Shown piece after piece: positions 1-38,443 of a stretch of 38,443 nt of DNA (position 1 is the first letter of the stretch; each line of letters starts with the position of its first letter). Both the position numbers and the translations under genes were made by a program. This DNA is from an uncultured Nitrospiraceae bacterium (GTDB taxonomy: Bacteria; Nitrospirota; Thermodesulfovibrionia; Thermodesulfovibrionales; Dissulfurispiraceae). The stretch covers positions 1 to 38,443 of the forward strand of contig CAMTVO010000016.1 of NCBI GenBank assembly GCA_947085205.1. The letters are read 5' to 3'. The notes beneath the pieces were generated by a model that saw nothing but the letters and a program-made list of their open reading frames with translations, ran no database searches and was not told the DNA's origin.

Positions 1-100
1 AGCAGTAGAGCAACAGAGCAACAGACCGGCAGTTACATTATGGAATAAAATTTTCTTTAAAAAGCTGCTGCGCTACTGTTCTGCTGTTCTACTGCTCTGC
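1..100. repeat. Degenerate 8-mer tandem repeats in inverted arrangement (AGCARYAG / CTRCTGYK)
   Basis: agcagtag-agcaacag-agcaacag at 1-24 and the complementary ctactgtt-ctgctgtt-ctactgct at 73-96. Confidence 0.6.
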
Positions 101-1309
101 TGGTCTATCGCTCCGCCTTCTTCATACGCAGCGGATGTTTCTATTCACGGCTTCTTTCAGGGCAATTATTCTTTCAGCAGCCGCTCATCCAATCCGGACG
201 GCGGCGATTTAAAATGGGCAGAGGAAAGGTTTCAATTGAAACTTGATGCCACAAAAGAACCATTCAGATTATTCATAAAGACAGATGCCATCTATGATCA
301 TATCGATGAAGAGCCTGAATTAGAATTAAGGGAAGGTTATATAGATTGCACAGCTAAAAAATGGGATTTAAGGTTAGGCAGACAGGTGATCACATGGGGT
401 CTTGGGGATTTAATCTTCATAAACGACATTTCCCCAAAGGATTATGAGGCATTTTTTTCCGGAAGGCCGATGGAGTATTTGAAGAAGGGAATTGACGGAG
501 TAAAACTCGGGGCATATCCTGCCTTTGCCTCGTTTGAGTTTATTGCGATACCTATATTTGAGCCTAACAATTATCCTAATACAAAAAGATTTTACATGTT
601 TGACCCTATGCCGAATGTTACAAACAGGGAGGAAAAAGACCCCGCATCAAATTTCAAAAACACCGAACTCGCCTTGAGAATTTACAGGGACATAGCAGGC
701 TTTGATGCATCCGTATATTTCTACCGCGGCTTTTTCCGCAAGCCGTATTTAATACCTGATGACCTCAATAACACGACAAAGATTACCCTCCATTACCCAA
801 AACTCTCTGTTTATGGTGCAAGCCTTCAGGGAAGGGCATTGGATGGAGTCTTGAGCCTTGAGGCAGGCTATTATGATTCAAGGCAGGACAGGTCTGGAAA
901 AGATTACACAATACCAAATTCCCAGACAAAATTTCTTATTGGTTATCAAAGGCAACTGTGGGAAGACTTTACAATCGGGTTGCAATACTACAATGAATAC
1001 ATGCACGACTATTCAGAATATGTAAAGAATCAGCCGTCTGGGCTGCCAAAAGACAGAAAGCTGTATCAACTTGCAACCGTAAGATTGACGCAACTGCTCA
1101 TGCACCAGGCATTAAAGCTTTCCTTCTTTTCCTTCTACAGCACATCAGACGGAGACTATATGTTAAATCCAGAGGTTAAATACAAATTCACCGATAGTGT
1201 ATGGGGCGCGGTTGGAGCAAACATCTTCGGCGGCGGTGAAAAATGGAGCCAATTTGGACAACTGGATAAAAACGACAACGTTTATTTACAATTAAGGTAT
1301 GAGTTTTAG
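2..1309 (+). CDS. Outer-membrane beta-barrel protein (DUF1302-like); 5' end lies before the window
   Basis: The frame of ORF 236..1309 is open back to base 2 and contains a signal peptide (LLRYCSAVLLLCWSIAPPSSYA-AD). Motifs LREGYID, LGRQVITWG and a C-terminal YxF typical of beta-barrels. Confidence 0.8.
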   Translation, partial: AVEQQSNRPAVTLWNKIFFKKLLRYCSAVLLLCWSIAPPSSYAADVSIHGFFQGNYSFSSRSSNPDGGDLKWAEERFQLKLDATKEPFRLFIKTDAIYDHIDEEPELELREGYIDCTAKKWDLRLGRQVITWGLGDLIFINDISPKDYEAFFSGRPMEYLKKGIDGVKLGAYPAFASFEFIAIPIFEPNNYPNTKRFYMFDPMPNVTNREEKDPASNFKNTELALRIYRDIAGFDASVYFYRGFFRKPYLIPDDLNNTTKITLHYPKLSVYGASLQGRALDGVLSLEAGYYDSRQDRSGKDYTIPNSQTKFLIGYQRQLWEDFTIGLQYYNEYMHDYSEYVKNQPSGLPKDRKLYQLATVRLTQLLMHQALKLSFFSFYSTSDGDYMLNPEVKYKFTDSVWGAVGANIFGGGEKWSQFGQLDKNDNVYLQLRYEF

Positions 1310-2198
1310 ACGTGTTCTCATTTCTTTTCTGGTAGTCTTTGTTTCAATCCTTACTGTAAAACCAGCTGCATGTGACGAAAAAGTTAAGGAATCTAAAAAA
1401 GAAGTTGTCTATTTCAGCGCAATAACGCTTTATCATCCTATCGTAATGTACCAGAGATACCAGCCCCTTATGGACTATCTTACAAAAAATAATACACCAT
1501 ACAGGTTTGAATTAAAGTTAAGCCAAGATTATAGGGATATAATAAATTTTCTTAAAAACAATAGAGTTCAGGTTGCATTGCTTGGCGGTGTCACATATAC
1601 GATAGCAAAGAAGGAATTCGGTGTGATCCCTATCTTGAGGCCTATTGGTGAGGATGGCAGGCCTTTTTACAGAGGTGTGTTTGTCACAAGAGAGACGAAC
1701 AAGGAGATAAACACGCTGTCGGACCTTAAAGGTAAATCTGTTGCCTTTGCCTCAAAACTATCAACAGCGGGGAATCTCGCCCCCCTCTATCACCTTTATT
1801 TGAAAGGCAACTTAAGGCTTGAGGATTTTTCAGAGTATGTGAACTTGAAATATCACGATTCTGTTGCGAGAGAAGTTTTGAGGGGGAATTTTGATGCAGG
1901 AGCTGTTATAGATTCTGTTGCAAACAAGTTTAAAAATAGAGGGCTGAAGGTAATAGCTGTTTCTGACCCCATACCGGGGCTTCCGATAGTGGTGCGTGCA
2001 GACGTATCGCCCGAGATTGTAAATGCCATAAAAAAAGCGCTCCTCGCCTTAGACTACAATAATCCTGAACACCGGAAGATAATGGAACAATGGGATGAAG
2101 AATTTAGATATGGTTTTGCCGAGGCAAAGGATTCTGATTATGATTCCATTCGCAAAATGATTGATTATCTGGGCAAAAAGGGCGTGAAAATACCGTGA
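1299..2198 (+). CDS. PhnD/SsuA-like periplasmic oxyanion-binding protein, likely the accessory sensor of the two-component system
   Basis: Signal peptide; YQPLMDYL, DLKGKSVAF-S-STAG, YHDSV and DAGAV motifs; directly upstream of the kinase. Confidence 0.85.
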   Translation: MSFRRVLISFLVVFVSILTVKPAACDEKVKESKKEVVYFSAITLYHPIVMYQRYQPLMDYLTKNNTPYRFELKLSQDYRDIINFLKNNRVQVALLGGVTYTIAKKEFGVIPILRPIGEDGRPFYRGVFVTRETNKEINTLSDLKGKSVAFASKLSTAGNLAPLYHLYLKGNLRLEDFSEYVNLKYHDSVAREVLRGNFDAGAVIDSVANKFKNRGLKVIAVSDPIPGLPIVVRADVSPEIVNAIKKALLALDYNNPEHRKIMEQWDEEFRYGFAEAKDSDYDSIRKMIDYLGKKGVKIP

Positions 2199-2214
2199 TG
2201 TTCTTAAGGGACTT

Positions 2215-3696
2215 ATGATTAAGAGGCTCAAGAAATGGGTATTTAGTCTTCAGGGGAAGTTTATAATAGTTGCATCCCTCTGCATTTTAGTATTCACTAC
2301 CATTGGAAGTTTCATTATTATTTCACGGGAAGAAAACCTTTACAGAAAGGACATAATTAATCAGGGCAAGGTGCTTTCTGAAATAAGCAGAGTGATGCTC
2401 ACAAATGTCATGGTTTATAACGAATTAGGCATGATGAGCAATCAGGACTTGATTGACTATCTTGACTACTTTATTGTGAATCTCATGGAGCGCGATAAGA
2501 GAATCAGATATGCTGCAATTATTGACAACAGCGGGATGGTTATTGCACAGAGCGACCTCGGAGAATATGGGCAGAAGTGTAAAGATGAGCCGACCTTGAG
2601 GGCTATTGCTACACTCAAGACAAACATTACAGACGGCGATTTTTATGGCCAGCCTATTATAAATATTGCAACGCCGTTAAATATCAGCACGAAGAACTGG
2701 GGAGCGCTCCGCATCGGACTTTCAACAAAAGAGGTTAATCTGTCCATCGCTTCTCTTAAGAGAGAAATTGCCGCCCTCGTTGTCATATTTTCTGCCATGT
2801 CACTCATCATAATAAGCATTGGCGCACGCATTCTTTCAAGACCTGTAACAAGGCTTTCAAAAATCATGGACAATATCAAAACACACGGAGATATTGAGCC
2901 GCAAAATGTAGAACTAAGAGACAGAAGGGATGAAATCGGCGATCTCCAAAAGAGCTTTCTATGGATTCTCCAGAGGTTGAGAACGGCAGACAGGGAACAT
3001 AAAAATACCGTAGAGCTTCTTGCCCGGACAGAAAAGATGGTTTCAATTGGACGACTTGCATCAGGCGTTGCCCATGAAGTAAACAATCCATTAAGCGGCA
3101 TAACCCTCTGCTTTAAAAATCTCATGGAAGGCAATAAGGATAATCTAATGAGAGAAAAGCTGATACTTGCAATCAATGACGGACTTCAGAAGATTAAAAA
3201 TATCGTTGAGCAGCTTCTTGATTTCTCAAGGATGACCGTTACAGAAAAGACACCCGTTAATATCAATAACCTTATAAACAAGCTGCTCGTTCTGATTAAT
3301 TATCCTGCCTCAAAAAAGAACATAAAGATTGTTAGTGAGCTTTTTGAAGACATTCCAGAAATATCCATTGATGAAAACAAGATGTCGCAAGTGTTCATGA
3401 ATATAATGATAAATGCCATTCAGGCAATGGATGGAGGCGGCGCGCTTACAATCAGGACAGTAGTGGAAAATGGATTTTATGTGGTTTCCATCGAGGATAC
3501 AGGGGTCGGCATTTCGCCTGATATAATGCCCAGCATATTTGACCCTTTCTTTACGACAAAGGGAGTTGGAGAGGGGACAGGCCTGGGGCTCTCTGTGAGC
3601 AAGGGAATAGTGGAACAGCATGGCGGTATAATTGAGATTGAAAGTGAGGTTGGCAGGGGAACGACCTTCAGGGTTAAGATGCCATTTACGTTATGA
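2215..3696 (+). CDS. Membrane sensor histidine kinase (HAMP, HisKA, HATPase)
   Basis: Two TM helices; H-box GVAHEVNNPL; N-box NAIQA; DTGVG, FDPFFTTK and GTGLGL. Confidence 0.95.
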   Translation: MIKRLKKWVFSLQGKFIIVASLCILVFTTIGSFIIISREENLYRKDIINQGKVLSEISRVMLTNVMVYNELGMMSNQDLIDYLDYFIVNLMERDKRIRYAAIIDNSGMVIAQSDLGEYGQKCKDEPTLRAIATLKTNITDGDFYGQPIINIATPLNISTKNWGALRIGLSTKEVNLSIASLKREIAALVVIFSAMSLIIISIGARILSRPVTRLSKIMDNIKTHGDIEPQNVELRDRRDEIGDLQKSFLWILQRLRTADREHKNTVELLARTEKMVSIGRLASGVAHEVNNPLSGITLCFKNLMEGNKDNLMREKLILAINDGLQKIKNIVEQLLDFSRMTVTEKTPVNINNLINKLLVLINYPASKKNIKIVSELFEDIPEISIDENKMSQVFMNIMINAIQAMDGGGALTIRTVVENGFYVVSIEDTGVGISPDIMPSIFDPFFTTKGVGEGTGLGLSVSKGIVEQHGGIIEIESEVGRGTTFRVKMPFTL

Positions 3697-5072
3697 AGAT
3701 ACTCGTAATAGAAGACGAACTTTCTGTAAGACTCGGGATTGCCTGTACCCTGGAAGGTGCTGGATATAAGGTTAAGACTGCTGAAAACGGGATTGACGGC
3801 ATCAGCCTTTTTGAGAAAGAGAATTTTGATATTGTTATCACAGACCTGAAACTCCCCGGCGCTGACGGCATAGAGGTTTTAAAGGCAGTAAAAAATATCT
3901 CTCCTGATACAGGCGTAATCATTATCACTGCCTTTGCAGAAATTAAAACCGCTGTTGAGGCAATGAGGCAAGGCGCTTATGATTATCTCTCAAAACCTTT
4001 TGATCCCGCTGAGTTGCTTATCGTCATAGAGAGGTTCACAAAGCAGAGGGGACTTGAGCTTGAGAATATACGATTAAAAGAAAAGATAAGGGACAAAAAA
4101 CAGTTTGAGCAGCTTATCGGCGCAAGCCCTTCAATGCAGGCAATATTTCAAATGATTGAGGCAGTTGCAAAAACAGATTCATCAGTGATTATTTATGGAG
4201 AAAGCGGGACAGGAAAGGAGTTGGTTGCAAACGCCATCCATAATCTTTCACCGAGAAAAGAAAAAACCTTTATCAAGATAAACTGTGCCGCTATACCAGA
4301 GACCCTCCTTGAGACAGAATTATTCGGACATGAAAAGGGGGCATTTACAGGCGCTGTTCAGAGAAGAAAGGGCAAGTTTGAGATTGCAGACGGAGGAACA
4401 ATATTTTTTGATGAAGTAGGAGATATGGCCCTGCCGCTTCAGGCAAAGCTTTTGAGGGTTCTCGAAAATCATACATTTGAAAGGGTGGGCGGGAATGAAG
4501 CAATCACTGCAAATGTGAGAACCATTTATGCAACAAGAAAGAATCTGAAAGAGGAAGTAAAAGCAGATAGATTCAGGGAAGACCTTTACTACAGGATCAA
4601 TGTCTTACCTGTTACAATTCCACCTTTGAGAGATAGAAAAGAAGACATCCCCCTGCTTATTGAGCATTTCTTAAAATTTTTTAGCAATAAGACGGGAAAG
4701 AAGGATATGGCTATTACGCCTCTGGCAATAGAGAGGCTAATGAATTATGATTACCCTGGCAATGTAAGGGAGATTGAACATGCCATAGAAACGGCTGTAA
4801 TCCTGTGCAGAGGCAATGAGATAGACACCTGCTGCCTCCCTGCTGAGATAAGGGGCAATGAGATAAAAGAGGAGATAATGTCCATCCCTTGCGGCAGCCT
4901 TACCCTTGAAGAACGGTTAAAGGTATTCGAAAGGGACGCTGTTATGCAGACTCTGACTGCCACTGGCGGCAAAAAGAAAGAGGCTGCAGAAAAGTTAGGC
5001 ATCAGCAGGGAGACACTCTGGAGAAAGCTAAAGGAATATGGTTTTCCTGTAACCTCTGAATCAGAGGATTAA
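3693..5072 (+). CDS. Sigma54-dependent response regulator (NtrC family)
   Basis: Receiver domain (IEDE, TDLKLP), Walker A GESGTGKE, GAFTGA and a C-terminal Fis-type HTH; ATGA overlap with the kinase. Confidence 0.95.
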   Translation: MKILVIEDELSVRLGIACTLEGAGYKVKTAENGIDGISLFEKENFDIVITDLKLPGADGIEVLKAVKNISPDTGVIIITAFAEIKTAVEAMRQGAYDYLSKPFDPAELLIVIERFTKQRGLELENIRLKEKIRDKKQFEQLIGASPSMQAIFQMIEAVAKTDSSVIIYGESGTGKELVANAIHNLSPRKEKTFIKINCAAIPETLLETELFGHEKGAFTGAVQRRKGKFEIADGGTIFFDEVGDMALPLQAKLLRVLENHTFERVGGNEAITANVRTIYATRKNLKEEVKADRFREDLYYRINVLPVTIPPLRDRKEDIPLLIEHFLKFFSNKTGKKDMAITPLAIERLMNYDYPGNVREIEHAIETAVILCRGNEIDTCCLPAEIRGNEIKEEIMSIPCGSLTLEERLKVFERDAVMQTLTATGGKKKEAAEKLGISRETLWRKLKEYGFPVTSESED

Positions 5073-5091
5073 TCTCCCAATATCTTATTCT

Positions 5092-5140
5092 GTTAGCTTT
5101 TTGCAACTCCACTAAAGCTTTCAGGTTGCACATCTGCAAC
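5092..5140. promoter_or_regulatory. Paired upstream activator sites GTTGCA-N4-TGCAAC
   Basis: Perfect palindrome at 5125-5140 and an imperfect copy GTTAGC-N4-TGCAAC at 5092-5107; 33 bp apart and upstream of the sigma54 promoter. Confidence 0.65.
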
Positions 5141-5193
5141 TTAAAGCACACCTGAATTAGAAGTGTCCATTGATTTTTAAAGATTTTTCAGCT

Positions 5194-5209
5194 TGGCACT
5201 GCTTTTGCT
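5194..5209 (+). promoter_or_regulatory. Sigma54 (-24/-12) promoter
   Basis: TGGCAC-TGCTT-TTGCT matches TGGCAC-N5-TTGC and sits next to a sigma54 activator gene. Confidence 0.9.
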
Positions 5210-5323
5210 TTATGTTTGATAAGTTATTTCTGTAGGCAAAGGGGGTGATCAAGGTTTTGAGTCAAGGGTTTTTGTTTAAAGGTAGTTTTTTTAAAATCTT
5301 CAAAAAGGAGGAGTACGAAGCTT

Positions 5324-8300
5324 ATGGAGAAATTTTTTAATCCAAATATCAGCAGAAGGGCATTTTTGCAGTGGTCAACTGCCATAACGGCAACGCTTAC
5401 GATACCGGGACTTGCATCTGCATCTCCAAAGAGCATTGCTACTGCACTGGAGGAAAGATGGGTGCCTTCAATATGCACCCAATGTAACGGAAGATGTGCA
5501 TTGGCTGTGAGAATTGTCGGCGGCATAGCAGTAAAAATTGAGGGATTGAATGGTCAGAGGCCAGGAATAGCAGGCAATGTTTTGCCGCGTGATCCAATAA
5601 CCAACGGCAAGCTATGCGCAAAGGGCGCCGCAGGGCTTGAGCAGCTTTACAATCCTGACAGGATTAAATATCCGATGGTAAGGGTAGGAGAAAGAGGCTC
5701 CGGCAAATGGAAACGCATAAGCTGGACAGAGGCATATAACAAGATAATTGCAGGGGATAATAATGAAGGGATTGGATGGAAGGGGCTGAGAGATCATCAC
5801 GGCAAGTGGAATACACTTGCAGGCATGTACACAAAGAATGGAGATGCAGACGGAGCTAACCCATCCGATGACCTCAAAAGGTTTCCTGAAACCATGATAA
5901 ACGCCTGGGGCAGACATCAGGCTGACTGGTATCAGGATAGATGGCTTAACTCTTATGGTCATTACCCTTACAGATATCAAAGGTGAGGACTCTGTTACAG
6001 CGGCTTCTTGCAAGCCGCAAGGGTAACTGTCAGTGGTGCTGGAGGCTTCCCGATAACGACTCCTGACGCTGATTATATGAGTAAAGGAGATGTGATTATC
6101 CTTTCAGGGGTGAATGCAATGGTGGCTTCCTATCCGGCAAATCCATTGGCACAGCGCCTCGTTGCTGCTCAGGAAAGGGGCGTAAAACTTGTTGCCGTTG
6201 ACCCTCGCATGTCAGAGACGGCAATAGTCTGCCGCGGAGACAAAGAAAACAATGTCCCGGGCTGGATTGGAATTAAACCCGGAAGCGGCGGCTTAACTGC
6301 ACTGGGAATGCTTAAAGCATTAGCAGAAGGGTCTGTTCCGGGCGTTACTTATGACGAGCTTTCACCGTCAAGAAAAGGCGGACCCGACAGAGGCTATGGA
6401 TTTAACCCTCAAGGATTTGGGAACGAAGAGGCAGCAGATACTCTTTTTGTATCCACCCTTTCAGGTGACCATAAAGCAGGCACAACAACTCTGACTGTAT
6501 CCATTACAGGGAAAGGTGCCTCAACAATAGATAAGGTAAAGAGACTTGTTGGCGCTCAGGCCGGTCTTAACTTTGGCGTTAAAGGCAAGCAGGAGATTGT
6601 GGATGCAATAGCAGTTAAGACAGAAGGCGATAAGGCTGTAATAACAATTGCACAGCCTGCGATGTATTCCCATTCAAGCGGCTCGGTCATCACAGAAGAC
6701 CTTAACCTGAAAGATTACGTGAGAGGGCTTGATTGGAGCCTTATATCCAAAGAAACAGGCACTTCCAGAGAGATTATTACTAACATGGCAAAGATGTTCT
6801 TTGGCGCTGCAAAGGCAGGCAAAAAGGCTGTCTGGGAGTCAAAGCGCGGGGATGCCATGCTCTCCAACGGCCTACAGGCAATAAGGTCTGGGTTATTGCT
6901 CAATGCCTTTGTCCCTGCCAACTTCGATAAAAGGACATTTGGTGTTGAAGGAGGCTGGGCACATTACCATTCAGGCTCACTAAAGGCCCGCCCAAGCATG
7001 GCGAGGCACAGCTTTGAAGGTGGTGATTATTACTACTTCAGACTCTGGTTATTGGAAGATGCGCCTGCAGGCACAAAGACGTTCAAGGTTGGCGCCGGGC
7101 AAGCTAAAAAAATGGCAAAGCTCTTAAAGAGACCTGCTGAATTTTATAGAAAGATTGCATTGAGGAGTTCACCGAGCATAGCAGAGCTTACAGCAGACCA
7201 GAAACTTCCGACCGATGCGCTGATTACCGGGGCAATACTTGCAAAGGCAGGAAGTGTTATTAAGGCAGGCTCTGATATCTTGAAGGACTCTGTTGTCAAG
7301 GATGCAGCCACATGTCCTGCGATTGGCGGAGAGTGGTCAGACGGCTTATTGAAGGCAAAGATGACACTCACTGCTGATGCAACATTAATGAAAGATGTTG
7401 TCCTTGCTGATGGAAGCCTTATTAAAGAAGGCTCTGTGCTTAAAACAGGCTCACATGTATGGGATGCAGGCAATAGGGAGATAATCGGCGGCGCATATAA
7501 ACATGGAGACGGCGGCACAGTAGAGAGCGCTGTGCCGGTTAGTGTTGATGTAAGCGCAGGGACAGTTACATTGGATTTTGAAGGAGGCAAAGGTTCCCGT
7601 TACTTCCATAAGGCAACTACAACAATTAAGTGGGAACTTCCATATCTCATGCACGGACTCCTTCATCACGCATACCCGGTGGCAGAAGAACAGCAGACCC
7701 ACCATGTAATTGCAAATATCGGCAAGGTATTTCCATATGGTGTTTTGATGCAAAAGTATTGCAACTGGGCGCTCTCTTTTCCCGACAACATTGATGTAGT
7801 TAAGGCGCTTAAAGACACAAAGCGAATTCCCTATCACATTGCCGAAGATGTATTTCTCGGGGATGTGAGCGCCTATGCTGATATTCTGCTTCCTGCAGAG
7901 ACATATCTTGAACGATGGGAATATGTCCCGGCATTCTGGATGAGCTATGTGAGAAAGACCAATCTCCGCCAACCTATACTGTTTGACATATCCCATGCGC
8001 GTGCAGGAAAGTTTGTCAACGGCGTGCTCTTTGAGGCAAAGGACTTACGGGATATGTATTATGACATAATCAACATGATAAACTGGGACGGAAGCTATAC
8101 CGGCCCTATACTGAGAGATGGAAAACCTGCAGGTGTAAATGATGGCTGGGCATTTGGGACAAGAACCTATAAATTTGATGACAAAGGCAACATCACGGGC
8201 TGGGATGATTTAGGCAAGGTAGGCCCGCCTGACAGCAATGGCGTAAGGTATGGCCCAAAGGAAAAAGGAGGCAACGGCACAGCAGACCCTTATGGAGCGC

Positions 8301-9631
8301 TTTTCTGGCATAAAAGCAGGTTAAGGGTAATGGGGGCAAGACCTGCTGATGCGCTTTCCGGAGATAGAGGTGCTGCCGACAGCACGCTTTTTCCGCTTGA
8401 TCCGGATATAGGACAAATTATGATGGAGGCAAGCAGGGTATCCTTTGCTGATGCTACAACTGATGAAAAGAGGCTTGAATACATGATGAGCAACGGGGTC
8501 ATTTATAAGACGGACACCGACAAGCTTGCATCAGACCTGACACTTGCGAGTGCTGTAACCACTACAGGAGGCATAGATGCCCTGGATAAATCCAAGCTTG
8601 CAGCAGGCACTATCCTAAAAGCAGGAACTCTCGTTCCCAATCCAGTTGACCAAAAGGCAATAGGAGGAGGTTATTCTGCTAATAGGTTGACCGGAGATAT
8701 TACAGTTCCATCGGATGTAACGATTGCAGGAAGTATTCTCATTGCGCCGGAAAGCATGCTCAAAGAAAAGACCATGCTCAAAGGCGGTTCTTCTGCATGG
8801 AGCGCAAAAGACCGTGCATCTCTGGGAGGTAGGTATGCTCCTGTGAACAAGTTCTCCCTCGGACCTGTGGGTCTGGATGGAAAAATGGGAAAATATAAAG
8901 AAAATCTTGATATTCCTGGCGTTCCCGGAAACAGGACAAAGTCAAAGGCAAATCTCAAGGTTCAGGCATTTGCAGTTACATTGGCAGGTGTTCCAAACCC
9001 TGGACAAAGGAAAATTGAAGATCTTTCAGCAGAGAGAGGCAATACCTGCTATCATGGTCTTCCTGAATGGGAACCTCTTGATGTATCACTTGCCCGACCA
9101 GAAGATGACCTTAGTCTCATTACATTTAAGGCGTCAGTTTATACAAAGACAAGATTGGCTTCCCAGCCGTCCCTTAAAGAGATTATGTGGGAGAATGAGA
9201 TTGTGATTAACCCTGATGATGCGAATAAACGAGGCATAAAGACAGGCGACAAGGTAGTCGTTGAGGCAAGGCAGAGGACGCCAGGCACAACAGAATATCG
9301 CATTGAAAAGGTTGAAGGCCCTGCCAGGGTGACAAAAGGCATCAGACCCGGTGTGGTTGGTATTTGCGGCATGTTCGGACATAAATACGCAGGTAAATTC
9401 AGTGTTGATGGTAAAGCTAACAGACTGGATTCAAAGGCTGCTGCTTGGCCTGTTCAGAAACTTCCTGATGATCTTGACCCCGGCTATAAAGGTGAATATG
9501 TATGGAGCAGATACGACGGACATCAGAACACAGGCATCAACACAAACAAGGTAATCTGGAGCCTTACCGAGCCCATAGGCGGCGGGGCACAGTATCATGG
9601 AACAAAAATTCGTGTCTATAAAAAGGCATAA
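5324..9631 (+). CDS. Tat-exported Mo/W-bisPGD oxidoreductase catalytic subunit (Psr/Phs/Arr/Ttr-like branch); probable selenoprotein of 1435 aa with Sec221
   Basis: RBS AGGAGG; Tat motif SRRAFLQ; CxxCxxxC...C Fe-S motif. ORFs 5324..5986 and 6008..9631 share one frame and are separated only by TGA 5984-5986 (YQR-U-GLCYSG). Also VDPRMSET, YADILLPAETYLERW and a C-terminal molybdopterin-binding domain. Confidence 0.85.
6000..6018 (+). promoter_or_regulatory. Candidate bacterial SECIS element
   Basis: GCGGCTT-CTTGC-AAGCCGC, a perfect 7-bp stem 13 nt after the in-frame TGA; possible lower stem ACTCT/AGGGT. Confidence 0.7.
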
Positions 9632-9646
9632 AGGAGGTGGTAAACA

Positions 9647-10435
9647 ATGACACAATATGTATATGCATATGATTCAAATAGATGTGTTCGCTGCCACGCC
9701 TGCGAGACAGCCTGTAAGATGGAAAATCAGGTTCATGTGGGGCATGGAGCAGGAGCCGCCGAGGGAGGTTATGGCTGGGGCGGACCTGGAGAAAAAGGAC
9801 CAAGATACCGCAGGGTGCGAACATTCGGAGATGGGCCCGGGACATATTTTCTTTCTATGTCCTGCAACCACTGCAGCGACCCTGTGTGCTGGAAGACATG
9901 TCCGCTCAAGGGCAAAGACCTTTTTGATCCAAAGGGTGCGATTTACAAGGAAAAAACAGTTGGCGCTGTCATAATCCAGAACGGAAAATCTGGCACGCCG
10001 AAAATCTGCGATCCTGAAAAAGCAAAGTGCGACAGAATATGTCAGAAGGCATGTCCATATGAGGCTCCTCAGTGGAACCCTGTCACAAAGGTGATGGAGA
10101 AATGCCACCTCTGTGTCCTCACAAGACTCAAAAGACCTGACCCTGATGGAGTTAAAAGACCAGCGTGTGTTGATATCTGCATGGGCAGGGCGCTTCAGAT
10201 AACAGATGAGAGGACAAAACCATACAAACTCGTCAGAAGCAATAAGGGAAGATACAAAGGAAAGACAGCAGATACTGAGGATGGAGGCGCAACAGCCTTT
10301 GTTGAAACAAAGGAAGGGATACCGCCTGATGAGCAGCATCCAGGTGACTTCACTACCGATTTAACAAAGGTCGGCGTTGCACCGCCGGACATCACAAAAC
10401 CGAATACTATCGTGAGACCGAAGGCGATGTGGTAA
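9647..10435 (+). CDS. 4Fe-4S electron-transfer subunit (DmsB/NrfC/PsrB-like)
   Basis: CxxCxxCxxxC, CNHCxxPxCxxxCP, a variant third motif, and KCxxC...PACxxxC; RBS AGGAGG. Confidence 0.9.
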   Translation: MTQYVYAYDSNRCVRCHACETACKMENQVHVGHGAGAAEGGYGWGGPGEKGPRYRRVRTFGDGPGTYFLSMSCNHCSDPVCWKTCPLKGKDLFDPKGAIYKEKTVGAVIIQNGKSGTPKICDPEKAKCDRICQKACPYEAPQWNPVTKVMEKCHLCVLTRLKRPDPDGVKRPACVDICMGRALQITDERTKPYKLVRSNKGRYKGKTADTEDGGATAFVETKEGIPPDEQHPGDFTTDLTKVGVAPPDITKPNTIVRPKAMW

Positions 10436-10449
10436 AAACGAGTAGATTT

Positions 10450-10476
10450 AACAAGGGGGACGAAGTCCCCCTTGTT
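10450..10476 (+). terminator. Strong intercistronic hairpin (partial terminator or mRNA stabiliser)
   Basis: AACAAGGGGGAC-GAA-GTCCCCCTTGTT, a perfect 12-bp stem; only a weak U-tract follows. Confidence 0.65.
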
Positions 10477-10493
10477 CCCCAAAGGAGGAGACC

Positions 10494-11195
10494 TTGAAGA
10501 CAGATTTTAAGACAGACTGGGAACTTGGAGCAAGGGTTTTTGGTTATAGTTTTCTTTTTAGAGGCTTTTTGGAAGAGCCGACAAAGGATTTTCTTGAGAA
10601 ATTAAAAAATGAGGCTTTTCTGTCTTACTTCCCTTACATAAATGAGAACGATGATATTAAAAATGGTGTTAGATTTGTGGAGTCATACATTAATGAGAGC
10701 TCCTCAATTGAAAAACTTACTGATGAATTAGCAGGCGACTATGCAGGGCTTTTTTTAGGCCCTGGCAAGGTGATAGCTCCTCCGTGGGAATCAGTATATG
10801 TTTCCGGAGGCGGACTCATTTTCCGTGAAGAGACCTTTGAGGTGAGGAAAAGATATGCAAAGCACGGGCTTTTACCTGAAAAGTTAAATAAGGAGCCTGA
10901 TGACCATGTAGGGCTTGAACTGCAATTTATGTATCTGCTTTCTTCAAAAACCATCGATGCCATAGATTCAGGAGACTACAAAAAGGCAAGGGAACTGTTT
11001 CATGATCAGAAAGAATTTCTGGAAGAACATCTGCTTAAATGGTCGCCAAGATTTTCAGACGATATATATCACAATGCAGAGACATCGTTCTATCGTGGAA
11101 TAGCAAGGATACTCAAGGGCTTTGTGACTGAAGATCATGGAAAATTAAATGAATTAAGCGGAATTTTTAATTTTGATACCGTAGACGTTTCATGA
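10494..11195 (+). CDS. TorD/DmsD family maturation chaperone
   Basis: YAGLFLGP, PPWESVY, EPDDHVGLELQFM and HLLKW; TTG start with AGGAGG. Confidence 0.92.
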   Translation: MKTDFKTDWELGARVFGYSFLFRGFLEEPTKDFLEKLKNEAFLSYFPYINENDDIKNGVRFVESYINESSSIEKLTDELAGDYAGLFLGPGKVIAPPWESVYVSGGGLIFREETFEVRKRYAKHGLLPEKLNKEPDDHVGLELQFMYLLSSKTIDAIDSGDYKKARELFHDQKEFLEEHLLKWSPRFSDDIYHNAETSFYRGIARILKGFVTEDHGKLNELSGIFNFDTVDVS

Positions 11196-11239
11196 AATTG
11201 AAGAACTTGAAAGAAACAATGAAATAAATGGAGGTTTTG

Positions 11240-12859
11240 ATGAAAAGGGCGATGATTGTTTTTCTTGTTTTATCGCTGATTTCTCCGTCTTCAGTATTTG
11301 CAATGGAGAAAGACGAGATTCTCAAAAAACTTGAAAATGTTCTTAAAAAGAACGAGGAGCTTTTCAAGGAAGTGGAGCAATTAAAAAGGCAGATGCAGGA
11401 TATAAAGTCAAAAGAGGATACTCAGGACAAAAAAATCTCTGCACAGGAAAAGAAAGTAAAGGATGTGGAAAAGCTTGCGAAAAAGGCAGAAGGCATCTCA
11501 AGGTTTGAGGTTTGGGGAGAATACAGGTTTAAAGCAGACTCTATCCATGCTAATTTTGACCGATTTACCGGATTCAGATGGAATCCGAATGTAACAATGG
11601 GCGGCGCAGCGATAGGCGCTTTCCAGCCTAAACAGTATGAGGAATTCACTGCAAGTGACAATAGCCTCCTGACAAACCGTTTAAGGCTTAAGTTTAAAGT
11701 AAAGGCAACAGATGATGTTGACTTTACAGGACGGCTTGCTATGTATAAGATATGGGGACATCAGACAGCAGCGCCGCTTGAGGGTAACTACGGCGGAAAC
11801 TATGGCTTTATGCCGCAGAATTCAATGCTTTTTGACGGCAACACATCGTATAAGCCTTCAGACAGCGCATTAAAGGTTGACAGGGCATTTGTAAACTGGT
11901 ATGAGCCTGGAGGATTCCCCGGTATAATATCAGTTGGAAGAAGACCTTCCGCAGGCGGTCCGCCTTTACATCTCAAGCAGGGTATTGAGCGGGATGCCAC
12001 GCCTGCAGGCCTCGGTGTTGATTATGCCATGGATGGGCTGGCAATTATATACACGCCTGATATTTCTTCGCTCCCCGGTTTTAAGGCACGCGCATGTTAC
12101 GGCAAGGGATTTGAATCAGGACTCAGAGACAGCAATGTAAACACACTTAAAGATGCAACATTTGCAGGTTTTAATTTTGATATATACGAGAACAGAGAAA
12201 CAGGAACACTTGCGCAGATTAACTTATACAGGGCCTTTAATCTCAATGACCTTCCTGAAAAGGCAACTGCAAATATCGGTGATGTTAACCATGCAACAGC
12301 GCTCTTTATGACAAAGACAGCAGGGCTTGACTGGTTTGCATCAGCAGGGTTGTCAAAAACATATCCAAAGAATGTCTCCGGCTGGAGACCTCGTGTAGAT
12401 ATGAATAGCGACGGCGATGTTGATGATGCTGGAGATGTTACCATGTCTCCCGGCGGGCTCCTTTATGACGAAGGCGGCAATAAAAAGGGACGTTCAGGTT
12501 ATGCTGTTCATGTTGGGACAAGGATTCCTTATGGAAAGAGCAAGTTCGGGCTTGAATATAACTATGGCTCAAAATACTGGGTGAACTTTACCCCTGCGTC
12601 TGACGATATTTACGGCAGCAAACTTGCAACCAAAGGACATGTTGGCGAACTTTACTGGCTCTATGACCTAACCAAAAAACCTGTGTGGAAGCTCAGCAAG
12701 GTGCTCTTCAGGTTGGGCTATCAGCATTATATATTTAATTACAGCGGAAGCGGATTGCTTTTGGGAGAGCCCAAGAAATTGAGCGGTAACCCGTCGCTTC
12801 TGTATCCGTCTCCGAGGACAATGGACAATGTATATGCATCATTTGATGTTCATTTCTAA
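11240..12859 (+). CDS. DUF3373-type outer-membrane porin with N-terminal coiled coil
   Basis: Signal peptide, coiled coil, RLAMYKIWG, SVGRRPS, EYNYGSKYW and a terminal F; start chosen from GGAGG spacing. Confidence 0.75.
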   Translation: MKRAMIVFLVLSLISPSSVFAMEKDEILKKLENVLKKNEELFKEVEQLKRQMQDIKSKEDTQDKKISAQEKKVKDVEKLAKKAEGISRFEVWGEYRFKADSIHANFDRFTGFRWNPNVTMGGAAIGAFQPKQYEEFTASDNSLLTNRLRLKFKVKATDDVDFTGRLAMYKIWGHQTAAPLEGNYGGNYGFMPQNSMLFDGNTSYKPSDSALKVDRAFVNWYEPGGFPGIISVGRRPSAGGPPLHLKQGIERDATPAGLGVDYAMDGLAIIYTPDISSLPGFKARACYGKGFESGLRDSNVNTLKDATFAGFNFDIYENRETGTLAQINLYRAFNLNDLPEKATANIGDVNHATALFMTKTAGLDWFASAGLSKTYPKNVSGWRPRVDMNSDGDVDDAGDVTMSPGGLLYDEGGNKKGRSGYAVHVGTRIPYGKSKFGLEYNYGSKYWVNFTPASDDIYGSKLATKGHVGELYWLYDLTKKPVWKLSKVLFRLGYQHYIFNYSGSGLLLGEPKKLSGNPSLLYPSPRTMDNVYASFDVHF

Positions 12860-12874
12860 AATCATGAGAAAGAG

Positions 12875-13294
12875 GTGAATGAAGTGATATTTGGTTTAGA
12901 GATTAAAAAAGATAACCCTAACATAGTAGTAGAGCAACATGGCAATAGGTCATCAGCGCCACAGCGCTACTGCTCTGCTGCGCTACTGCTCTTCTTTATT
13001 TTCTTTCCTGCGGCTGCCTTTTCATTTGATGTAGAGATAGTGGCAGATCCCTCTTCAGGTGAGGCGCCACTGGAAGTAGAATTCTCAGCAGTAGTTAAGG
13101 CTGGGACCGCAAAAAGTTTCCAATGGGAATTTGGAGATGGTGGAAAGTGCAAAGAGCAAAATTGTAATCATACCTTCAACAGAGGAGGTACATACACAGT
13201 TAAGCTTACTGTTGTGAGTGATGCTGGCGTCACGGTTACCAAAACCATGTCCTTTGAGGTTCAGAGAAGGAAGGGCGGTTGACCGACTGCTTAA
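12875..13294 (+). CDS. Secreted PKD (Ig-like) domain protein; ends at 13282 unless the TGA is read as Sec (…RKGG-U-PTA, stop at 13294)
   Basis: Hydrophobic signal ending AAFS; PKD motifs GEAPLEVEF, WEFGDG and GTYTVKLTV; TGA 13280-13282 followed by a SECIS-like hairpin. The start codon is uncertain. Confidence 0.7.
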
Positions 13295-13312
13295 TCGCAT
13301 CTGGAGATGCGA
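13295..13312 (+). promoter_or_regulatory. Candidate SECIS element of the PKD gene
   Basis: TCGCATC-TGGA-GATGCGA starts 12 nt after the TGA; G is second in the loop; no U-tract follows. Confidence 0.55.
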
Positions 13313-13464
13313 AAAACTGAGTATAAAATAACCGATAAGATGATGAACGACACGATTTAAGCAAAATTATTAGAGGATGAAAAGGCAAAGAAAAGCATTG
13401 ATGACATCTTATGCCTTCGTGAAGGGCATAAGGAATGAGTAACAAACAGAGAAAGGAGGAAGGA

Positions 13465-15861
13465 ATGAGTAACAGTAATCTATCAAGAAGAGATTTTCTG
13501 AAGTATGCAGGTGCAGGTGCAGTTATAGCTGGAATGCCATCAATACTTTATGGCGAAACAAAAGAAAAGGCCCCGAAGCCTTACACAGAAGACGGCATAG
13601 CCCCTGTGCCTGACAAAGTTGTTACAGCAGGCTGTCCGTGGTGTCAGACAGGCTGCAGTATGAAGGTTCATGTAAAGGATGGCAGGATTGTGAATATTTA
13701 TGGCAATCCTGATGACCCTGTGACAGGCGGAAAGCTCTGTCCCAAGGGGCAGGCAAGTATAGGTTTGCTTTATAACAAATACCGCCTGAAGTCGCCATTA
13801 AAACGAATTGGACCAAGGGGCAAGCCAGAATCCTATCAGGAGATAAGCTGGGAACAGGCATTAACAGAGATTGCTGAGAAGTTGAAAATGGTGAAGGAGA
13901 AATACGGACCTGAAGCCTTTGCATGGTGGACTGCCGGTAGGAGCGAATCACAGGCAAGGGCAGGACTTACAGGTACATTTGAAAAACTTTATGGCACACC
14001 GCATCGTGAGGGCACAGGGCCCTTCTGTAACCTTGCAGGAACATCTGCTTCCAACTCTATCTTAGGACACAATAATCCACCATGGATATATACGAGGGAA
14101 GACTTCGGCAACGCAGACTGGTATATGTTTGTCGGCAGCAATTCGGCAGCCTGTAAGACCGTGGCTTTCGGTATGGTAAATGACGAGAGGGTAAAGAGAA
14201 AGATAAGACTCATTGTCGTTGACCCGAGGATGACAGAGACTGCGAGCAGGGCTGATTTGTGGCTTCCCATTAAACCGTCCACAGATATGGCATTGGCGCT
14301 CTCAATGATGTATCACATTATTGAGAAAGACCTGCACAACAAGGAATTCATTGATAAAAAGGTGCTTGGTTTTGACAGGCTCAAGGCATTTCTCTTTGAA
14401 AAAAAATACACGCCTGAATGGGCAGAGAAGGTGACAGGCATTCCGGCAAAGACAATCAAGGGTATTGCTGAAGAATACGCAAAGACAGAGAAGGCGATTA
14501 TCATGGGCAATGCCGGATTGAGTCACCATACAAACGGTCATCTGACCCACAGAGCGTTCTTTATGCTCGCGGCAATAACAGGGCATTTCGGCAAGCCCTC
14601 GATGGGCTATGGATGCGGCAATACAGGGGCTACACCAATGGGAAGCATCTCAGTGCCCCCTGAAAAAGAAGTAAAACCTAAAAAACAGAGGCTCGGGAGG
14701 TCGCCTGCTGCATGGGTTGAGCCGATGATTACAGGAAAGCCTTATCCCATAAAAGCATTCATGTCAACATGCAATCCCCTCGTACAGTGGGGAGACATTG
14801 AAAGGGTAATGACAGCACTGGATAACCTTGATGTCTCGGTATATTACAATATGTTCCCGAGCATTGAGACGCTCTATTTTGACTACATCCTTCCTATCTC
14901 TCCATGGGCTGAATCAGGAGGTGTGGCGCCGGTATCGGATGAGAGGAGGAATGTCTTTGTCCCGCAGATTATTCAACCGTTGCATCAGGCAAAGCCTGAG
15001 AGGTGGATATTTATTGAACTTGGACAGAAGATGGGCTGGGGTGATATTTTTAAGGACGAATACAAAGACCCTGTGGTTTTACAGAGGGCGATGGCAAAAA
15101 AGACAGGCTTTTCGCCTGAACGGTTCTTTGCCAAAAAAGATTACGCCTTAAGAGGCCCCCTCCCCTCTCCTGACGCCCCTGAAATCGGCACACTCTATAC
15201 CGAGGCACACGGAGTGCCGGGCAAAAAGGGACAGTTCCCGAGACCTTCGGGCAAGATAGAGATATGGACGGAAGATTTGGAAAAGGCATATAAGGCTCAA
15301 GGTATAAGTCCTCTGCCTGAATTTTATGTTGACCCGGAGATAGGCATGAAGGATGGGCTTCCCTACCTTGAATATCTTGATGACGATTCATCAGAAGGGG
15401 TCACATCTCAGATGAAAGGGATCGTGGCTGTCGGCAATATGAGGGCGCTCCGCGTAAAGATCAAATACCCCGAGAAACCTGAAATATCAGGCTTTAACAT
15501 GTATCTTACCTCTGGCAGACCCTCTGCATCGCATTTTGGCGACGGCTCACACTGGATATGGAGTCTTAATGAGCAGATGCCTGACCAGTACTGCATGATT
15601 CATCCTGAAAAGGCTAAAGAGACAGGGGTTAAAGACGGCGATATGGTCAAAGTAGAAGGACTGAAAGGCTCTGTTACAGCAAAGGCATGGGTTTACGAAG
15701 GTATAAGGAAGGATACGGTTTTTGTACCGAACACATATTCAGAAAAACAGCCCTTTACCCAGTGGAGGTCATTAAACTTTATTGTTGATAAAAACAAACG
15801 GTGCCCTGTATCAGACCAGATAAACTATAAAGGGCTGATATGCAGGGTCACAAAGGCATAA
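13465..15861 (+). CDS. Second Tat-exported Mo/W-bisPGD oxidoreductase catalytic subunit (Cys ligand)
   Basis: RBS AGGAGG; SRRDFLK; CPWCQTGC...LCPKG; YGTPHREGTGPFC; VDPRMTET; YPIKA; C-terminal domain IV. Confidence 0.92.
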   Translation: MSNSNLSRRDFLKYAGAGAVIAGMPSILYGETKEKAPKPYTEDGIAPVPDKVVTAGCPWCQTGCSMKVHVKDGRIVNIYGNPDDPVTGGKLCPKGQASIGLLYNKYRLKSPLKRIGPRGKPESYQEISWEQALTEIAEKLKMVKEKYGPEAFAWWTAGRSESQARAGLTGTFEKLYGTPHREGTGPFCNLAGTSASNSILGHNNPPWIYTREDFGNADWYMFVGSNSAACKTVAFGMVNDERVKRKIRLIVVDPRMTETASRADLWLPIKPSTDMALALSMMYHIIEKDLHNKEFIDKKVLGFDRLKAFLFEKKYTPEWAEKVTGIPAKTIKGIAEEYAKTEKAIIMGNAGLSHHTNGHLTHRAFFMLAAITGHFGKPSMGYGCGNTGATPMGSISVPPEKEVKPKKQRLGRSPAAWVEPMITGKPYPIKAFMSTCNPLVQWGDIERVMTALDNLDVSVYYNMFPSIETLYFDYILPISPWAESGGVAPVSDERRNVFVPQIIQPLHQAKPERWIFIELGQKMGWGDIFKDEYKDPVVLQRAMAKKTGFSPERFFAKKDYALRGPLPSPDAPEIGTLYTEAHGVPGKKGQFPRPSGKIEIWTEDLEKAYKAQGISPLPEFYVDPEIGMKDGLPYLEYLDDDSSEGVTSQMKGIVAVGNMRALRVKIKYPEKPEISGFNMYLTSGRPSASHFGDGSHWIWSLNEQMPDQYCMIHPEKAKETGVKDGDMVKVEGLKGSVTAKAWVYEGIRKDTVFVPNTYSEKQPFTQWRSLNFIVDKNKRCPVSDQINYKGLICRVTKA

Positions 15862-15879
15862 CAAGGGAGGGATATAATA

Positions 15880-16413
15880 ATGAGTCAGTATTCAATAATG
15901 GTTGATACAGAGAGGTGCATTGGCTGCAAGTCATGTGAAACTGCCTGCAAGCTGGAAAACGGCATACCAGCAGGCAGATACAGGATAAAGAACCTTTGGA
16001 TAAACCCTCAGGGAGGCAAAAGGCTTGATTTTATGACCATGCCTTGCATGCACTGCGAAAAGCCTGCATGTGCTGCTTCATGTCCTGTAAAGGCTATTTC
16101 AAAGCGAAAAGAGGACGGTATTGTTTTGATAGACAAGAAAAAGTGTAATGGGTGCCAGTACTGTGTCCATGCCTGTCCTTACGGAGCTATTAACTTTGAT
16201 GCAGAAAAAAAGGTTGCGGACAAATGCACATATTGTCTGCACAGGCTTCAGAGAGGCGAGGAGCCTGCCTGCGTGTCCAAATGTTCTGGACATGCGTTAA
16301 GCCTTGGCAAAAAAGATGACCTCATTGCAAAGGCGAAATCTGGCGGTCGGAAAACAAGGGACATCAATAAATTCGGTATAAACCCATCAACATTTTATTT
16401 AGAGAGGGTATGA
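15880..16413 (+). CDS. 4Fe-4S electron-transfer subunit (DmsB/NrfC-like)
   Basis: Four canonical Cys clusters (CIGCKSCETAC, CMHCEKPACAASCP, CNGCQYCVHACP, KCTYC..PACVSKC). Confidence 0.93.
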   Translation: MSQYSIMVDTERCIGCKSCETACKLENGIPAGRYRIKNLWINPQGGKRLDFMTMPCMHCEKPACAASCPVKAISKRKEDGIVLIDKKKCNGCQYCVHACPYGAINFDAEKKVADKCTYCLHRLQRGEEPACVSKCSGHALSLGKKDDLIAKAKSGGRKTRDINKFGINPSTFYLERV

Positions 16414-16862
16414 CCATGAAAAAGCGCAAAGTTCAAGGTTCAAAGTTAAAAGTTAAAAGTTTTTTCAAAAAACTGTTCACTGTTCACTGTTCACTGTTCA
16501 CTGTTTTCTTCCTGTTCACTGTCGTTGATGCGGATGCCTCGGAAAAGGCAAAGAAATATCCTAACTGGTATGAGATGCACATTAAGCAGGGCATAATTAA
16601 AGAAGATGGAAGCGGCGCTGCACAGGGTGTTGCAGGGGATGCAATTATGCGTGCAATACAGGCTCGGCGTGTGGATGGCTTGAATCCGCAGGTCTGTGTT
16701 GGCTGCCACAGCAAAGGCGGTCCAGGGACATGGCTCTATGGAAATCCCAAATATATGCAGGTGAAATGGACGCCTGCTAAAAAGTATAAAAAGACAGCAG
16801 CCGATAGAGTTGAGGTGAAAAGGCCGTATATAAGTGGTATAAAGGTTAGTGAAGACCAATAG
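16410..16862 (+). CDS. Small exported protein with one CxxCH (putative monoheme cytochrome c)
   Basis: Signal peptide ending ADA; CVGCH; translationally coupled on both sides. Confidence 0.6.
   Translation: MTMKKRKVQGSKLKVKSFFKKLFTVHCSLFTVFFLFTVVDADASEKAKKYPNWYEMHIKQGIIKEDGSGAAQGVAGDAIMRAIQARRVDGLNPQVCVGCHSKGGPGTWLYGNPKYMQVKWTPAKKYKKTAADRVEVKRPYISGIKVSEDQ
16427..16506. repeat. Heptamer tandem repeats (MAARGTT)x5 and (ACTGTTC)x5
   Basis: Read directly at 16427-16461 and 16472-16506. Confidence 0.85.
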
Positions 16863-17463
16863 CAAAATACTGCCTGCTGATATATTTGCCCAGTTGAGCG
16901 AATTTTTCAAGGAGCCTACAGAGGAATTTGCAGAGGATGTGTCCTCTGGGAGGCTCCTTGAGTTCTTTCAGACAGTCTTTGAAAGTTTCGGAATAGATGA
17001 CACACCGGTTTTAGATGGCGTAAAGGTCGAAGGGGATGTTTTCACTGTTCTCAAGGAAGAGTATAAAAGGCTTTTTGTTGGTCCCTTGCCCCTCTATATT
17101 GTACCTGTTGAGAGCGTTTATAAAGTCTGGACTTCAGACCCTGAATGTAAGCTGCCCATTGCAGCAGAAAAAGGCTATCTGATGGGGGACCCTGCGATAG
17201 ATATGATAAAGAGGTATCAAGAACAGGGAATTGTAATACCTGATAAATATTCCTCTATGCCTGACCACATTGCCCTTGAGCTGGAATATATGGCATTTTT
17301 GCTAACCAACGGTGATGAGGAAAATCAGAAAGAGTTCATGGCTTCTCATCTTGACTGGCTGGATGAACTTGCAGAGGATATCAAGAATTTTAAAATGGGC
17401 AGCAGCTTTTATTCCGCAGGTGCAGAAGTAACTGCTCTCATCGTTTCTCAATGTATTAAATAA
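16849..17463 (+). CDS. Second TorD/DmsD family chaperone
   Basis: EYKRLFVGP, PVESVY, PDHIALELEYM and HLDW. Confidence 0.9.
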   Translation: MKTNSKILPADIFAQLSEFFKEPTEEFAEDVSSGRLLEFFQTVFESFGIDDTPVLDGVKVEGDVFTVLKEEYKRLFVGPLPLYIVPVESVYKVWTSDPECKLPIAAEKGYLMGDPAIDMIKRYQEQGIVIPDKYSSMPDHIALELEYMAFLLTNGDEENQKEFMASHLDWLDELAEDIKNFKMGSSFYSAGAEVTALIVSQCIK

Positions 17464-17473
17464 ATATAATCAG

Positions 17474-18538
17474 CCATTCAAGAGAGGGCACGCATGTTAT
17501 TCAAACGCAACGCACCTTGTCATTGCGGATGATAAACATAAAAACAACAGGAAATTCCTGAGAATGAATGATATTGACCCCGCTTTGACAGGCGATGCAG
17601 GAAATGCCTTTGTCGTTCTCTCAAAGGACACTATACCTGTTGCCTTTGATAAGGCTGAAGAGGCTGCGCTCGATGCAGATACGCCAATAAAGGATTCTGC
17701 CGGAAAGGAGATAAAGGTAAAGACCTCTTTCTGCCTTATGAAGGAAGGCGTGATGGAGCACACCATTGATGAGTATGCAAAACTGGCAGGAGTTGAAAAG
17801 TCGCAGATTGAAAAGGCTGTAAAGGAGTTCACCTCCTATGGCACAAGGGCTGCTGTTACACAGTATCACGGCGCAGGGAATTATATAAGCGGAACCTATG
17901 CATCCTATCCTGTGGCAGTTCTCAATGCGATGGTTGGAAATGTTGACCGGAAGGGAGGATACATGATAGGCGGAGGCGGCGCAGCCGCATGGAACACCGG
18001 CATGTATGACCTCAAGGAATTCGCAGGCAAGAGAAAACTGCAGGGGCCGATTATCACAAGAGAGAAGTTCGCCACACCCCATGCGCCTACCCTCAAGTTT
18101 GCAGGAGTGCGCACCCCGACCATTGAGCCACTTACAGGCACAACATCTGATGGCAGACCGTTCTCTGAAGAGACATTCTTAATTGATGTCGCAAAGGCGG
18201 CAGGACTGCCCGGCTTCGGAGACAATGCCATCAAAGGTAAGGATGGAAAGATGTATCCGCTCAACAAAGCTGAAGGCTACTACCTAAGGGCTATCGCCAA
18301 TGTTGCAACAGGCGCAAAGGTTTCTCAGGCATCTCAGGAGGAGATAGACTTTGTCGAAAGGAACTACCCTGTTGCAAAACACAAGGACATGCTTCCAGAA
18401 AGCGAATGGAAACAGGTCTGTTATGTGCTTGCGAGGGGCGGGGTTTTTGACAAGAGCTACGAAGATGTGTTTGACGGTGAAAAGCACAAATTGCCTTTAC
18501 TTTTAATCGATTTTTCCTGTATTCTTAAAAATCCGTGA
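17474..18538 (+). pseudogene. ttrA: Internal fragment of a tetrathionate reductase subunit A-like gene
   Basis: The frame is open upstream of the called Met (YSNATHLVI) and contains KEFTSYGTRAAV, LNAMVGNVDRKGG, PGFGDNAI and LARGG. There is no Tat/Fe-S N-terminus, no RBS and no C-terminal domain. Confidence 0.75.
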
Positions 18539-18543
18539 TAAGA

Positions 18544-18599
18544 AATGCGTGATGCGTAATGAGTGATAAGTTACGGATTACGGATTACGGATTACGCAA
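18544..18599. repeat. Heptamer tandem repeats (RATGCGT-like x4, then TACGGAT x3-4)
   Basis: Read directly; the two arrays are roughly complementary. Confidence 0.75.
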
Positions 18600-18601
18600 T
18601 C

Positions 18602-19255
18602 ATGATAGACTTGCATACACACAGCATATTCAGCGACGGAGAGCTTATACCTGCAGAGCTTGCAAGAAGGGCTTCTGCAATGGGATATGAGGCCATTGCC
18701 ATTACAGACCACATGGACCAATCAAACATCGACCTGATAATTCCGAGAATTGTTAAAGCAGTGGATGCACTAAAAAATCATGTCTCTATCGAGATAATTC
18801 CTGGGGCAGAAATAACCCATGTTCCTCCGTCATTGATACATGGCATGATAAAGGAAGCGAGAAAGCTCGGCGCAAAGATTGTGGTTGTCCATGGAGAGAC
18901 CATTGTAGAGCCTGTGGTAGAAGGCACAAACAGGGCTGCCATTGAGGCGGGCGCTGATATCCTTGCACATCCTGGACTTATTTCATATGACGACCTTCTG
19001 TTTGCAAAGGAAAAGGGAATCGCCCTTGAGATAACCGCAAGGAAAGGACACAGCCTTTCCAACGGCCATGTGGCAAAATGGGCATTGAATTTAGGCATTC
19101 CTTTGACAGTAAATACCGATGCCCATTCGCCGTCAGACCTTATTACAATGGATTTTGCACGGCGGATACTCCTTTCTGCCGGTATTGAAGATAAAAAGAT
19201 AGACCCCATATTCCAGCACGCAAGGAAGCTTGTGGCAAAGGCTATAACAAAATGA
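18602..19255 (+). CDS. PHP-family phosphoesterase (histidinol-phosphatase-like domain)
   Basis: MIDLHTHS, SDG, AITDH, HPG and NTDAH metal-binding motifs. Confidence 0.9.
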   Translation: MIDLHTHSIFSDGELIPAELARRASAMGYEAIAITDHMDQSNIDLIIPRIVKAVDALKNHVSIEIIPGAEITHVPPSLIHGMIKEARKLGAKIVVVHGETIVEPVVEGTNRAAIEAGADILAHPGLISYDDLLFAKEKGIALEITARKGHSLSNGHVAKWALNLGIPLTVNTDAHSPSDLITMDFARRILLSAGIEDKKIDPIFQHARKLVAKAITK

Positions 19256-19325
19256 AGATGGAACAATCATGAGCTATCGCTCACAAAGAGGCATGAAAAT
19301 AACATGGCAGGAAGGAGGTAAATAG

Positions 19326-20009
19326 ATGCCAAAGGCGATAAAAAAACGTTTTGAGAAAAAGGCCGGTTCTGAGGAAGACATCAGAGAGACTATTGTGGAT
19401 ATAAGGCAGAGACTCAAAGAAAGGCAGCGTACACTTGTTTATTATGTTGGCATTTTCATTGTTTTGACGATATCCATTGTTGCCTTTACTGTATATAAAA
19501 AGACCTCGACAGCCAAGGCTCTCGAACTGGAGCTTGAAGGCCAAAAATTATTCTACGGAGATTATCAAGCGCAGCTTATTCCAGCGGCAGAAAGATACCG
19601 GAAGGCCCTTGAGATGTTTAAAAAGTCCTATGCGGCAAAAAAGAGGGCGGATGTTCTGCTGTATATCGCAAACTGCCATTATGAATTGGGGAATTACGAC
19701 GAAGCAATTAAGACCCTTAAAGACCTTAGCTCTCAATTCTCAGACCCCAAAATCATTTCTTTGGCTTATTACAAGATGGCCATGTCATACATGAAAAAAG
19801 GCGACATGGATAATACGCTTACGTCGCTGAAAAATATTCTCAGCGTTAAGGACAGCGCCCTTCAAGACATGGCATTGCTCGAAAGCGGCAAGATTCTGGA
19901 GCTGTCAGGAAAGACAGAGGACGCAAAAAATAAATATAGAGAGCTTATAAATAAATTCCCGAAATCGGCTTTCCTGAACGAGGCAAAAGCAAGACTTGGA
20001 GAGAAGTAG
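19326..20009 (+). CDS. Membrane-anchored TPR protein (YfgM-like)
   Basis: One N-terminal TM helix followed by TPR helices; RBS AGGAGG. Confidence 0.8.
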   Translation: MPKAIKKRFEKKAGSEEDIRETIVDIRQRLKERQRTLVYYVGIFIVLTISIVAFTVYKKTSTAKALELELEGQKLFYGDYQAQLIPAAERYRKALEMFKKSYAAKKRADVLLYIANCHYELGNYDEAIKTLKDLSSQFSDPKIISLAYYKMAMSYMKKGDMDNTLTSLKNILSVKDSALQDMALLESGKILELSGKTEDAKNKYRELINKFPKSAFLNEAKARLGEK

Positions 20010-20015
20010 TACATA

Positions 20016-20999
20016 TTGCATGGAGGATCATCGGCACTTTTGAACTTCTGGCTTTTGCTCTATCTACATAGAATTATTTTATTAGTGTTCTTGATTCTAT
20101 CATTTTTGATTCCATCGATTTCAGAGGCGTTTAAAATGGATGACATAAAATCAAATCTCATGGCGACAGTCAAATATCTTTCTCAGGATATAGGGCAGAG
20201 GAGTTATCTTGATGTTGATAAGCTCAACAGGGCTGCCGATTATATCGAGAAGAAGTTCCGCTCTTACGGCTGTGAGCTAAAAAGGCAGCCTTTCAATTAC
20301 CAGGGCAATACTTATTACAACATAATCTGTGAAATAAAAGGCACAGAGGCACGGGATGATGGAATACTTGTAGTCGGAGCGCATTATGATACTGTCGTAG
20401 GCACGCCTGGCGCTGATGATAATGCAAGCGGAGTTGCAGGCCTTCTCGAACTGACACGGCTCGCTGCATTAAATCCTTTTCAAAGGACAGTCCGCTTTGC
20501 TGCATTCAGTCTTGAAGAGCCTCCGATATTTATGACGAAAAACATGGGAAGCTATATCTATGCAAAGAGTCTTAGGAATGAAGACGTGAAGGTCTATGGT
20601 ATGATCTCCCTCGAAATGCTCGGATATTATTCTGAGCGCAAGGGCTCTCAGTATTATCCTTTCCCATTTTTCAAATGGTTTTATCCGGACAAGGGCAATT
20701 TTATTGCCTTTGTAGGAAACATATCGTCAAGGTCATTTACAATAAGGGTCAAAAAACTATTTAAGTCAGTATCATCCCTGCCTGTAGAATCCCTCAATGC
20801 TTTTTCAATTGTTCCTGGAGTAAATTTCTCAGACCACCTCAATTTCTGGGAATTCGGCTATCCTGCATTCATGATAACTGATACTGCATTTTACAGAAAT
20901 CCGAATTATCATGCACTAGGAGATATTCCTGAGACGCTTGATTACGATAGAATGGCTGAACTTGTATCAGGATTGTACAGGGCTTTAAGCAAGTTCTGA
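20016..20999 (+). CDS. M28 family metallopeptidase (start uncertain)
   Basis: GAHYD, PGADDNASG, EEPP, SDH and YH. Confidence 0.9.
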   Translation: MHGGSSALLNFWLLLYLHRIILLVFLILSFLIPSISEAFKMDDIKSNLMATVKYLSQDIGQRSYLDVDKLNRAADYIEKKFRSYGCELKRQPFNYQGNTYYNIICEIKGTEARDDGILVVGAHYDTVVGTPGADDNASGVAGLLELTRLAALNPFQRTVRFAAFSLEEPPIFMTKNMGSYIYAKSLRNEDVKVYGMISLEMLGYYSERKGSQYYPFPFFKWFYPDKGNFIAFVGNISSRSFTIRVKKLFKSVSSLPVESLNAFSIVPGVNFSDHLNFWEFGYPAFMITDTAFYRNPNYHALGDIPETLDYDRMAELVSGLYRALSKF

Positions 21000-21015
21000 C
21001 CTATATTATCCAGCT

Positions 21016-21786
21016 TTAAAACAGCCGATTATTATCGTTCAATATCTCCCTTGTCAGTGCGATATAGCCCTGAGCGCCTGATGAGTTAGGTGCATAAAGA
21101 ACTGCTGGCTTGCCGTGGCTTGGAGATTCGGCAAGGATAACATTCCTCGGTATCACAGTATCGTAGACCTTTGATTTGAATATCCTCCTCACATCTTCAG
21201 ATATTTGTCTGGATAGCGCAAGGTGTCTGTTGTACATGGTAAGCAGTATTCCTTCCATGTCGAGGAATTCGTTAAAACCTCCGCGTATCCTCCAGAGGAG
21301 TTTTATAAGAAGGCTCAGCCCCTCCATTGCAAAATATTCGCACTGGACAGGAACCAAAACAGATTCGGCTGCCACGAGGGCGTTGAGTGTAAGAATGCCG
21401 AATGACGGCGGGCAATCAATGAATATATATCTGAACCTGCCTTTAAAAGGCTTTAAAAGGGTCTTTAGGGTGTTCTCCCTCCCAGGCCTTTCGAGCATCT
21501 CTATCTCTGCTGCAAACAGATCCATCGAGGTAGGCAGGATATAGAGGTTTGGGATAAGGGTCTGCTGCATTGCCTCCTCCATAGAAATCTTACCGCTGTA
21601 AACCTCATAGAGGCCTGTCTTTGCTATGTTTTTAATGCCTAATCCGCTTGTGAGATTGCCCTGCGGGTCTGAGTCTATTACAAGAATGTCTTCATTTGCA
21701 AGGGCAAGGGAGGCAGAAAGATTGAGGGCTGTTGTTGTCTTGCCGACCCCGCCCTTCTGATTCGTTATAGCGATTATTTTGCCCAT
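21016..21786 (-). CDS. parA: ParA/Soj family ATPase
   Basis: NQKGGVGKTT, DSDPQGN, IDCPPS, PVQCEYFA and IPRNV. Confidence 0.9.
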   Translation of the reverse strand: MGKIIAITNQKGGVGKTTTALNLSASLALANEDILVIDSDPQGNLTSGLGIKNIAKTGLYEVYSGKISMEEAMQQTLIPNLYILPTSMDLFAAEIEMLERPGRENTLKTLLKPFKGRFRYIFIDCPPSFGILTLNALVAAESVLVPVQCEYFAMEGLSLLIKLLWRIRGGFNEFLDMEGILLTMYNRHLALSRQISEDVRRIFKSKVYDTVIPRNVILAESPSHGKPAVLYAPNSSGAQGYIALTREILNDNNRLF

Positions 21787-21820
21787 TTCATTAACCGGAA
21801 AAATCTAACTGCCGATCAAG

Positions 21821-21980
21821 TATGACAGGTATGCATACGGTAAAAAGATTTACAAGCACCACCATTGTGAGACATTTATATACTATAAAACAATCGTTCT
21901 TTAGTGGATAAAGGACTGCATGTCTGTTTAAACCGAATCGTGCATTTGGAAAGCTTTTTACCGTATGCATACCTGTCGTA
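21821..21980. repeat. 27-bp inverted repeat pair enclosing 106 bp
   Basis: TATGACAGGTATGCATACGGTAAAAAG (21821-21847) versus CTTTTTACCGTATGCATACCTGTCGTA (21954-21980); 26 of 27 bases complementary. Confidence 0.9.
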
Positions 21981-21992
21981 AGTGCAATAACT

Positions 21993-23525
21993 CTAAGCAT
22001 TTTCCTCAAGATTATGTTTTTTCATCTTATACCCTATCTGCCTCGGCGTGATACCGAGCAGTCTTGCCGCCTTTGCCTGAACCCATCCGGTCTTATGCAG
22101 GGCGTCGAGGATTTTTGTCTTTTCGATATCCTCTATTGCCGAAGGAAGGGCATCCTTTATCTGGACTGTATATCTCGCCTTCATGGACTGCTCCCTTATA
22201 TTCAGCGGCAGGTCTGATGGTGTTATGTTTTTCACTGCTGCCATAACTACAAGCCTTTCTATAGTGTTTTCGAGTTCCCTCACATTTCCGGGCCAGTCGT
22301 AATTTAAGAATATATTCAAGACCTCGGGAGTAATCCTTACAGACCTCTGATTTTCTTCGTTATATTTCTTCAGGAAGTGTTCGACAAGAATGGGAATGTC
22401 TTCTTTTCTTTCACGAAGAGATGGTAAAAATATAGGAACAACATTAAGGCGGTAATACAGGTCTTCCCTGAACTTGCTGCCGGAAACAAGTTCCTCGATG
22501 TTTCTGCTCGTCGCGGCAATAAGCCTGACATCAACCTTTATGGTCTTTTCTCCGCCGACTCTTTCAAATTCCTTCTCCTGTAGGACTCTCAATATCTTTG
22601 GCTGTAGCGTTAAAGGCAGGTCGCCGATTTCATCAAGGAATATAGTCCCTCCGTTGGCAAGCTCGAACCTTCCCTTTCTCATTGCAGTTGCGCCAGTGAA
22701 TGAACCCTTTTCATGTCCGAAGAGCTCGGATTCAAGAAGTCCCTCAGGAATTGATGCACAGTTGAATTTTATAAACGGCCCCTTTGCCCTCTGGCTCATG
22801 TAATGAATTGCCTTTGCAACAAGCTCCTTACCTGTCCCGCTTTCGCCGCGCAACAGCACATTGGCCTTTGACGGCGCAACACGGTGGATGGATTCAAAAA
22901 TCTCCTGCATCCTGTCCGACTGACCTATGATGTTCTCTACCCTGTATTTTCCTTTTAGCTGCTGCTTGAGATTTTCCTTCTCCTCAAGGAATGCCTCTCT
23001 CTCCTTTTCTATCTCCTGATGGAGTTTCACGGATTGGGCAACGAGAGAGGCAATAATTTTCAGAAGCCGCAGGTCTTCTTCGAACGATATGCCTTTGGAG
23101 CCGAAAAGCCTGTCGACGCTCAATACGCCGAGGATTTCGTTTTTGAATTTTATGGGAACACAGAGAAACGCTATATTCTCTTTTTTTATCATTCCTCGGG
23201 AGCCTGTCTTGTTCAGGAATAGAGGTTCTTCGCCGATGTTCGGAATGACAATGGGAGAGCCGTGTTTTGCGACCCTTCCAATGATACCTTCGCCGAGCCC
23301 GTATCTTCCCCTCTTTATCTCTTCTTCGGACATGCCGTGTGCTGCGATGATTGATACCTCGCTATCGCTCCTAAGCGCAACAGTTCCCCTCTTCATGTCA
23401 AGGTATTCGGACAAGACGTGCATTACGCCTCTGAGATTGGATTTAATGCTGAGGGACGAGCCCAAGAGTTTGCTTATCTCGTAAAGGGCGGTCATCTCTA
23501 CTGTTTTATTGTAATTGTGGCTCAT
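21993..23525 (-). CDS. NifA-like GAF-AAA+-HTH sigma54 activator
   Basis: GAF domain (EPLFLNKTGSR), GESGTGKE, ESELFGHEKGSFTGA and HTH GWVQAKAARLLGITPRQIGY. Confidence 0.85.
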   Translation of the reverse strand: MSHNYNKTVEMTALYEISKLLGSSLSIKSNLRGVMHVLSEYLDMKRGTVALRSDSEVSIIAAHGMSEEEIKRGRYGLGEGIIGRVAKHGSPIVIPNIGEEPLFLNKTGSRGMIKKENIAFLCVPIKFKNEILGVLSVDRLFGSKGISFEEDLRLLKIIASLVAQSVKLHQEIEKEREAFLEEKENLKQQLKGKYRVENIIGQSDRMQEIFESIHRVAPSKANVLLRGESGTGKELVAKAIHYMSQRAKGPFIKFNCASIPEGLLESELFGHEKGSFTGATAMRKGRFELANGGTIFLDEIGDLPLTLQPKILRVLQEKEFERVGGEKTIKVDVRLIAATSRNIEELVSGSKFREDLYYRLNVVPIFLPSLRERKEDIPILVEHFLKKYNEENQRSVRITPEVLNIFLNYDWPGNVRELENTIERLVVMAAVKNITPSDLPLNIREQSMKARYTVQIKDALPSAIEDIEKTKILDALHKTGWVQAKAARLLGITPRQIGYKMKKHNLEENA

Positions 23526-23620
23526 GGAATTAAGTTTAATGAAGACGCTACAAAAATGTAAAGTCATTAACTTTATTGTAGTATTCCATGAATGCGAATT
23601 TTCTGTGATATAGTTTAAGT

Positions 23621-24463
23621 ATGTATAAGAAAGTCCTGTCGGCAGTTAACGAACACCTCAATTCGGAAATAGCCGCACGATACGCACTGAATCTCGCAAA
23701 AACCTGCGGAGCCAAGTTCTATATCTGTTTTATTGCTGAGAAGAATATCCTGAAACACAGCTTTGACAAGGCCGAGGAAGCGATGAGGAGGCTGTTTATA
23801 GAAGCGGAAAAAATGAATGTTCGGGTAGAAAGCATTGCAGAGACAGGAGAACCTGTAAAGGAAATCGAAAAAATTGTAAGACATGAAGGAATAGATATTG
23901 TCTTTGCATCCACAAGGAGGGAAGATGTCCAAAAGAGATTCTATGCGGGTACTGTTGCAAGAAGCCTTTCCTTGAAACTGCCATGTTCCGTTGCCCTTGT
24001 AAGAGTCGTCCATGCGGGAAAAATCCATCCGAAAAAAATACTCGCTCCTGTTAAGGCAATGATAGACCATATAAAAGAGCGGGCGTATTTCACCGCAAGG
24101 ATGGCAGAGAGCTTTTATTCAAAGATCTTTATTTTCCATGCAACGAAACCTATAACAAAGTTCTTTCACGGCGAGATACATCTTACACCTGCACAGTGGG
24201 AAAGCAGGTTGCCGAAAGACATAAAGGAGTTCATGGAACACCTCATGAAATATGAAATTGTTCACGAAGGCAGGCTTGCACCGGGCATAACGGCACGGAG
24301 TATAACTATCGAGGCTGCTTCAAAGAGGCATGACCTCATTATAATGGGCGCCAGCGAGAGGAGTATGCTGTCGTCTATACTGAAAGGCAATCCCGTAGAG
24401 GATGTGCTCAGGGAAACGCCTTGCGATTTGATAATCCTGAAACCGAGGCATGAGAATAAATAA
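23621..24463 (+). CDS. Tandem universal stress protein
   Basis: Two USP domains; DLIIMGAS and GNPVEDVLRETPCDLIILK. Confidence 0.85.
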   Translation: MYKKVLSAVNEHLNSEIAARYALNLAKTCGAKFYICFIAEKNILKHSFDKAEEAMRRLFIEAEKMNVRVESIAETGEPVKEIEKIVRHEGIDIVFASTRREDVQKRFYAGTVARSLSLKLPCSVALVRVVHAGKIHPKKILAPVKAMIDHIKERAYFTARMAESFYSKIFIFHATKPITKFFHGEIHLTPAQWESRLPKDIKEFMEHLMKYEIVHEGRLAPGITARSITIEAASKRHDLIIMGASERSMLSSILKGNPVEDVLRETPCDLIILKPRHENK

Positions 24464-27095
24464 TCTTACAAGAGAAGAAGTCCTTCAAAGGCTTGTTACA
24501 TCAGAGACCGGCCTTACAGAAGAAGAGTCAAAAAAGCGTTTTTCTGAATTCGGGCCGAATGAAATCAAAGAGGCAAAAAAGACACCTCTAACCATAAGAT
24601 TCCTCAAGCAGTTCACCCATTTCCTCGCCATACTCCTCTGGATAGGCGCGGGGCTCGCCATTTTGTCCGAATACCTGCATCCCGGCGAAGGCATGCTCGC
24701 TCTGGGACTTGCAATAATCGGCGTGATAGTCGTTAATGCTGTATTCACATTCGTTCAAGAGTACAGGGCTGAAAAATCCATAGAAAAATTAAAGCTCCTC
24801 CTTCCCTTTTATGTAAAGGTCATAAGAGGCGGAAAAGAAATGGAGATACCTGTAAAGGAATTAGTGCCGGGTGATTTGATAATACTTTCAGAAGGAGACA
24901 AAATACCGGCTGACTCAAGACTCATAGATGCAACTTATCTCATGGTTAATAATGCACCGCTTACAGGCGAATCAGAACCGGTACCTTTACAGCATGAGCC
25001 ATGCGAAGGAGAACTCATCGAAAGCAGGAACATCGCTTTTGCAGGGACTACTGTTGTAAGCGGCTCAGGAGAGGCCGTAGTCTTTGCCACAGGCATGAGG
25101 ACGGAGTTTGGACGCATAGCCCACCTGACAAGCGCTGTGGAAGCAGGCTTGAGCCCTCTGCAGAAAGAAATCGTTAAAGTTACGAGGATTATAGCTTTTC
25201 TGTCAACAATTATGGGCATTCTTTTTTTTGCGATTGGTCATTTTATTGGGAGAAGCTTCTGGGAAAATTTCATATTTGCCATAGGCATAATAGTTGCAAG
25301 TGTTCCCGAAGGATTGCTCCCGACCGTCACACTCTCTCTCGCAATGGGAAGCCAGCGGATGGCTAAAAAAAAGGCATTGATAAAGACGCTCACATCAGTC
25401 GAAACCCTCGGTTCCGTGACAGTTATATGCACGGATAAGACAGGCACCCTCACCCAGAACAAAATGGAAGTAAAGCAGGTATGGACAGCCGACAACCACC
25501 AATCGACACTTGATATATTAATGAAAACAGCCTATTTCTGCAATAATGCAAAGCTCATCGACGGTCAATACAAAGGAGACCCTACAGAAACAGCATTATT
25601 AAAATATGCGATGGAAAATATCGGAGAAGTAAAGGCAGCGCGAATATCGGAGATACCCTTTGATTCTGAGAGAAAGAGAATGACCACAATACATAAGTCA
25701 GGAGTCAAGGGTCAAGAGTCAGGAGAAAAATTTATTTATACTGCTTTTACAAAAGGTGCATTAGAAAGCGTGCTGCCGTTATGCGGTCATCTATTGATAA
25801 ACGGGCAAAAGAAACCCATAGATGAGACCTGTAAGAATGATATCATAAATGCTTATCATTCATTGATGGACATGGGGCTCAGAGTTCTCTCACTTGCTTA
25901 TTCTGAATTTCAGGATCAAGATCCCGAACCCGAAAAAAATATGACCTTCGTTGGATTAATAGGAATAGAAGACCCCCCAAGGCCTGAAGTGTATGGGGCA
26001 TTAAGAAAATGTCATGAGGCAGGAATAAAGGTAATCATGATTACAGGAGACGGGAGCAGGACTGCGGTTGCCATTGCAAGGGAGATAGACCTAATTAAAG
26101 CCAATCCTGTTGTAGTTGAAGGCCACGAATTTGAGAGGATGAGCGACAGAGATCTGAGAGAAAAGTTATCCTCACGGGAAATAATATTTGCAAGGATGAC
26201 GCCTAAACATAAAATGAGGGTGGTCTCAATCCTTAAAGAAGAGGGAGAAAGGGTTGCGGTAACAGGCGACGGGGTAAATGATGCACCGGCGCTGAAGAAA
26301 GCCGATATCGGTATAGCAATGGGTATTACAGGAACAGATGTCGCAAAAGAGGCAGCAGATATGATTCTACTGGATGATAATTTTGCGACACTCGTAAATG
26401 CAATCGAGGAAGGAAGGGCAGTTTACGAAAACATCAGAAAATTCATAAGTTACATATTCTCATCTAATATCCCTGAAATTGTCCCTTATCTCTCTTTTGT
26501 GCTTTTGAATATTCCTCTGCCGCTCACAATCATTCAGATACTGGCCGTTGACTTAGGAACAGACATGCTCCCTGCACTTGCACTGGGAGCGGAAAAACCT
26601 ACAAAGGATCTCATGAAACAGCCGCCGAGAGACCCAAAGGAGAGGCTTCTTAATTTCAAACTCCTGAGCCGGGCATATTTATTTTTAGGCCCAATCGAGG
26701 CAGCGGCAGGACTTTTCGGATTCTTCTATGTTTTAAACGCAGGCGAGTGGCAGTGGGGAGAGATGCTTCAACCAAACAATCTGCTTTACATGCAGGCAAC
26801 AACAGCCTGCCTTACAGCCATAATTGTTACTCAGGTTGCCAATGTATTTGCATGCCGCTCGTTCAGGGAGTCTGTATTCAGCATTGGTTTCTTCTCGAAT
26901 AAACTGATATTTATCGGCATAGCATTTGAAATTGCTTTACAGTTATTTATTGTTTATCACCCGTGGGGAAACAAGATTTTTTCGACTTCTCCGATATCTT
27001 TGAATGTATGGCTTGCGCTAATACCGTTTGCATTTATTCTTTTTTCCTCAGAAGAAATAAGGAAGTTCATAGCGAGGTCTTTTGGTGGACGGTAG
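24450..27095 (+). CDS. P-type cation-transporting ATPase (P2, Na+/K+-ATPase-like)
   Basis: TGES, PEGL, DKTGTLT, KGA, GDGVNDAPAL, SNIPEI and DLGTD. Confidence 0.95.
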   Translation: MRINNLTREEVLQRLVTSETGLTEEESKKRFSEFGPNEIKEAKKTPLTIRFLKQFTHFLAILLWIGAGLAILSEYLHPGEGMLALGLAIIGVIVVNAVFTFVQEYRAEKSIEKLKLLLPFYVKVIRGGKEMEIPVKELVPGDLIILSEGDKIPADSRLIDATYLMVNNAPLTGESEPVPLQHEPCEGELIESRNIAFAGTTVVSGSGEAVVFATGMRTEFGRIAHLTSAVEAGLSPLQKEIVKVTRIIAFLSTIMGILFFAIGHFIGRSFWENFIFAIGIIVASVPEGLLPTVTLSLAMGSQRMAKKKALIKTLTSVETLGSVTVICTDKTGTLTQNKMEVKQVWTADNHQSTLDILMKTAYFCNNAKLIDGQYKGDPTETALLKYAMENIGEVKAARISEIPFDSERKRMTTIHKSGVKGQESGEKFIYTAFTKGALESVLPLCGHLLINGQKKPIDETCKNDIINAYHSLMDMGLRVLSLAYSEFQDQDPEPEKNMTFVGLIGIEDPPRPEVYGALRKCHEAGIKVIMITGDGSRTAVAIAREIDLIKANPVVVEGHEFERMSDRDLREKLSSREIIFARMTPKHKMRVVSILKEEGERVAVTGDGVNDAPALKKADIGIAMGITGTDVAKEAADMILLDDNFATLVNAIEEGRAVYENIRKFISYIFSSNIPEIVPYLSFVLLNIPLPLTIIQILAVDLGTDMLPALALGAEKPTKDLMKQPPRDPKERLLNFKLLSRAYLFLGPIEAAAGLFGFFYVLNAGEWQWGEMLQPNNLLYMQATTACLTAIIVTQVANVFACRSFRESVFSIGFFSNKLIFIGIAFEIALQLFIVYHPWGNKIFSTSPISLNVWLALIPFAFILFSSEEIRKFIARSFGGR

Positions 27096-27158
27096 GGGAG
27101 TCGAACCCCCGGCCTCCAGAGTGCGATTCTGGCGCTCTCCCAACTGAGCTAACCGCCC
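27083..27158 (-). tRNA. tRNA-Ala(CGC)
   Basis: GGGCGGTTAGCTCAGTTGGGAGAGCGCCAGAATCGCACTCTGGAGGCCGGGGGTTCGACTCCCCTACCGTCCACCA; 76 nt, CGC anticodon, G3:U70 pair and encoded CCA. Confidence 0.97.
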
Positions 27159-27727
27159 TTTTTCTGTGAACAGTGAATAGTGAATAGTGAACTGACACTC
27201 TTTCTGAGTCTGACGAATCTCGTGAACGAGCCGTCACGCTCTACTTCTTTTTCAAAACCGCTACCTTCAAACATCTTTACAGTTTTCTGCATTGCAGATT
27301 TGTTAACCTCTATCGTCGGCTCGTATATAGAGAGCATGCCGCCTGCCTTTATCGCCCTGGCAATATTTTTAGCTGCATCAGTCTGATTGCTGATTTCGTG
27401 AAAGCTGTAATACATTATACCGACATCCGCAAGCCCAACCCCAATATCACAGGCAGCAATATCGCACAACATTATATTTACTCTGTCGCCAAATCTCTTC
27501 GTCCTCGTTTTTAATTTCCTGACCATGCCGGGCTGAAGCTCATTGGCATACACCTTTTTTGCCCTTTGAGCAACGGCCTCTGTTATAAATCCATTCCCGG
27601 CTCCGATTTCAAGCACTATAGAAGACTCTGTTATCCCCGATTCGTCCAGCACCCTTTTTCTGTCTGTTAATGCCTTTCTTATCGGGTTGTATAAGATGAA
27701 TGAAAGATACGATGGACATATCTTCAT
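27149..27727 (-). CDS. Class I SAM-dependent methyltransferase
   Basis: VLEIGAGNG motif I, FHEI and GGMLSIYE. Confidence 0.85.
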   Translation of the reverse strand: MKICPSYLSFILYNPIRKALTDRKRVLDESGITESSIVLEIGAGNGFITEAVAQRAKKVYANELQPGMVRKLKTRTKRFGDRVNIMLCDIAACDIGVGLADVGIMYYSFHEISNQTDAAKNIARAIKAGGMLSIYEPTIEVNKSAMQKTVKMFEGSGFEKEVERDGSFTRFVRLRKSVSSLFTIHCSQKKGG

Positions 27728-27736
27728 AAATATTTC

Positions 27737-30478
27737 CTAAGAACTATATCTGCTGCCCATATTAGCAAGGTTCTGAGTCCTTAGGCGGTCACTCAAAATA
27801 CGAGATATATTCAAAAAGAGTTTTGCCGCAGTGCGTGGGAACCTCCGTCTGATCTTTTCCAGTGATTTGTTATCAACCCTGAGAAGTTCTGTATCCTCCA
27901 CTGCAATAACATGGGCAGACCTTATACCTCCTCCCATCAACGCCATCTCACCCACTATGTCTCCTTCCTTTAAAATCGCCAATTCCTTGCTTGTACCTTC
28001 GCTATCCATAGTCACAGTAACGTTCCCTGTTATTATCATATACATATCCTCTCCCTTTTCTCCCTGACGAATGATATATTCGCCGGCAGATGCCGAACGG
28101 ATACCACCGAGCAGGACCACTTTTTTTGCTTCAGACTGGCTGAGATGCATAAACAGAGGGCTTACTTTTGTAATATCCTTCTTCAGTTTGACCAGCAAAA
28201 AGTCCCATAGGGTTATTAATTGCACTGTCCCAAGAAGCAGGGGTGTGATAAGCATCTCGGACAGGAAGGCAATGAGCATCACGAGCGCTGAGAGCAGTCC
28301 GAACTGTATCGTAGGGTTGAATTCCGAGAGGGCAAGTATGGAAAAGCCGGCTGCAAGGGCCACAGAGCTAATGAGGACCGGTTCTCCCTCGCCCCTCATG
28401 GAGTTGGCTATAGCCTGTTTCTGGTCATTGGTGACCCTTAATTCCTTGTAATACCGCGCCATGAAGTGTGTCGTGTCATCCACCGCGATACCCAGCGCTA
28501 TGGCCGCAACCATACATGTCCCTGTATTAAGGGGGATGTCGAACCAGCCCATGATTCCGAAGTTTAAGACTATTGGGATGACATTCGGTATCATGGCTAA
28601 AATGCCTGCCTTAAAAGACATAAATAAAAGCGCCATGACCGCGAATATGGTAAGAAGCGAAGTGCCGAGGCTGGTTACCTGACCCACTGCCATATAGTCG
28701 GCCGCATTGTTTATGAGTATCCCCTCTCCTGTGAACCTTACTGTGAGGTCTTTAGAAAAGTTCTTCGCCACATAGCCTTTGAGGTCATCAAGCAAGGCAG
28801 TGAGGTTTGCCGAGCTTGTGGTGTTATGCCTGACCAGGATGTTTGCGGTGGAATAGTTGGAGTCAATATAGTTTTTTGTGTCCTCTTCGGCCATAAGAAG
28901 CAGGTATTGTGCAATGAGGTTCTTGGAGTCCGGCACGACCTGCATCTCTTTTTTGCCGCCGTTCATCTCCCTGTTCATCACCTTTATGTAGTCCGCAAGG
29001 GAGATGCTCTTGTCAATCTTGCCAGTAGAATCCATGTGCTCCTGAAGCCCGGCTATCTGCCTGAGGACTTCAGGCTCCTTCGCCCCGTCTTCCTTGCCTG
29101 TCTCAACGATGACATTGAAGTTCAGGGCGCCGGAAAGGTCCCTGTGGATACTGTCTATGCGCTGTTTTATGAATGAGCCTTCTTTGAAATAGCTTATGAA
29201 GTCCGTATCCACCTTTATGCGGAAACAGCCGATTACTGCAACTGTAAGGACAATCAGTACGCAGGCAATAACAGTGGGCTTATGCCTTGTGGCAAGCACG
29301 ATAAACCATTCAACGAGGACATTTATATACTTTTTCACAGGGTTTTGTTTTTTCTTTTCCATAATCATAGGGACTTTAATAAGCTGGAGGAAGCCCGGTA
29401 TTACAATTATCGTAATAAGGAAATTGATTGCGAGTCCAAATGTGGCAACAATCCCGAACTCTCTGAGAATCGTAATGTGGTTGAATGCGAGAGAAGAAAA
29501 GCCAAAGACCGTGGTGGCCGATGTGAGGGTGATGGGCAGGGCGCACTTGCCTGCCATATACATTATGGCTTCCTTTTTGTTCTTGCCGTGTCTCAGGCCC
29601 TCGAAGTACTCGGTTATCATATGGATGTCTTCCGTACAACCTATCGCTATAAGGAGGGCTGGGACGATAGCGGTGATGACATTTATCTGGTAGCCCATGA
29701 GGGTCATAAACCCAATCGTGGCTCCGATGCTCAGGCTTCCTGTGATAACCGGCAGGAACGAGACTGTAGCGCTTCTCAGGGATACAATGAGAAGGAAGAT
29801 AAGGAATGCCATGGCCACAGGTGTGAGTGTGCTCTGGTCCTTCTGGATATACGAACTAAAAGTGACCTTCGTAAGAGGGCTTCCAATCTGGTAGGCCTTA
29901 TGTTCCCCCCTGTGCTCATTAATGAGCCTGTCAACCTCCTTTGAAAACCTCTCGTTGAATTTCTTGTCGTCAGCCTTTTTTTCCGTAAATATGTTTATGC
30001 CCGTGACCTTTCTGTCAGGGGATATAAGGTTCTTAAGAAAGACATCGTTTCTCATGGCATCTTCTTTTACCTGTCTCAGGCCTTCGGGGTCCGAAGGGAC
30101 GGACTCTATCAGTTTATCCGTATTGAGGGAATCCCCTTCTCCCTTAATCTTATTGACTGTAGTAAGGCTCTGGATTTTTGTGACACCGTCAATCTCGGAG
30201 ATTTTATCTGTGAGTGTCTGCAGGAGGGTGAGTGTCTCCTCGTTAAAGATATTTCCACCCTTTCCCTCTATGACGACCACTGTGAGCGTGTCAGAGCCGA
30301 ACTTCTCTTTGACTTCGTCGTAGTAGATCCTTTCGGGGTCCCCCTCGACCATAAGGCCCTCCGCAGAGGAGTCTATCTCTATGGTGTAAATCTTCACGGA
30401 CAGAATGGCGAGGACTACTACAAGGGCAATGACCGATATGCCTCTGTGCCTGACTATCCATTGCATAAATCTTGTCAT
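27737..30478 (-). CDS. MMPL/RND family transporter with C-terminal cyclic-nucleotide-binding domain
   Basis: Two RND repeats (IAIGCTEDIH, GIAVDDTTH); C-terminal IIRQGE, GEMAL and RSA. Confidence 0.9.
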   Translation of the reverse strand: MTRFMQWIVRHRGISVIALVVVLAILSVKIYTIEIDSSAEGLMVEGDPERIYYDEVKEKFGSDTLTVVVIEGKGGNIFNEETLTLLQTLTDKISEIDGVTKIQSLTTVNKIKGEGDSLNTDKLIESVPSDPEGLRQVKEDAMRNDVFLKNLISPDRKVTGINIFTEKKADDKKFNERFSKEVDRLINEHRGEHKAYQIGSPLTKVTFSSYIQKDQSTLTPVAMAFLIFLLIVSLRSATVSFLPVITGSLSIGATIGFMTLMGYQINVITAIVPALLIAIGCTEDIHMITEYFEGLRHGKNKKEAIMYMAGKCALPITLTSATTVFGFSSLAFNHITILREFGIVATFGLAINFLITIIVIPGFLQLIKVPMIMEKKKQNPVKKYINVLVEWFIVLATRHKPTVIACVLIVLTVAVIGCFRIKVDTDFISYFKEGSFIKQRIDSIHRDLSGALNFNVIVETGKEDGAKEPEVLRQIAGLQEHMDSTGKIDKSISLADYIKVMNREMNGGKKEMQVVPDSKNLIAQYLLLMAEEDTKNYIDSNYSTANILVRHNTTSSANLTALLDDLKGYVAKNFSKDLTVRFTGEGILINNAADYMAVGQVTSLGTSLLTIFAVMALLFMSFKAGILAMIPNVIPIVLNFGIMGWFDIPLNTGTCMVAAIALGIAVDDTTHFMARYYKELRVTNDQKQAIANSMRGEGEPVLISSVALAAGFSILALSEFNPTIQFGLLSALVMLIAFLSEMLITPLLLGTVQLITLWDFLLVKLKKDITKVSPLFMHLSQSEAKKVVLLGGIRSASAGEYIIRQGEKGEDMYMIITGNVTVTMDSEGTSKELAILKEGDIVGEMALMGGGIRSAHVIAVEDTELLRVDNKSLEKIRRRFPRTAAKLFLNISRILSDRLRTQNLANMGSRYSS

Positions 30479-30528
30479 AATTCCGCCCTCGTAGGAATGA
30501 GATTTTTTTTACCTATACAGTTTTCTTA

Positions 30529-31341
30529 CTATTCAGGTGATTTCAATTTTCTGAGGCTGAAGAAGTCATCATCCATGCCTTTATTTATGCTCCTGCTCTG
30601 GACAATGAGAGATGTTTGGTGTTCTTCTCCCAAATCCTTCATTACTATTTCGTCACTCCTCCACACCATGCCTGAGACATTTTTTGCATTCTTGTTTTCC
30701 TGAACCTTAATAAGTTTTCCCTTTTTGTCATAAAACTCTATTTTCACTGTAAAAGATATATCCTTTCTGATCCAGAGCTTCCTCTTGCTGTAACCGCTTT
30801 CCTTCTCCTCCTTTCCAACAGGCAATGCCTCAATAACAAAGCAGTCCTTTCCTTCTATCTGCTCGCTCCCTATCAGGTTATATTTGTGTGTGTTCAGATT
30901 TTCGGGTCTCAGGTCTTCAAAGGCAAAGTCTGTGCCCATGAATTTGTTCTTCTTCCCGCTTGATGCAATGCGCTTCTCTTTCCCCAGTTCAGGCAGATAT
31001 AGCCACTGGTCATCGTCTCCGTCCTTATGTTCCCATGTAAGAAGTCCTGTCCCTTTAATGTCCTTGGGTTCGAGAAATATCATCATAATTTTATTAAGGC
31101 CTGCGCCTGTTTTCATAGAATATCTGACTATTTTCCTGTCTTTTGCATTGCCTTTTTTATCTATGAGTTTCATTGCAAGAACTTCCTTCTCATCGTTTGT
31201 CTCCTGAAGCTTTTTCTGTTTTTCCATAATTTCCTTTCCTGACATCTCTGCAGCAGTGGCAGCAGGAATAAACAGACCATTCATAAAAAAGGTAAAAATT
31301 GACACCACTAACAACCTGCTAAATAATGACCATTTTCTCAT
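30529..31341 (-). CDS. LolA-like outer-membrane lipoprotein-sorting family protein
   Basis: Signal peptide; FLEPKDIKGTGLL, DDQWLYLP and FMGTDFAFED. Confidence 0.88.
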   Translation of the reverse strand: MRKWSLFSRLLVVSIFTFFMNGLFIPAATAAEMSGKEIMEKQKKLQETNDEKEVLAMKLIDKKGNAKDRKIVRYSMKTGAGLNKIMMIFLEPKDIKGTGLLTWEHKDGDDDQWLYLPELGKEKRIASSGKKNKFMGTDFAFEDLRPENLNTHKYNLIGSEQIEGKDCFVIEALPVGKEEKESGYSKRKLWIRKDISFTVKIEFYDKKGKLIKVQENKNAKNVSGMVWRSDEIVMKDLGEEHQTSLIVQSRSINKGMDDDFFSLRKLKSPE

Positions 31342-31391
31342 ATTAACCCCCTTTTTTTAAAAAACTACACTATATTGGACTGGCGACTTTA

Positions 31392-32759
31392 TTAGAAGTA
31401 CCATAAGACATTTGTAAAGACACGGTCGTTTTTCCTCCACTTGCCCCAGAATGTATCTTTATGTCCTGCCATTATATCAAGACCTGCCTTTAACTTCAAT
31501 TTGTCCGAGACCTTATAGGTGACTTTTGGCTGTATGTAGCGGTCATATTCGTCTAAATTATAGTTTCCGCCTATCCTGAAGTCAACATCTTCGTTAAATT
31601 TAAATACAAGGCTTCCGAGAACAGACCTCTTTAATGGACGGCTGTAATCTGCAGAACTGAATCTCTTCCTGTTGTCCTTTGCATTTACTACTTTTTCACC
31701 TGCAAACTCAAAATAGAGGCTTATCTTCTCTATAAATTCAAGATTCAGTTCATCCCAGCTATAACTCCCCCCAATTATATAGGACAAAAAATCATCGTCA
31801 TGACCATTTGCCGTATCTCTATAAGCGCCCTCTGCGTGCATTTCAAGTTTATCAAAGGTAGTGGCTATGGACAGGCCATAATTGTTTATCTTGTTATATT
31901 TAGGTGTATAGTGCTTTGTCAAACCAACAACCTCCTCTTCTACGACAGGCACGCTGTCAAATCCATGATAATAGCTTAGAGCAAAGTCCCAGCCGCTGAT
32001 TGTAGTTTTTATGCGGGTTGCAAATTGACTGTTAGCAATAGTCTTAGCAGGGAGTTCTCTCTCTCGAACCTCACCAGTTACATCAGCCGGTATAACAGCA
32101 TTGGAAACAGTTATCTCTCCCTCTGCACTCCCAGCCCACCTGTTGTTCTGTCCAGGAAGACGGCTGGGTGTAAAAAGGGGGACAAACACAATATCCACAG
32201 AGTAGTTTCCGATGGAATATTCAACAGCAGCTGAAAGGACTCCTATCTTCTCCTTGTCAGGAAAATCTAAGAAATCATATGGATTTATATTATCTGTTGG
32301 ATTAAAGCCCTCTGCCTTGCCCCATGAATAAATTTTCTTGCCTAAATAGAAGTCTGCCTTTTCTCCGCGTCTTACCAAAAATGCCTCTTTGAAATTAAAA
32401 TGATATCTGCGATTTTCTGTTTCCTGCAGTCTGTCTATTGCCCCTGCAGTAAAATGCCTGTTGTCAGCTCGAAGGATTGGCATTAAAACAAGGCTCGTGT
32501 TTTTGTCAAGATTGTATTTTGTATCCAGTTTCATTATCAATTCATGGGCATACAGGATATTGTCCTGTTTCACTTTATAGAAATGCCCGAAGAATTTGTA
32601 TTCAAGGGAGCCTGCGATATTGTCTAAAAATTTGCGAAGACTGTCAGCAGGTCCTTCTTTTTCTTCTTTTGTTGTCGTTGCATCCTGCGCATATATACTA
32701 ATGGTTGGAAAGATAAAAAAAGTTAGAAAAATTAAAAAAATAAGAAAAATCCTATGCAT
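31392..32759 (-). CDS. Outer-membrane beta-barrel protein (DUF1302-like)
   Basis: Signal peptide; GKKIYSWG, NPTDNINP and a terminal WYF. Confidence 0.8.
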   Translation of the reverse strand: MHRIFLIFLIFLTFFIFPTISIYAQDATTTKEEKEGPADSLRKFLDNIAGSLEYKFFGHFYKVKQDNILYAHELIMKLDTKYNLDKNTSLVLMPILRADNRHFTAGAIDRLQETENRRYHFNFKEAFLVRRGEKADFYLGKKIYSWGKAEGFNPTDNINPYDFLDFPDKEKIGVLSAAVEYSIGNYSVDIVFVPLFTPSRLPGQNNRWAGSAEGEITVSNAVIPADVTGEVRERELPAKTIANSQFATRIKTTISGWDFALSYYHGFDSVPVVEEEVVGLTKHYTPKYNKINNYGLSIATTFDKLEMHAEGAYRDTANGHDDDFLSYIIGGSYSWDELNLEFIEKISLYFEFAGEKVVNAKDNRKRFSSADYSRPLKRSVLGSLVFKFNEDVDFRIGGNYNLDEYDRYIQPKVTYKVSDKLKLKAGLDIMAGHKDTFWGKWRKNDRVFTNVLWYF

Positions 32760-33506
32760 TCAATCCTTCCATTCCCTCAGACTTATTTCACCCCTGTCTA
32801 TTTCTATATAGTATCCGGATGTGCCGATCCAGCTTCCAGTATTAGCATATCTTTTGCTGCCATCCAGTTTATAAATGCCGGGATTATGTGTATGCCCAAA
32901 AATAACTGTATCAAATCCCCTGTCAAAGAGACCTCTGGCTGCCTTTGTGTATTCATGTTCAGCAACTGGAAATGCCTGCAGATTATGTTTCCTTCTATTA
33001 CCCAGTGATGCCAGATAAAGCGTGCTTTTGTCCCAGAGGTGGAAAAAGCCTGGGGCAAGCCTCAACCACAAACCTATAAATTTAGTTAATTGTGTATAGA
33101 GGTTGGGGTAATAAAGAAAAAAGCGGTCGTAAAGATGTCCATGCTCAATATGTATACGCTGATTCCCGGAAACGACATCAAGAAATGGAACCACATTAAA
33201 AACACCTGCGCTCTCTAAAAATGTCTCCATATATATATCATGGTTTCCAACTACATAATAGACCTTATTTTTACCGCCAGATAGATAATTTGTGACACTG
33301 CTTATTATCGATGGAAAGTCCAGCATCACTTTAGGAAAGGACATCTGCAAAAGATCAAGTCCATCTCCATTGATACAAAGATTTGTCTTTTTGTCCAAAA
33401 GGTGCTCCAGAAAGGAATTAAACCCTCTGCCCTGAGTAAAGGAAGGATTGCCAAGATGGATATCAGATATGACACACAGGCGGTCTTCTTTTATCAAGGT
33501 ATTCAA
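32760..33506 (-). CDS. Calcineurin-like metallophosphoesterase (LpxH-like)
   Basis: SDIHLG, GD, GNHD, HG, FGHTH and NTGSW. Confidence 0.88.
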   Translation of the reverse strand: MNTLIKEDRLCVISDIHLGNPSFTQGRGFNSFLEHLLDKKTNLCINGDGLDLLQMSFPKVMLDFPSIISSVTNYLSGGKNKVYYVVGNHDIYMETFLESAGVFNVVPFLDVVSGNQRIHIEHGHLYDRFFLYYPNLYTQLTKFIGLWLRLAPGFFHLWDKSTLYLASLGNRRKHNLQAFPVAEHEYTKAARGLFDRGFDTVIFGHTHNPGIYKLDGSKRYANTGSWIGTSGYYIEIDRGEISLREWKD

Positions 33507-33546
33507 TCGCGTTCTCCTTCAGTGAGAAGTCTTTTATAATTTAAAG

Positions 33547-33981
33547 CTAACCGCCCTTTAAATACTCCGCCTCTGCAACTTCACTGCGTATCTTAGAACG
33601 ATTTGTGTCGGTAAGGTTTGTCAGGTTTAATATCTTTTCATTGAGCAGCCTGATTCTGCTGCTCATTTTTTGCATCACGCTAAAGGCAAATGTGGGATCC
33701 TTTCTTATTTTTATCAAGAAGTTCCCTGCATTCAAGACAACAAGACGGGTATCTTCCCTGGCTATAACCGATGCAGACCTCGGTTCATTCTCCAGAATTG
33801 CCATCTCGCCAAAAAAGTCACCACGCTCAAGGGTAGCTAAAATCAGCTTATTCTCACCCTCTTCCTTAACAACATCCACAGACCCTGACTGGATAATGAA
33901 CATCTCTCGGCCAATATCTCCCTCCTTAATAACCACTTCCCCTTTTTTATAGGTCTTTATAGTATCTTTCTCCTGCCACAT
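33547..33981 (-). CDS. Stand-alone cyclic-nucleotide-binding domain protein
   Basis: VIKEGD, FFGEMA and PRSASV; no Crp HTH; start uncertain. Confidence 0.85.
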   Translation of the reverse strand: MWQEKDTIKTYKKGEVVIKEGDIGREMFIIQSGSVDVVKEEGENKLILATLERGDFFGEMAILENEPRSASVIAREDTRLVVLNAGNFLIKIRKDPTFAFSVMQKMSSRIRLLNEKILNLTNLTDTNRSKIRSEVAEAEYLKGG

Positions 33982-34091
33982 AATTACAATAATAATAACT
34001 TTTTTTATCTTGATTATCAACACAATCTAACACCAGTTGTTTTTCATCGCTGATGCTCATTATAATATGACAATACTTTTGAGGTGGATTA

Positions 34092-34799
34092 ATGGAACTA
34101 TATATATGCAATCTCAAGCTTGGGGAAATGCCGTTAATCGCCGGCACGCTTATAGATACAGATATTGCCGACCTCAGCAATAACCTGCTCAATACGGCAG
34201 ACCTTATAGAATTTAGAATCGATATGTTTAAAAACACCTCTGCGGAGCATGTCGAAAAGGTATTTAACAATTTCAAAAACAGTTTCAGAAAGCCTGTAAT
34301 TGCCACTGCAAGGGATGTCAGGGAAGGAGGACAAAAGGACATAAAAGACAGGCTTGAGATATACAGAGCTGTCATTCCATTTTCTGATATCCTTGATGTG
34401 GAGATAATGTCTGAAGGTATCATTGCAGAAGTAAGGGCGCTCTGCAACAATCACAAAAAAATCCTCATCGGCTCTTATCACAATTTTGAGTCAACGCCGG
34501 ATGATAATTTTCTCGGTGAAATTGTCTCAAAAGGCAAAAGCCTCGGCGCCGATATCGTAAAAATAGCCGTAATGCCTAAAGACAAAGACGATTTAATCAG
34601 GCTATTTAATTTTACGCTAACACACAAAGATAAAGGTATAGTTACCATGTCTATGGGAGATAAGGGTCTGCCTTCGAGGGTATTCACGCCAATCTTCGGC
34701 TCTCTTATAACATACGGCTACATCAATCATCCGTCTGCTCCAGGGCAACTGTCCGTGAGTGAGTTAATGTATATTTTTAGAAGATTAAAACTCAGATAA
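34092..34799 (+). CDS. aroD: Type I 3-dehydroquinate dehydratase
   Basis: EFRID, EGG, SYHNF, ADIVKIA, MG-SR and SAPGQ. Confidence 0.93.
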   Translation: MELYICNLKLGEMPLIAGTLIDTDIADLSNNLLNTADLIEFRIDMFKNTSAEHVEKVFNNFKNSFRKPVIATARDVREGGQKDIKDRLEIYRAVIPFSDILDVEIMSEGIIAEVRALCNNHKKILIGSYHNFESTPDDNFLGEIVSKGKSLGADIVKIAVMPKDKDDLIRLFNFTLTHKDKGIVTMSMGDKGLPSRVFTPIFGSLITYGYINHPSAPGQLSVSELMYIFRRLKLR

Positions 34800-36143
34800 A
34801 CTTAACTTTTTCTTATTACCTACAATAACAAGCACATAATTTTCAGGATTCAGATACTTCTTCGAAACCCTCAAAATATCTTCCTTTGTTACCATGTTTA
34901 TATAATCAGGATATCTTTCGATATAATCATCGCCCAGATTGTAAAACTGCACTGCTGCAAGAAAATCAGCAATCCTCCTGCTTGTCTCAAGCCTTCTCGG
35001 AAAACTTCCTGTGAGGTATGCCTTTGCATCCTCAAGCTCCTGATTTGAGACAGGCTCTGTCCTTATCTTATTTATCTGTTTCAATATCTCTTTAATTACA
35101 ATTCCTGCTGATTCATTCTTTGTCTGGACTTCAATTTCAAATTGTCCGGGTTCCTTATTCCCCGAAAATGAACTGTATATTGAATATGTGAGCCCCATGT
35201 CATCCCGTACAACCTTCATCAGCCTTGATGCAAAACCTCCTCCTCCGAGGATATAGTTCATAACCGAAACCGCATAATAGTTGTCATCGTTCCTTGCTAT
35301 GCCGAGATGTCCAAAGACAATATTAGCCTGCGTTATATCCTTGTGTATTATTACAACCTTCGGCTTATCCGTTTTTTTAGTATCCGACTCCTGACTCTTG
35401 ACCCCTGACTCCTGACTCCTGACTTTCGGCTTCCATTGTCCAAGATATTTCTTTATCAGCGACCCAAGTTCCTGAGGAGTCAGGTCTCCTACCACAGAGA
35501 GTATCGCATTATCCGGAAGGTAATGCTTCTTATAGAACCCGATGATGTCATCCCGTTTTATGTTGTCGATGCTTTCGATGCTCCCATTCACAAGCCTCCC
35601 GTACGGATGGTTCTTGAAAACCTCTTTTATAAATGCCTTGCTTGCTACAAATGAAGGGTCTTCCTCGCTCTGTCGTAGAGAACCTTTTATTATTTCTTTT
35701 TTTCTATTTATCTCGTCCTCTGAAAACAATGGGTTCAGAAGGGTATCAGAGAGAATATCGAAACCCTTATCCACATCCTTCTTTAGGATAGAAAGTGATA
35801 TGGTTGTATAATCGCTATTTGTCGATGCGTTAAGCGACGCCCCTATAAACTCTATCTCCTCGCTGATTTCCAACGCCTTTCTTTTCGCCGTGCCTTCATT
35901 GAGAAGCTTTGCAGTAAGATACGCGACCCCTGCCTTGTCCTCCGGCTCATTCAAAGGCGATGCCTTTATCAAAAGCGTAACCATAACTATTGGAAGGCTG
36001 TGCCTCTCTGCATGAATGACCGTCAGGCCGTTTGGGAGTGTCTGTTTTTTTATTTCTATGGCATGGGCATCAGTAAGCAGTAAGCAGTGAACAGTGAGCA
36101 GTACAAGCAGGTATCTTATCTTCTTATCTTCCCAGCTTCTCAT
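34785..36143 (-). CDS. M16 family peptidase, non-catalytic subunit
   Basis: M16 fold without HxxEH; LGGGGFASRL and R..GLTY. Confidence 0.88.
   Translation of the reverse strand: MRSWEDKKIRYLLVLLTVHCLLLTDAHAIEIKKQTLPNGLTVIHAERHSLPIVMVTLLIKASPLNEPEDKAGVAYLTAKLLNEGTAKRKALEISEEIEFIGASLNASTNSDYTTISLSILKKDVDKGFDILSDTLLNPLFSEDEINRKKEIIKGSLRQSEEDPSFVASKAFIKEVFKNHPYGRLVNGSIESIDNIKRDDIIGFYKKHYLPDNAILSVVGDLTPQELGSLIKKYLGQWKPKVRSQESGVKSQESDTKKTDKPKVVIIHKDITQANIVFGHLGIARNDDNYYAVSVMNYILGGGGFASRLMKVVRDDMGLTYSIYSSFSGNKEPGQFEIEVQTKNESAGIVIKEILKQINKIRTEPVSNQELEDAKAYLTGSFPRRLETSRRIADFLAAVQFYNLGDDYIERYPDYINMVTKEDILRVSKKYLNPENYVLVIVGNKKKLSLSEF
35384..35425. repeat. Heptamer repeat (CTGACTC)x6, in frame within the M16 gene
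   Basis: 42 bp encoding VRSQESGVKSQESD on the minus strand; the same unit occurs at 25695-25725. Confidence 0.85.
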
Positions 36144-37452
36144 CTTCTTTTTTCACCGGCACAAGAATGCCTACTGTTTTATTATCATCAACTAAATATT
36201 TCTTTGCCACAGACTGCACATCCTCAGTCCTCACCTTTCTTATGCCTTCGAGGTATATGTCCATAAGCCTCCAGTCTCCTAACATCTCAAATATGCCGGT
36301 ATAAAGCGCCTTTGTATAATTCGAATCTTGAGCGAATATAAAAGACGCCTCAATCTGGTTCTTTGCCTTTTGTATCTCCTTTTCGGAAGGAACCTCTTTT
36401 GTTATTCTCTCAATTTCATTATAAATAGACCTCTCAACATCCTCTATGTTTTTCCCGGGGGCCGCCGAGCCTCCGAAAACAAAGAGGAAAGGGTCTTTAT
36501 AAAGTCCGCTGTAGTTCGCAAAAACATTCAACGCAAGTCTCTTTTCATAGATGATGCTCCTATAAAGCCTTGCGCTCTTTCCTTTTGAAAGCATTGCGGA
36601 CAATACAGTAAGGGCAAAACTGTCTTCGTGGGGAAAGCTCGGAACATGATAGGCTATCAGCAGATAAGGCAGTTCTGCCTCTTTTCTGAGATATACCCTC
36701 TTTTCTCCTTTCTGTAAAGGCTCGGAGAAATTTTTTACAGGAAGGTTCCTCTGGGGTTTTGGAACGCTCTCAAAATTCCTCTTTATCTTAGAAAGCACAT
36801 CCTCAACATTCACATCTCCTGAAATCACTATGAATGCATTGTCAGGAGCGTAGTAATTTTTGTAATGCTCGTAAAGGTCGTTCCGTTCTATGGATGCAAT
36901 GTCCGACATCCATCCGATAACAGGCCAGTTATACGGATGCGCTTTAAATGCCGTTGCAATAACCTCTTCATAAAGCAGATTCTGCGGGTCGTCCTCATAC
37001 CTCATGCGCCTTTCTTCCATGACAACATTTCTCTCGCTTACAACCTCTTTGGGGTCGAGTAATAGATTGACCACCCTGTCCGCTTCAAGCTCTATGGACA
37101 GGCCAATTCTATCTGATGAAAGCGTCTGGTGGTACATAGTGTAATCTTTCGTTGTGTGTGCATTGTCAGCGCCGCCGCTTCTCTGGATTATATTCGAGAA
37201 CTGCTTTGAGCCGTATTTGGGAGTGCCTTTAAACATCATGTGTTCGAGCAAATGGCTTATCCCTGTCTTGCCTATAGGCTCATCTCTCGAGCCGACTCTG
37301 TACCATATCTGAAATGTGGCCAAAGGAGCCTTGTGGTCTTCGATGATTAAGACCTTAAGGTCGTTTTTGAGCCTGTATTCTTTTACTGCAGAATAAACAG
37401 TAAAGGGAATAAATAGGAATATGGATACCAGAAGAAATTTTAATAGCCTCAT
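36124..37452 (-). CDS. M16 family zinc peptidase, catalytic subunit
   Basis: HLLEHMMFKGT inverted zinc motif; EERRMR. Confidence 0.93.
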   Translation of the reverse strand: MRLLKFLLVSIFLFIPFTVYSAVKEYRLKNDLKVLIIEDHKAPLATFQIWYRVGSRDEPIGKTGISHLLEHMMFKGTPKYGSKQFSNIIQRSGGADNAHTTKDYTMYHQTLSSDRIGLSIELEADRVVNLLLDPKEVVSERNVVMEERRMRYEDDPQNLLYEEVIATAFKAHPYNWPVIGWMSDIASIERNDLYEHYKNYYAPDNAFIVISGDVNVEDVLSKIKRNFESVPKPQRNLPVKNFSEPLQKGEKRVYLRKEAELPYLLIAYHVPSFPHEDSFALTVLSAMLSKGKSARLYRSIIYEKRLALNVFANYSGLYKDPFLFVFGGSAAPGKNIEDVERSIYNEIERITKEVPSEKEIQKAKNQIEASFIFAQDSNYTKALYTGIFEMLGDWRLMDIYLEGIRKVRTEDVQSVAKKYLVDDNKTVGILVPVKKEDEKLGR

Positions 37453-37470
37453 AAGCTATACGTCCTAAAT

Positions 37471-37773
37471 TTAATATTCACGAGGGGATTTTCTGAGCTT
37501 CCTCTCCTCCCTGCTCATTCCTATTTCAAACAGTTTGTCCTGAACTTCCTCGAATCTCCTTACCTTGGTAGCCTCACGGCATCTTTGCAGTTCCGCCTCG
37601 GTTGCAGCTTCAACAACGCATTCCTTTGTTTTATGCAGGCCTTTCTGGAGAGTCTCTATGTCTTCGAGGATCTGTTTTTTGCTTTTTTCCACAGGAACAT
37701 CCTGCGAGAAAGACGGATGCACAAAAAATGCACACATTAAAACAAAAGCTGTAAAAACAATCATTGTCCTCAT
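37471..37773 (-). CDS. Exported hypothetical protein
   Basis: RBS AGGAGG, signal peptide and two Cys. Confidence 0.65.
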   Translation of the reverse strand: MRTMIVFTAFVLMCAFFVHPSFSQDVPVEKSKKQILEDIETLQKGLHKTKECVVEAATEAELQRCREATKVRRFEEVQDKLFEIGMSREERKLRKSPREY

Positions 37774-37799
37774 ATCAAACCTCCTGTTTAATTGAACTC

Positions 37800-37819
37800 T
37801 TACCGATAACTATCGGCAA
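37800..37819 (-). promoter_or_regulatory. SECIS hairpin for the C-terminal Sec of the Uxx-star gene
   Basis: TTGCCGAT-AGTT-ATCGGTAA starts 9 nt after the TGA; G is second in the loop. Confidence 0.7.
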
Positions 37820-38041
37820 TCAGACCCCTCAAGAGCCTCCATAGCCGATAGTCACATTGCCGCCTTCTATAATGACAGGCACTTTACGGACGCCGTTTGA
37901 ATGCTTCAGCATCTCATCCAGCTTTGCGCTGTCTGCCTTTACATCAAAGTATTTTGACTTATCGCCATAGACCGACAGGGCCTTTTCTGTGAACGGTCAA
38001 CCGGCCTTTCCATAAATTATTACTTTATCTGAACCCGACAT
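37820..38041 (-). CDS. Uxx-star type glutaredoxin-like selenoprotein with two Sec (missed by the ORF track)
   Basis: MSGSDKVIIYGKAG-U-PFTEKALSVYGDKSKYFDVKADSAKLDEMLKHSNGVRKVPVIIEGGNVTIGYGGS-U-GV-stop. RBS AGGAGG; TGA at 37997-37999 and 37829-37831; glutaredoxin cis-Pro motif KVPVI. Confidence 0.88.
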
Positions 38042-38057
38042 AAAAACACCTCCTGAA

Positions 38058-38294
38058 TCATTCTTCTCTCCATACCTCTATGGCTATCTCAGGGCACATC
38101 CTGGCGCAGATAGCGCACCCCGTGCACTTTTCAGGATGCTCAAAGTGCGCAGGGAAATAGCCCATGCTATTGAATTTTTTGTTTATGATTATAGAGCCTT
38201 TCGGGCATGCCATGATGCAATACCTGCACCCTTTGCATAATTCCCTATTGATAACAATCTTTCCTTTGATTTCCTTTTTTGCAGTCTTTGTCAT
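38058..38294 (-). CDS. 2x[4Fe-4S] ferredoxin (2-oxoacid:ferredoxin oxidoreductase delta subunit-like)
   Basis: CKGCRYCIMACP, NSMGYFP and CTGCAICARMCPEIAIEV. Confidence 0.9.
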   Translation of the reverse strand: MTKTAKKEIKGKIVINRELCKGCRYCIMACPKGSIIINKKFNSMGYFPAHFEHPEKCTGCAICARMCPEIAIEVWREE

Positions 38295-38346
38295 TTAATA
38301 CCACCTAATTTAAGATTAGCAGAAATACATTAAAAGACCAACTATG

Positions 38347-38443
38347 CTCTGGATGCCCGATTAAGCCTGTCCTCTGGATTCCCCGATTAAGCTTGCCCTC
38401 TGGATTCCCCGATTAAGCCTGTCCTCTGGATTCCCCGATTAAG
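38347..38443. repeat. 26-bp tandem repeat CTCTGGATTCCCCGATTAAGCCTGTC, about 3.7 copies, running off the window
   Basis: Units start at 38347 (25 bp), 38372, 38398 and 38424. Confidence 0.9.

Follow-up and report, generated by a model that had tools for sequence, protein, structure and literature searches.

What chemistry is carried out by an operon that encodes a giant molybdenum (Mo) enzyme with an in-frame TGA, a porin, a small PKD protein and a second Mo enzyme? We analysed this locus in a 38,443-nt stretch of DNA from an uncultured Nitrospiraceae bacterium, hereafter the window. A preliminary description had proposed that it encodes a selenoprotein-based system for periplasmic chalcogen respiration.

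Gene order and regulation of the locus

The preliminary description had placed a sensor, a kinase and a sigma54 activator ahead of a co-directional Mo-enzyme operon, and every gene that it listed was found in place and on the plus strand (Table 1). Two related genes lie outside the stretch that it covered: an upstream DUF1302 porin-like gene and a downstream ttrA remnant. Contigs of run X1, produced by another assembler, showed no differences at either TGA or at the PKD-to-MoB junction; the run is probably the source sample, so this agreement excludes assembly error only. Scans for sigma70 promoters and terminators gave matches at chance level only.

Table 1. Features of the window and their coordinates
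Feature	Coordinates	Strand	Remarks
DUF1302-like outer-membrane protein	2..1309	+	PF06980, E 2e-7; truncated by contig start
PhnD-like periplasmic oxyanion-binding sensor protein	1299..2198	+	PF12974, E 6e-64
Cache/HAMP sensor histidine kinase	2215..3696	+	domain match
sigma54-dependent response regulator (activator)	3693..5072	+	domain match
Conserved palindromic elements and sigma54 -24/-12 site	5076..5209	+	sigma54 site itself 5194-5209
MoA, Tat Mo-bisPGD enzyme	5324..9631	+	1,435 aa read through TGA
MoA U221-G-L-C224 motif	5984..5995	+	TGA (likely Sec) at 5984-5986
SECIS-like hairpin downstream of MoA TGA	5994..6027	+	-13.9 kcal/mol; atypical loop
Fe-S electron-transfer subunit of MoA	9647..10435	+	PF13247
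TorD/DmsD-type chaperone	10494..11195	+	PF02613
DUF3373 outer-membrane porin-like protein	11228..12859	+	PF11853, E 2e-98
Secreted single-PKD protein, tail RRKGG-U-PTA	12875..13294	+	TGA at 13280-13282
SECIS-like hairpin downstream of PKD TGA	13288..13321	+	-11.6 kcal/mol
MoB, Tat Cys-ligand Mo enzyme, slot-2 cassette	13435..15861	+	808 aa
Fe-S subunit of MoB	15880..16413	+	domain match
Small one-CxxCH protein, possible monohaem cytochrome c	16410..16862	+	
TorD-type chaperone of MoB	16849..17463	+	domain match
ttrA remnant	17480..18499	+	80-86% identity to L042 protein residues 361-558 and 663-806

A sigma54 promoter had been proposed ahead of the operon, and we found an exact site there. With at most one mismatch allowed, 2 matches were observed against 1.58 expected; the site by itself is within chance, and its position is kept in related operons. 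These include operons of a second enzyme family, MoX (see below), which are preceded by kinases 62-73% and sigma54 regulators 67-74% identical to those of the window; in four MoX loci, a 67-71% identical copy of the DUF1302-like protein lies upstream of the sensor. Orthologues of the sensor are present in 15 of 251 class genomes.

The DUF3373 protein is homologous to the solved Omp50 structure (PDB 10aw, E 1e-11). The proposed cytochrome is backed by a single CxxCH in the small protein encoded within the MoB set and by an Atlas lead below 0.9, so that it stays a possible one; the protein had no homologue among the other module loci compared.

Two in-frame TGA codons that very likely encode selenocysteine

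Both TGAs are very likely selenocysteine (Sec) codons, judging from sequence. SelA, SelB, tRNA-Sec (selC) and SelD are all present in the host genome above family cut-offs, a complete set. Sec had been proposed for the giant enzyme, and this proposal held: the TGA was found in 2/2 loci that cover the site, including L042, in which the sequence remains in frame, with ~79% conservation, both before and after the TGA, and database products break at exactly this codon. The PKD protein had been credited with a possible terminal Sec. Sec is supported by Cys in two orthologues (TGA in the window and G250, Cys in L042 and P0007); the residue is not terminal, as the protein ends U-P-T-A-stop. The tail RRKGG(U/C)PTA is invariant in all four PKD proteins and is their most conserved portion.

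Hairpins as stable as those behind the TGAs occurred in 8 (MoA) and 16 (PKD) of 374 TGA-ended ORFs, which places both in the top 2-4%, and they are spaced like those of the host fdhA and rhodanese genes. Within the MoA hairpin region, 12 of 14 codons are identical in L042, compared with 55% overall; similarity to L042 stops just behind the PKD hairpin, at a cassette junction. It is highly improbable that the TGAs are true stops, which would leave MoA split or dead and make the PKD protein end at GG. Although no MoA orthologue with Cys turned up and the loop of the MoA hairpin does not begin with the usual G, the conserved open frame, the precise break of the database products, the Cys residues replacing TGA in PKD and MoX orthologues and the complete Sec machinery all argue against this explanation.

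In three alignments, Cys224 of MoA occupied the same column as the Sec of FdhA and the Cys of TtrA, ArrA and PhsA. We considered Sec221 as the Mo ligand and ruled it out by alignment and by its spacing from a conserved Gly. The predicted MoA motif is therefore U-x-x-C(Mo), with Sec three residues ahead of the aligned Cys ligand, and this is the main point absent from the preliminary description. The residue at -3 presumably lines the substrate pocket, as Ser190 does in the ArrA structure. The Sec positions of MoA and the PKD protein are not listed for any known selenoprotein; the 2026 selenoprotein inventory held neither Sec off the ligand position nor Sec-tailed PKD proteins. In the published descriptions available, Mo/W-bisPGD enzymes have Sec only if they are of the formate type, and always as the metal ligand. 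One TGA-containing Mo gene from another genome (G380:C39) encodes an ordinary FdhG-type Sec-ligand enzyme.

MoA is rare, being present in 2 of 401 phylum genomes, and its N-terminus was matched in 1 of 68 family genomes. Pattern scans of genome contigs returned no MoA relatives, and those of metagenomes returned first none and then one. Because gene callers stop at TGA, proteins of these kinds are truncated and stay hidden.

A second enzyme family and a recurrent two-slot architecture

MoX, a second TtrA-like family, was found in 13 of 251 class genomes and carries the same U/C-x-x-C motif (9 TGA, 4 Cys). A single origin of MoA and MoX was rejected (AU p 6e-75). MoX operons share the window's sensor, kinase, activator and sigma54 promoter. 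In all ten whose assembly reaches that far, the next genes encode a porin and a PKD protein with a CxC end; this end is present in 118 of 120 FecR-PKD proteins. MoB or TtrBA mostly follows; the second slot holds TtrBA in 2 of these 10 loci and in both other MoA loci, and is empty in 2 of the 10. Several MoX operons do encode a TtrC/NrfD-type membrane anchor.

In both other MoA loci, the genes that come next are a further, tail-less PKD gene and TtrBA. MoB is absent there, and outside the window it comes after MoX, a different enzyme. The exact two-enzyme gene set, whose co-occurrence elsewhere the preliminary description had left to a synteny search, is thus unique to the window, and we rejected it as a conserved unit. 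What recurs, with non-orthologous parts, is the architecture: a porin, a PKD protein with a thiol or selenol tail and two Mo enzymes under this sensor. MoB replaced TtrBA in the window, the ttrA remnant being left from an earlier slot-2 cassette.

MoA contains three large inserts, and self-comparison revealed a ~95-aa repeat common to two of them, which also occurs in the one relative examined, a 2,310-aa LamG/Ig/paired-CXXCH protein. Finding the repeat in this large multihaem/Ig protein may indicate a function at the surface. One might picture a thiol shuttle: the U/C-x-x-C enzyme would be a disulfide or selenosulfide reductase that regenerates the PKD tail, which in turn would act chemically on insoluble sulfur, selenium or minerals, either at the porin or on the cell surface. 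Redox pairs typically have such U/C-x-x-C and CxC spacings, the duplicated module fits a surface location, and the anchor-less layout of Mo enzyme, Fe-S subunit and TorD resembles the MOLY cluster, proposed for elemental sulfur (PMC12998232, available part). However, the MoA signal is Tat without a lipoprotein Cys, MoX fills the same slot without inserts, and the second motif Cys is the aligned Mo ligand and so is not expected to be available for disulfide formation; we regard the shuttle as unlikely.

Less likely still, the tails bind metal, for example to supply a cofactor or to detoxify, or have a structural role, which would make the PKD proteins accessories of the porin and not substrate carriers. 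Soft metals can be bound by CxC-COOH tails, some loci have a molybdopterin-binding-domain gene and MerR/ArsR regulators nearby, and the FecR domain suggests contact with outer-membrane proteins. Yet the single Sec/Cys tail of the MoA module would be a poor chelator, a residue encoded as Sec generally has a redox or nucleophilic function, and the U/C-x-x-C of the enzymes is left unexplained.

Proposed function and comparison with known systems

We scored the enzymes against NCBIfam models. With TtrA (PRK14991, cut-off 1,750 bits), MoA scored 87.5, MoB 70.6, MoX 345.6 and the slot-2 TtrA-like enzyme 566.4 bits; with PhsA (cut-off 694), MoA scored 162.5 and MoB 300.6; with ArrA (cut-off 1,600), they scored 50.7 and 129.7. 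MoA fell outside the 22-row Ttr core of the enzyme tree (100/100) on a long stem, and MoX within it on a separate branch; MoB lay outside the Ttr clade as well. MoA and MoB were both outside the PhsA clade and the ArrA-like clade, whose own references score 1,139-1,164 bits, below the cut-off. In line with the preliminary description, neither enzyme belongs to a characterised clade, in a tree without PsrA and SrrA themselves. Membership in the TtrA, PhsA, ArrA, AioX or SoxY families was rejected on cut-offs, clades, the absence of Cys106 from the sensor and PF13501 (SoxY), which had no matches in the host genome.

The host is a sulfur-cycling bacterium. Our preferred reading, held tentatively at somewhat below an even chance, is carrier-assisted periplasmic reduction of S-S-bonded sulfur species, signal-induced and porin-fed, with a swappable second Mo enzyme. 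The porin would admit tetrathionate, thiosulfate or poly(thio)sulfides; the PKD protein would bind them covalently through its Sec/Cys tail; the Mo enzyme with Sec at -3 would take over the tail-bound sulfur and reduce it; and the second Mo enzyme would handle the product. No multi-pass membrane protein is encoded in 5324-17463, so electrons would have to be supplied through an anchor whose gene lies elsewhere, or else be exchanged by the two enzymes, as in disproportionation. Respiration, as first proposed, is not supported, because the operon encodes no quinone-linked membrane subunit. We infer the substrate, direction, tail-to-enzyme hand-over and electron path, and family knowledge suggests that the Gly-Gly-Cys tail may carry sulfur as SoxY does, in which the GGCGG Cys binds sulfur (PMC6067878, available part).

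Several observations favour sulfur. The host has dsrA and aprA, two U/C-x-x-C enzymes of separate origin each occur together with a porin and a thiol- or selenol-tailed PKD protein under one regulator, the tail is the best-conserved part of that protein, TtrBA occurs in slot 2, and YeeE/YedE, rhodanese, TauE and DsrH-like genes flank several module loci. In the accessible parts of two reports, Ttr-type enzymes increase during thiosulfate disproportionation in Desulfolithobacter (PMC9751629), and a porin adjoining ttrBCA in Dissulfuribacter is co-regulated with it (PMC13490349). Against the sulfur reading stand the selD beside the operon in two genomes, the 3-4 Psr/Phs-like enzymes that the host already has, the sensor's lack of BLAST similarity to TtrS, the MoX operons with an empty second slot, TtrBA close to the slot-2 type without the module in G241, selenate and arsenate reductases within the TtrA lineage (PMC10100899, Table 1), the insert repeat in the multihaem/Ig protein, a Ttr-like enzyme (L048) within an ars cluster, and PKD-SoxY homology in no search made.

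Some of these points suit a selenium-oxyanion module: selenite or selenate would be the signal for the sensor and the substrate of the enzymes, and the tail would keep reduced selenium for disposal or SelD. A second selD adjoins the operon in G250 and G428, SrdA belongs to the TtrA lineage and SrrA to the PsrA lineage (PMC10100899, available part), and the sensor weakly matches a putative selenate-binding family. This match, at 94 bits, is far under the cut-off of 250; Sec demand accounts for selD equally well, none is adjacent in the window, and 4 of 13 MoX enzymes have Cys. We regard the selenium module as unlikely.

Respiration or oxidation of arsenic or antimony, with As(III)/Sb(III) captured by tail thiols, would explain a binding protein, kinase and sigma54 activator ahead of a Mo enzyme, the aioXSR/arrXSR layout (PMC5908839, available part), and vicinal thiols bind As(III); the ars-cluster enzyme also fits. 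AioX, ArxX and ArrX have Cys106 in the binding pocket (same source). By contrast, the sensor of the window has Gly at this position, as do 14 of the 15 orthologue loci in which the motif was read, and its LLGG stands where ArrX has AFIC. Arsenic is therefore less likely than the preliminary description allowed. MoA and MoB both group apart from ArrA, an ArrA-like gene is present in addition in three genomes that carry the module, and no ars genes were seen within the window; we give arsenic only a slim chance.

Returning to sulfur, a broader idea is less likely than not but worth stating: a new catalytic design may have evolved twice in the DMSO-reductase superfamily, with a second-sphere Sec/Cys at -3 accepting chalcogen from a porin-docked, Ig-fold swinging-arm carrier, an anaerobic counterpart of SoxYZ. 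That two lineages have Sec next to a Mo with a Cys ligand suggests reactions not known for such enzymes. If true, the proposal would add three unlisted selenoprotein families (MoA, MoX and GG-U PKD) and a route by which Nitrospirota reduce or disproportionate carrier-bound sulfur in the periplasm; the FecR-PKD family suggests that several other phyla would share it. For studies of how anaerobes that reduce or disproportionate sulfur acquire and activate it outside the cytoplasm, the module offers a sensor with a measurable ligand, an easily expressed 90-residue carrier candidate and natural all-Cys versions (G214, G448, G146, G428) producible without Sec machinery.

Among known systems, tetrathionate reductase likewise has a Tat Cys-ligand Mo-bisPGD enzyme with an Fe-S subunit, the N-terminal 350 residues of MoA align best to ~1,000-aa Ttr-like proteins, and TtrBA occupies slot 2 in relatives of the locus. 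Unlike Ttr, MoA has Sec at -3 (Thr/Ser in Ttr), Arg at -4 (His in Ttr) and ~600 extra residues, and its operon lacks TtrC. FdhA and FwdB, the Sec-containing formate and formylmethanofuran dehydrogenases, share Mo/W-bisPGD and one in-frame TGA near the active site; their Sec is the metal ligand, whereas by alignment the MoA ligand column holds Cys, with Sec three residues earlier, and MoA belongs to a different clade. With aioXSR/arxXSR/arrXSR the locus shares a PhnD-fold binding protein and its two partners; its sensor lacks the Cys106 equivalent, and its enzymes are not Aio, Arx or Arr. The DUF1573 fold is Ig-like, and the DUF1573 selenoprotein (UGC motif) is, in the published table as available, also a small, predicted selenoprotein with a non-thioredoxin domain, but of another Pfam family and motif and listed there without a Mo-enzyme link. 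The MOLY cluster of sulfur disproportionators, in Desulfobacterota and Nitrospirota, combines Mo enzyme, Fe-S subunit and TorD without a membrane anchor; it is set apart by its description, which in the available part names no Sec, porin, PKD or regulator, and molyA was in all Thermodesulfovibrionaceae studied (PMC12998232), in contrast to the rarity of MoA.

SoxYZ also pairs a small secreted protein bearing a Gly-Gly-Cys/Sec C-terminal arm with periplasmic sulfur enzymes. The SoxY/SoxZ fold is Ig-like, and Sud of Wolinella, with Psr, is a comparable sulfur carrier. The window differs in its PKD family, its Sec or CxC tails and its partners, which are Mo-bisPGD enzymes and a porin where the Sox system has SoxAX/B/CD; the likeness of GG-U/C-PTA to GGCGG is one of resemblance, not homology.

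Probable selenocysteine in MoA and PKD

All genes named in the preliminary description were found in the window, which is the complete contig C16 of the host genome G000 (1.89 Mb; completeness 89.7%). MoA, a Tat molybdenum enzyme, is a single 1,435-aa protein once the TGA at 5984-5986 is translated through, and it retains the Tat motif, the CxxCxxxC...C cluster motif and the core Mo-bisPGD motifs up to its C-terminus. The protein of metagenome contig L042 has the identical TGA position and 79% identity to MoA. The database protein P0010 is a 220-aa product whose last residue, 220, directly precedes the MoA TGA, and P0003-P0006 begin downstream of this codon. MoA accounted for 13 out of 14 further cluster members inspected, of which nine start eight residues past the TGA, one starts further on and three are short internal pieces. 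MoA orthologues with Cys in place of the TGA were not found. Segments 5867-10107 and 12413-15839 of the window are matched with 0 differences by contigs of sequencing run X1, which probably represents the sample of origin.

Both TGAs, in MoA and in the small secreted protein PKD, are followed by hairpins (-13.9 and -11.6 kcal/mol, respectively), spaced from the codon like those of the fdhA and rhodanese genes of G000. Equally stable hairpins occurred in 8 (MoA level) and 16 (PKD level) of 374 TGA-ended ORFs. In L042, 12 out of 14 codons of the MoA hairpin are identical, versus 55% overall (p about 0.016); the hairpin loop lacks the usual leading G. The PKD tail, RRKGG-x-PTA, is invariant in 4 out of 4 sequences, compared with a domain identity of 56-96%; the window and G250, a genome of the same family, have TGA at x, and L042 and P0007 have Cys. 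A further PKD protein, P0008, terminates at GG. The selenocysteine machinery on which the preliminary description depended is encoded in G000: SelA (633.6 bits; cut-off 267.9), SelB (384.6 bits; cut-off 242.25), tRNA-Sec and SelD, whose gene itself contains a TGA. That both TGAs are true stops is very improbable. Other probable selenoproteins of G000 are included in the table.

MoA has three long inserts (residues ~343-460, 561-769 and 921-1240), and a ~95-aa repeat with no Pfam match occurs in two of them (32%, pairwise E 1e-11). This repeat is also present in residues 1470-1563 of P0019, a 2,310-aa LamG/Ig/paired-CXXCH protein. No protein encoded in window 5324-17463 has a hydrophobic stretch beyond a signal-peptide-like one.

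Features and their locations
Feature	Location	Details
MoX	G178:C12:11528-14521 (L057)	12 other genomes, L058-L069
FecR-PKD family	L039:1002-1937; P0178-P0297	
Slot-2 ttrA	G439:C37:13865-16897 (L132)	one TAG interruption
Insertion in G512	G512:C47 (L139:7400-12166)	cytochrome, Fe-S, NrfD, NorC/NorB-like genes (named by eye)
Minus-strand gene group	window 27737-32759, minus	MMPL/RND protein fused to cNMP-binding domain, LolA-like protein, porin-like protein
Short repeat, TTCACTG-type	window 16462-16520	5' part of cytochrome ORF
Second DUF3373 porin	G000:C39:18494-19834	38% identical to L042 protein; contig also holds Psr-like operon
PhnD-like binding protein	G000:C28:23817-27395	directly upstream of Tat-less PhsA-like enzyme (named by eye)
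Second match above tRNA-Sec cut-off	G000:C52:4307-4425 (L002)	55.2 bits, 119 nt; not called by ARAGORN
Probable selenoprotein	G000:C14, minus	~1,150 aa, KGCUYG
Probable selenoprotein	G000:C2, plus, near 30,500	DsbC-like, UxxC
Probable selenoprotein	G000:C46, near 2,960	rhodanese adjoining Psr-like gene
Probable selenoprotein FdhA	G000:C22:10102-11373	
Arsenite-oxidase/iodate-reductase-like Mo + Rieske gene pairs	G470:C169 and C158 (L116, L120, L122)	three pairs (named by eye)

Enzyme families and the position of the probable selenocysteine

A second family with the U/C-x-x-C motif, MoX, is a ~990-aa TtrA-like enzyme (H-U/C-S-R-C) present in 13 out of 251 class genomes, with TGA in nine and Cys in four. 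It came to light in the gene neighbourhoods of MoB, the second Mo enzyme of the window, in other genomes. The hairpin was lost in two of the three Cys copies folded. These Cys forms offer a practical route to biochemistry.

As judged from three alignments, the Sec in MoA is not the Mo ligand: Cys224 shares its column with the Sec of FdhA and the Cys of TtrA, ArrA-like and PhsA proteins, and Sec221 was rejected as ligand because Cys224 occupies that column. The MoA motif is R-U-G-L-C, compared with mostly H-[TS]-x-x-C in relatives. Among 101 rows with Cys in the ligand column, a non-random sample of MoA's own best matches plus references, position -3 held Thr in 44, Gly in 12, Ser in 10 and Cys/Sec in seven. 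From the ArrA structure (Ser190, Cys193), residue -3 presumably faces the substrate.

For the phylogeny, 48 rows were hand-picked from a 74-row alignment (50 of 148 other matches plus references) and analyzed under LG+G4 with inserts and motif columns removed. Plasmid-borne PhsA and TtrA with NCBI annotation served as references, together with ArrA-like genes scoring below the family cut-off. MoX fell inside the Ttr-like core (support 100/100), and MoA fell outside it on a long stem, as sister to three unnamed proteins (96/91). Grouping MoA and MoX under a single origin was rejected (AU p 6e-75). MoB formed a group with a protein encoded on a Nostoc plasmid (34%) and was placed in none of the Psr, Arr or Ttr clades. 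MoA and MoB lay apart from the characterized clades in this tree, which did not include PsrA, SrrA, SrdA, ArxA and MolyA. None of the enzymes passed NCBIfam cut-offs.

Distribution and gene order of the operon

MoA is rare, occurring in 2 out of 401 phylum genomes, in L042 and in a few metagenome clusters; the source label of the G250 fragment is Thermodesulfovibrionales. In L042 and G250, MoA is followed by Fe-S, TorD, DUF3373, the tailed PKD, a second, tail-less PKD, TtrB and TtrA. Similarity between the window and L042 ends directly behind the PKD hairpin, where the MoB set and then a ttrA remnant follow; MoB has therefore replaced TtrBA in the window. G000 contains no further close TtrA and has neither a second PKD nor MoX. 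The exact gene set predicted to recur was seen once, L042 and G250 carrying the second PKD and TtrBA and no MoB.

In all ten MoX operons assembled far enough, the next genes encode a different, alginate-export-like porin and a FecR-PKD protein with a CxC end; in the remaining three MoX genomes, the FecR-PKD gene is on another contig. Downstream of FecR-PKD in these ten operons are MoB (six), TtrBA (two) or nothing (two), counts that are not independent, the genomes compared being kin. One of the two TtrBA sets is broken by a TAG, which, together with the ttrA remnant of the window, suggests frequent turnover of this second enzyme slot. Five genes separate FecR-PKD from MoB in G512. MoB was found in 7 out of 251 genomes, always alongside MoA or MoX; a close TtrBA is also present without the module in G241. 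FecR-PKD proteins form 241 clusters, and CxC is the terminal motif in 118 of the 120 best; their source names belong to Nitrospirota, Deltaproteobacteria, Rokubacteria/Methylomirabilota and Alphaproteobacteria; gene neighbourhoods were examined within this class.

Orthologues of the PhnD-like sensor occur in 15 out of 251 genomes: G000, 12 out of 13 MoX genomes, G470 and G380. The 13th MoX genome has a sensor piece at a contig edge, and the sensor lies upstream of MoX on the same contig in 9 out of 13. No slot-1 enzyme (MoA or MoX) was detected in G470, which has two porin and FecR-PKD copies, or in G380, in which porin and FecR-PKD were not found. G250 gave no sensor match, and its contig ends inside MoA. 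The promoter region of the window can be aligned with those of L042 and of six MoX loci. The genes first described are real, and there is more than was described, namely a recurring, modular porin-carrier-Mo-enzyme operon with three candidate selenoprotein families.

LolA-like and RND genes similar to those at window 27737-32759 precede the DUF1302 gene in several related loci. The start of the cytochrome ORF is uncertain because the short repeat in it matches many unrelated contigs.

Candidate chemistry and comparison with known systems

The MoA and MoX modules have the same sensor and promoter; their porins are unrelated, their PKD proteins carry different thiol/selenol tails and their U/C-x-x-C enzymes evolved separately. 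Parts were thus exchanged, but the chemistry was retained. In the relay we propose, the porin would be the entry step, the substrate would be captured covalently on the thiol/selenol tail of PKD and passed to the -3 Sec/Cys of the slot-1 enzyme, reduction would follow at Mo, and the product would be handled by the slot-2 enzyme (MoB or TtrBA).

Our best guess for the substrate, held tentatively, is a sulfur species with S-S bonds, given the Ttr partner, the Dsr/Apr pathway of the host and the YeeE, rhodanese, TauE and DsrH-like neighbours. G000 carries dsrA and aprA and 3-4 Psr/Phs-like enzymes elsewhere; no SoxY match was found in it. Selenium oxyanions as the substrate and a thiol-shuttle or surface role are both unlikely. 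Arsenic/antimony is less likely still. An ArrA-like gene is present in 11 out of 68 family genomes, three of which also have the module, and none was found in G000. Metal binding is about as doubtful as arsenic.

In the available portion of a 2026 review, 119 selenoprotein families are listed, with FdhA and FwdB as the only Mo-bisPGD subunits and no occurrence of "PKD" (PMC13188914). A study with formate-type queries, available in part, did not detect any homologue whose Sec lies elsewhere than at the ligand (PMC7331816). Another, likewise available in part, gives the ligand of the Psr, Ttr and Arr lineages as Cys and describes lineages without a name that are placed as sister to Ttr and at the base of the Psr/Ttr/Arr clades, among which MoA and MoB may belong (PMC10100899). 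Further comparison sources, available in part, were PMC13490349, PMC9751629, PMC5908839, PMC6067878, PMC4827864 and PMC12998232. In mostly open-access literature, we found no report of Sec with UxxC in molybdopterin oxidoreductases or of PKD selenoproteins. Nor did we find an operon of this kind, although the supplements of PMC10100899, PMC12998232 and PMC13188914 may contain the sequences described here.

MoA, MoX and the GG-U PKD are three unlisted candidate selenoprotein families. Known points of comparison are SoxY, which has an Ig-like fold, and Wolinella Sud. By analogy, PKD would have a SoxY-like carrier role, yet it fails SoxY membership. Likewise, the module would work like a Ttr/Psr system yet fails membership of either.

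Follow-up and report, generated by a model that had tools for sequence, protein, structure and literature searches.

A predicted selenocysteine three residues before the metal-ligand cysteine in a Mo/W-bisPGD oxidoreductase of an uncultured Nitrospiraceae bacterium

Closest described systems and family placement

The surveys consulted place selenocysteine (Sec) solely at the metal-ligand position, in Fdh/Fwd enzymes, and what selenium does in Mo/W enzymes is presented there as an unresolved question (PMC13188914). Our search of the literature on this family, which covered mainly open-access papers, found no account of Sec at a non-ligand position. In the formate dehydrogenases FdhA, FdhG, and FdhH and in FwdB, Sec is itself the ligand and lies in a UHxP motif (PMC13188914). 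The multiheme selenoenzyme MccSep, which is periplasmic and occurs in Thermodesulfovibrionia, carries a non-ligand Sec 3.6 Å from a heme-ligating Cys, and this Sec is required for polysulfide and selenite reduction (PMC13510729).

The window, i.e., the whole 38,443-nucleotide contig CAMTVO010000016.1 (assembly GCA_947085205.1), encodes a protein with Fe4S4, molybdopterin oxidoreductase, and dinucleotide-binding domains, which place it in the DMSO reductase (MopB) superfamily, in agreement with the fold search. As judged from its sequence, the product is most likely a Tat-type periplasmic oxidoreductase with Mo/W-bisPGD, from an unnamed lineage close to TtrA/SrdA and ArrA/PsrA. It groups with the TtrA-like rows of the tree (SH-aLRT 99), and the profile match to the TtrA-like clade has a probability of 100 over 903 columns. 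Like the clade of TtrA, SrdA, and the alternative arsenate reductase, and like uncharacterised TtrA-like proteins, it has a Tat signal, a [4Fe-4S] site, the G-R pocket motif, a Cys ligand, and a ligand loop of equal length. However, their H-T-S-I-C corresponds to R-U-G-L-C here, the protein is ~400 aa longer with four repeats, and, unlike that of TtrA, its operon has no NrfD anchor, none being found with Pfam/NCBIfam among the genes at 9647-17463. The protein scored 87.5 bits on the TtrA model NF011567, whose cut-off is 1750.

The structure model (residues 40-919) is matched best by the fold of ArrA (6CZ7) and then by that of PsrA (2VPW); the best sequence match is PsrA. Both share the Cys ligand and the equivalent of Arg165 with the protein, and, as with ArrA, an ArrX-like binding protein is encoded upstream. 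In contrast, only the Arg of the ArrA pocket (R165, Y166, H189, S190, K198) is kept, with Tyr166 replaced by His, His189 by Arg, Ser190 by Sec, and Lys198 by Leu. The ArrA model NF041714 gave 50.7 bits (cut-off 1600) and the PhsA model 162.5 bits (cut-off 694), the latter separating the protein, together with its grouping among TtrA-like rows, from PsrA/PhsA/SrrA. The Sec formate dehydrogenases and FwdB belong to the same superfamily and likewise have a UGA with a downstream hairpin, but here Cys occupies the ligand column, Sec lies at -3 without a following His, UHxP is absent, and the Fdh models yielded 79.7 and 58.2 bits against cut-offs of 666 and 814. MccSep resembles the protein in its periplasmic location and in having a Sec that is not a ligand but adjoins a metal-ligating Cys; it is, however, a heme protein of another fold whose Sec is contributed by a distant domain and is not part of a UxxC, and the analogy is one of mechanism only.

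One reading frame across an in-frame TGA

The gene was called as two open reading frames, 5324-5986 (220 aa) and 6008-9631 (TTG start, 1207 aa). The original prediction joined them into one gene across the TGA, and this was borne out: 5324-9631 is a single frame whose sole internal stop is that TGA (5984-5986), at codon 221. With Sec in this place the product has 1435 aa and includes YGHYPYRYQR-U-GL-C-YSG, and the predicted read-through peptide spanning the site is YQR-U-GLCYSGFLQAAR. Cys224 is absent from both called frames, so the called TTG start does lose the ligand Cys, as had been claimed. A contig from another study covering 5837-6036 keeps the TGA intact, with one C>T elsewhere, and a sequencing error is therefore excluded.

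Of the non-self N-terminal homologs, 14 extend as far as the site, and every one of them stops at the same residue, ..YQR (P0128 and P0304, which end before it, were left out of the count); representative ones are 73-90% identical. Four close C-terminal homologs (86, 84, 77, and 61%) all begin just past the TGA. The homologous contig L021 reads TGA-GLCYSGF; the codon was seen as DNA in the window, in L021, and in one near-identical contig, and the other homologs give the stop position only. The Sec221 lineage has few members, and these are kin to one another. Among its homologs we found no sense codon at 221, neither the Trp, Arg, Ser, or Gly proposed as a refutation nor a Cys. The species-genome collection, which may leave out near genomes, gave no relative in two scans; 400 other genomes of the phylum gave no match to a lineage-specific query, and 40 related genomes no close homolog. 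The genome contains tRNA-Sec (selC), selA, selB, and selD, the last with its own TGA. On the strength of homolog conservation, this machinery, and the alignment register, the TGA is very probably decoded as Sec.

Folding confirmed the predicted 7-bp hairpin, which begins 13 nt past the TGA, with a CUUGC loop that contains the false TTG start and pair probabilities of 0.84-0.99; a 5-bp stem (5994-5998/6023-6027) lies beneath it. Its folding energy was ordinary against shuffles in four spans (z = -0.18, 0.10, -0.75, and -0.09), the Rfam search returned no SECIS family match, and the loop is without the 5' G carried by the selD and fdhA hairpins of the same genome. L021 has the same hairpin after its TGA, the combination that had been named as support; the 44 nt from the TGA differ from L021 at 1 position (overall 215/1071), and two other stretches are equally conserved.

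The features are collected in Table 1. The Tat signal was read directly; Pfam TAT did not match the 1435-aa protein but has a precomputed match for the 74% homolog P0123. The four ~50-aa repeats are alike in all six pairings, with 0-1 of 500 shuffles scoring as high. The insert is predicted to form short strands with block pLDDT of 65-93, and a fold search of the PDB gave no clear match to it (best Z 3.2).

Table 1. Features of the Sec221 gene and its neighbors.
Feature	Position	Strand	Evidence
DUF1302 protein	236-1309	+	Pfam/NCBIfam
PhnD/ArrX-like binding protein	1299-2198	+	Pfam/NCBIfam
Sensor kinase	2215-3696	+	Pfam/NCBIfam
Sigma-54 response regulator	3693-5072	+	Pfam/NCBIfam
Presumed sigma-54 -24/-12-like site TGGCAC-N5-TTGC	5194..5208	+	Matching site upstream of L021 homolog
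Single CDS, 1435 aa, Mo/W-bisPGD (DMSO reductase family) catalytic subunit	5324..9631	+	Frame; PF04879, PF00384, PF01568 over cut-off
Twin-arginine signal (SRRAFLQ ... ASA)	5324..5422	+	Direct reading of sequence
[4Fe-4S] ligands Cys51, 54, 58, 98	5474..5617	+	Pfam domain match, sequence
In-frame TGA, predicted Sec221, -3 from ligand Cys, ArrA Ser190 column	5984..5986	+	Homolog stops, alignments
Cys224, canonical Mo/W ligand position	5993..5995	+	151/207 alignments; nearly invariant column; helix start in model
Putative SECIS with a 7-bp upper stem (6000-6018) above a bulge and a lower stem	5994..6027	+	Folding
Insert specific to the lineage (residues 618-726), first of two tandem pairs of ~50-aa repeats	7175..7501	+	Shuffle test
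Second tandem pair, same repeat (residues 1062-1172)	8507..8839	+	Shuffle test
Molybdopterin dinucleotide-binding domain (residues 1263-1369)	9110..9430	+	Pfam
4Fe-4S subunit	9647-10435	+	Pfam/NCBIfam
TorD-like chaperone	10494-11195	+	Pfam/NCBIfam
DUF3373 protein	11228-12859	+	Pfam/NCBIfam
PKD protein	12875-13282	+	Pfam/NCBIfam

Metal-ligand register, a second lineage, and the operon

In pairwise alignments, the family ligand Cys falls on Cys224 in 151 of 207 cases, and Cys stands on position 221 in six, three of which have Cys at both. A gap-free profile match to G-T-x-N-x3-H-T-S-I-C puts Cys224 on the ligand Cys, the nearest clade has the same Gly212-Cys224 spacing with no gaps, and the Cys224 column is nearly invariant in the multiple alignment. 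The structure model, which has no cofactor and gave no distances, sets Cys224 at a helix start. These alignments uphold the original assignment of Cys224 as the canonical ligand position, with U221 as an additional residue at -3, and there is little doubt that Cys224 occupies the metal-ligand column. The P-x8-C spacing said to be shared with a paralog proved coincidental, Pro215 lying in the Asn column of G-T-x-N and not on the paralog's Pro; the conclusion stands because the alignment evidence is better than the proline spacing. With ArrA numbering set by a +40 offset fixed from Cys61 in PMC10654088, G-R165-Y166 corresponds to G-R197-H198, H189 to R220, S190 to U221, and C193 to C224. PMC10654088, a secondary source, names ArrA Ser190 as one of the residues that act at Mo(VI)O/Mo(V)OH.

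A second TtrA-like lineage carries H-(U/C)-x-R-C, and it is from this lineage, not that of Sec221, that the evidence for Sec/Cys interchange comes. Among its seven genomes, three have TGA, all with selB, and four have Cys, a TGA/Cys pair at the same column. Cys is present in 50/50 close homologs spanning the site; in 56 more distant ones the column holds Thr (53), Ser (2), or Leu (1). Elsewhere, Cys at the 221 column was seen in three other proteins. Within the second lineage, the Sec and Cys versions are ~94% identical over the N-terminal third, the TtrA model NF011567 scores 344-366 bits, and one member genome (G018) has the NrfD-type anchor TtrC. A single clade made up of the two lineages is rejected (AU p = 7e-48).

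Upstream of the Sec221 gene, a cassette spans 236..5072 (+), and we infer that it regulates the operon. Its binding protein matches the structures of PtxB (1e-25) and ArrX (2e-17), and the trio of binding protein, kinase, and regulator also lies upstream of the second-lineage gene in G174. The site at 5194..5208 resembles the -24/-12 consensus of sigma-54 promoters. The downstream partners (9647..13282) have the same gene order in L021.

Proposed role of Sec221 and the alternatives

In the reading that we rank highest, above a selenylsulfide or an alternative ligand, Cys224 would bind the metal of the periplasmic oxidoreductase, and Sec221 would replace the Ser/Thr lining the substrate pocket beside the metal's exchangeable ligand, as a second-sphere catalytic residue. 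Arg197 and Arg220 may hold a sulfur or selenium oxyanion or an S-S compound (tetrathionate, polysulfide, thiosulfate, or selenite). The selenolate would attack it to give an Se-S or Se-Se adduct, which the reduced Mo, refilled via the [4Fe-4S] cluster and the Fe-S subunit, would cleave, possibly through Cys224 or a Mo-sulfido. A non-ligand catalytic role of Sec221 is reasonably probable; the full mechanism, by analogy with that proposed for MccSep, has slightly better than even chances, and a chalcogen substrate is an even call. The likeness of the binding protein to phosphite and arsenate sensors could instead mean an oxyanion substrate needing no covalent nucleophile.

Sec221 and Cys224 might both bind the metal, or swap during turnover, as a chelating or switching motif. 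In hydrogenase large subunits, both residues of UxxC bind Ni. The motif is the one given for these subunits (PMC13188914, Table 1), and the 221 column, which falls in the metal pocket, holds solely thiol or selenol residues in the two lineages. However, the protein supplies just one ligand in members of the family (PMC9516567), a second one would presumably close off the open site or push out a pterin, and relatives have Ser/Thr, a hydrogen-bond donor, in this column, which makes dual ligation unlikely. UxxC is also a common thiol-redox motif of selenoproteins (PMC13188914) and sits at the N-terminal end of a helix in the structure model, so that Sec221 could form a reversible selenylsulfide with Cys224 or scavenge oxidants, protecting or switching the site without substrate contact. 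The ligand Cys would then have to leave the metal; moreover, Cys/Sec is invariant in every second-lineage sequence that shows the site, which suggests a role in each turnover, and we consider a protective or switching function rather improbable.

Sec is the ligand in all described family members with Sec, and a loop register shifted by three residues would make Sec221 the sole ligand, as in formate dehydrogenase. U-G-L-C-Y resembles the C-G-L-A-Y motif of TtrA, and the divergent P0197 aligns C-G-L with 221 and lacks a Cys at 224. This candidate, first drawn from the TtrA motif, was dropped as quite improbable, since the pairwise counts, the gap-free Gly212-Cys224 spacing, and the profile register place Cys224 there, and the second lineage keeps an intact H-x3-C with U at -3. 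Least probable of all is a true stop, which would make the gene a pseudogene or divide the enzyme into two chains. The hairpin is no more stable than shuffles, and 27 of the 623 long TGA-ended frames in the genome also run on in frame for at least 150 codons, most of them apparently into adjacent genes; but homologs of as little as 73% identity still stop at the same position and have intact frames on both sides, a restart at 6008 would omit Cys224 although GLCYSGF is identical in L021, and the second lineage has Sec/Cys pairs at the same column.

The (U/C)-x-x-C site has probably arisen at least twice independently in Mo/W-bisPGD enzymes; in it, a thiol or selenol in the place of ArrA Ser190 would assist the Cys-ligated metal, either by covalent chalcogen transfer or by switching in as a second ligand. 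If so, it would be an undescribed active-site class, masked by annotation that splits the gene. Sec beside a Cys ligand would separate selenium as ligand from selenium as nucleophile, a question that is directly testable because the second lineage offers natural Sec and Cys versions, the Cys forms being expressible without Sec machinery. The site would also flag uncharacterised periplasmic sulfur, selenium, and arsenic redox enzymes whose ligand Cys is lost when gene callers split them.

The interrupted gene and its surroundings

Default gene calling splits the Sec enzyme, a predicted Mo/W-bisPGD catalytic subunit, into ORFs of 220 and 1207 aa. As originally predicted, the two belong to one gene in a single frame, whose only internal stop is a TGA; with that codon taken as Sec, the product is 1435 aa long and contains YGHYPYRYQR-U221-GL-C224-YSG. 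Cys224 lies in neither ORF, confirming that the called split loses the ligand-position Cys. In it, a twin-arginine motif and four Fe-S cysteines accompany all three Pfam domains of Mo/W-bisPGD enzymes. Four repeats of ~50 aa, in two tandem pairs, form part of its extra ~400 residues; the first pair was modelled as short strands, without a clear PDB match in a fold search.

Upstream lie genes for a binding protein resembling PhnD/ArrX, a sensor kinase, and a sigma-54 response regulator. The downstream genes encode an Fe-S subunit, a TorD-like chaperone, and one DUF3373 and one PKD protein, followed by a second Mo-enzyme module; none of them was recognised as an NrfD anchor. In the A subunit of the second module, the -3 residue is Gly, and its tree branch is long and distant from that of the Sec enzyme. 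An orphan TtrA-like fragment, whose N-terminal part is absent, looks like a deletion remnant.

Features of the window, of the lineage 2 genomes (G018, G202, G368), and of other contigs with in-frame TGA codons
Feature	Location	Strand	Remark
Sec enzyme gene	5324-9631	+	
Internal TGA	5984-5986	+	Sec221
Repeat pairs	7175-7501, 8507-8839		
-24/-12-like site	5194		
Second Mo-enzyme module	13435-17463		A, Fe-S B, small CxxCH protein, TorD-like
Orphan TtrA-like fragment	17432-18538		middle/C-terminal, 178 bits to TtrA
Lineage 2, TGA form	G018:C12, L070:6529-9522	-	
Lineage 2, TGA form	G202:C70, L071:5183-8176	+	
Lineage 2, TGA form	G368:C162, L046		
In-frame TGA candidate	G000:C1, 32635	+	ILG-U-YIGRG
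In-frame TGA candidate	C46, 13934	-	YCGGPT-U-MFSP
In-frame TGA candidate, fdhA	C22, 14404	-	RL-U-HAP
In-frame TGA candidate, selD	C19, 28630-29544		

The TGA is intact in a contig from a separate study, which excludes a sequencing error. Among the six matches to the N-terminal piece, the three full-length ones (90, 74, and 73% identity) all end in YRYQR, and 13/13 members of the first match's cluster, one being the window's own, end at YQR; hence, 14/14 non-self homologs reaching the site stop there. Four close C-terminal homologs (86, 84, 77, and 61%) start just past the TGA site, three of them at the same false start. In L021, a contig with one diverged homolog read as DNA (79% identity over the whole protein), TGA is followed by GLCYSGF and the downstream genes are as in the window. 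The homolog check bore out the stop position and, in L021, both the TGA and the hairpin. No version of the lineage with Cys or another sense codon was found among 1.84 billion representatives searched, of which only 3 reached E <= 1e-30, each a fragment of this lineage.

The predicted 7-bp hairpin is present, beginning 13 nt past the TGA atop a lower 5-bp stem. Its folding energy is unremarkable (z from -0.75 to 0.10), and its region has no SECIS match in Rfam. L021 carries the same hairpin after its TGA; the 44 nt from the TGA show 1 difference between the window and L021, against 215/1071 overall, and since two other stretches of this comparison are equally conserved, the conservation argues weakly for a SECIS element. 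The genome encodes the Sec machinery (tRNA-Sec, selA, selB, and selD were all found). With the stop kept throughout and this machinery at hand, there is a high probability that the gene is a real selenoprotein gene; that the TGA is a true stop is the least probable of the readings considered, the ordinary hairpin energy being compatible with it.

The lineage is rare, with matches in 0/400 other genomes of the phylum. One cluster member bears the name Thermodesulfovibrionales in its source record, from which we infer that Nitrospirota is the home of the lineage.

The metal ligand and the role of Sec221

A BLAST search of 273 proteins, many of them kin, gave 207 alignments spanning the site: Cys falls on residue 224 in 151, with His on 220 in 132 of these, and on residue 221 in 6, three of which have Cys on both. 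The profile alignment against 33 TtrA/Arr-like proteins is gap-free at the site (YGHYPYRYQR-U-GL-C = G-T-x-N-x-x-x-H-T-S-I-C), and the MAFFT alignment agrees. All three place Cys224 at the canonical ligand position, as predicted. The proposed proline-to-Cys spacing match with the window's paralog proved accidental, because Pro215 sits in the Asn column.

In respiratory arsenate reductase, ArrA, Cys193 is the metal ligand. With a +40 offset set by Cys61, the ArrA/Sec enzyme equivalents are R165/R197, Y166/H198, H189/R220, S190/U221, C193/C224, and K198/L229. According to a secondary source (PMC10654088), the mapped ArrA residues form hydrogen bonds with the substrate, and Ser190 and Lys198 act at Mo(VI)O and Mo(V)OH. 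In the AlphaFold model built for residues 40-919 (mean pLDDT 65, about 80 near the site), Cys224 stands at the start of a helix; the best fold matches of this model are ArrA, then polysulfide reductase PsrA.

We lean, by a modest degree, towards a metal-bound Cys224 with Sec221 as a second-sphere selenolate. Arg197/Arg220 would hold a chalcogen substrate, the selenolate would attack it to form an adduct, and reduced Mo would then cleave the adduct. The nearest precedent is the multiheme selenoenzyme MccSep, for which PMC13510729 describes a non-ligand Sec 3.6 Å from a heme-ligating Cys, required for polysulfide and selenite reduction. The upstream sensor could equally indicate arsenate or another oxyanion as the substrate. 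Sec221 might instead be a chelating or switching ligand; we consider this unlikely, and a single protein ligand is stated for the family in the part of PMC9516567 consulted. A role in a protective selenylsulfide seems a little less likely again. That Sec221 is the sole metal ligand, as Sec is in Fdh and Fwd, was our initial reading; it was dropped on the alignment register and is now improbable, the six alignments with Cys on 221 notwithstanding.

A second lineage and the number of origins

Relatives encode a TtrA-like protein of ~1000 aa whose motif at the same column is N/T-H-(U/C)-x-R-C (lineage 2), matched in 17/401 genomes of the phylum sample. Among six near-complete close matches and G005, the codon is TGA in 3 and Cys in 4 (G232, G174, G063, and G005); one further partial match stops short of the site. 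selB is present in each of the three TGA genomes, and a hairpin about 17 nt 3' of the codon is found in Cys forms too. The neighbouring genes code for cytochrome c, Fe-S, TorD-like, and porin-like proteins; G018 has an NrfD gene as well. Cys forms are widespread in databases: among the 120 matches listed, 64 are over 55% identical to the query, and the 50 of these that span the site, query included, all read H-C-x-R-C. The other 14, known from protein records alone, begin downstream of the site, the pattern expected of Sec forms. At the same column, the remaining 56 more distant matches have Thr (53), Ser (2), or Leu (1). Sources attribute members to Nitrospirae, Rokubacteria, Desulfobacterota, Planctomycetes, and Proteobacteria.

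In a tree of 73 rows hand-chosen from some 280 (motif columns removed, LG+G4 model, SH-aLRT as the only support measure), both lineages are supported at 100 and Thr/Ser rows fall between them. Forcing the two together was rejected (p-AU 7e-48; 28 rows) in a test set after the tree was seen, on which the long stem of the window's lineage bears. CxxC occurs at the same site in three unrelated proteins: P0225 and P0045 (G-C-A-Q-C) and P0262 (N-C-H-Y-C). Because the lineages separate, their forced union is rejected, and unrelated CxxC proteins exist, a thiol or selenol at the -3 column either arose at least twice or was lost many times. The three CxxC proteins are placed far off in the tree and may be additional independent cases.

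Relation to described enzymes

Outside Fdh, Sec is the ligand in some gut-bacterial dehydroxylases; being a ligand there, it would not cover a non-ligand Sec. Wells 2020 (PMC7331816) lists the Psr, Arr, and Ttr lineages with Cys, and from its searches for Fwd/Fdh it reports no homolog carrying Sec anywhere but at the active-site position. Wells 2023 (PMC10100899) is in agreement and points to a sister lineage of TtrA/SrdA that has no name. Table 1 of a 2026 selenoproteome review (PMC13188914) includes only FdhA and FwdB from the superfamily. A 2026 preprint (10.64898/2026.09.15.751765) refers in its text to 'other molybdopterin oxidoreductases' with SECIS elements and gives no positions; its figure and supplements may bear on the novelty of the motif. 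Our literature search, mostly outside subscription journals, found no published description of this Sec motif.

The Sec enzyme belongs to the DMSO reductase superfamily and to no named family among those tested. Lineage 2 merits a family model of its own, and the enzyme of the window has its predicted Sec at a position for which the literature searched gave no published example.

Follow-up and report, generated by a model that had tools for sequence, protein, structure and literature searches.

A PKD-domain protein with a candidate C-terminal selenocysteine arm is encoded between a presumed porin and a molybdenum enzyme in Thermodesulfovibrionia

Analysis of a 38,443-nt stretch of DNA (the window; its genome is referred to as G000) revealed a small PKD-domain gene, PKD-U, whose annotated stop codon appears to encode selenocysteine (Sec). 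Read-through at this TGA (13280-13282) is strongly supported by comparison with homologs, and the protein very probably represents a selenoprotein family not yet catalogued, one that resembles SoxY in its build but does not belong to the SoxY family. We further propose, tentatively and at just under even chances for the chain as a whole, that this uncatalogued selenoprotein uses a flexible RRKGG-Sec-PTA arm to carry sulfane sulfur, and possibly selenium, from a channel to a molybdenum enzyme. The gene and its 3' end comprise the following features:

12875..13294 (+): PKD-U gene with the TGA read through; predicted signal region, single PKD domain, tail RRKGG-U-PTA, stop TAA at 13292-13294
13280..13282 (+): TGA proposed to be read as Sec; TGC or Cys in homologs, from homolog comparison
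13283..13291 (+): Pro-Thr-Ala codons CCG-ACT-GCT, 3' of the TGA; only synonymous differences among the window, G013, L103, and L104
13295..13312 (+): SECIS-like hairpin TCGCATC/TGGA/GATGCGA with a 7-bp stem and G at +21 (13303); noncoding, 3' of the TAA

The ORF at 12875-13282 (+) encodes the C-terminal residues FEVQRRKGG directly before the TGA. The gene end, FEVQRRKGG-TGA-CCG-ACT-GCT-TAA followed by a hairpin, is exactly as an earlier sequence-only reading of this DNA had described it. The start is ambiguous (GTG at 12875 or GTG at 12884); database protein P0006 begins at 12884. Reads of the source run contained no alternative letter at the TGA at a depth of 142, and a contig from a second study was identical to the window over 13148-13301, including the TGA. 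Thus, the codon is not an assembly error. The earlier reading had also expected gene callers to hide the Sec tail. Indeed, database entries P0001, P0006, and P0054 are truncated at GG.

The PKD-U protein matched the Pfam profiles PKD_4 (E = 2e-15) and PKD (E = 3e-14), both above the gathering score, with the domain spanning approximately 13022-13264. NCBIfam (June 2026) contained no model for the protein and yielded no family above cut-off. In an AlphaFold model, the pLDDT was 93-98 across residues 1-80 and 64 across the tail. A PKD β-sandwich is thus predicted with confidence, and the low value of the tail suggests a mobile C-terminal arm. Based on a hydrophobic stretch and an A/S-F junction common to homologs, the protein is predicted to be secreted or periplasmic. 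The signal region (12875-13021) is freely variable: the near-identical strain represented by P0001 has the same mature domain and an unrelated N-terminus.

The hairpin begins 12 nt past the TGA and consists of TCGCATC (13295-13301), the loop TGGA (13302-13305), and GATGCGA (13306-13312). The 51 nt from the TGA had a minimum free energy (MFE) of −11.6 kcal/mol (z = −3.3), equalled by 2 of 200 shuffled sequences, and no terminator-like site was found within 12800-13500. The published model of bacterial SECIS elements (bSECIS) specifies a loop of 3-9 nt, a stem of 4-16 bp, and a position 16-37 nt from the UGA, with G within the first two loop positions and an MFE of −7.5 or lower (PMC13188914). 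The PKD-U hairpin satisfies all four structural constraints (loop of 4, stem of 7, G second, spacing of 19), and its energy of −9.5 to −11.6 kcal/mol is inside the limit.

Chance levels were computed within G000, where the pass rate depends on the rule used: our own coding of the loose bSECIS rule was passed by 104 of 1255 TAA/TAG ORF ends (8%), a perfect 7-bp stem with G at +19 to +23 by 7 of 1139 such ends, and the strictest hairpin rule by 2 of 1256 ends. With this 8% pass rate among ordinary ends, the hairpin by itself is suggestive and the decision falls to the homologs. Applied to 1642 ORF ends of G000, a simple hairpin rule selected 7 of the 499 TGA ends. These were PKD-U, three recognizable selenoproteins that we take from catalogue motifs to be a formate dehydrogenase, a YeeE/YedE-like protein, and a rhodanese-like protein, one new candidate, and two likely chance matches.

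The window contains one more gene with a hairpin of this kind, which is absent from the standard ORF list:

38041..37820 (−): UXX-star family 1 selenoprotein gene with two TGA codons, assigned by NF041114

This gene, which had been recognized from the letters, is real: it scored 105 bits against the NF041114 cut-off of 72. Its hairpin is similar to that of PKD-U, as claimed, although it lies 2 nt closer, with a 9-nt spacer, an 8-bp stem, the loop AGTT, and G at +19.

A profile search with PKD-U yielded 95 proteins, with a top group of nine at E <= 5e-35 and the next match at 4e-18. Five of these nine close clusters (P0002, P0053, P0055, P0056, and P0058) end in K-G-G-C-P-T-A or K-D-G-C-P-T-A; the other four (P0001, P0054, P0057, and P0059) are annotated as ending at GG. 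In a tree built on the mature domains, with the tail excluded, the Cys and truncated states interleave. Specifically, P0058 (Cys) and P0059 (truncated) are sisters (98/96), as are P0001 (truncated) and P0002 (Cys) (83/74); the remaining branching lacks resolution.

DNA was available for four syntenic loci of this group, subfamily A, and in each the PKD gene lies directly 3' of a DUF3373 gene. The site is TGA in the window and in G013, which belongs to another genus of the same family, and TGC in the metagenome loci L103 and L104; PTA-TAA comes next in all four. Locus L106 is identical to that of G013. Two synonymous and no non-synonymous changes separate the PTA codons of the window from those of G013, and the hairpin arms are identical at 14 of 14 positions. 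The loop changes from TGGA to AGGC, with GG retained at +21/+22. Four-fold sites of the same pair differ at 13 of 22 positions in the PKD gene and at 103 of 169 in the DUF3373 gene (about 60%). A short contig from run X6 matches 13271-13300 exactly, so the TGA is present there too; its upstream part is diverged and of the P0058/P0059 type.

Based on these loci, read-through held up by the comparison that the sequence-only reading had proposed: the site carries TGA or Cys, TAA or TAG occurs there in no DNA-level homolog, and the hairpin is conserved. The hairpin arms are also retained in the Cys loci (14 of 14 bases in L104 and 13 of 14 in L103), so that a second role for the hairpin is possible, or the switches may be recent. 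Since Cys replaces Sec in five of the nine close clusters, selenium seems to be an optional improvement on an arm that can work with a thiol. For the same reason, selenium as the cargo found no support; it more likely serves as a better nucleophile.

The weaker matches of the first genome search led to a sister group, subfamily B, of small PKD proteins that are 20-34% identical to that of the window and are encoded directly 3' of a predicted porin (Alginate_exp match). A joint profile of both subfamilies matched 16 of 390 class genomes, with a single TGA at the aligned site in 15; G191 has Ala at this site. Among genomes left out of the building of the joint profile, the TGA was present in 6 of 6. 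In subfamily B, 3-4 residues lie between the TGA and a Cys, after which comes a short tail. Where the residues after the TGA are S-S-S-C, third codon positions hold 25 of 40 pairwise differences, as against 59 of 174, with no concentration, in the G-G-F-F-C group, which is more diverged. Of the 46 B-type database proteins, 42 stop at the Gly that precedes the site, 2 terminate in SSA, and 2 read through with Ala/Val and have the downstream Cys; none has Cys at the U site. Directly 3' of the subfamily B PKD-U genes (L111-L117 and L119; e.g., L112:6888-7889) are genes for FecR+PKD proteins of about 320 aa with a C-x-C-stop ending. The related locus G083 lacks a small PKD gene of its own.

When 17 sequences from both subfamilies were aligned without gaps, G at +21 (17/17) was the sole invariant column after the codon. 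This position is a third codon position in subfamily B, and the background frequency of G is 242 of 1256 ends. Fourteen of the 17 sequences fold into a loop that begins at +19 to +23 and has G in, or adjacent to, its first position, and our SECIS coding was passed by just 5 of 13 subfamily B hairpins. The covariation that the sequence-only reading had looked to was not found in a fixed register across the 17 sequences: 50% of cells were paired versus 46% in shuffled controls, and a consensus fold was absent. The hairpin arms are invariant inside subfamily A, and the pairing register slides between subfamilies.

The genome carries selA, selB, and selD above cut-off as well as tRNA-Sec, and its selD itself contains an in-frame TGA. 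As selA is nearly universal in the class (117 of 121 genomes), co-occurrence is non-discriminating; the machinery permits Sec and does not indicate it. A secreted-looking FecR-domain protein of G000 (C10:64103-65926, −; counterpart at L180:6065-7927) is a candidate uncatalogued selenoprotein: its end reads ILP-TGA-LSC and continues to a stop 13 codons on, with a 9-bp hairpin and G at +22. An Fe-S subunit gene of genome G245 (L116:12422-12685, −) has a TGA in frame within PCMH-U-GKPAC.

The genes around PKD-U in the window are as follows:

5324..9631 (+): MoA1, Tat-type molybdopterin enzyme of 1435 aa if TGA 5984-5986 is read as Sec; U-x-x-C motif
9647..10435 (+): 4Fe-4S subunit, DmsB/TtrB-like, from family matches
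10494..11195 (+): TorD/DmsD-like chaperone, from family matches
11228..12859 (+): DUF3373 protein, presumed outer-membrane porin; Pfam assignment, directly upstream in all four subfamily A DNA loci
13435..15861 (+): MoA2, second Tat molybdopterin enzyme; best match PhsA, far below cut-off
15880-16413 (+): Fe-S subunit, from family matches
16410-16862 (+): 150-aa protein without family match
16849-17463 (+): TorD-like chaperone, from family matches
17459..18538 (+): TtrA-like gene remnant, internally deleted; 80-92% identical to parts of the intact G013 gene

The order in the window is MoA1, Fe-S subunit, TorD, DUF3373, PKD-U, MoA2, Fe-S subunit, the protein without a family, TorD, and the TtrA remnant. 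The PKD gene is thus placed as the sequence-only reading had it, between a porin and a molybdenum enzyme, where the porin is presumably the DUF3373 protein, to which Pfam gives the name DUF3373 alone. A porin, a molybdenum enzyme, an Fe-S subunit, and TorD were present in all loci examined. The enzyme 3' of the PKD gene differs among loci; the upstream molybdenum enzyme is the steady companion. In G013 and L104, the genes after PKD-U/C encode a second PKD protein (PKD2), an Fe-S subunit, and a TtrA-like protein whose gene is intact. G013 continues with selD, TauE, and DsrH/TusB genes, and G031 with selD and a TauE-like gene. Subfamily B loci contain a molybdenum enzyme of ~1000 aa, Fe-S proteins, TorD, a cytochrome-like protein, the porin, and PKD-U, then the FecR+PKD protein (C-x-C end) and MoA2-like or TtrA-like genes. 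The second PKD gene of the G013 locus is missing from G000. Together with the TtrA remnant, this loss suggests that the MoA2 module took the place of an older downstream module in the window. A contig from run X1 has 30 additional bases at 13429, which amount to one more copy of a short repeat at the start of MoA2.

The TGA of MoA1 (5984-5986) sits in R-U-G-L-C, and the two ORFs called on either side of it form one enzyme. Among 14 related upstream enzymes, six have U-S-R-C (TGA) and eight have C-S/D-R-C. The Cys of the U-x-x-C motif, which is the second Cys in the C-S/D-R-C enzymes, aligns with a conserved Cys of the TtrA-like protein, and the U is three residues before it. The TtrA and PsrA lineages are described as having a Cys ligand (PMC10100899). 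From the alignment, we infer that the Cys of the MoA1 U-x-x-C is the molybdenum ligand. The MoA1 hairpin has G at +24 and fails our SECIS coding. All matches of the molybdenum enzymes (PhsA, TtrA, and ArrA models) were far below the family cut-offs.

The comparison with SoxY drawn from the sequence stood as an analogy and fell as a family assignment. In SoxY, an inert scaffold bears one exposed chalcogen residue behind Gly-Gly (PMC5336275). PKD-U has a predicted Ig-like β-sandwich and a Gly-rich C-terminal tail of low confidence (pLDDT 64) that contains GG-U/C. Membership of the SoxY family was considered and ruled out: with PF13501, 10 PKD-U family members matched no SoxY family at E <= 1, and profile matches to SoxY and SoxZ were absent from all five genomes searched (about 90-100% complete), with a positive Thermus control.

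If Sec is present, we give about even chances to a carrier role, in which the arm would covalently bind sulfane-type species at the channel and take them to the molybdenum enzyme. A carrier role is suggested because a single exposed chalcogen after Gly-Gly on an inert scaffold is the SoxY design, because the neighbours are sulfur/selenium-type molybdenum enzymes and sulfur-handling genes, and because the enzyme that regularly accompanies PKD-U bears, next to its molybdenum ligand, an additional U/C that would be able to accept a sulfane atom. In the proposed mechanism, SelB would bind the hairpin 12 nt past the UGA and insert Sec, and the UAA three codons later would end translation. PKD-U would be exported and would fold as the predicted PKD β-sandwich. 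The terminal selenol or thiol would attack the S-S or S-Se bond of a channel-borne polysulfide, thiosulfate, or tetrathionate, and basic residues of the tail may assist anion binding. The loaded arm would then enter the active-site funnel of MoA1 and be unloaded beside the U/C-x-x-C next to the molybdenum ligand. A broader version, which we hold more loosely, is a chalcogen relay of the Thermodesulfovibrionia in which the porin feeds the Sec-armed PKD protein and the arm passes selenium or sulfane sulfur to an enzyme of the DMSO-reductase family, which has a Sec of its own three residues ahead of the Cys that ligates molybdenum. Such a relay would represent an independent invention of a SoxY-like carrier, built on a PKD scaffold, for reductive molybdenum chemistry, with two uncatalogued selenoprotein families in a single operon.

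The arm of the selenoprotein could also make a redox contact or a covalent tether in place of carrying substrate, which we regard as unlikely. Its partner would be its own downstream Cys (U-x3/4-C in subfamily B), the C-x-C tail of the FecR-PKD protein, or the U-x-x-C of the molybdenum enzyme, and the resulting Se-S bond would anchor a complex of porin and enzyme or restore its activity. Binding is the general role of PKD domains, and the top structural matches of PKD-U fit such a role. The subfamily B genes point the same way: all 13 with the TGA have a Cys 4-5 residues on, this Cys is kept when the U is lost (G191, P0020, and P0021), and the next gene encodes the FecR+PKD protein with its C-x-C-stop. 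However, in the subfamily of the window the tail contains one U/C and no Cys to pair with it, and the neighbouring PKD2 lacks a Cys tail and does not occur in G000. Alternatively, the terminal selenol may bind a soft metal or metalloid (As, Sb, Hg, or Cu) for delivery to, or protection of, the molybdenum enzymes. The sub-cut-off matches of these enzymes to the PhsA, TtrA, and ArrA models are consistent with this possibility, as such lineages include arsenate and selenate reductases (PMC10100899), and terminal C-U tails are known from metal-related selenoprotein operons such as SaoC (PMC13188914). We nevertheless consider it improbable, as one ligand makes a weak metal site and the loci read contain no metal-resistance genes, their neighbours handling sulfur or selenium (selD, TauE, and DsrH).

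By contrast with these readings, the TGA might simply terminate translation, or have arisen repeatedly by nonsense mutation of a Cys codon, with the hairpin acting in mRNA stability or processing. A single change separates TGC from TGA, the hairpin is still present in the Cys lineages, and the loose SECIS rule admits 8% of ordinary ends, all of which would agree with a stop. It is nonetheless very unlikely given the homologs: the site is TGA in 15 of 16 genomes and TAA or TAG in none, though TGA accounts for about 500 of 1642 stops in G000 (kin are not independent). Moreover, the codons 3' of the TGA change synonymously, as in the S-S-S-C group, G at +21 is invariant, and the Cys homologs bear an identical PTA tail.

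The favoured reading, a Sec-armed PKD carrier, was compared with other known proteins. UXX-star, KCU-star, and SaoC resemble PKD-U in having Sec a few residues before the stop and a SECIS that extends into the 3' spacer, and in being usually truncated by gene callers (PMC13188914). Unlike PKD-U, none of them belongs to the PKD proteins, and UXX-star family 1 resembles glutaredoxin. Ordinary PKD proteins (collagenase, S-layer, and PrtV modules) share its sequence profile and fold, but PKD-U consists of one such domain on its own, bears a conserved chalcogen tail, and is encoded in a respiratory operon. The 2026 catalogue of 119 prokaryotic selenoprotein families contains no PKD, FecR, or non-Fdh/Fwd molybdopterin-enzyme entry (PMC13188914). 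Nothing on a PKD selenoprotein was found in the literature covered. PKD-U would add a selenoprotein family whose scaffold, PKD, is non-redox, and every database entry examined that carries the TGA is truncated. The same operon would add a second uncatalogued candidate, a non-formate-dehydrogenase molybdenum enzyme with U-x-x-C. Because natural Cys variants of this 90-residue protein exist, the carrier model can be tested directly, with no need to express a selenoprotein.

The route by which sulfane species pass the outer membrane and arrive at periplasmic reductases is a stated open question in PMC13510729, which also leaves further periplasmic sulfur-transfer components possible. According to PMC5877670 and PMC13510729, extHIJKL of Geobacter, linked to sulfur/selenium species, encodes the porin ExtI, the small periplasmic ExtJ, and the selenoenzyme ExtKL/MccSep. 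The loci described here resemble it in a presumed porin, a small, predicted periplasmic protein, and a candidate Sec-containing terminal enzyme. However, the Geobacter enzyme is a multiheme cytochrome, whereas here it is a molybdoenzyme and the small protein would itself carry Sec. The ExtJ model (NF040942) matched neither the PKD protein of the window nor 12 aligned members at E <= 0.1. Its weak matches, below cut-off (E = 1.7e-4 and 5e-3), were to GC-ending neighbours of other DUF3373 genes. Among the 30 DUF3373 loci listed, several such genes have small neighbours that look secreted and end in GC or CSGI (L081:745-1059, L092:1056-1382, L100, L085, and L086), and two of the five tested gave the weak ExtJ matches.
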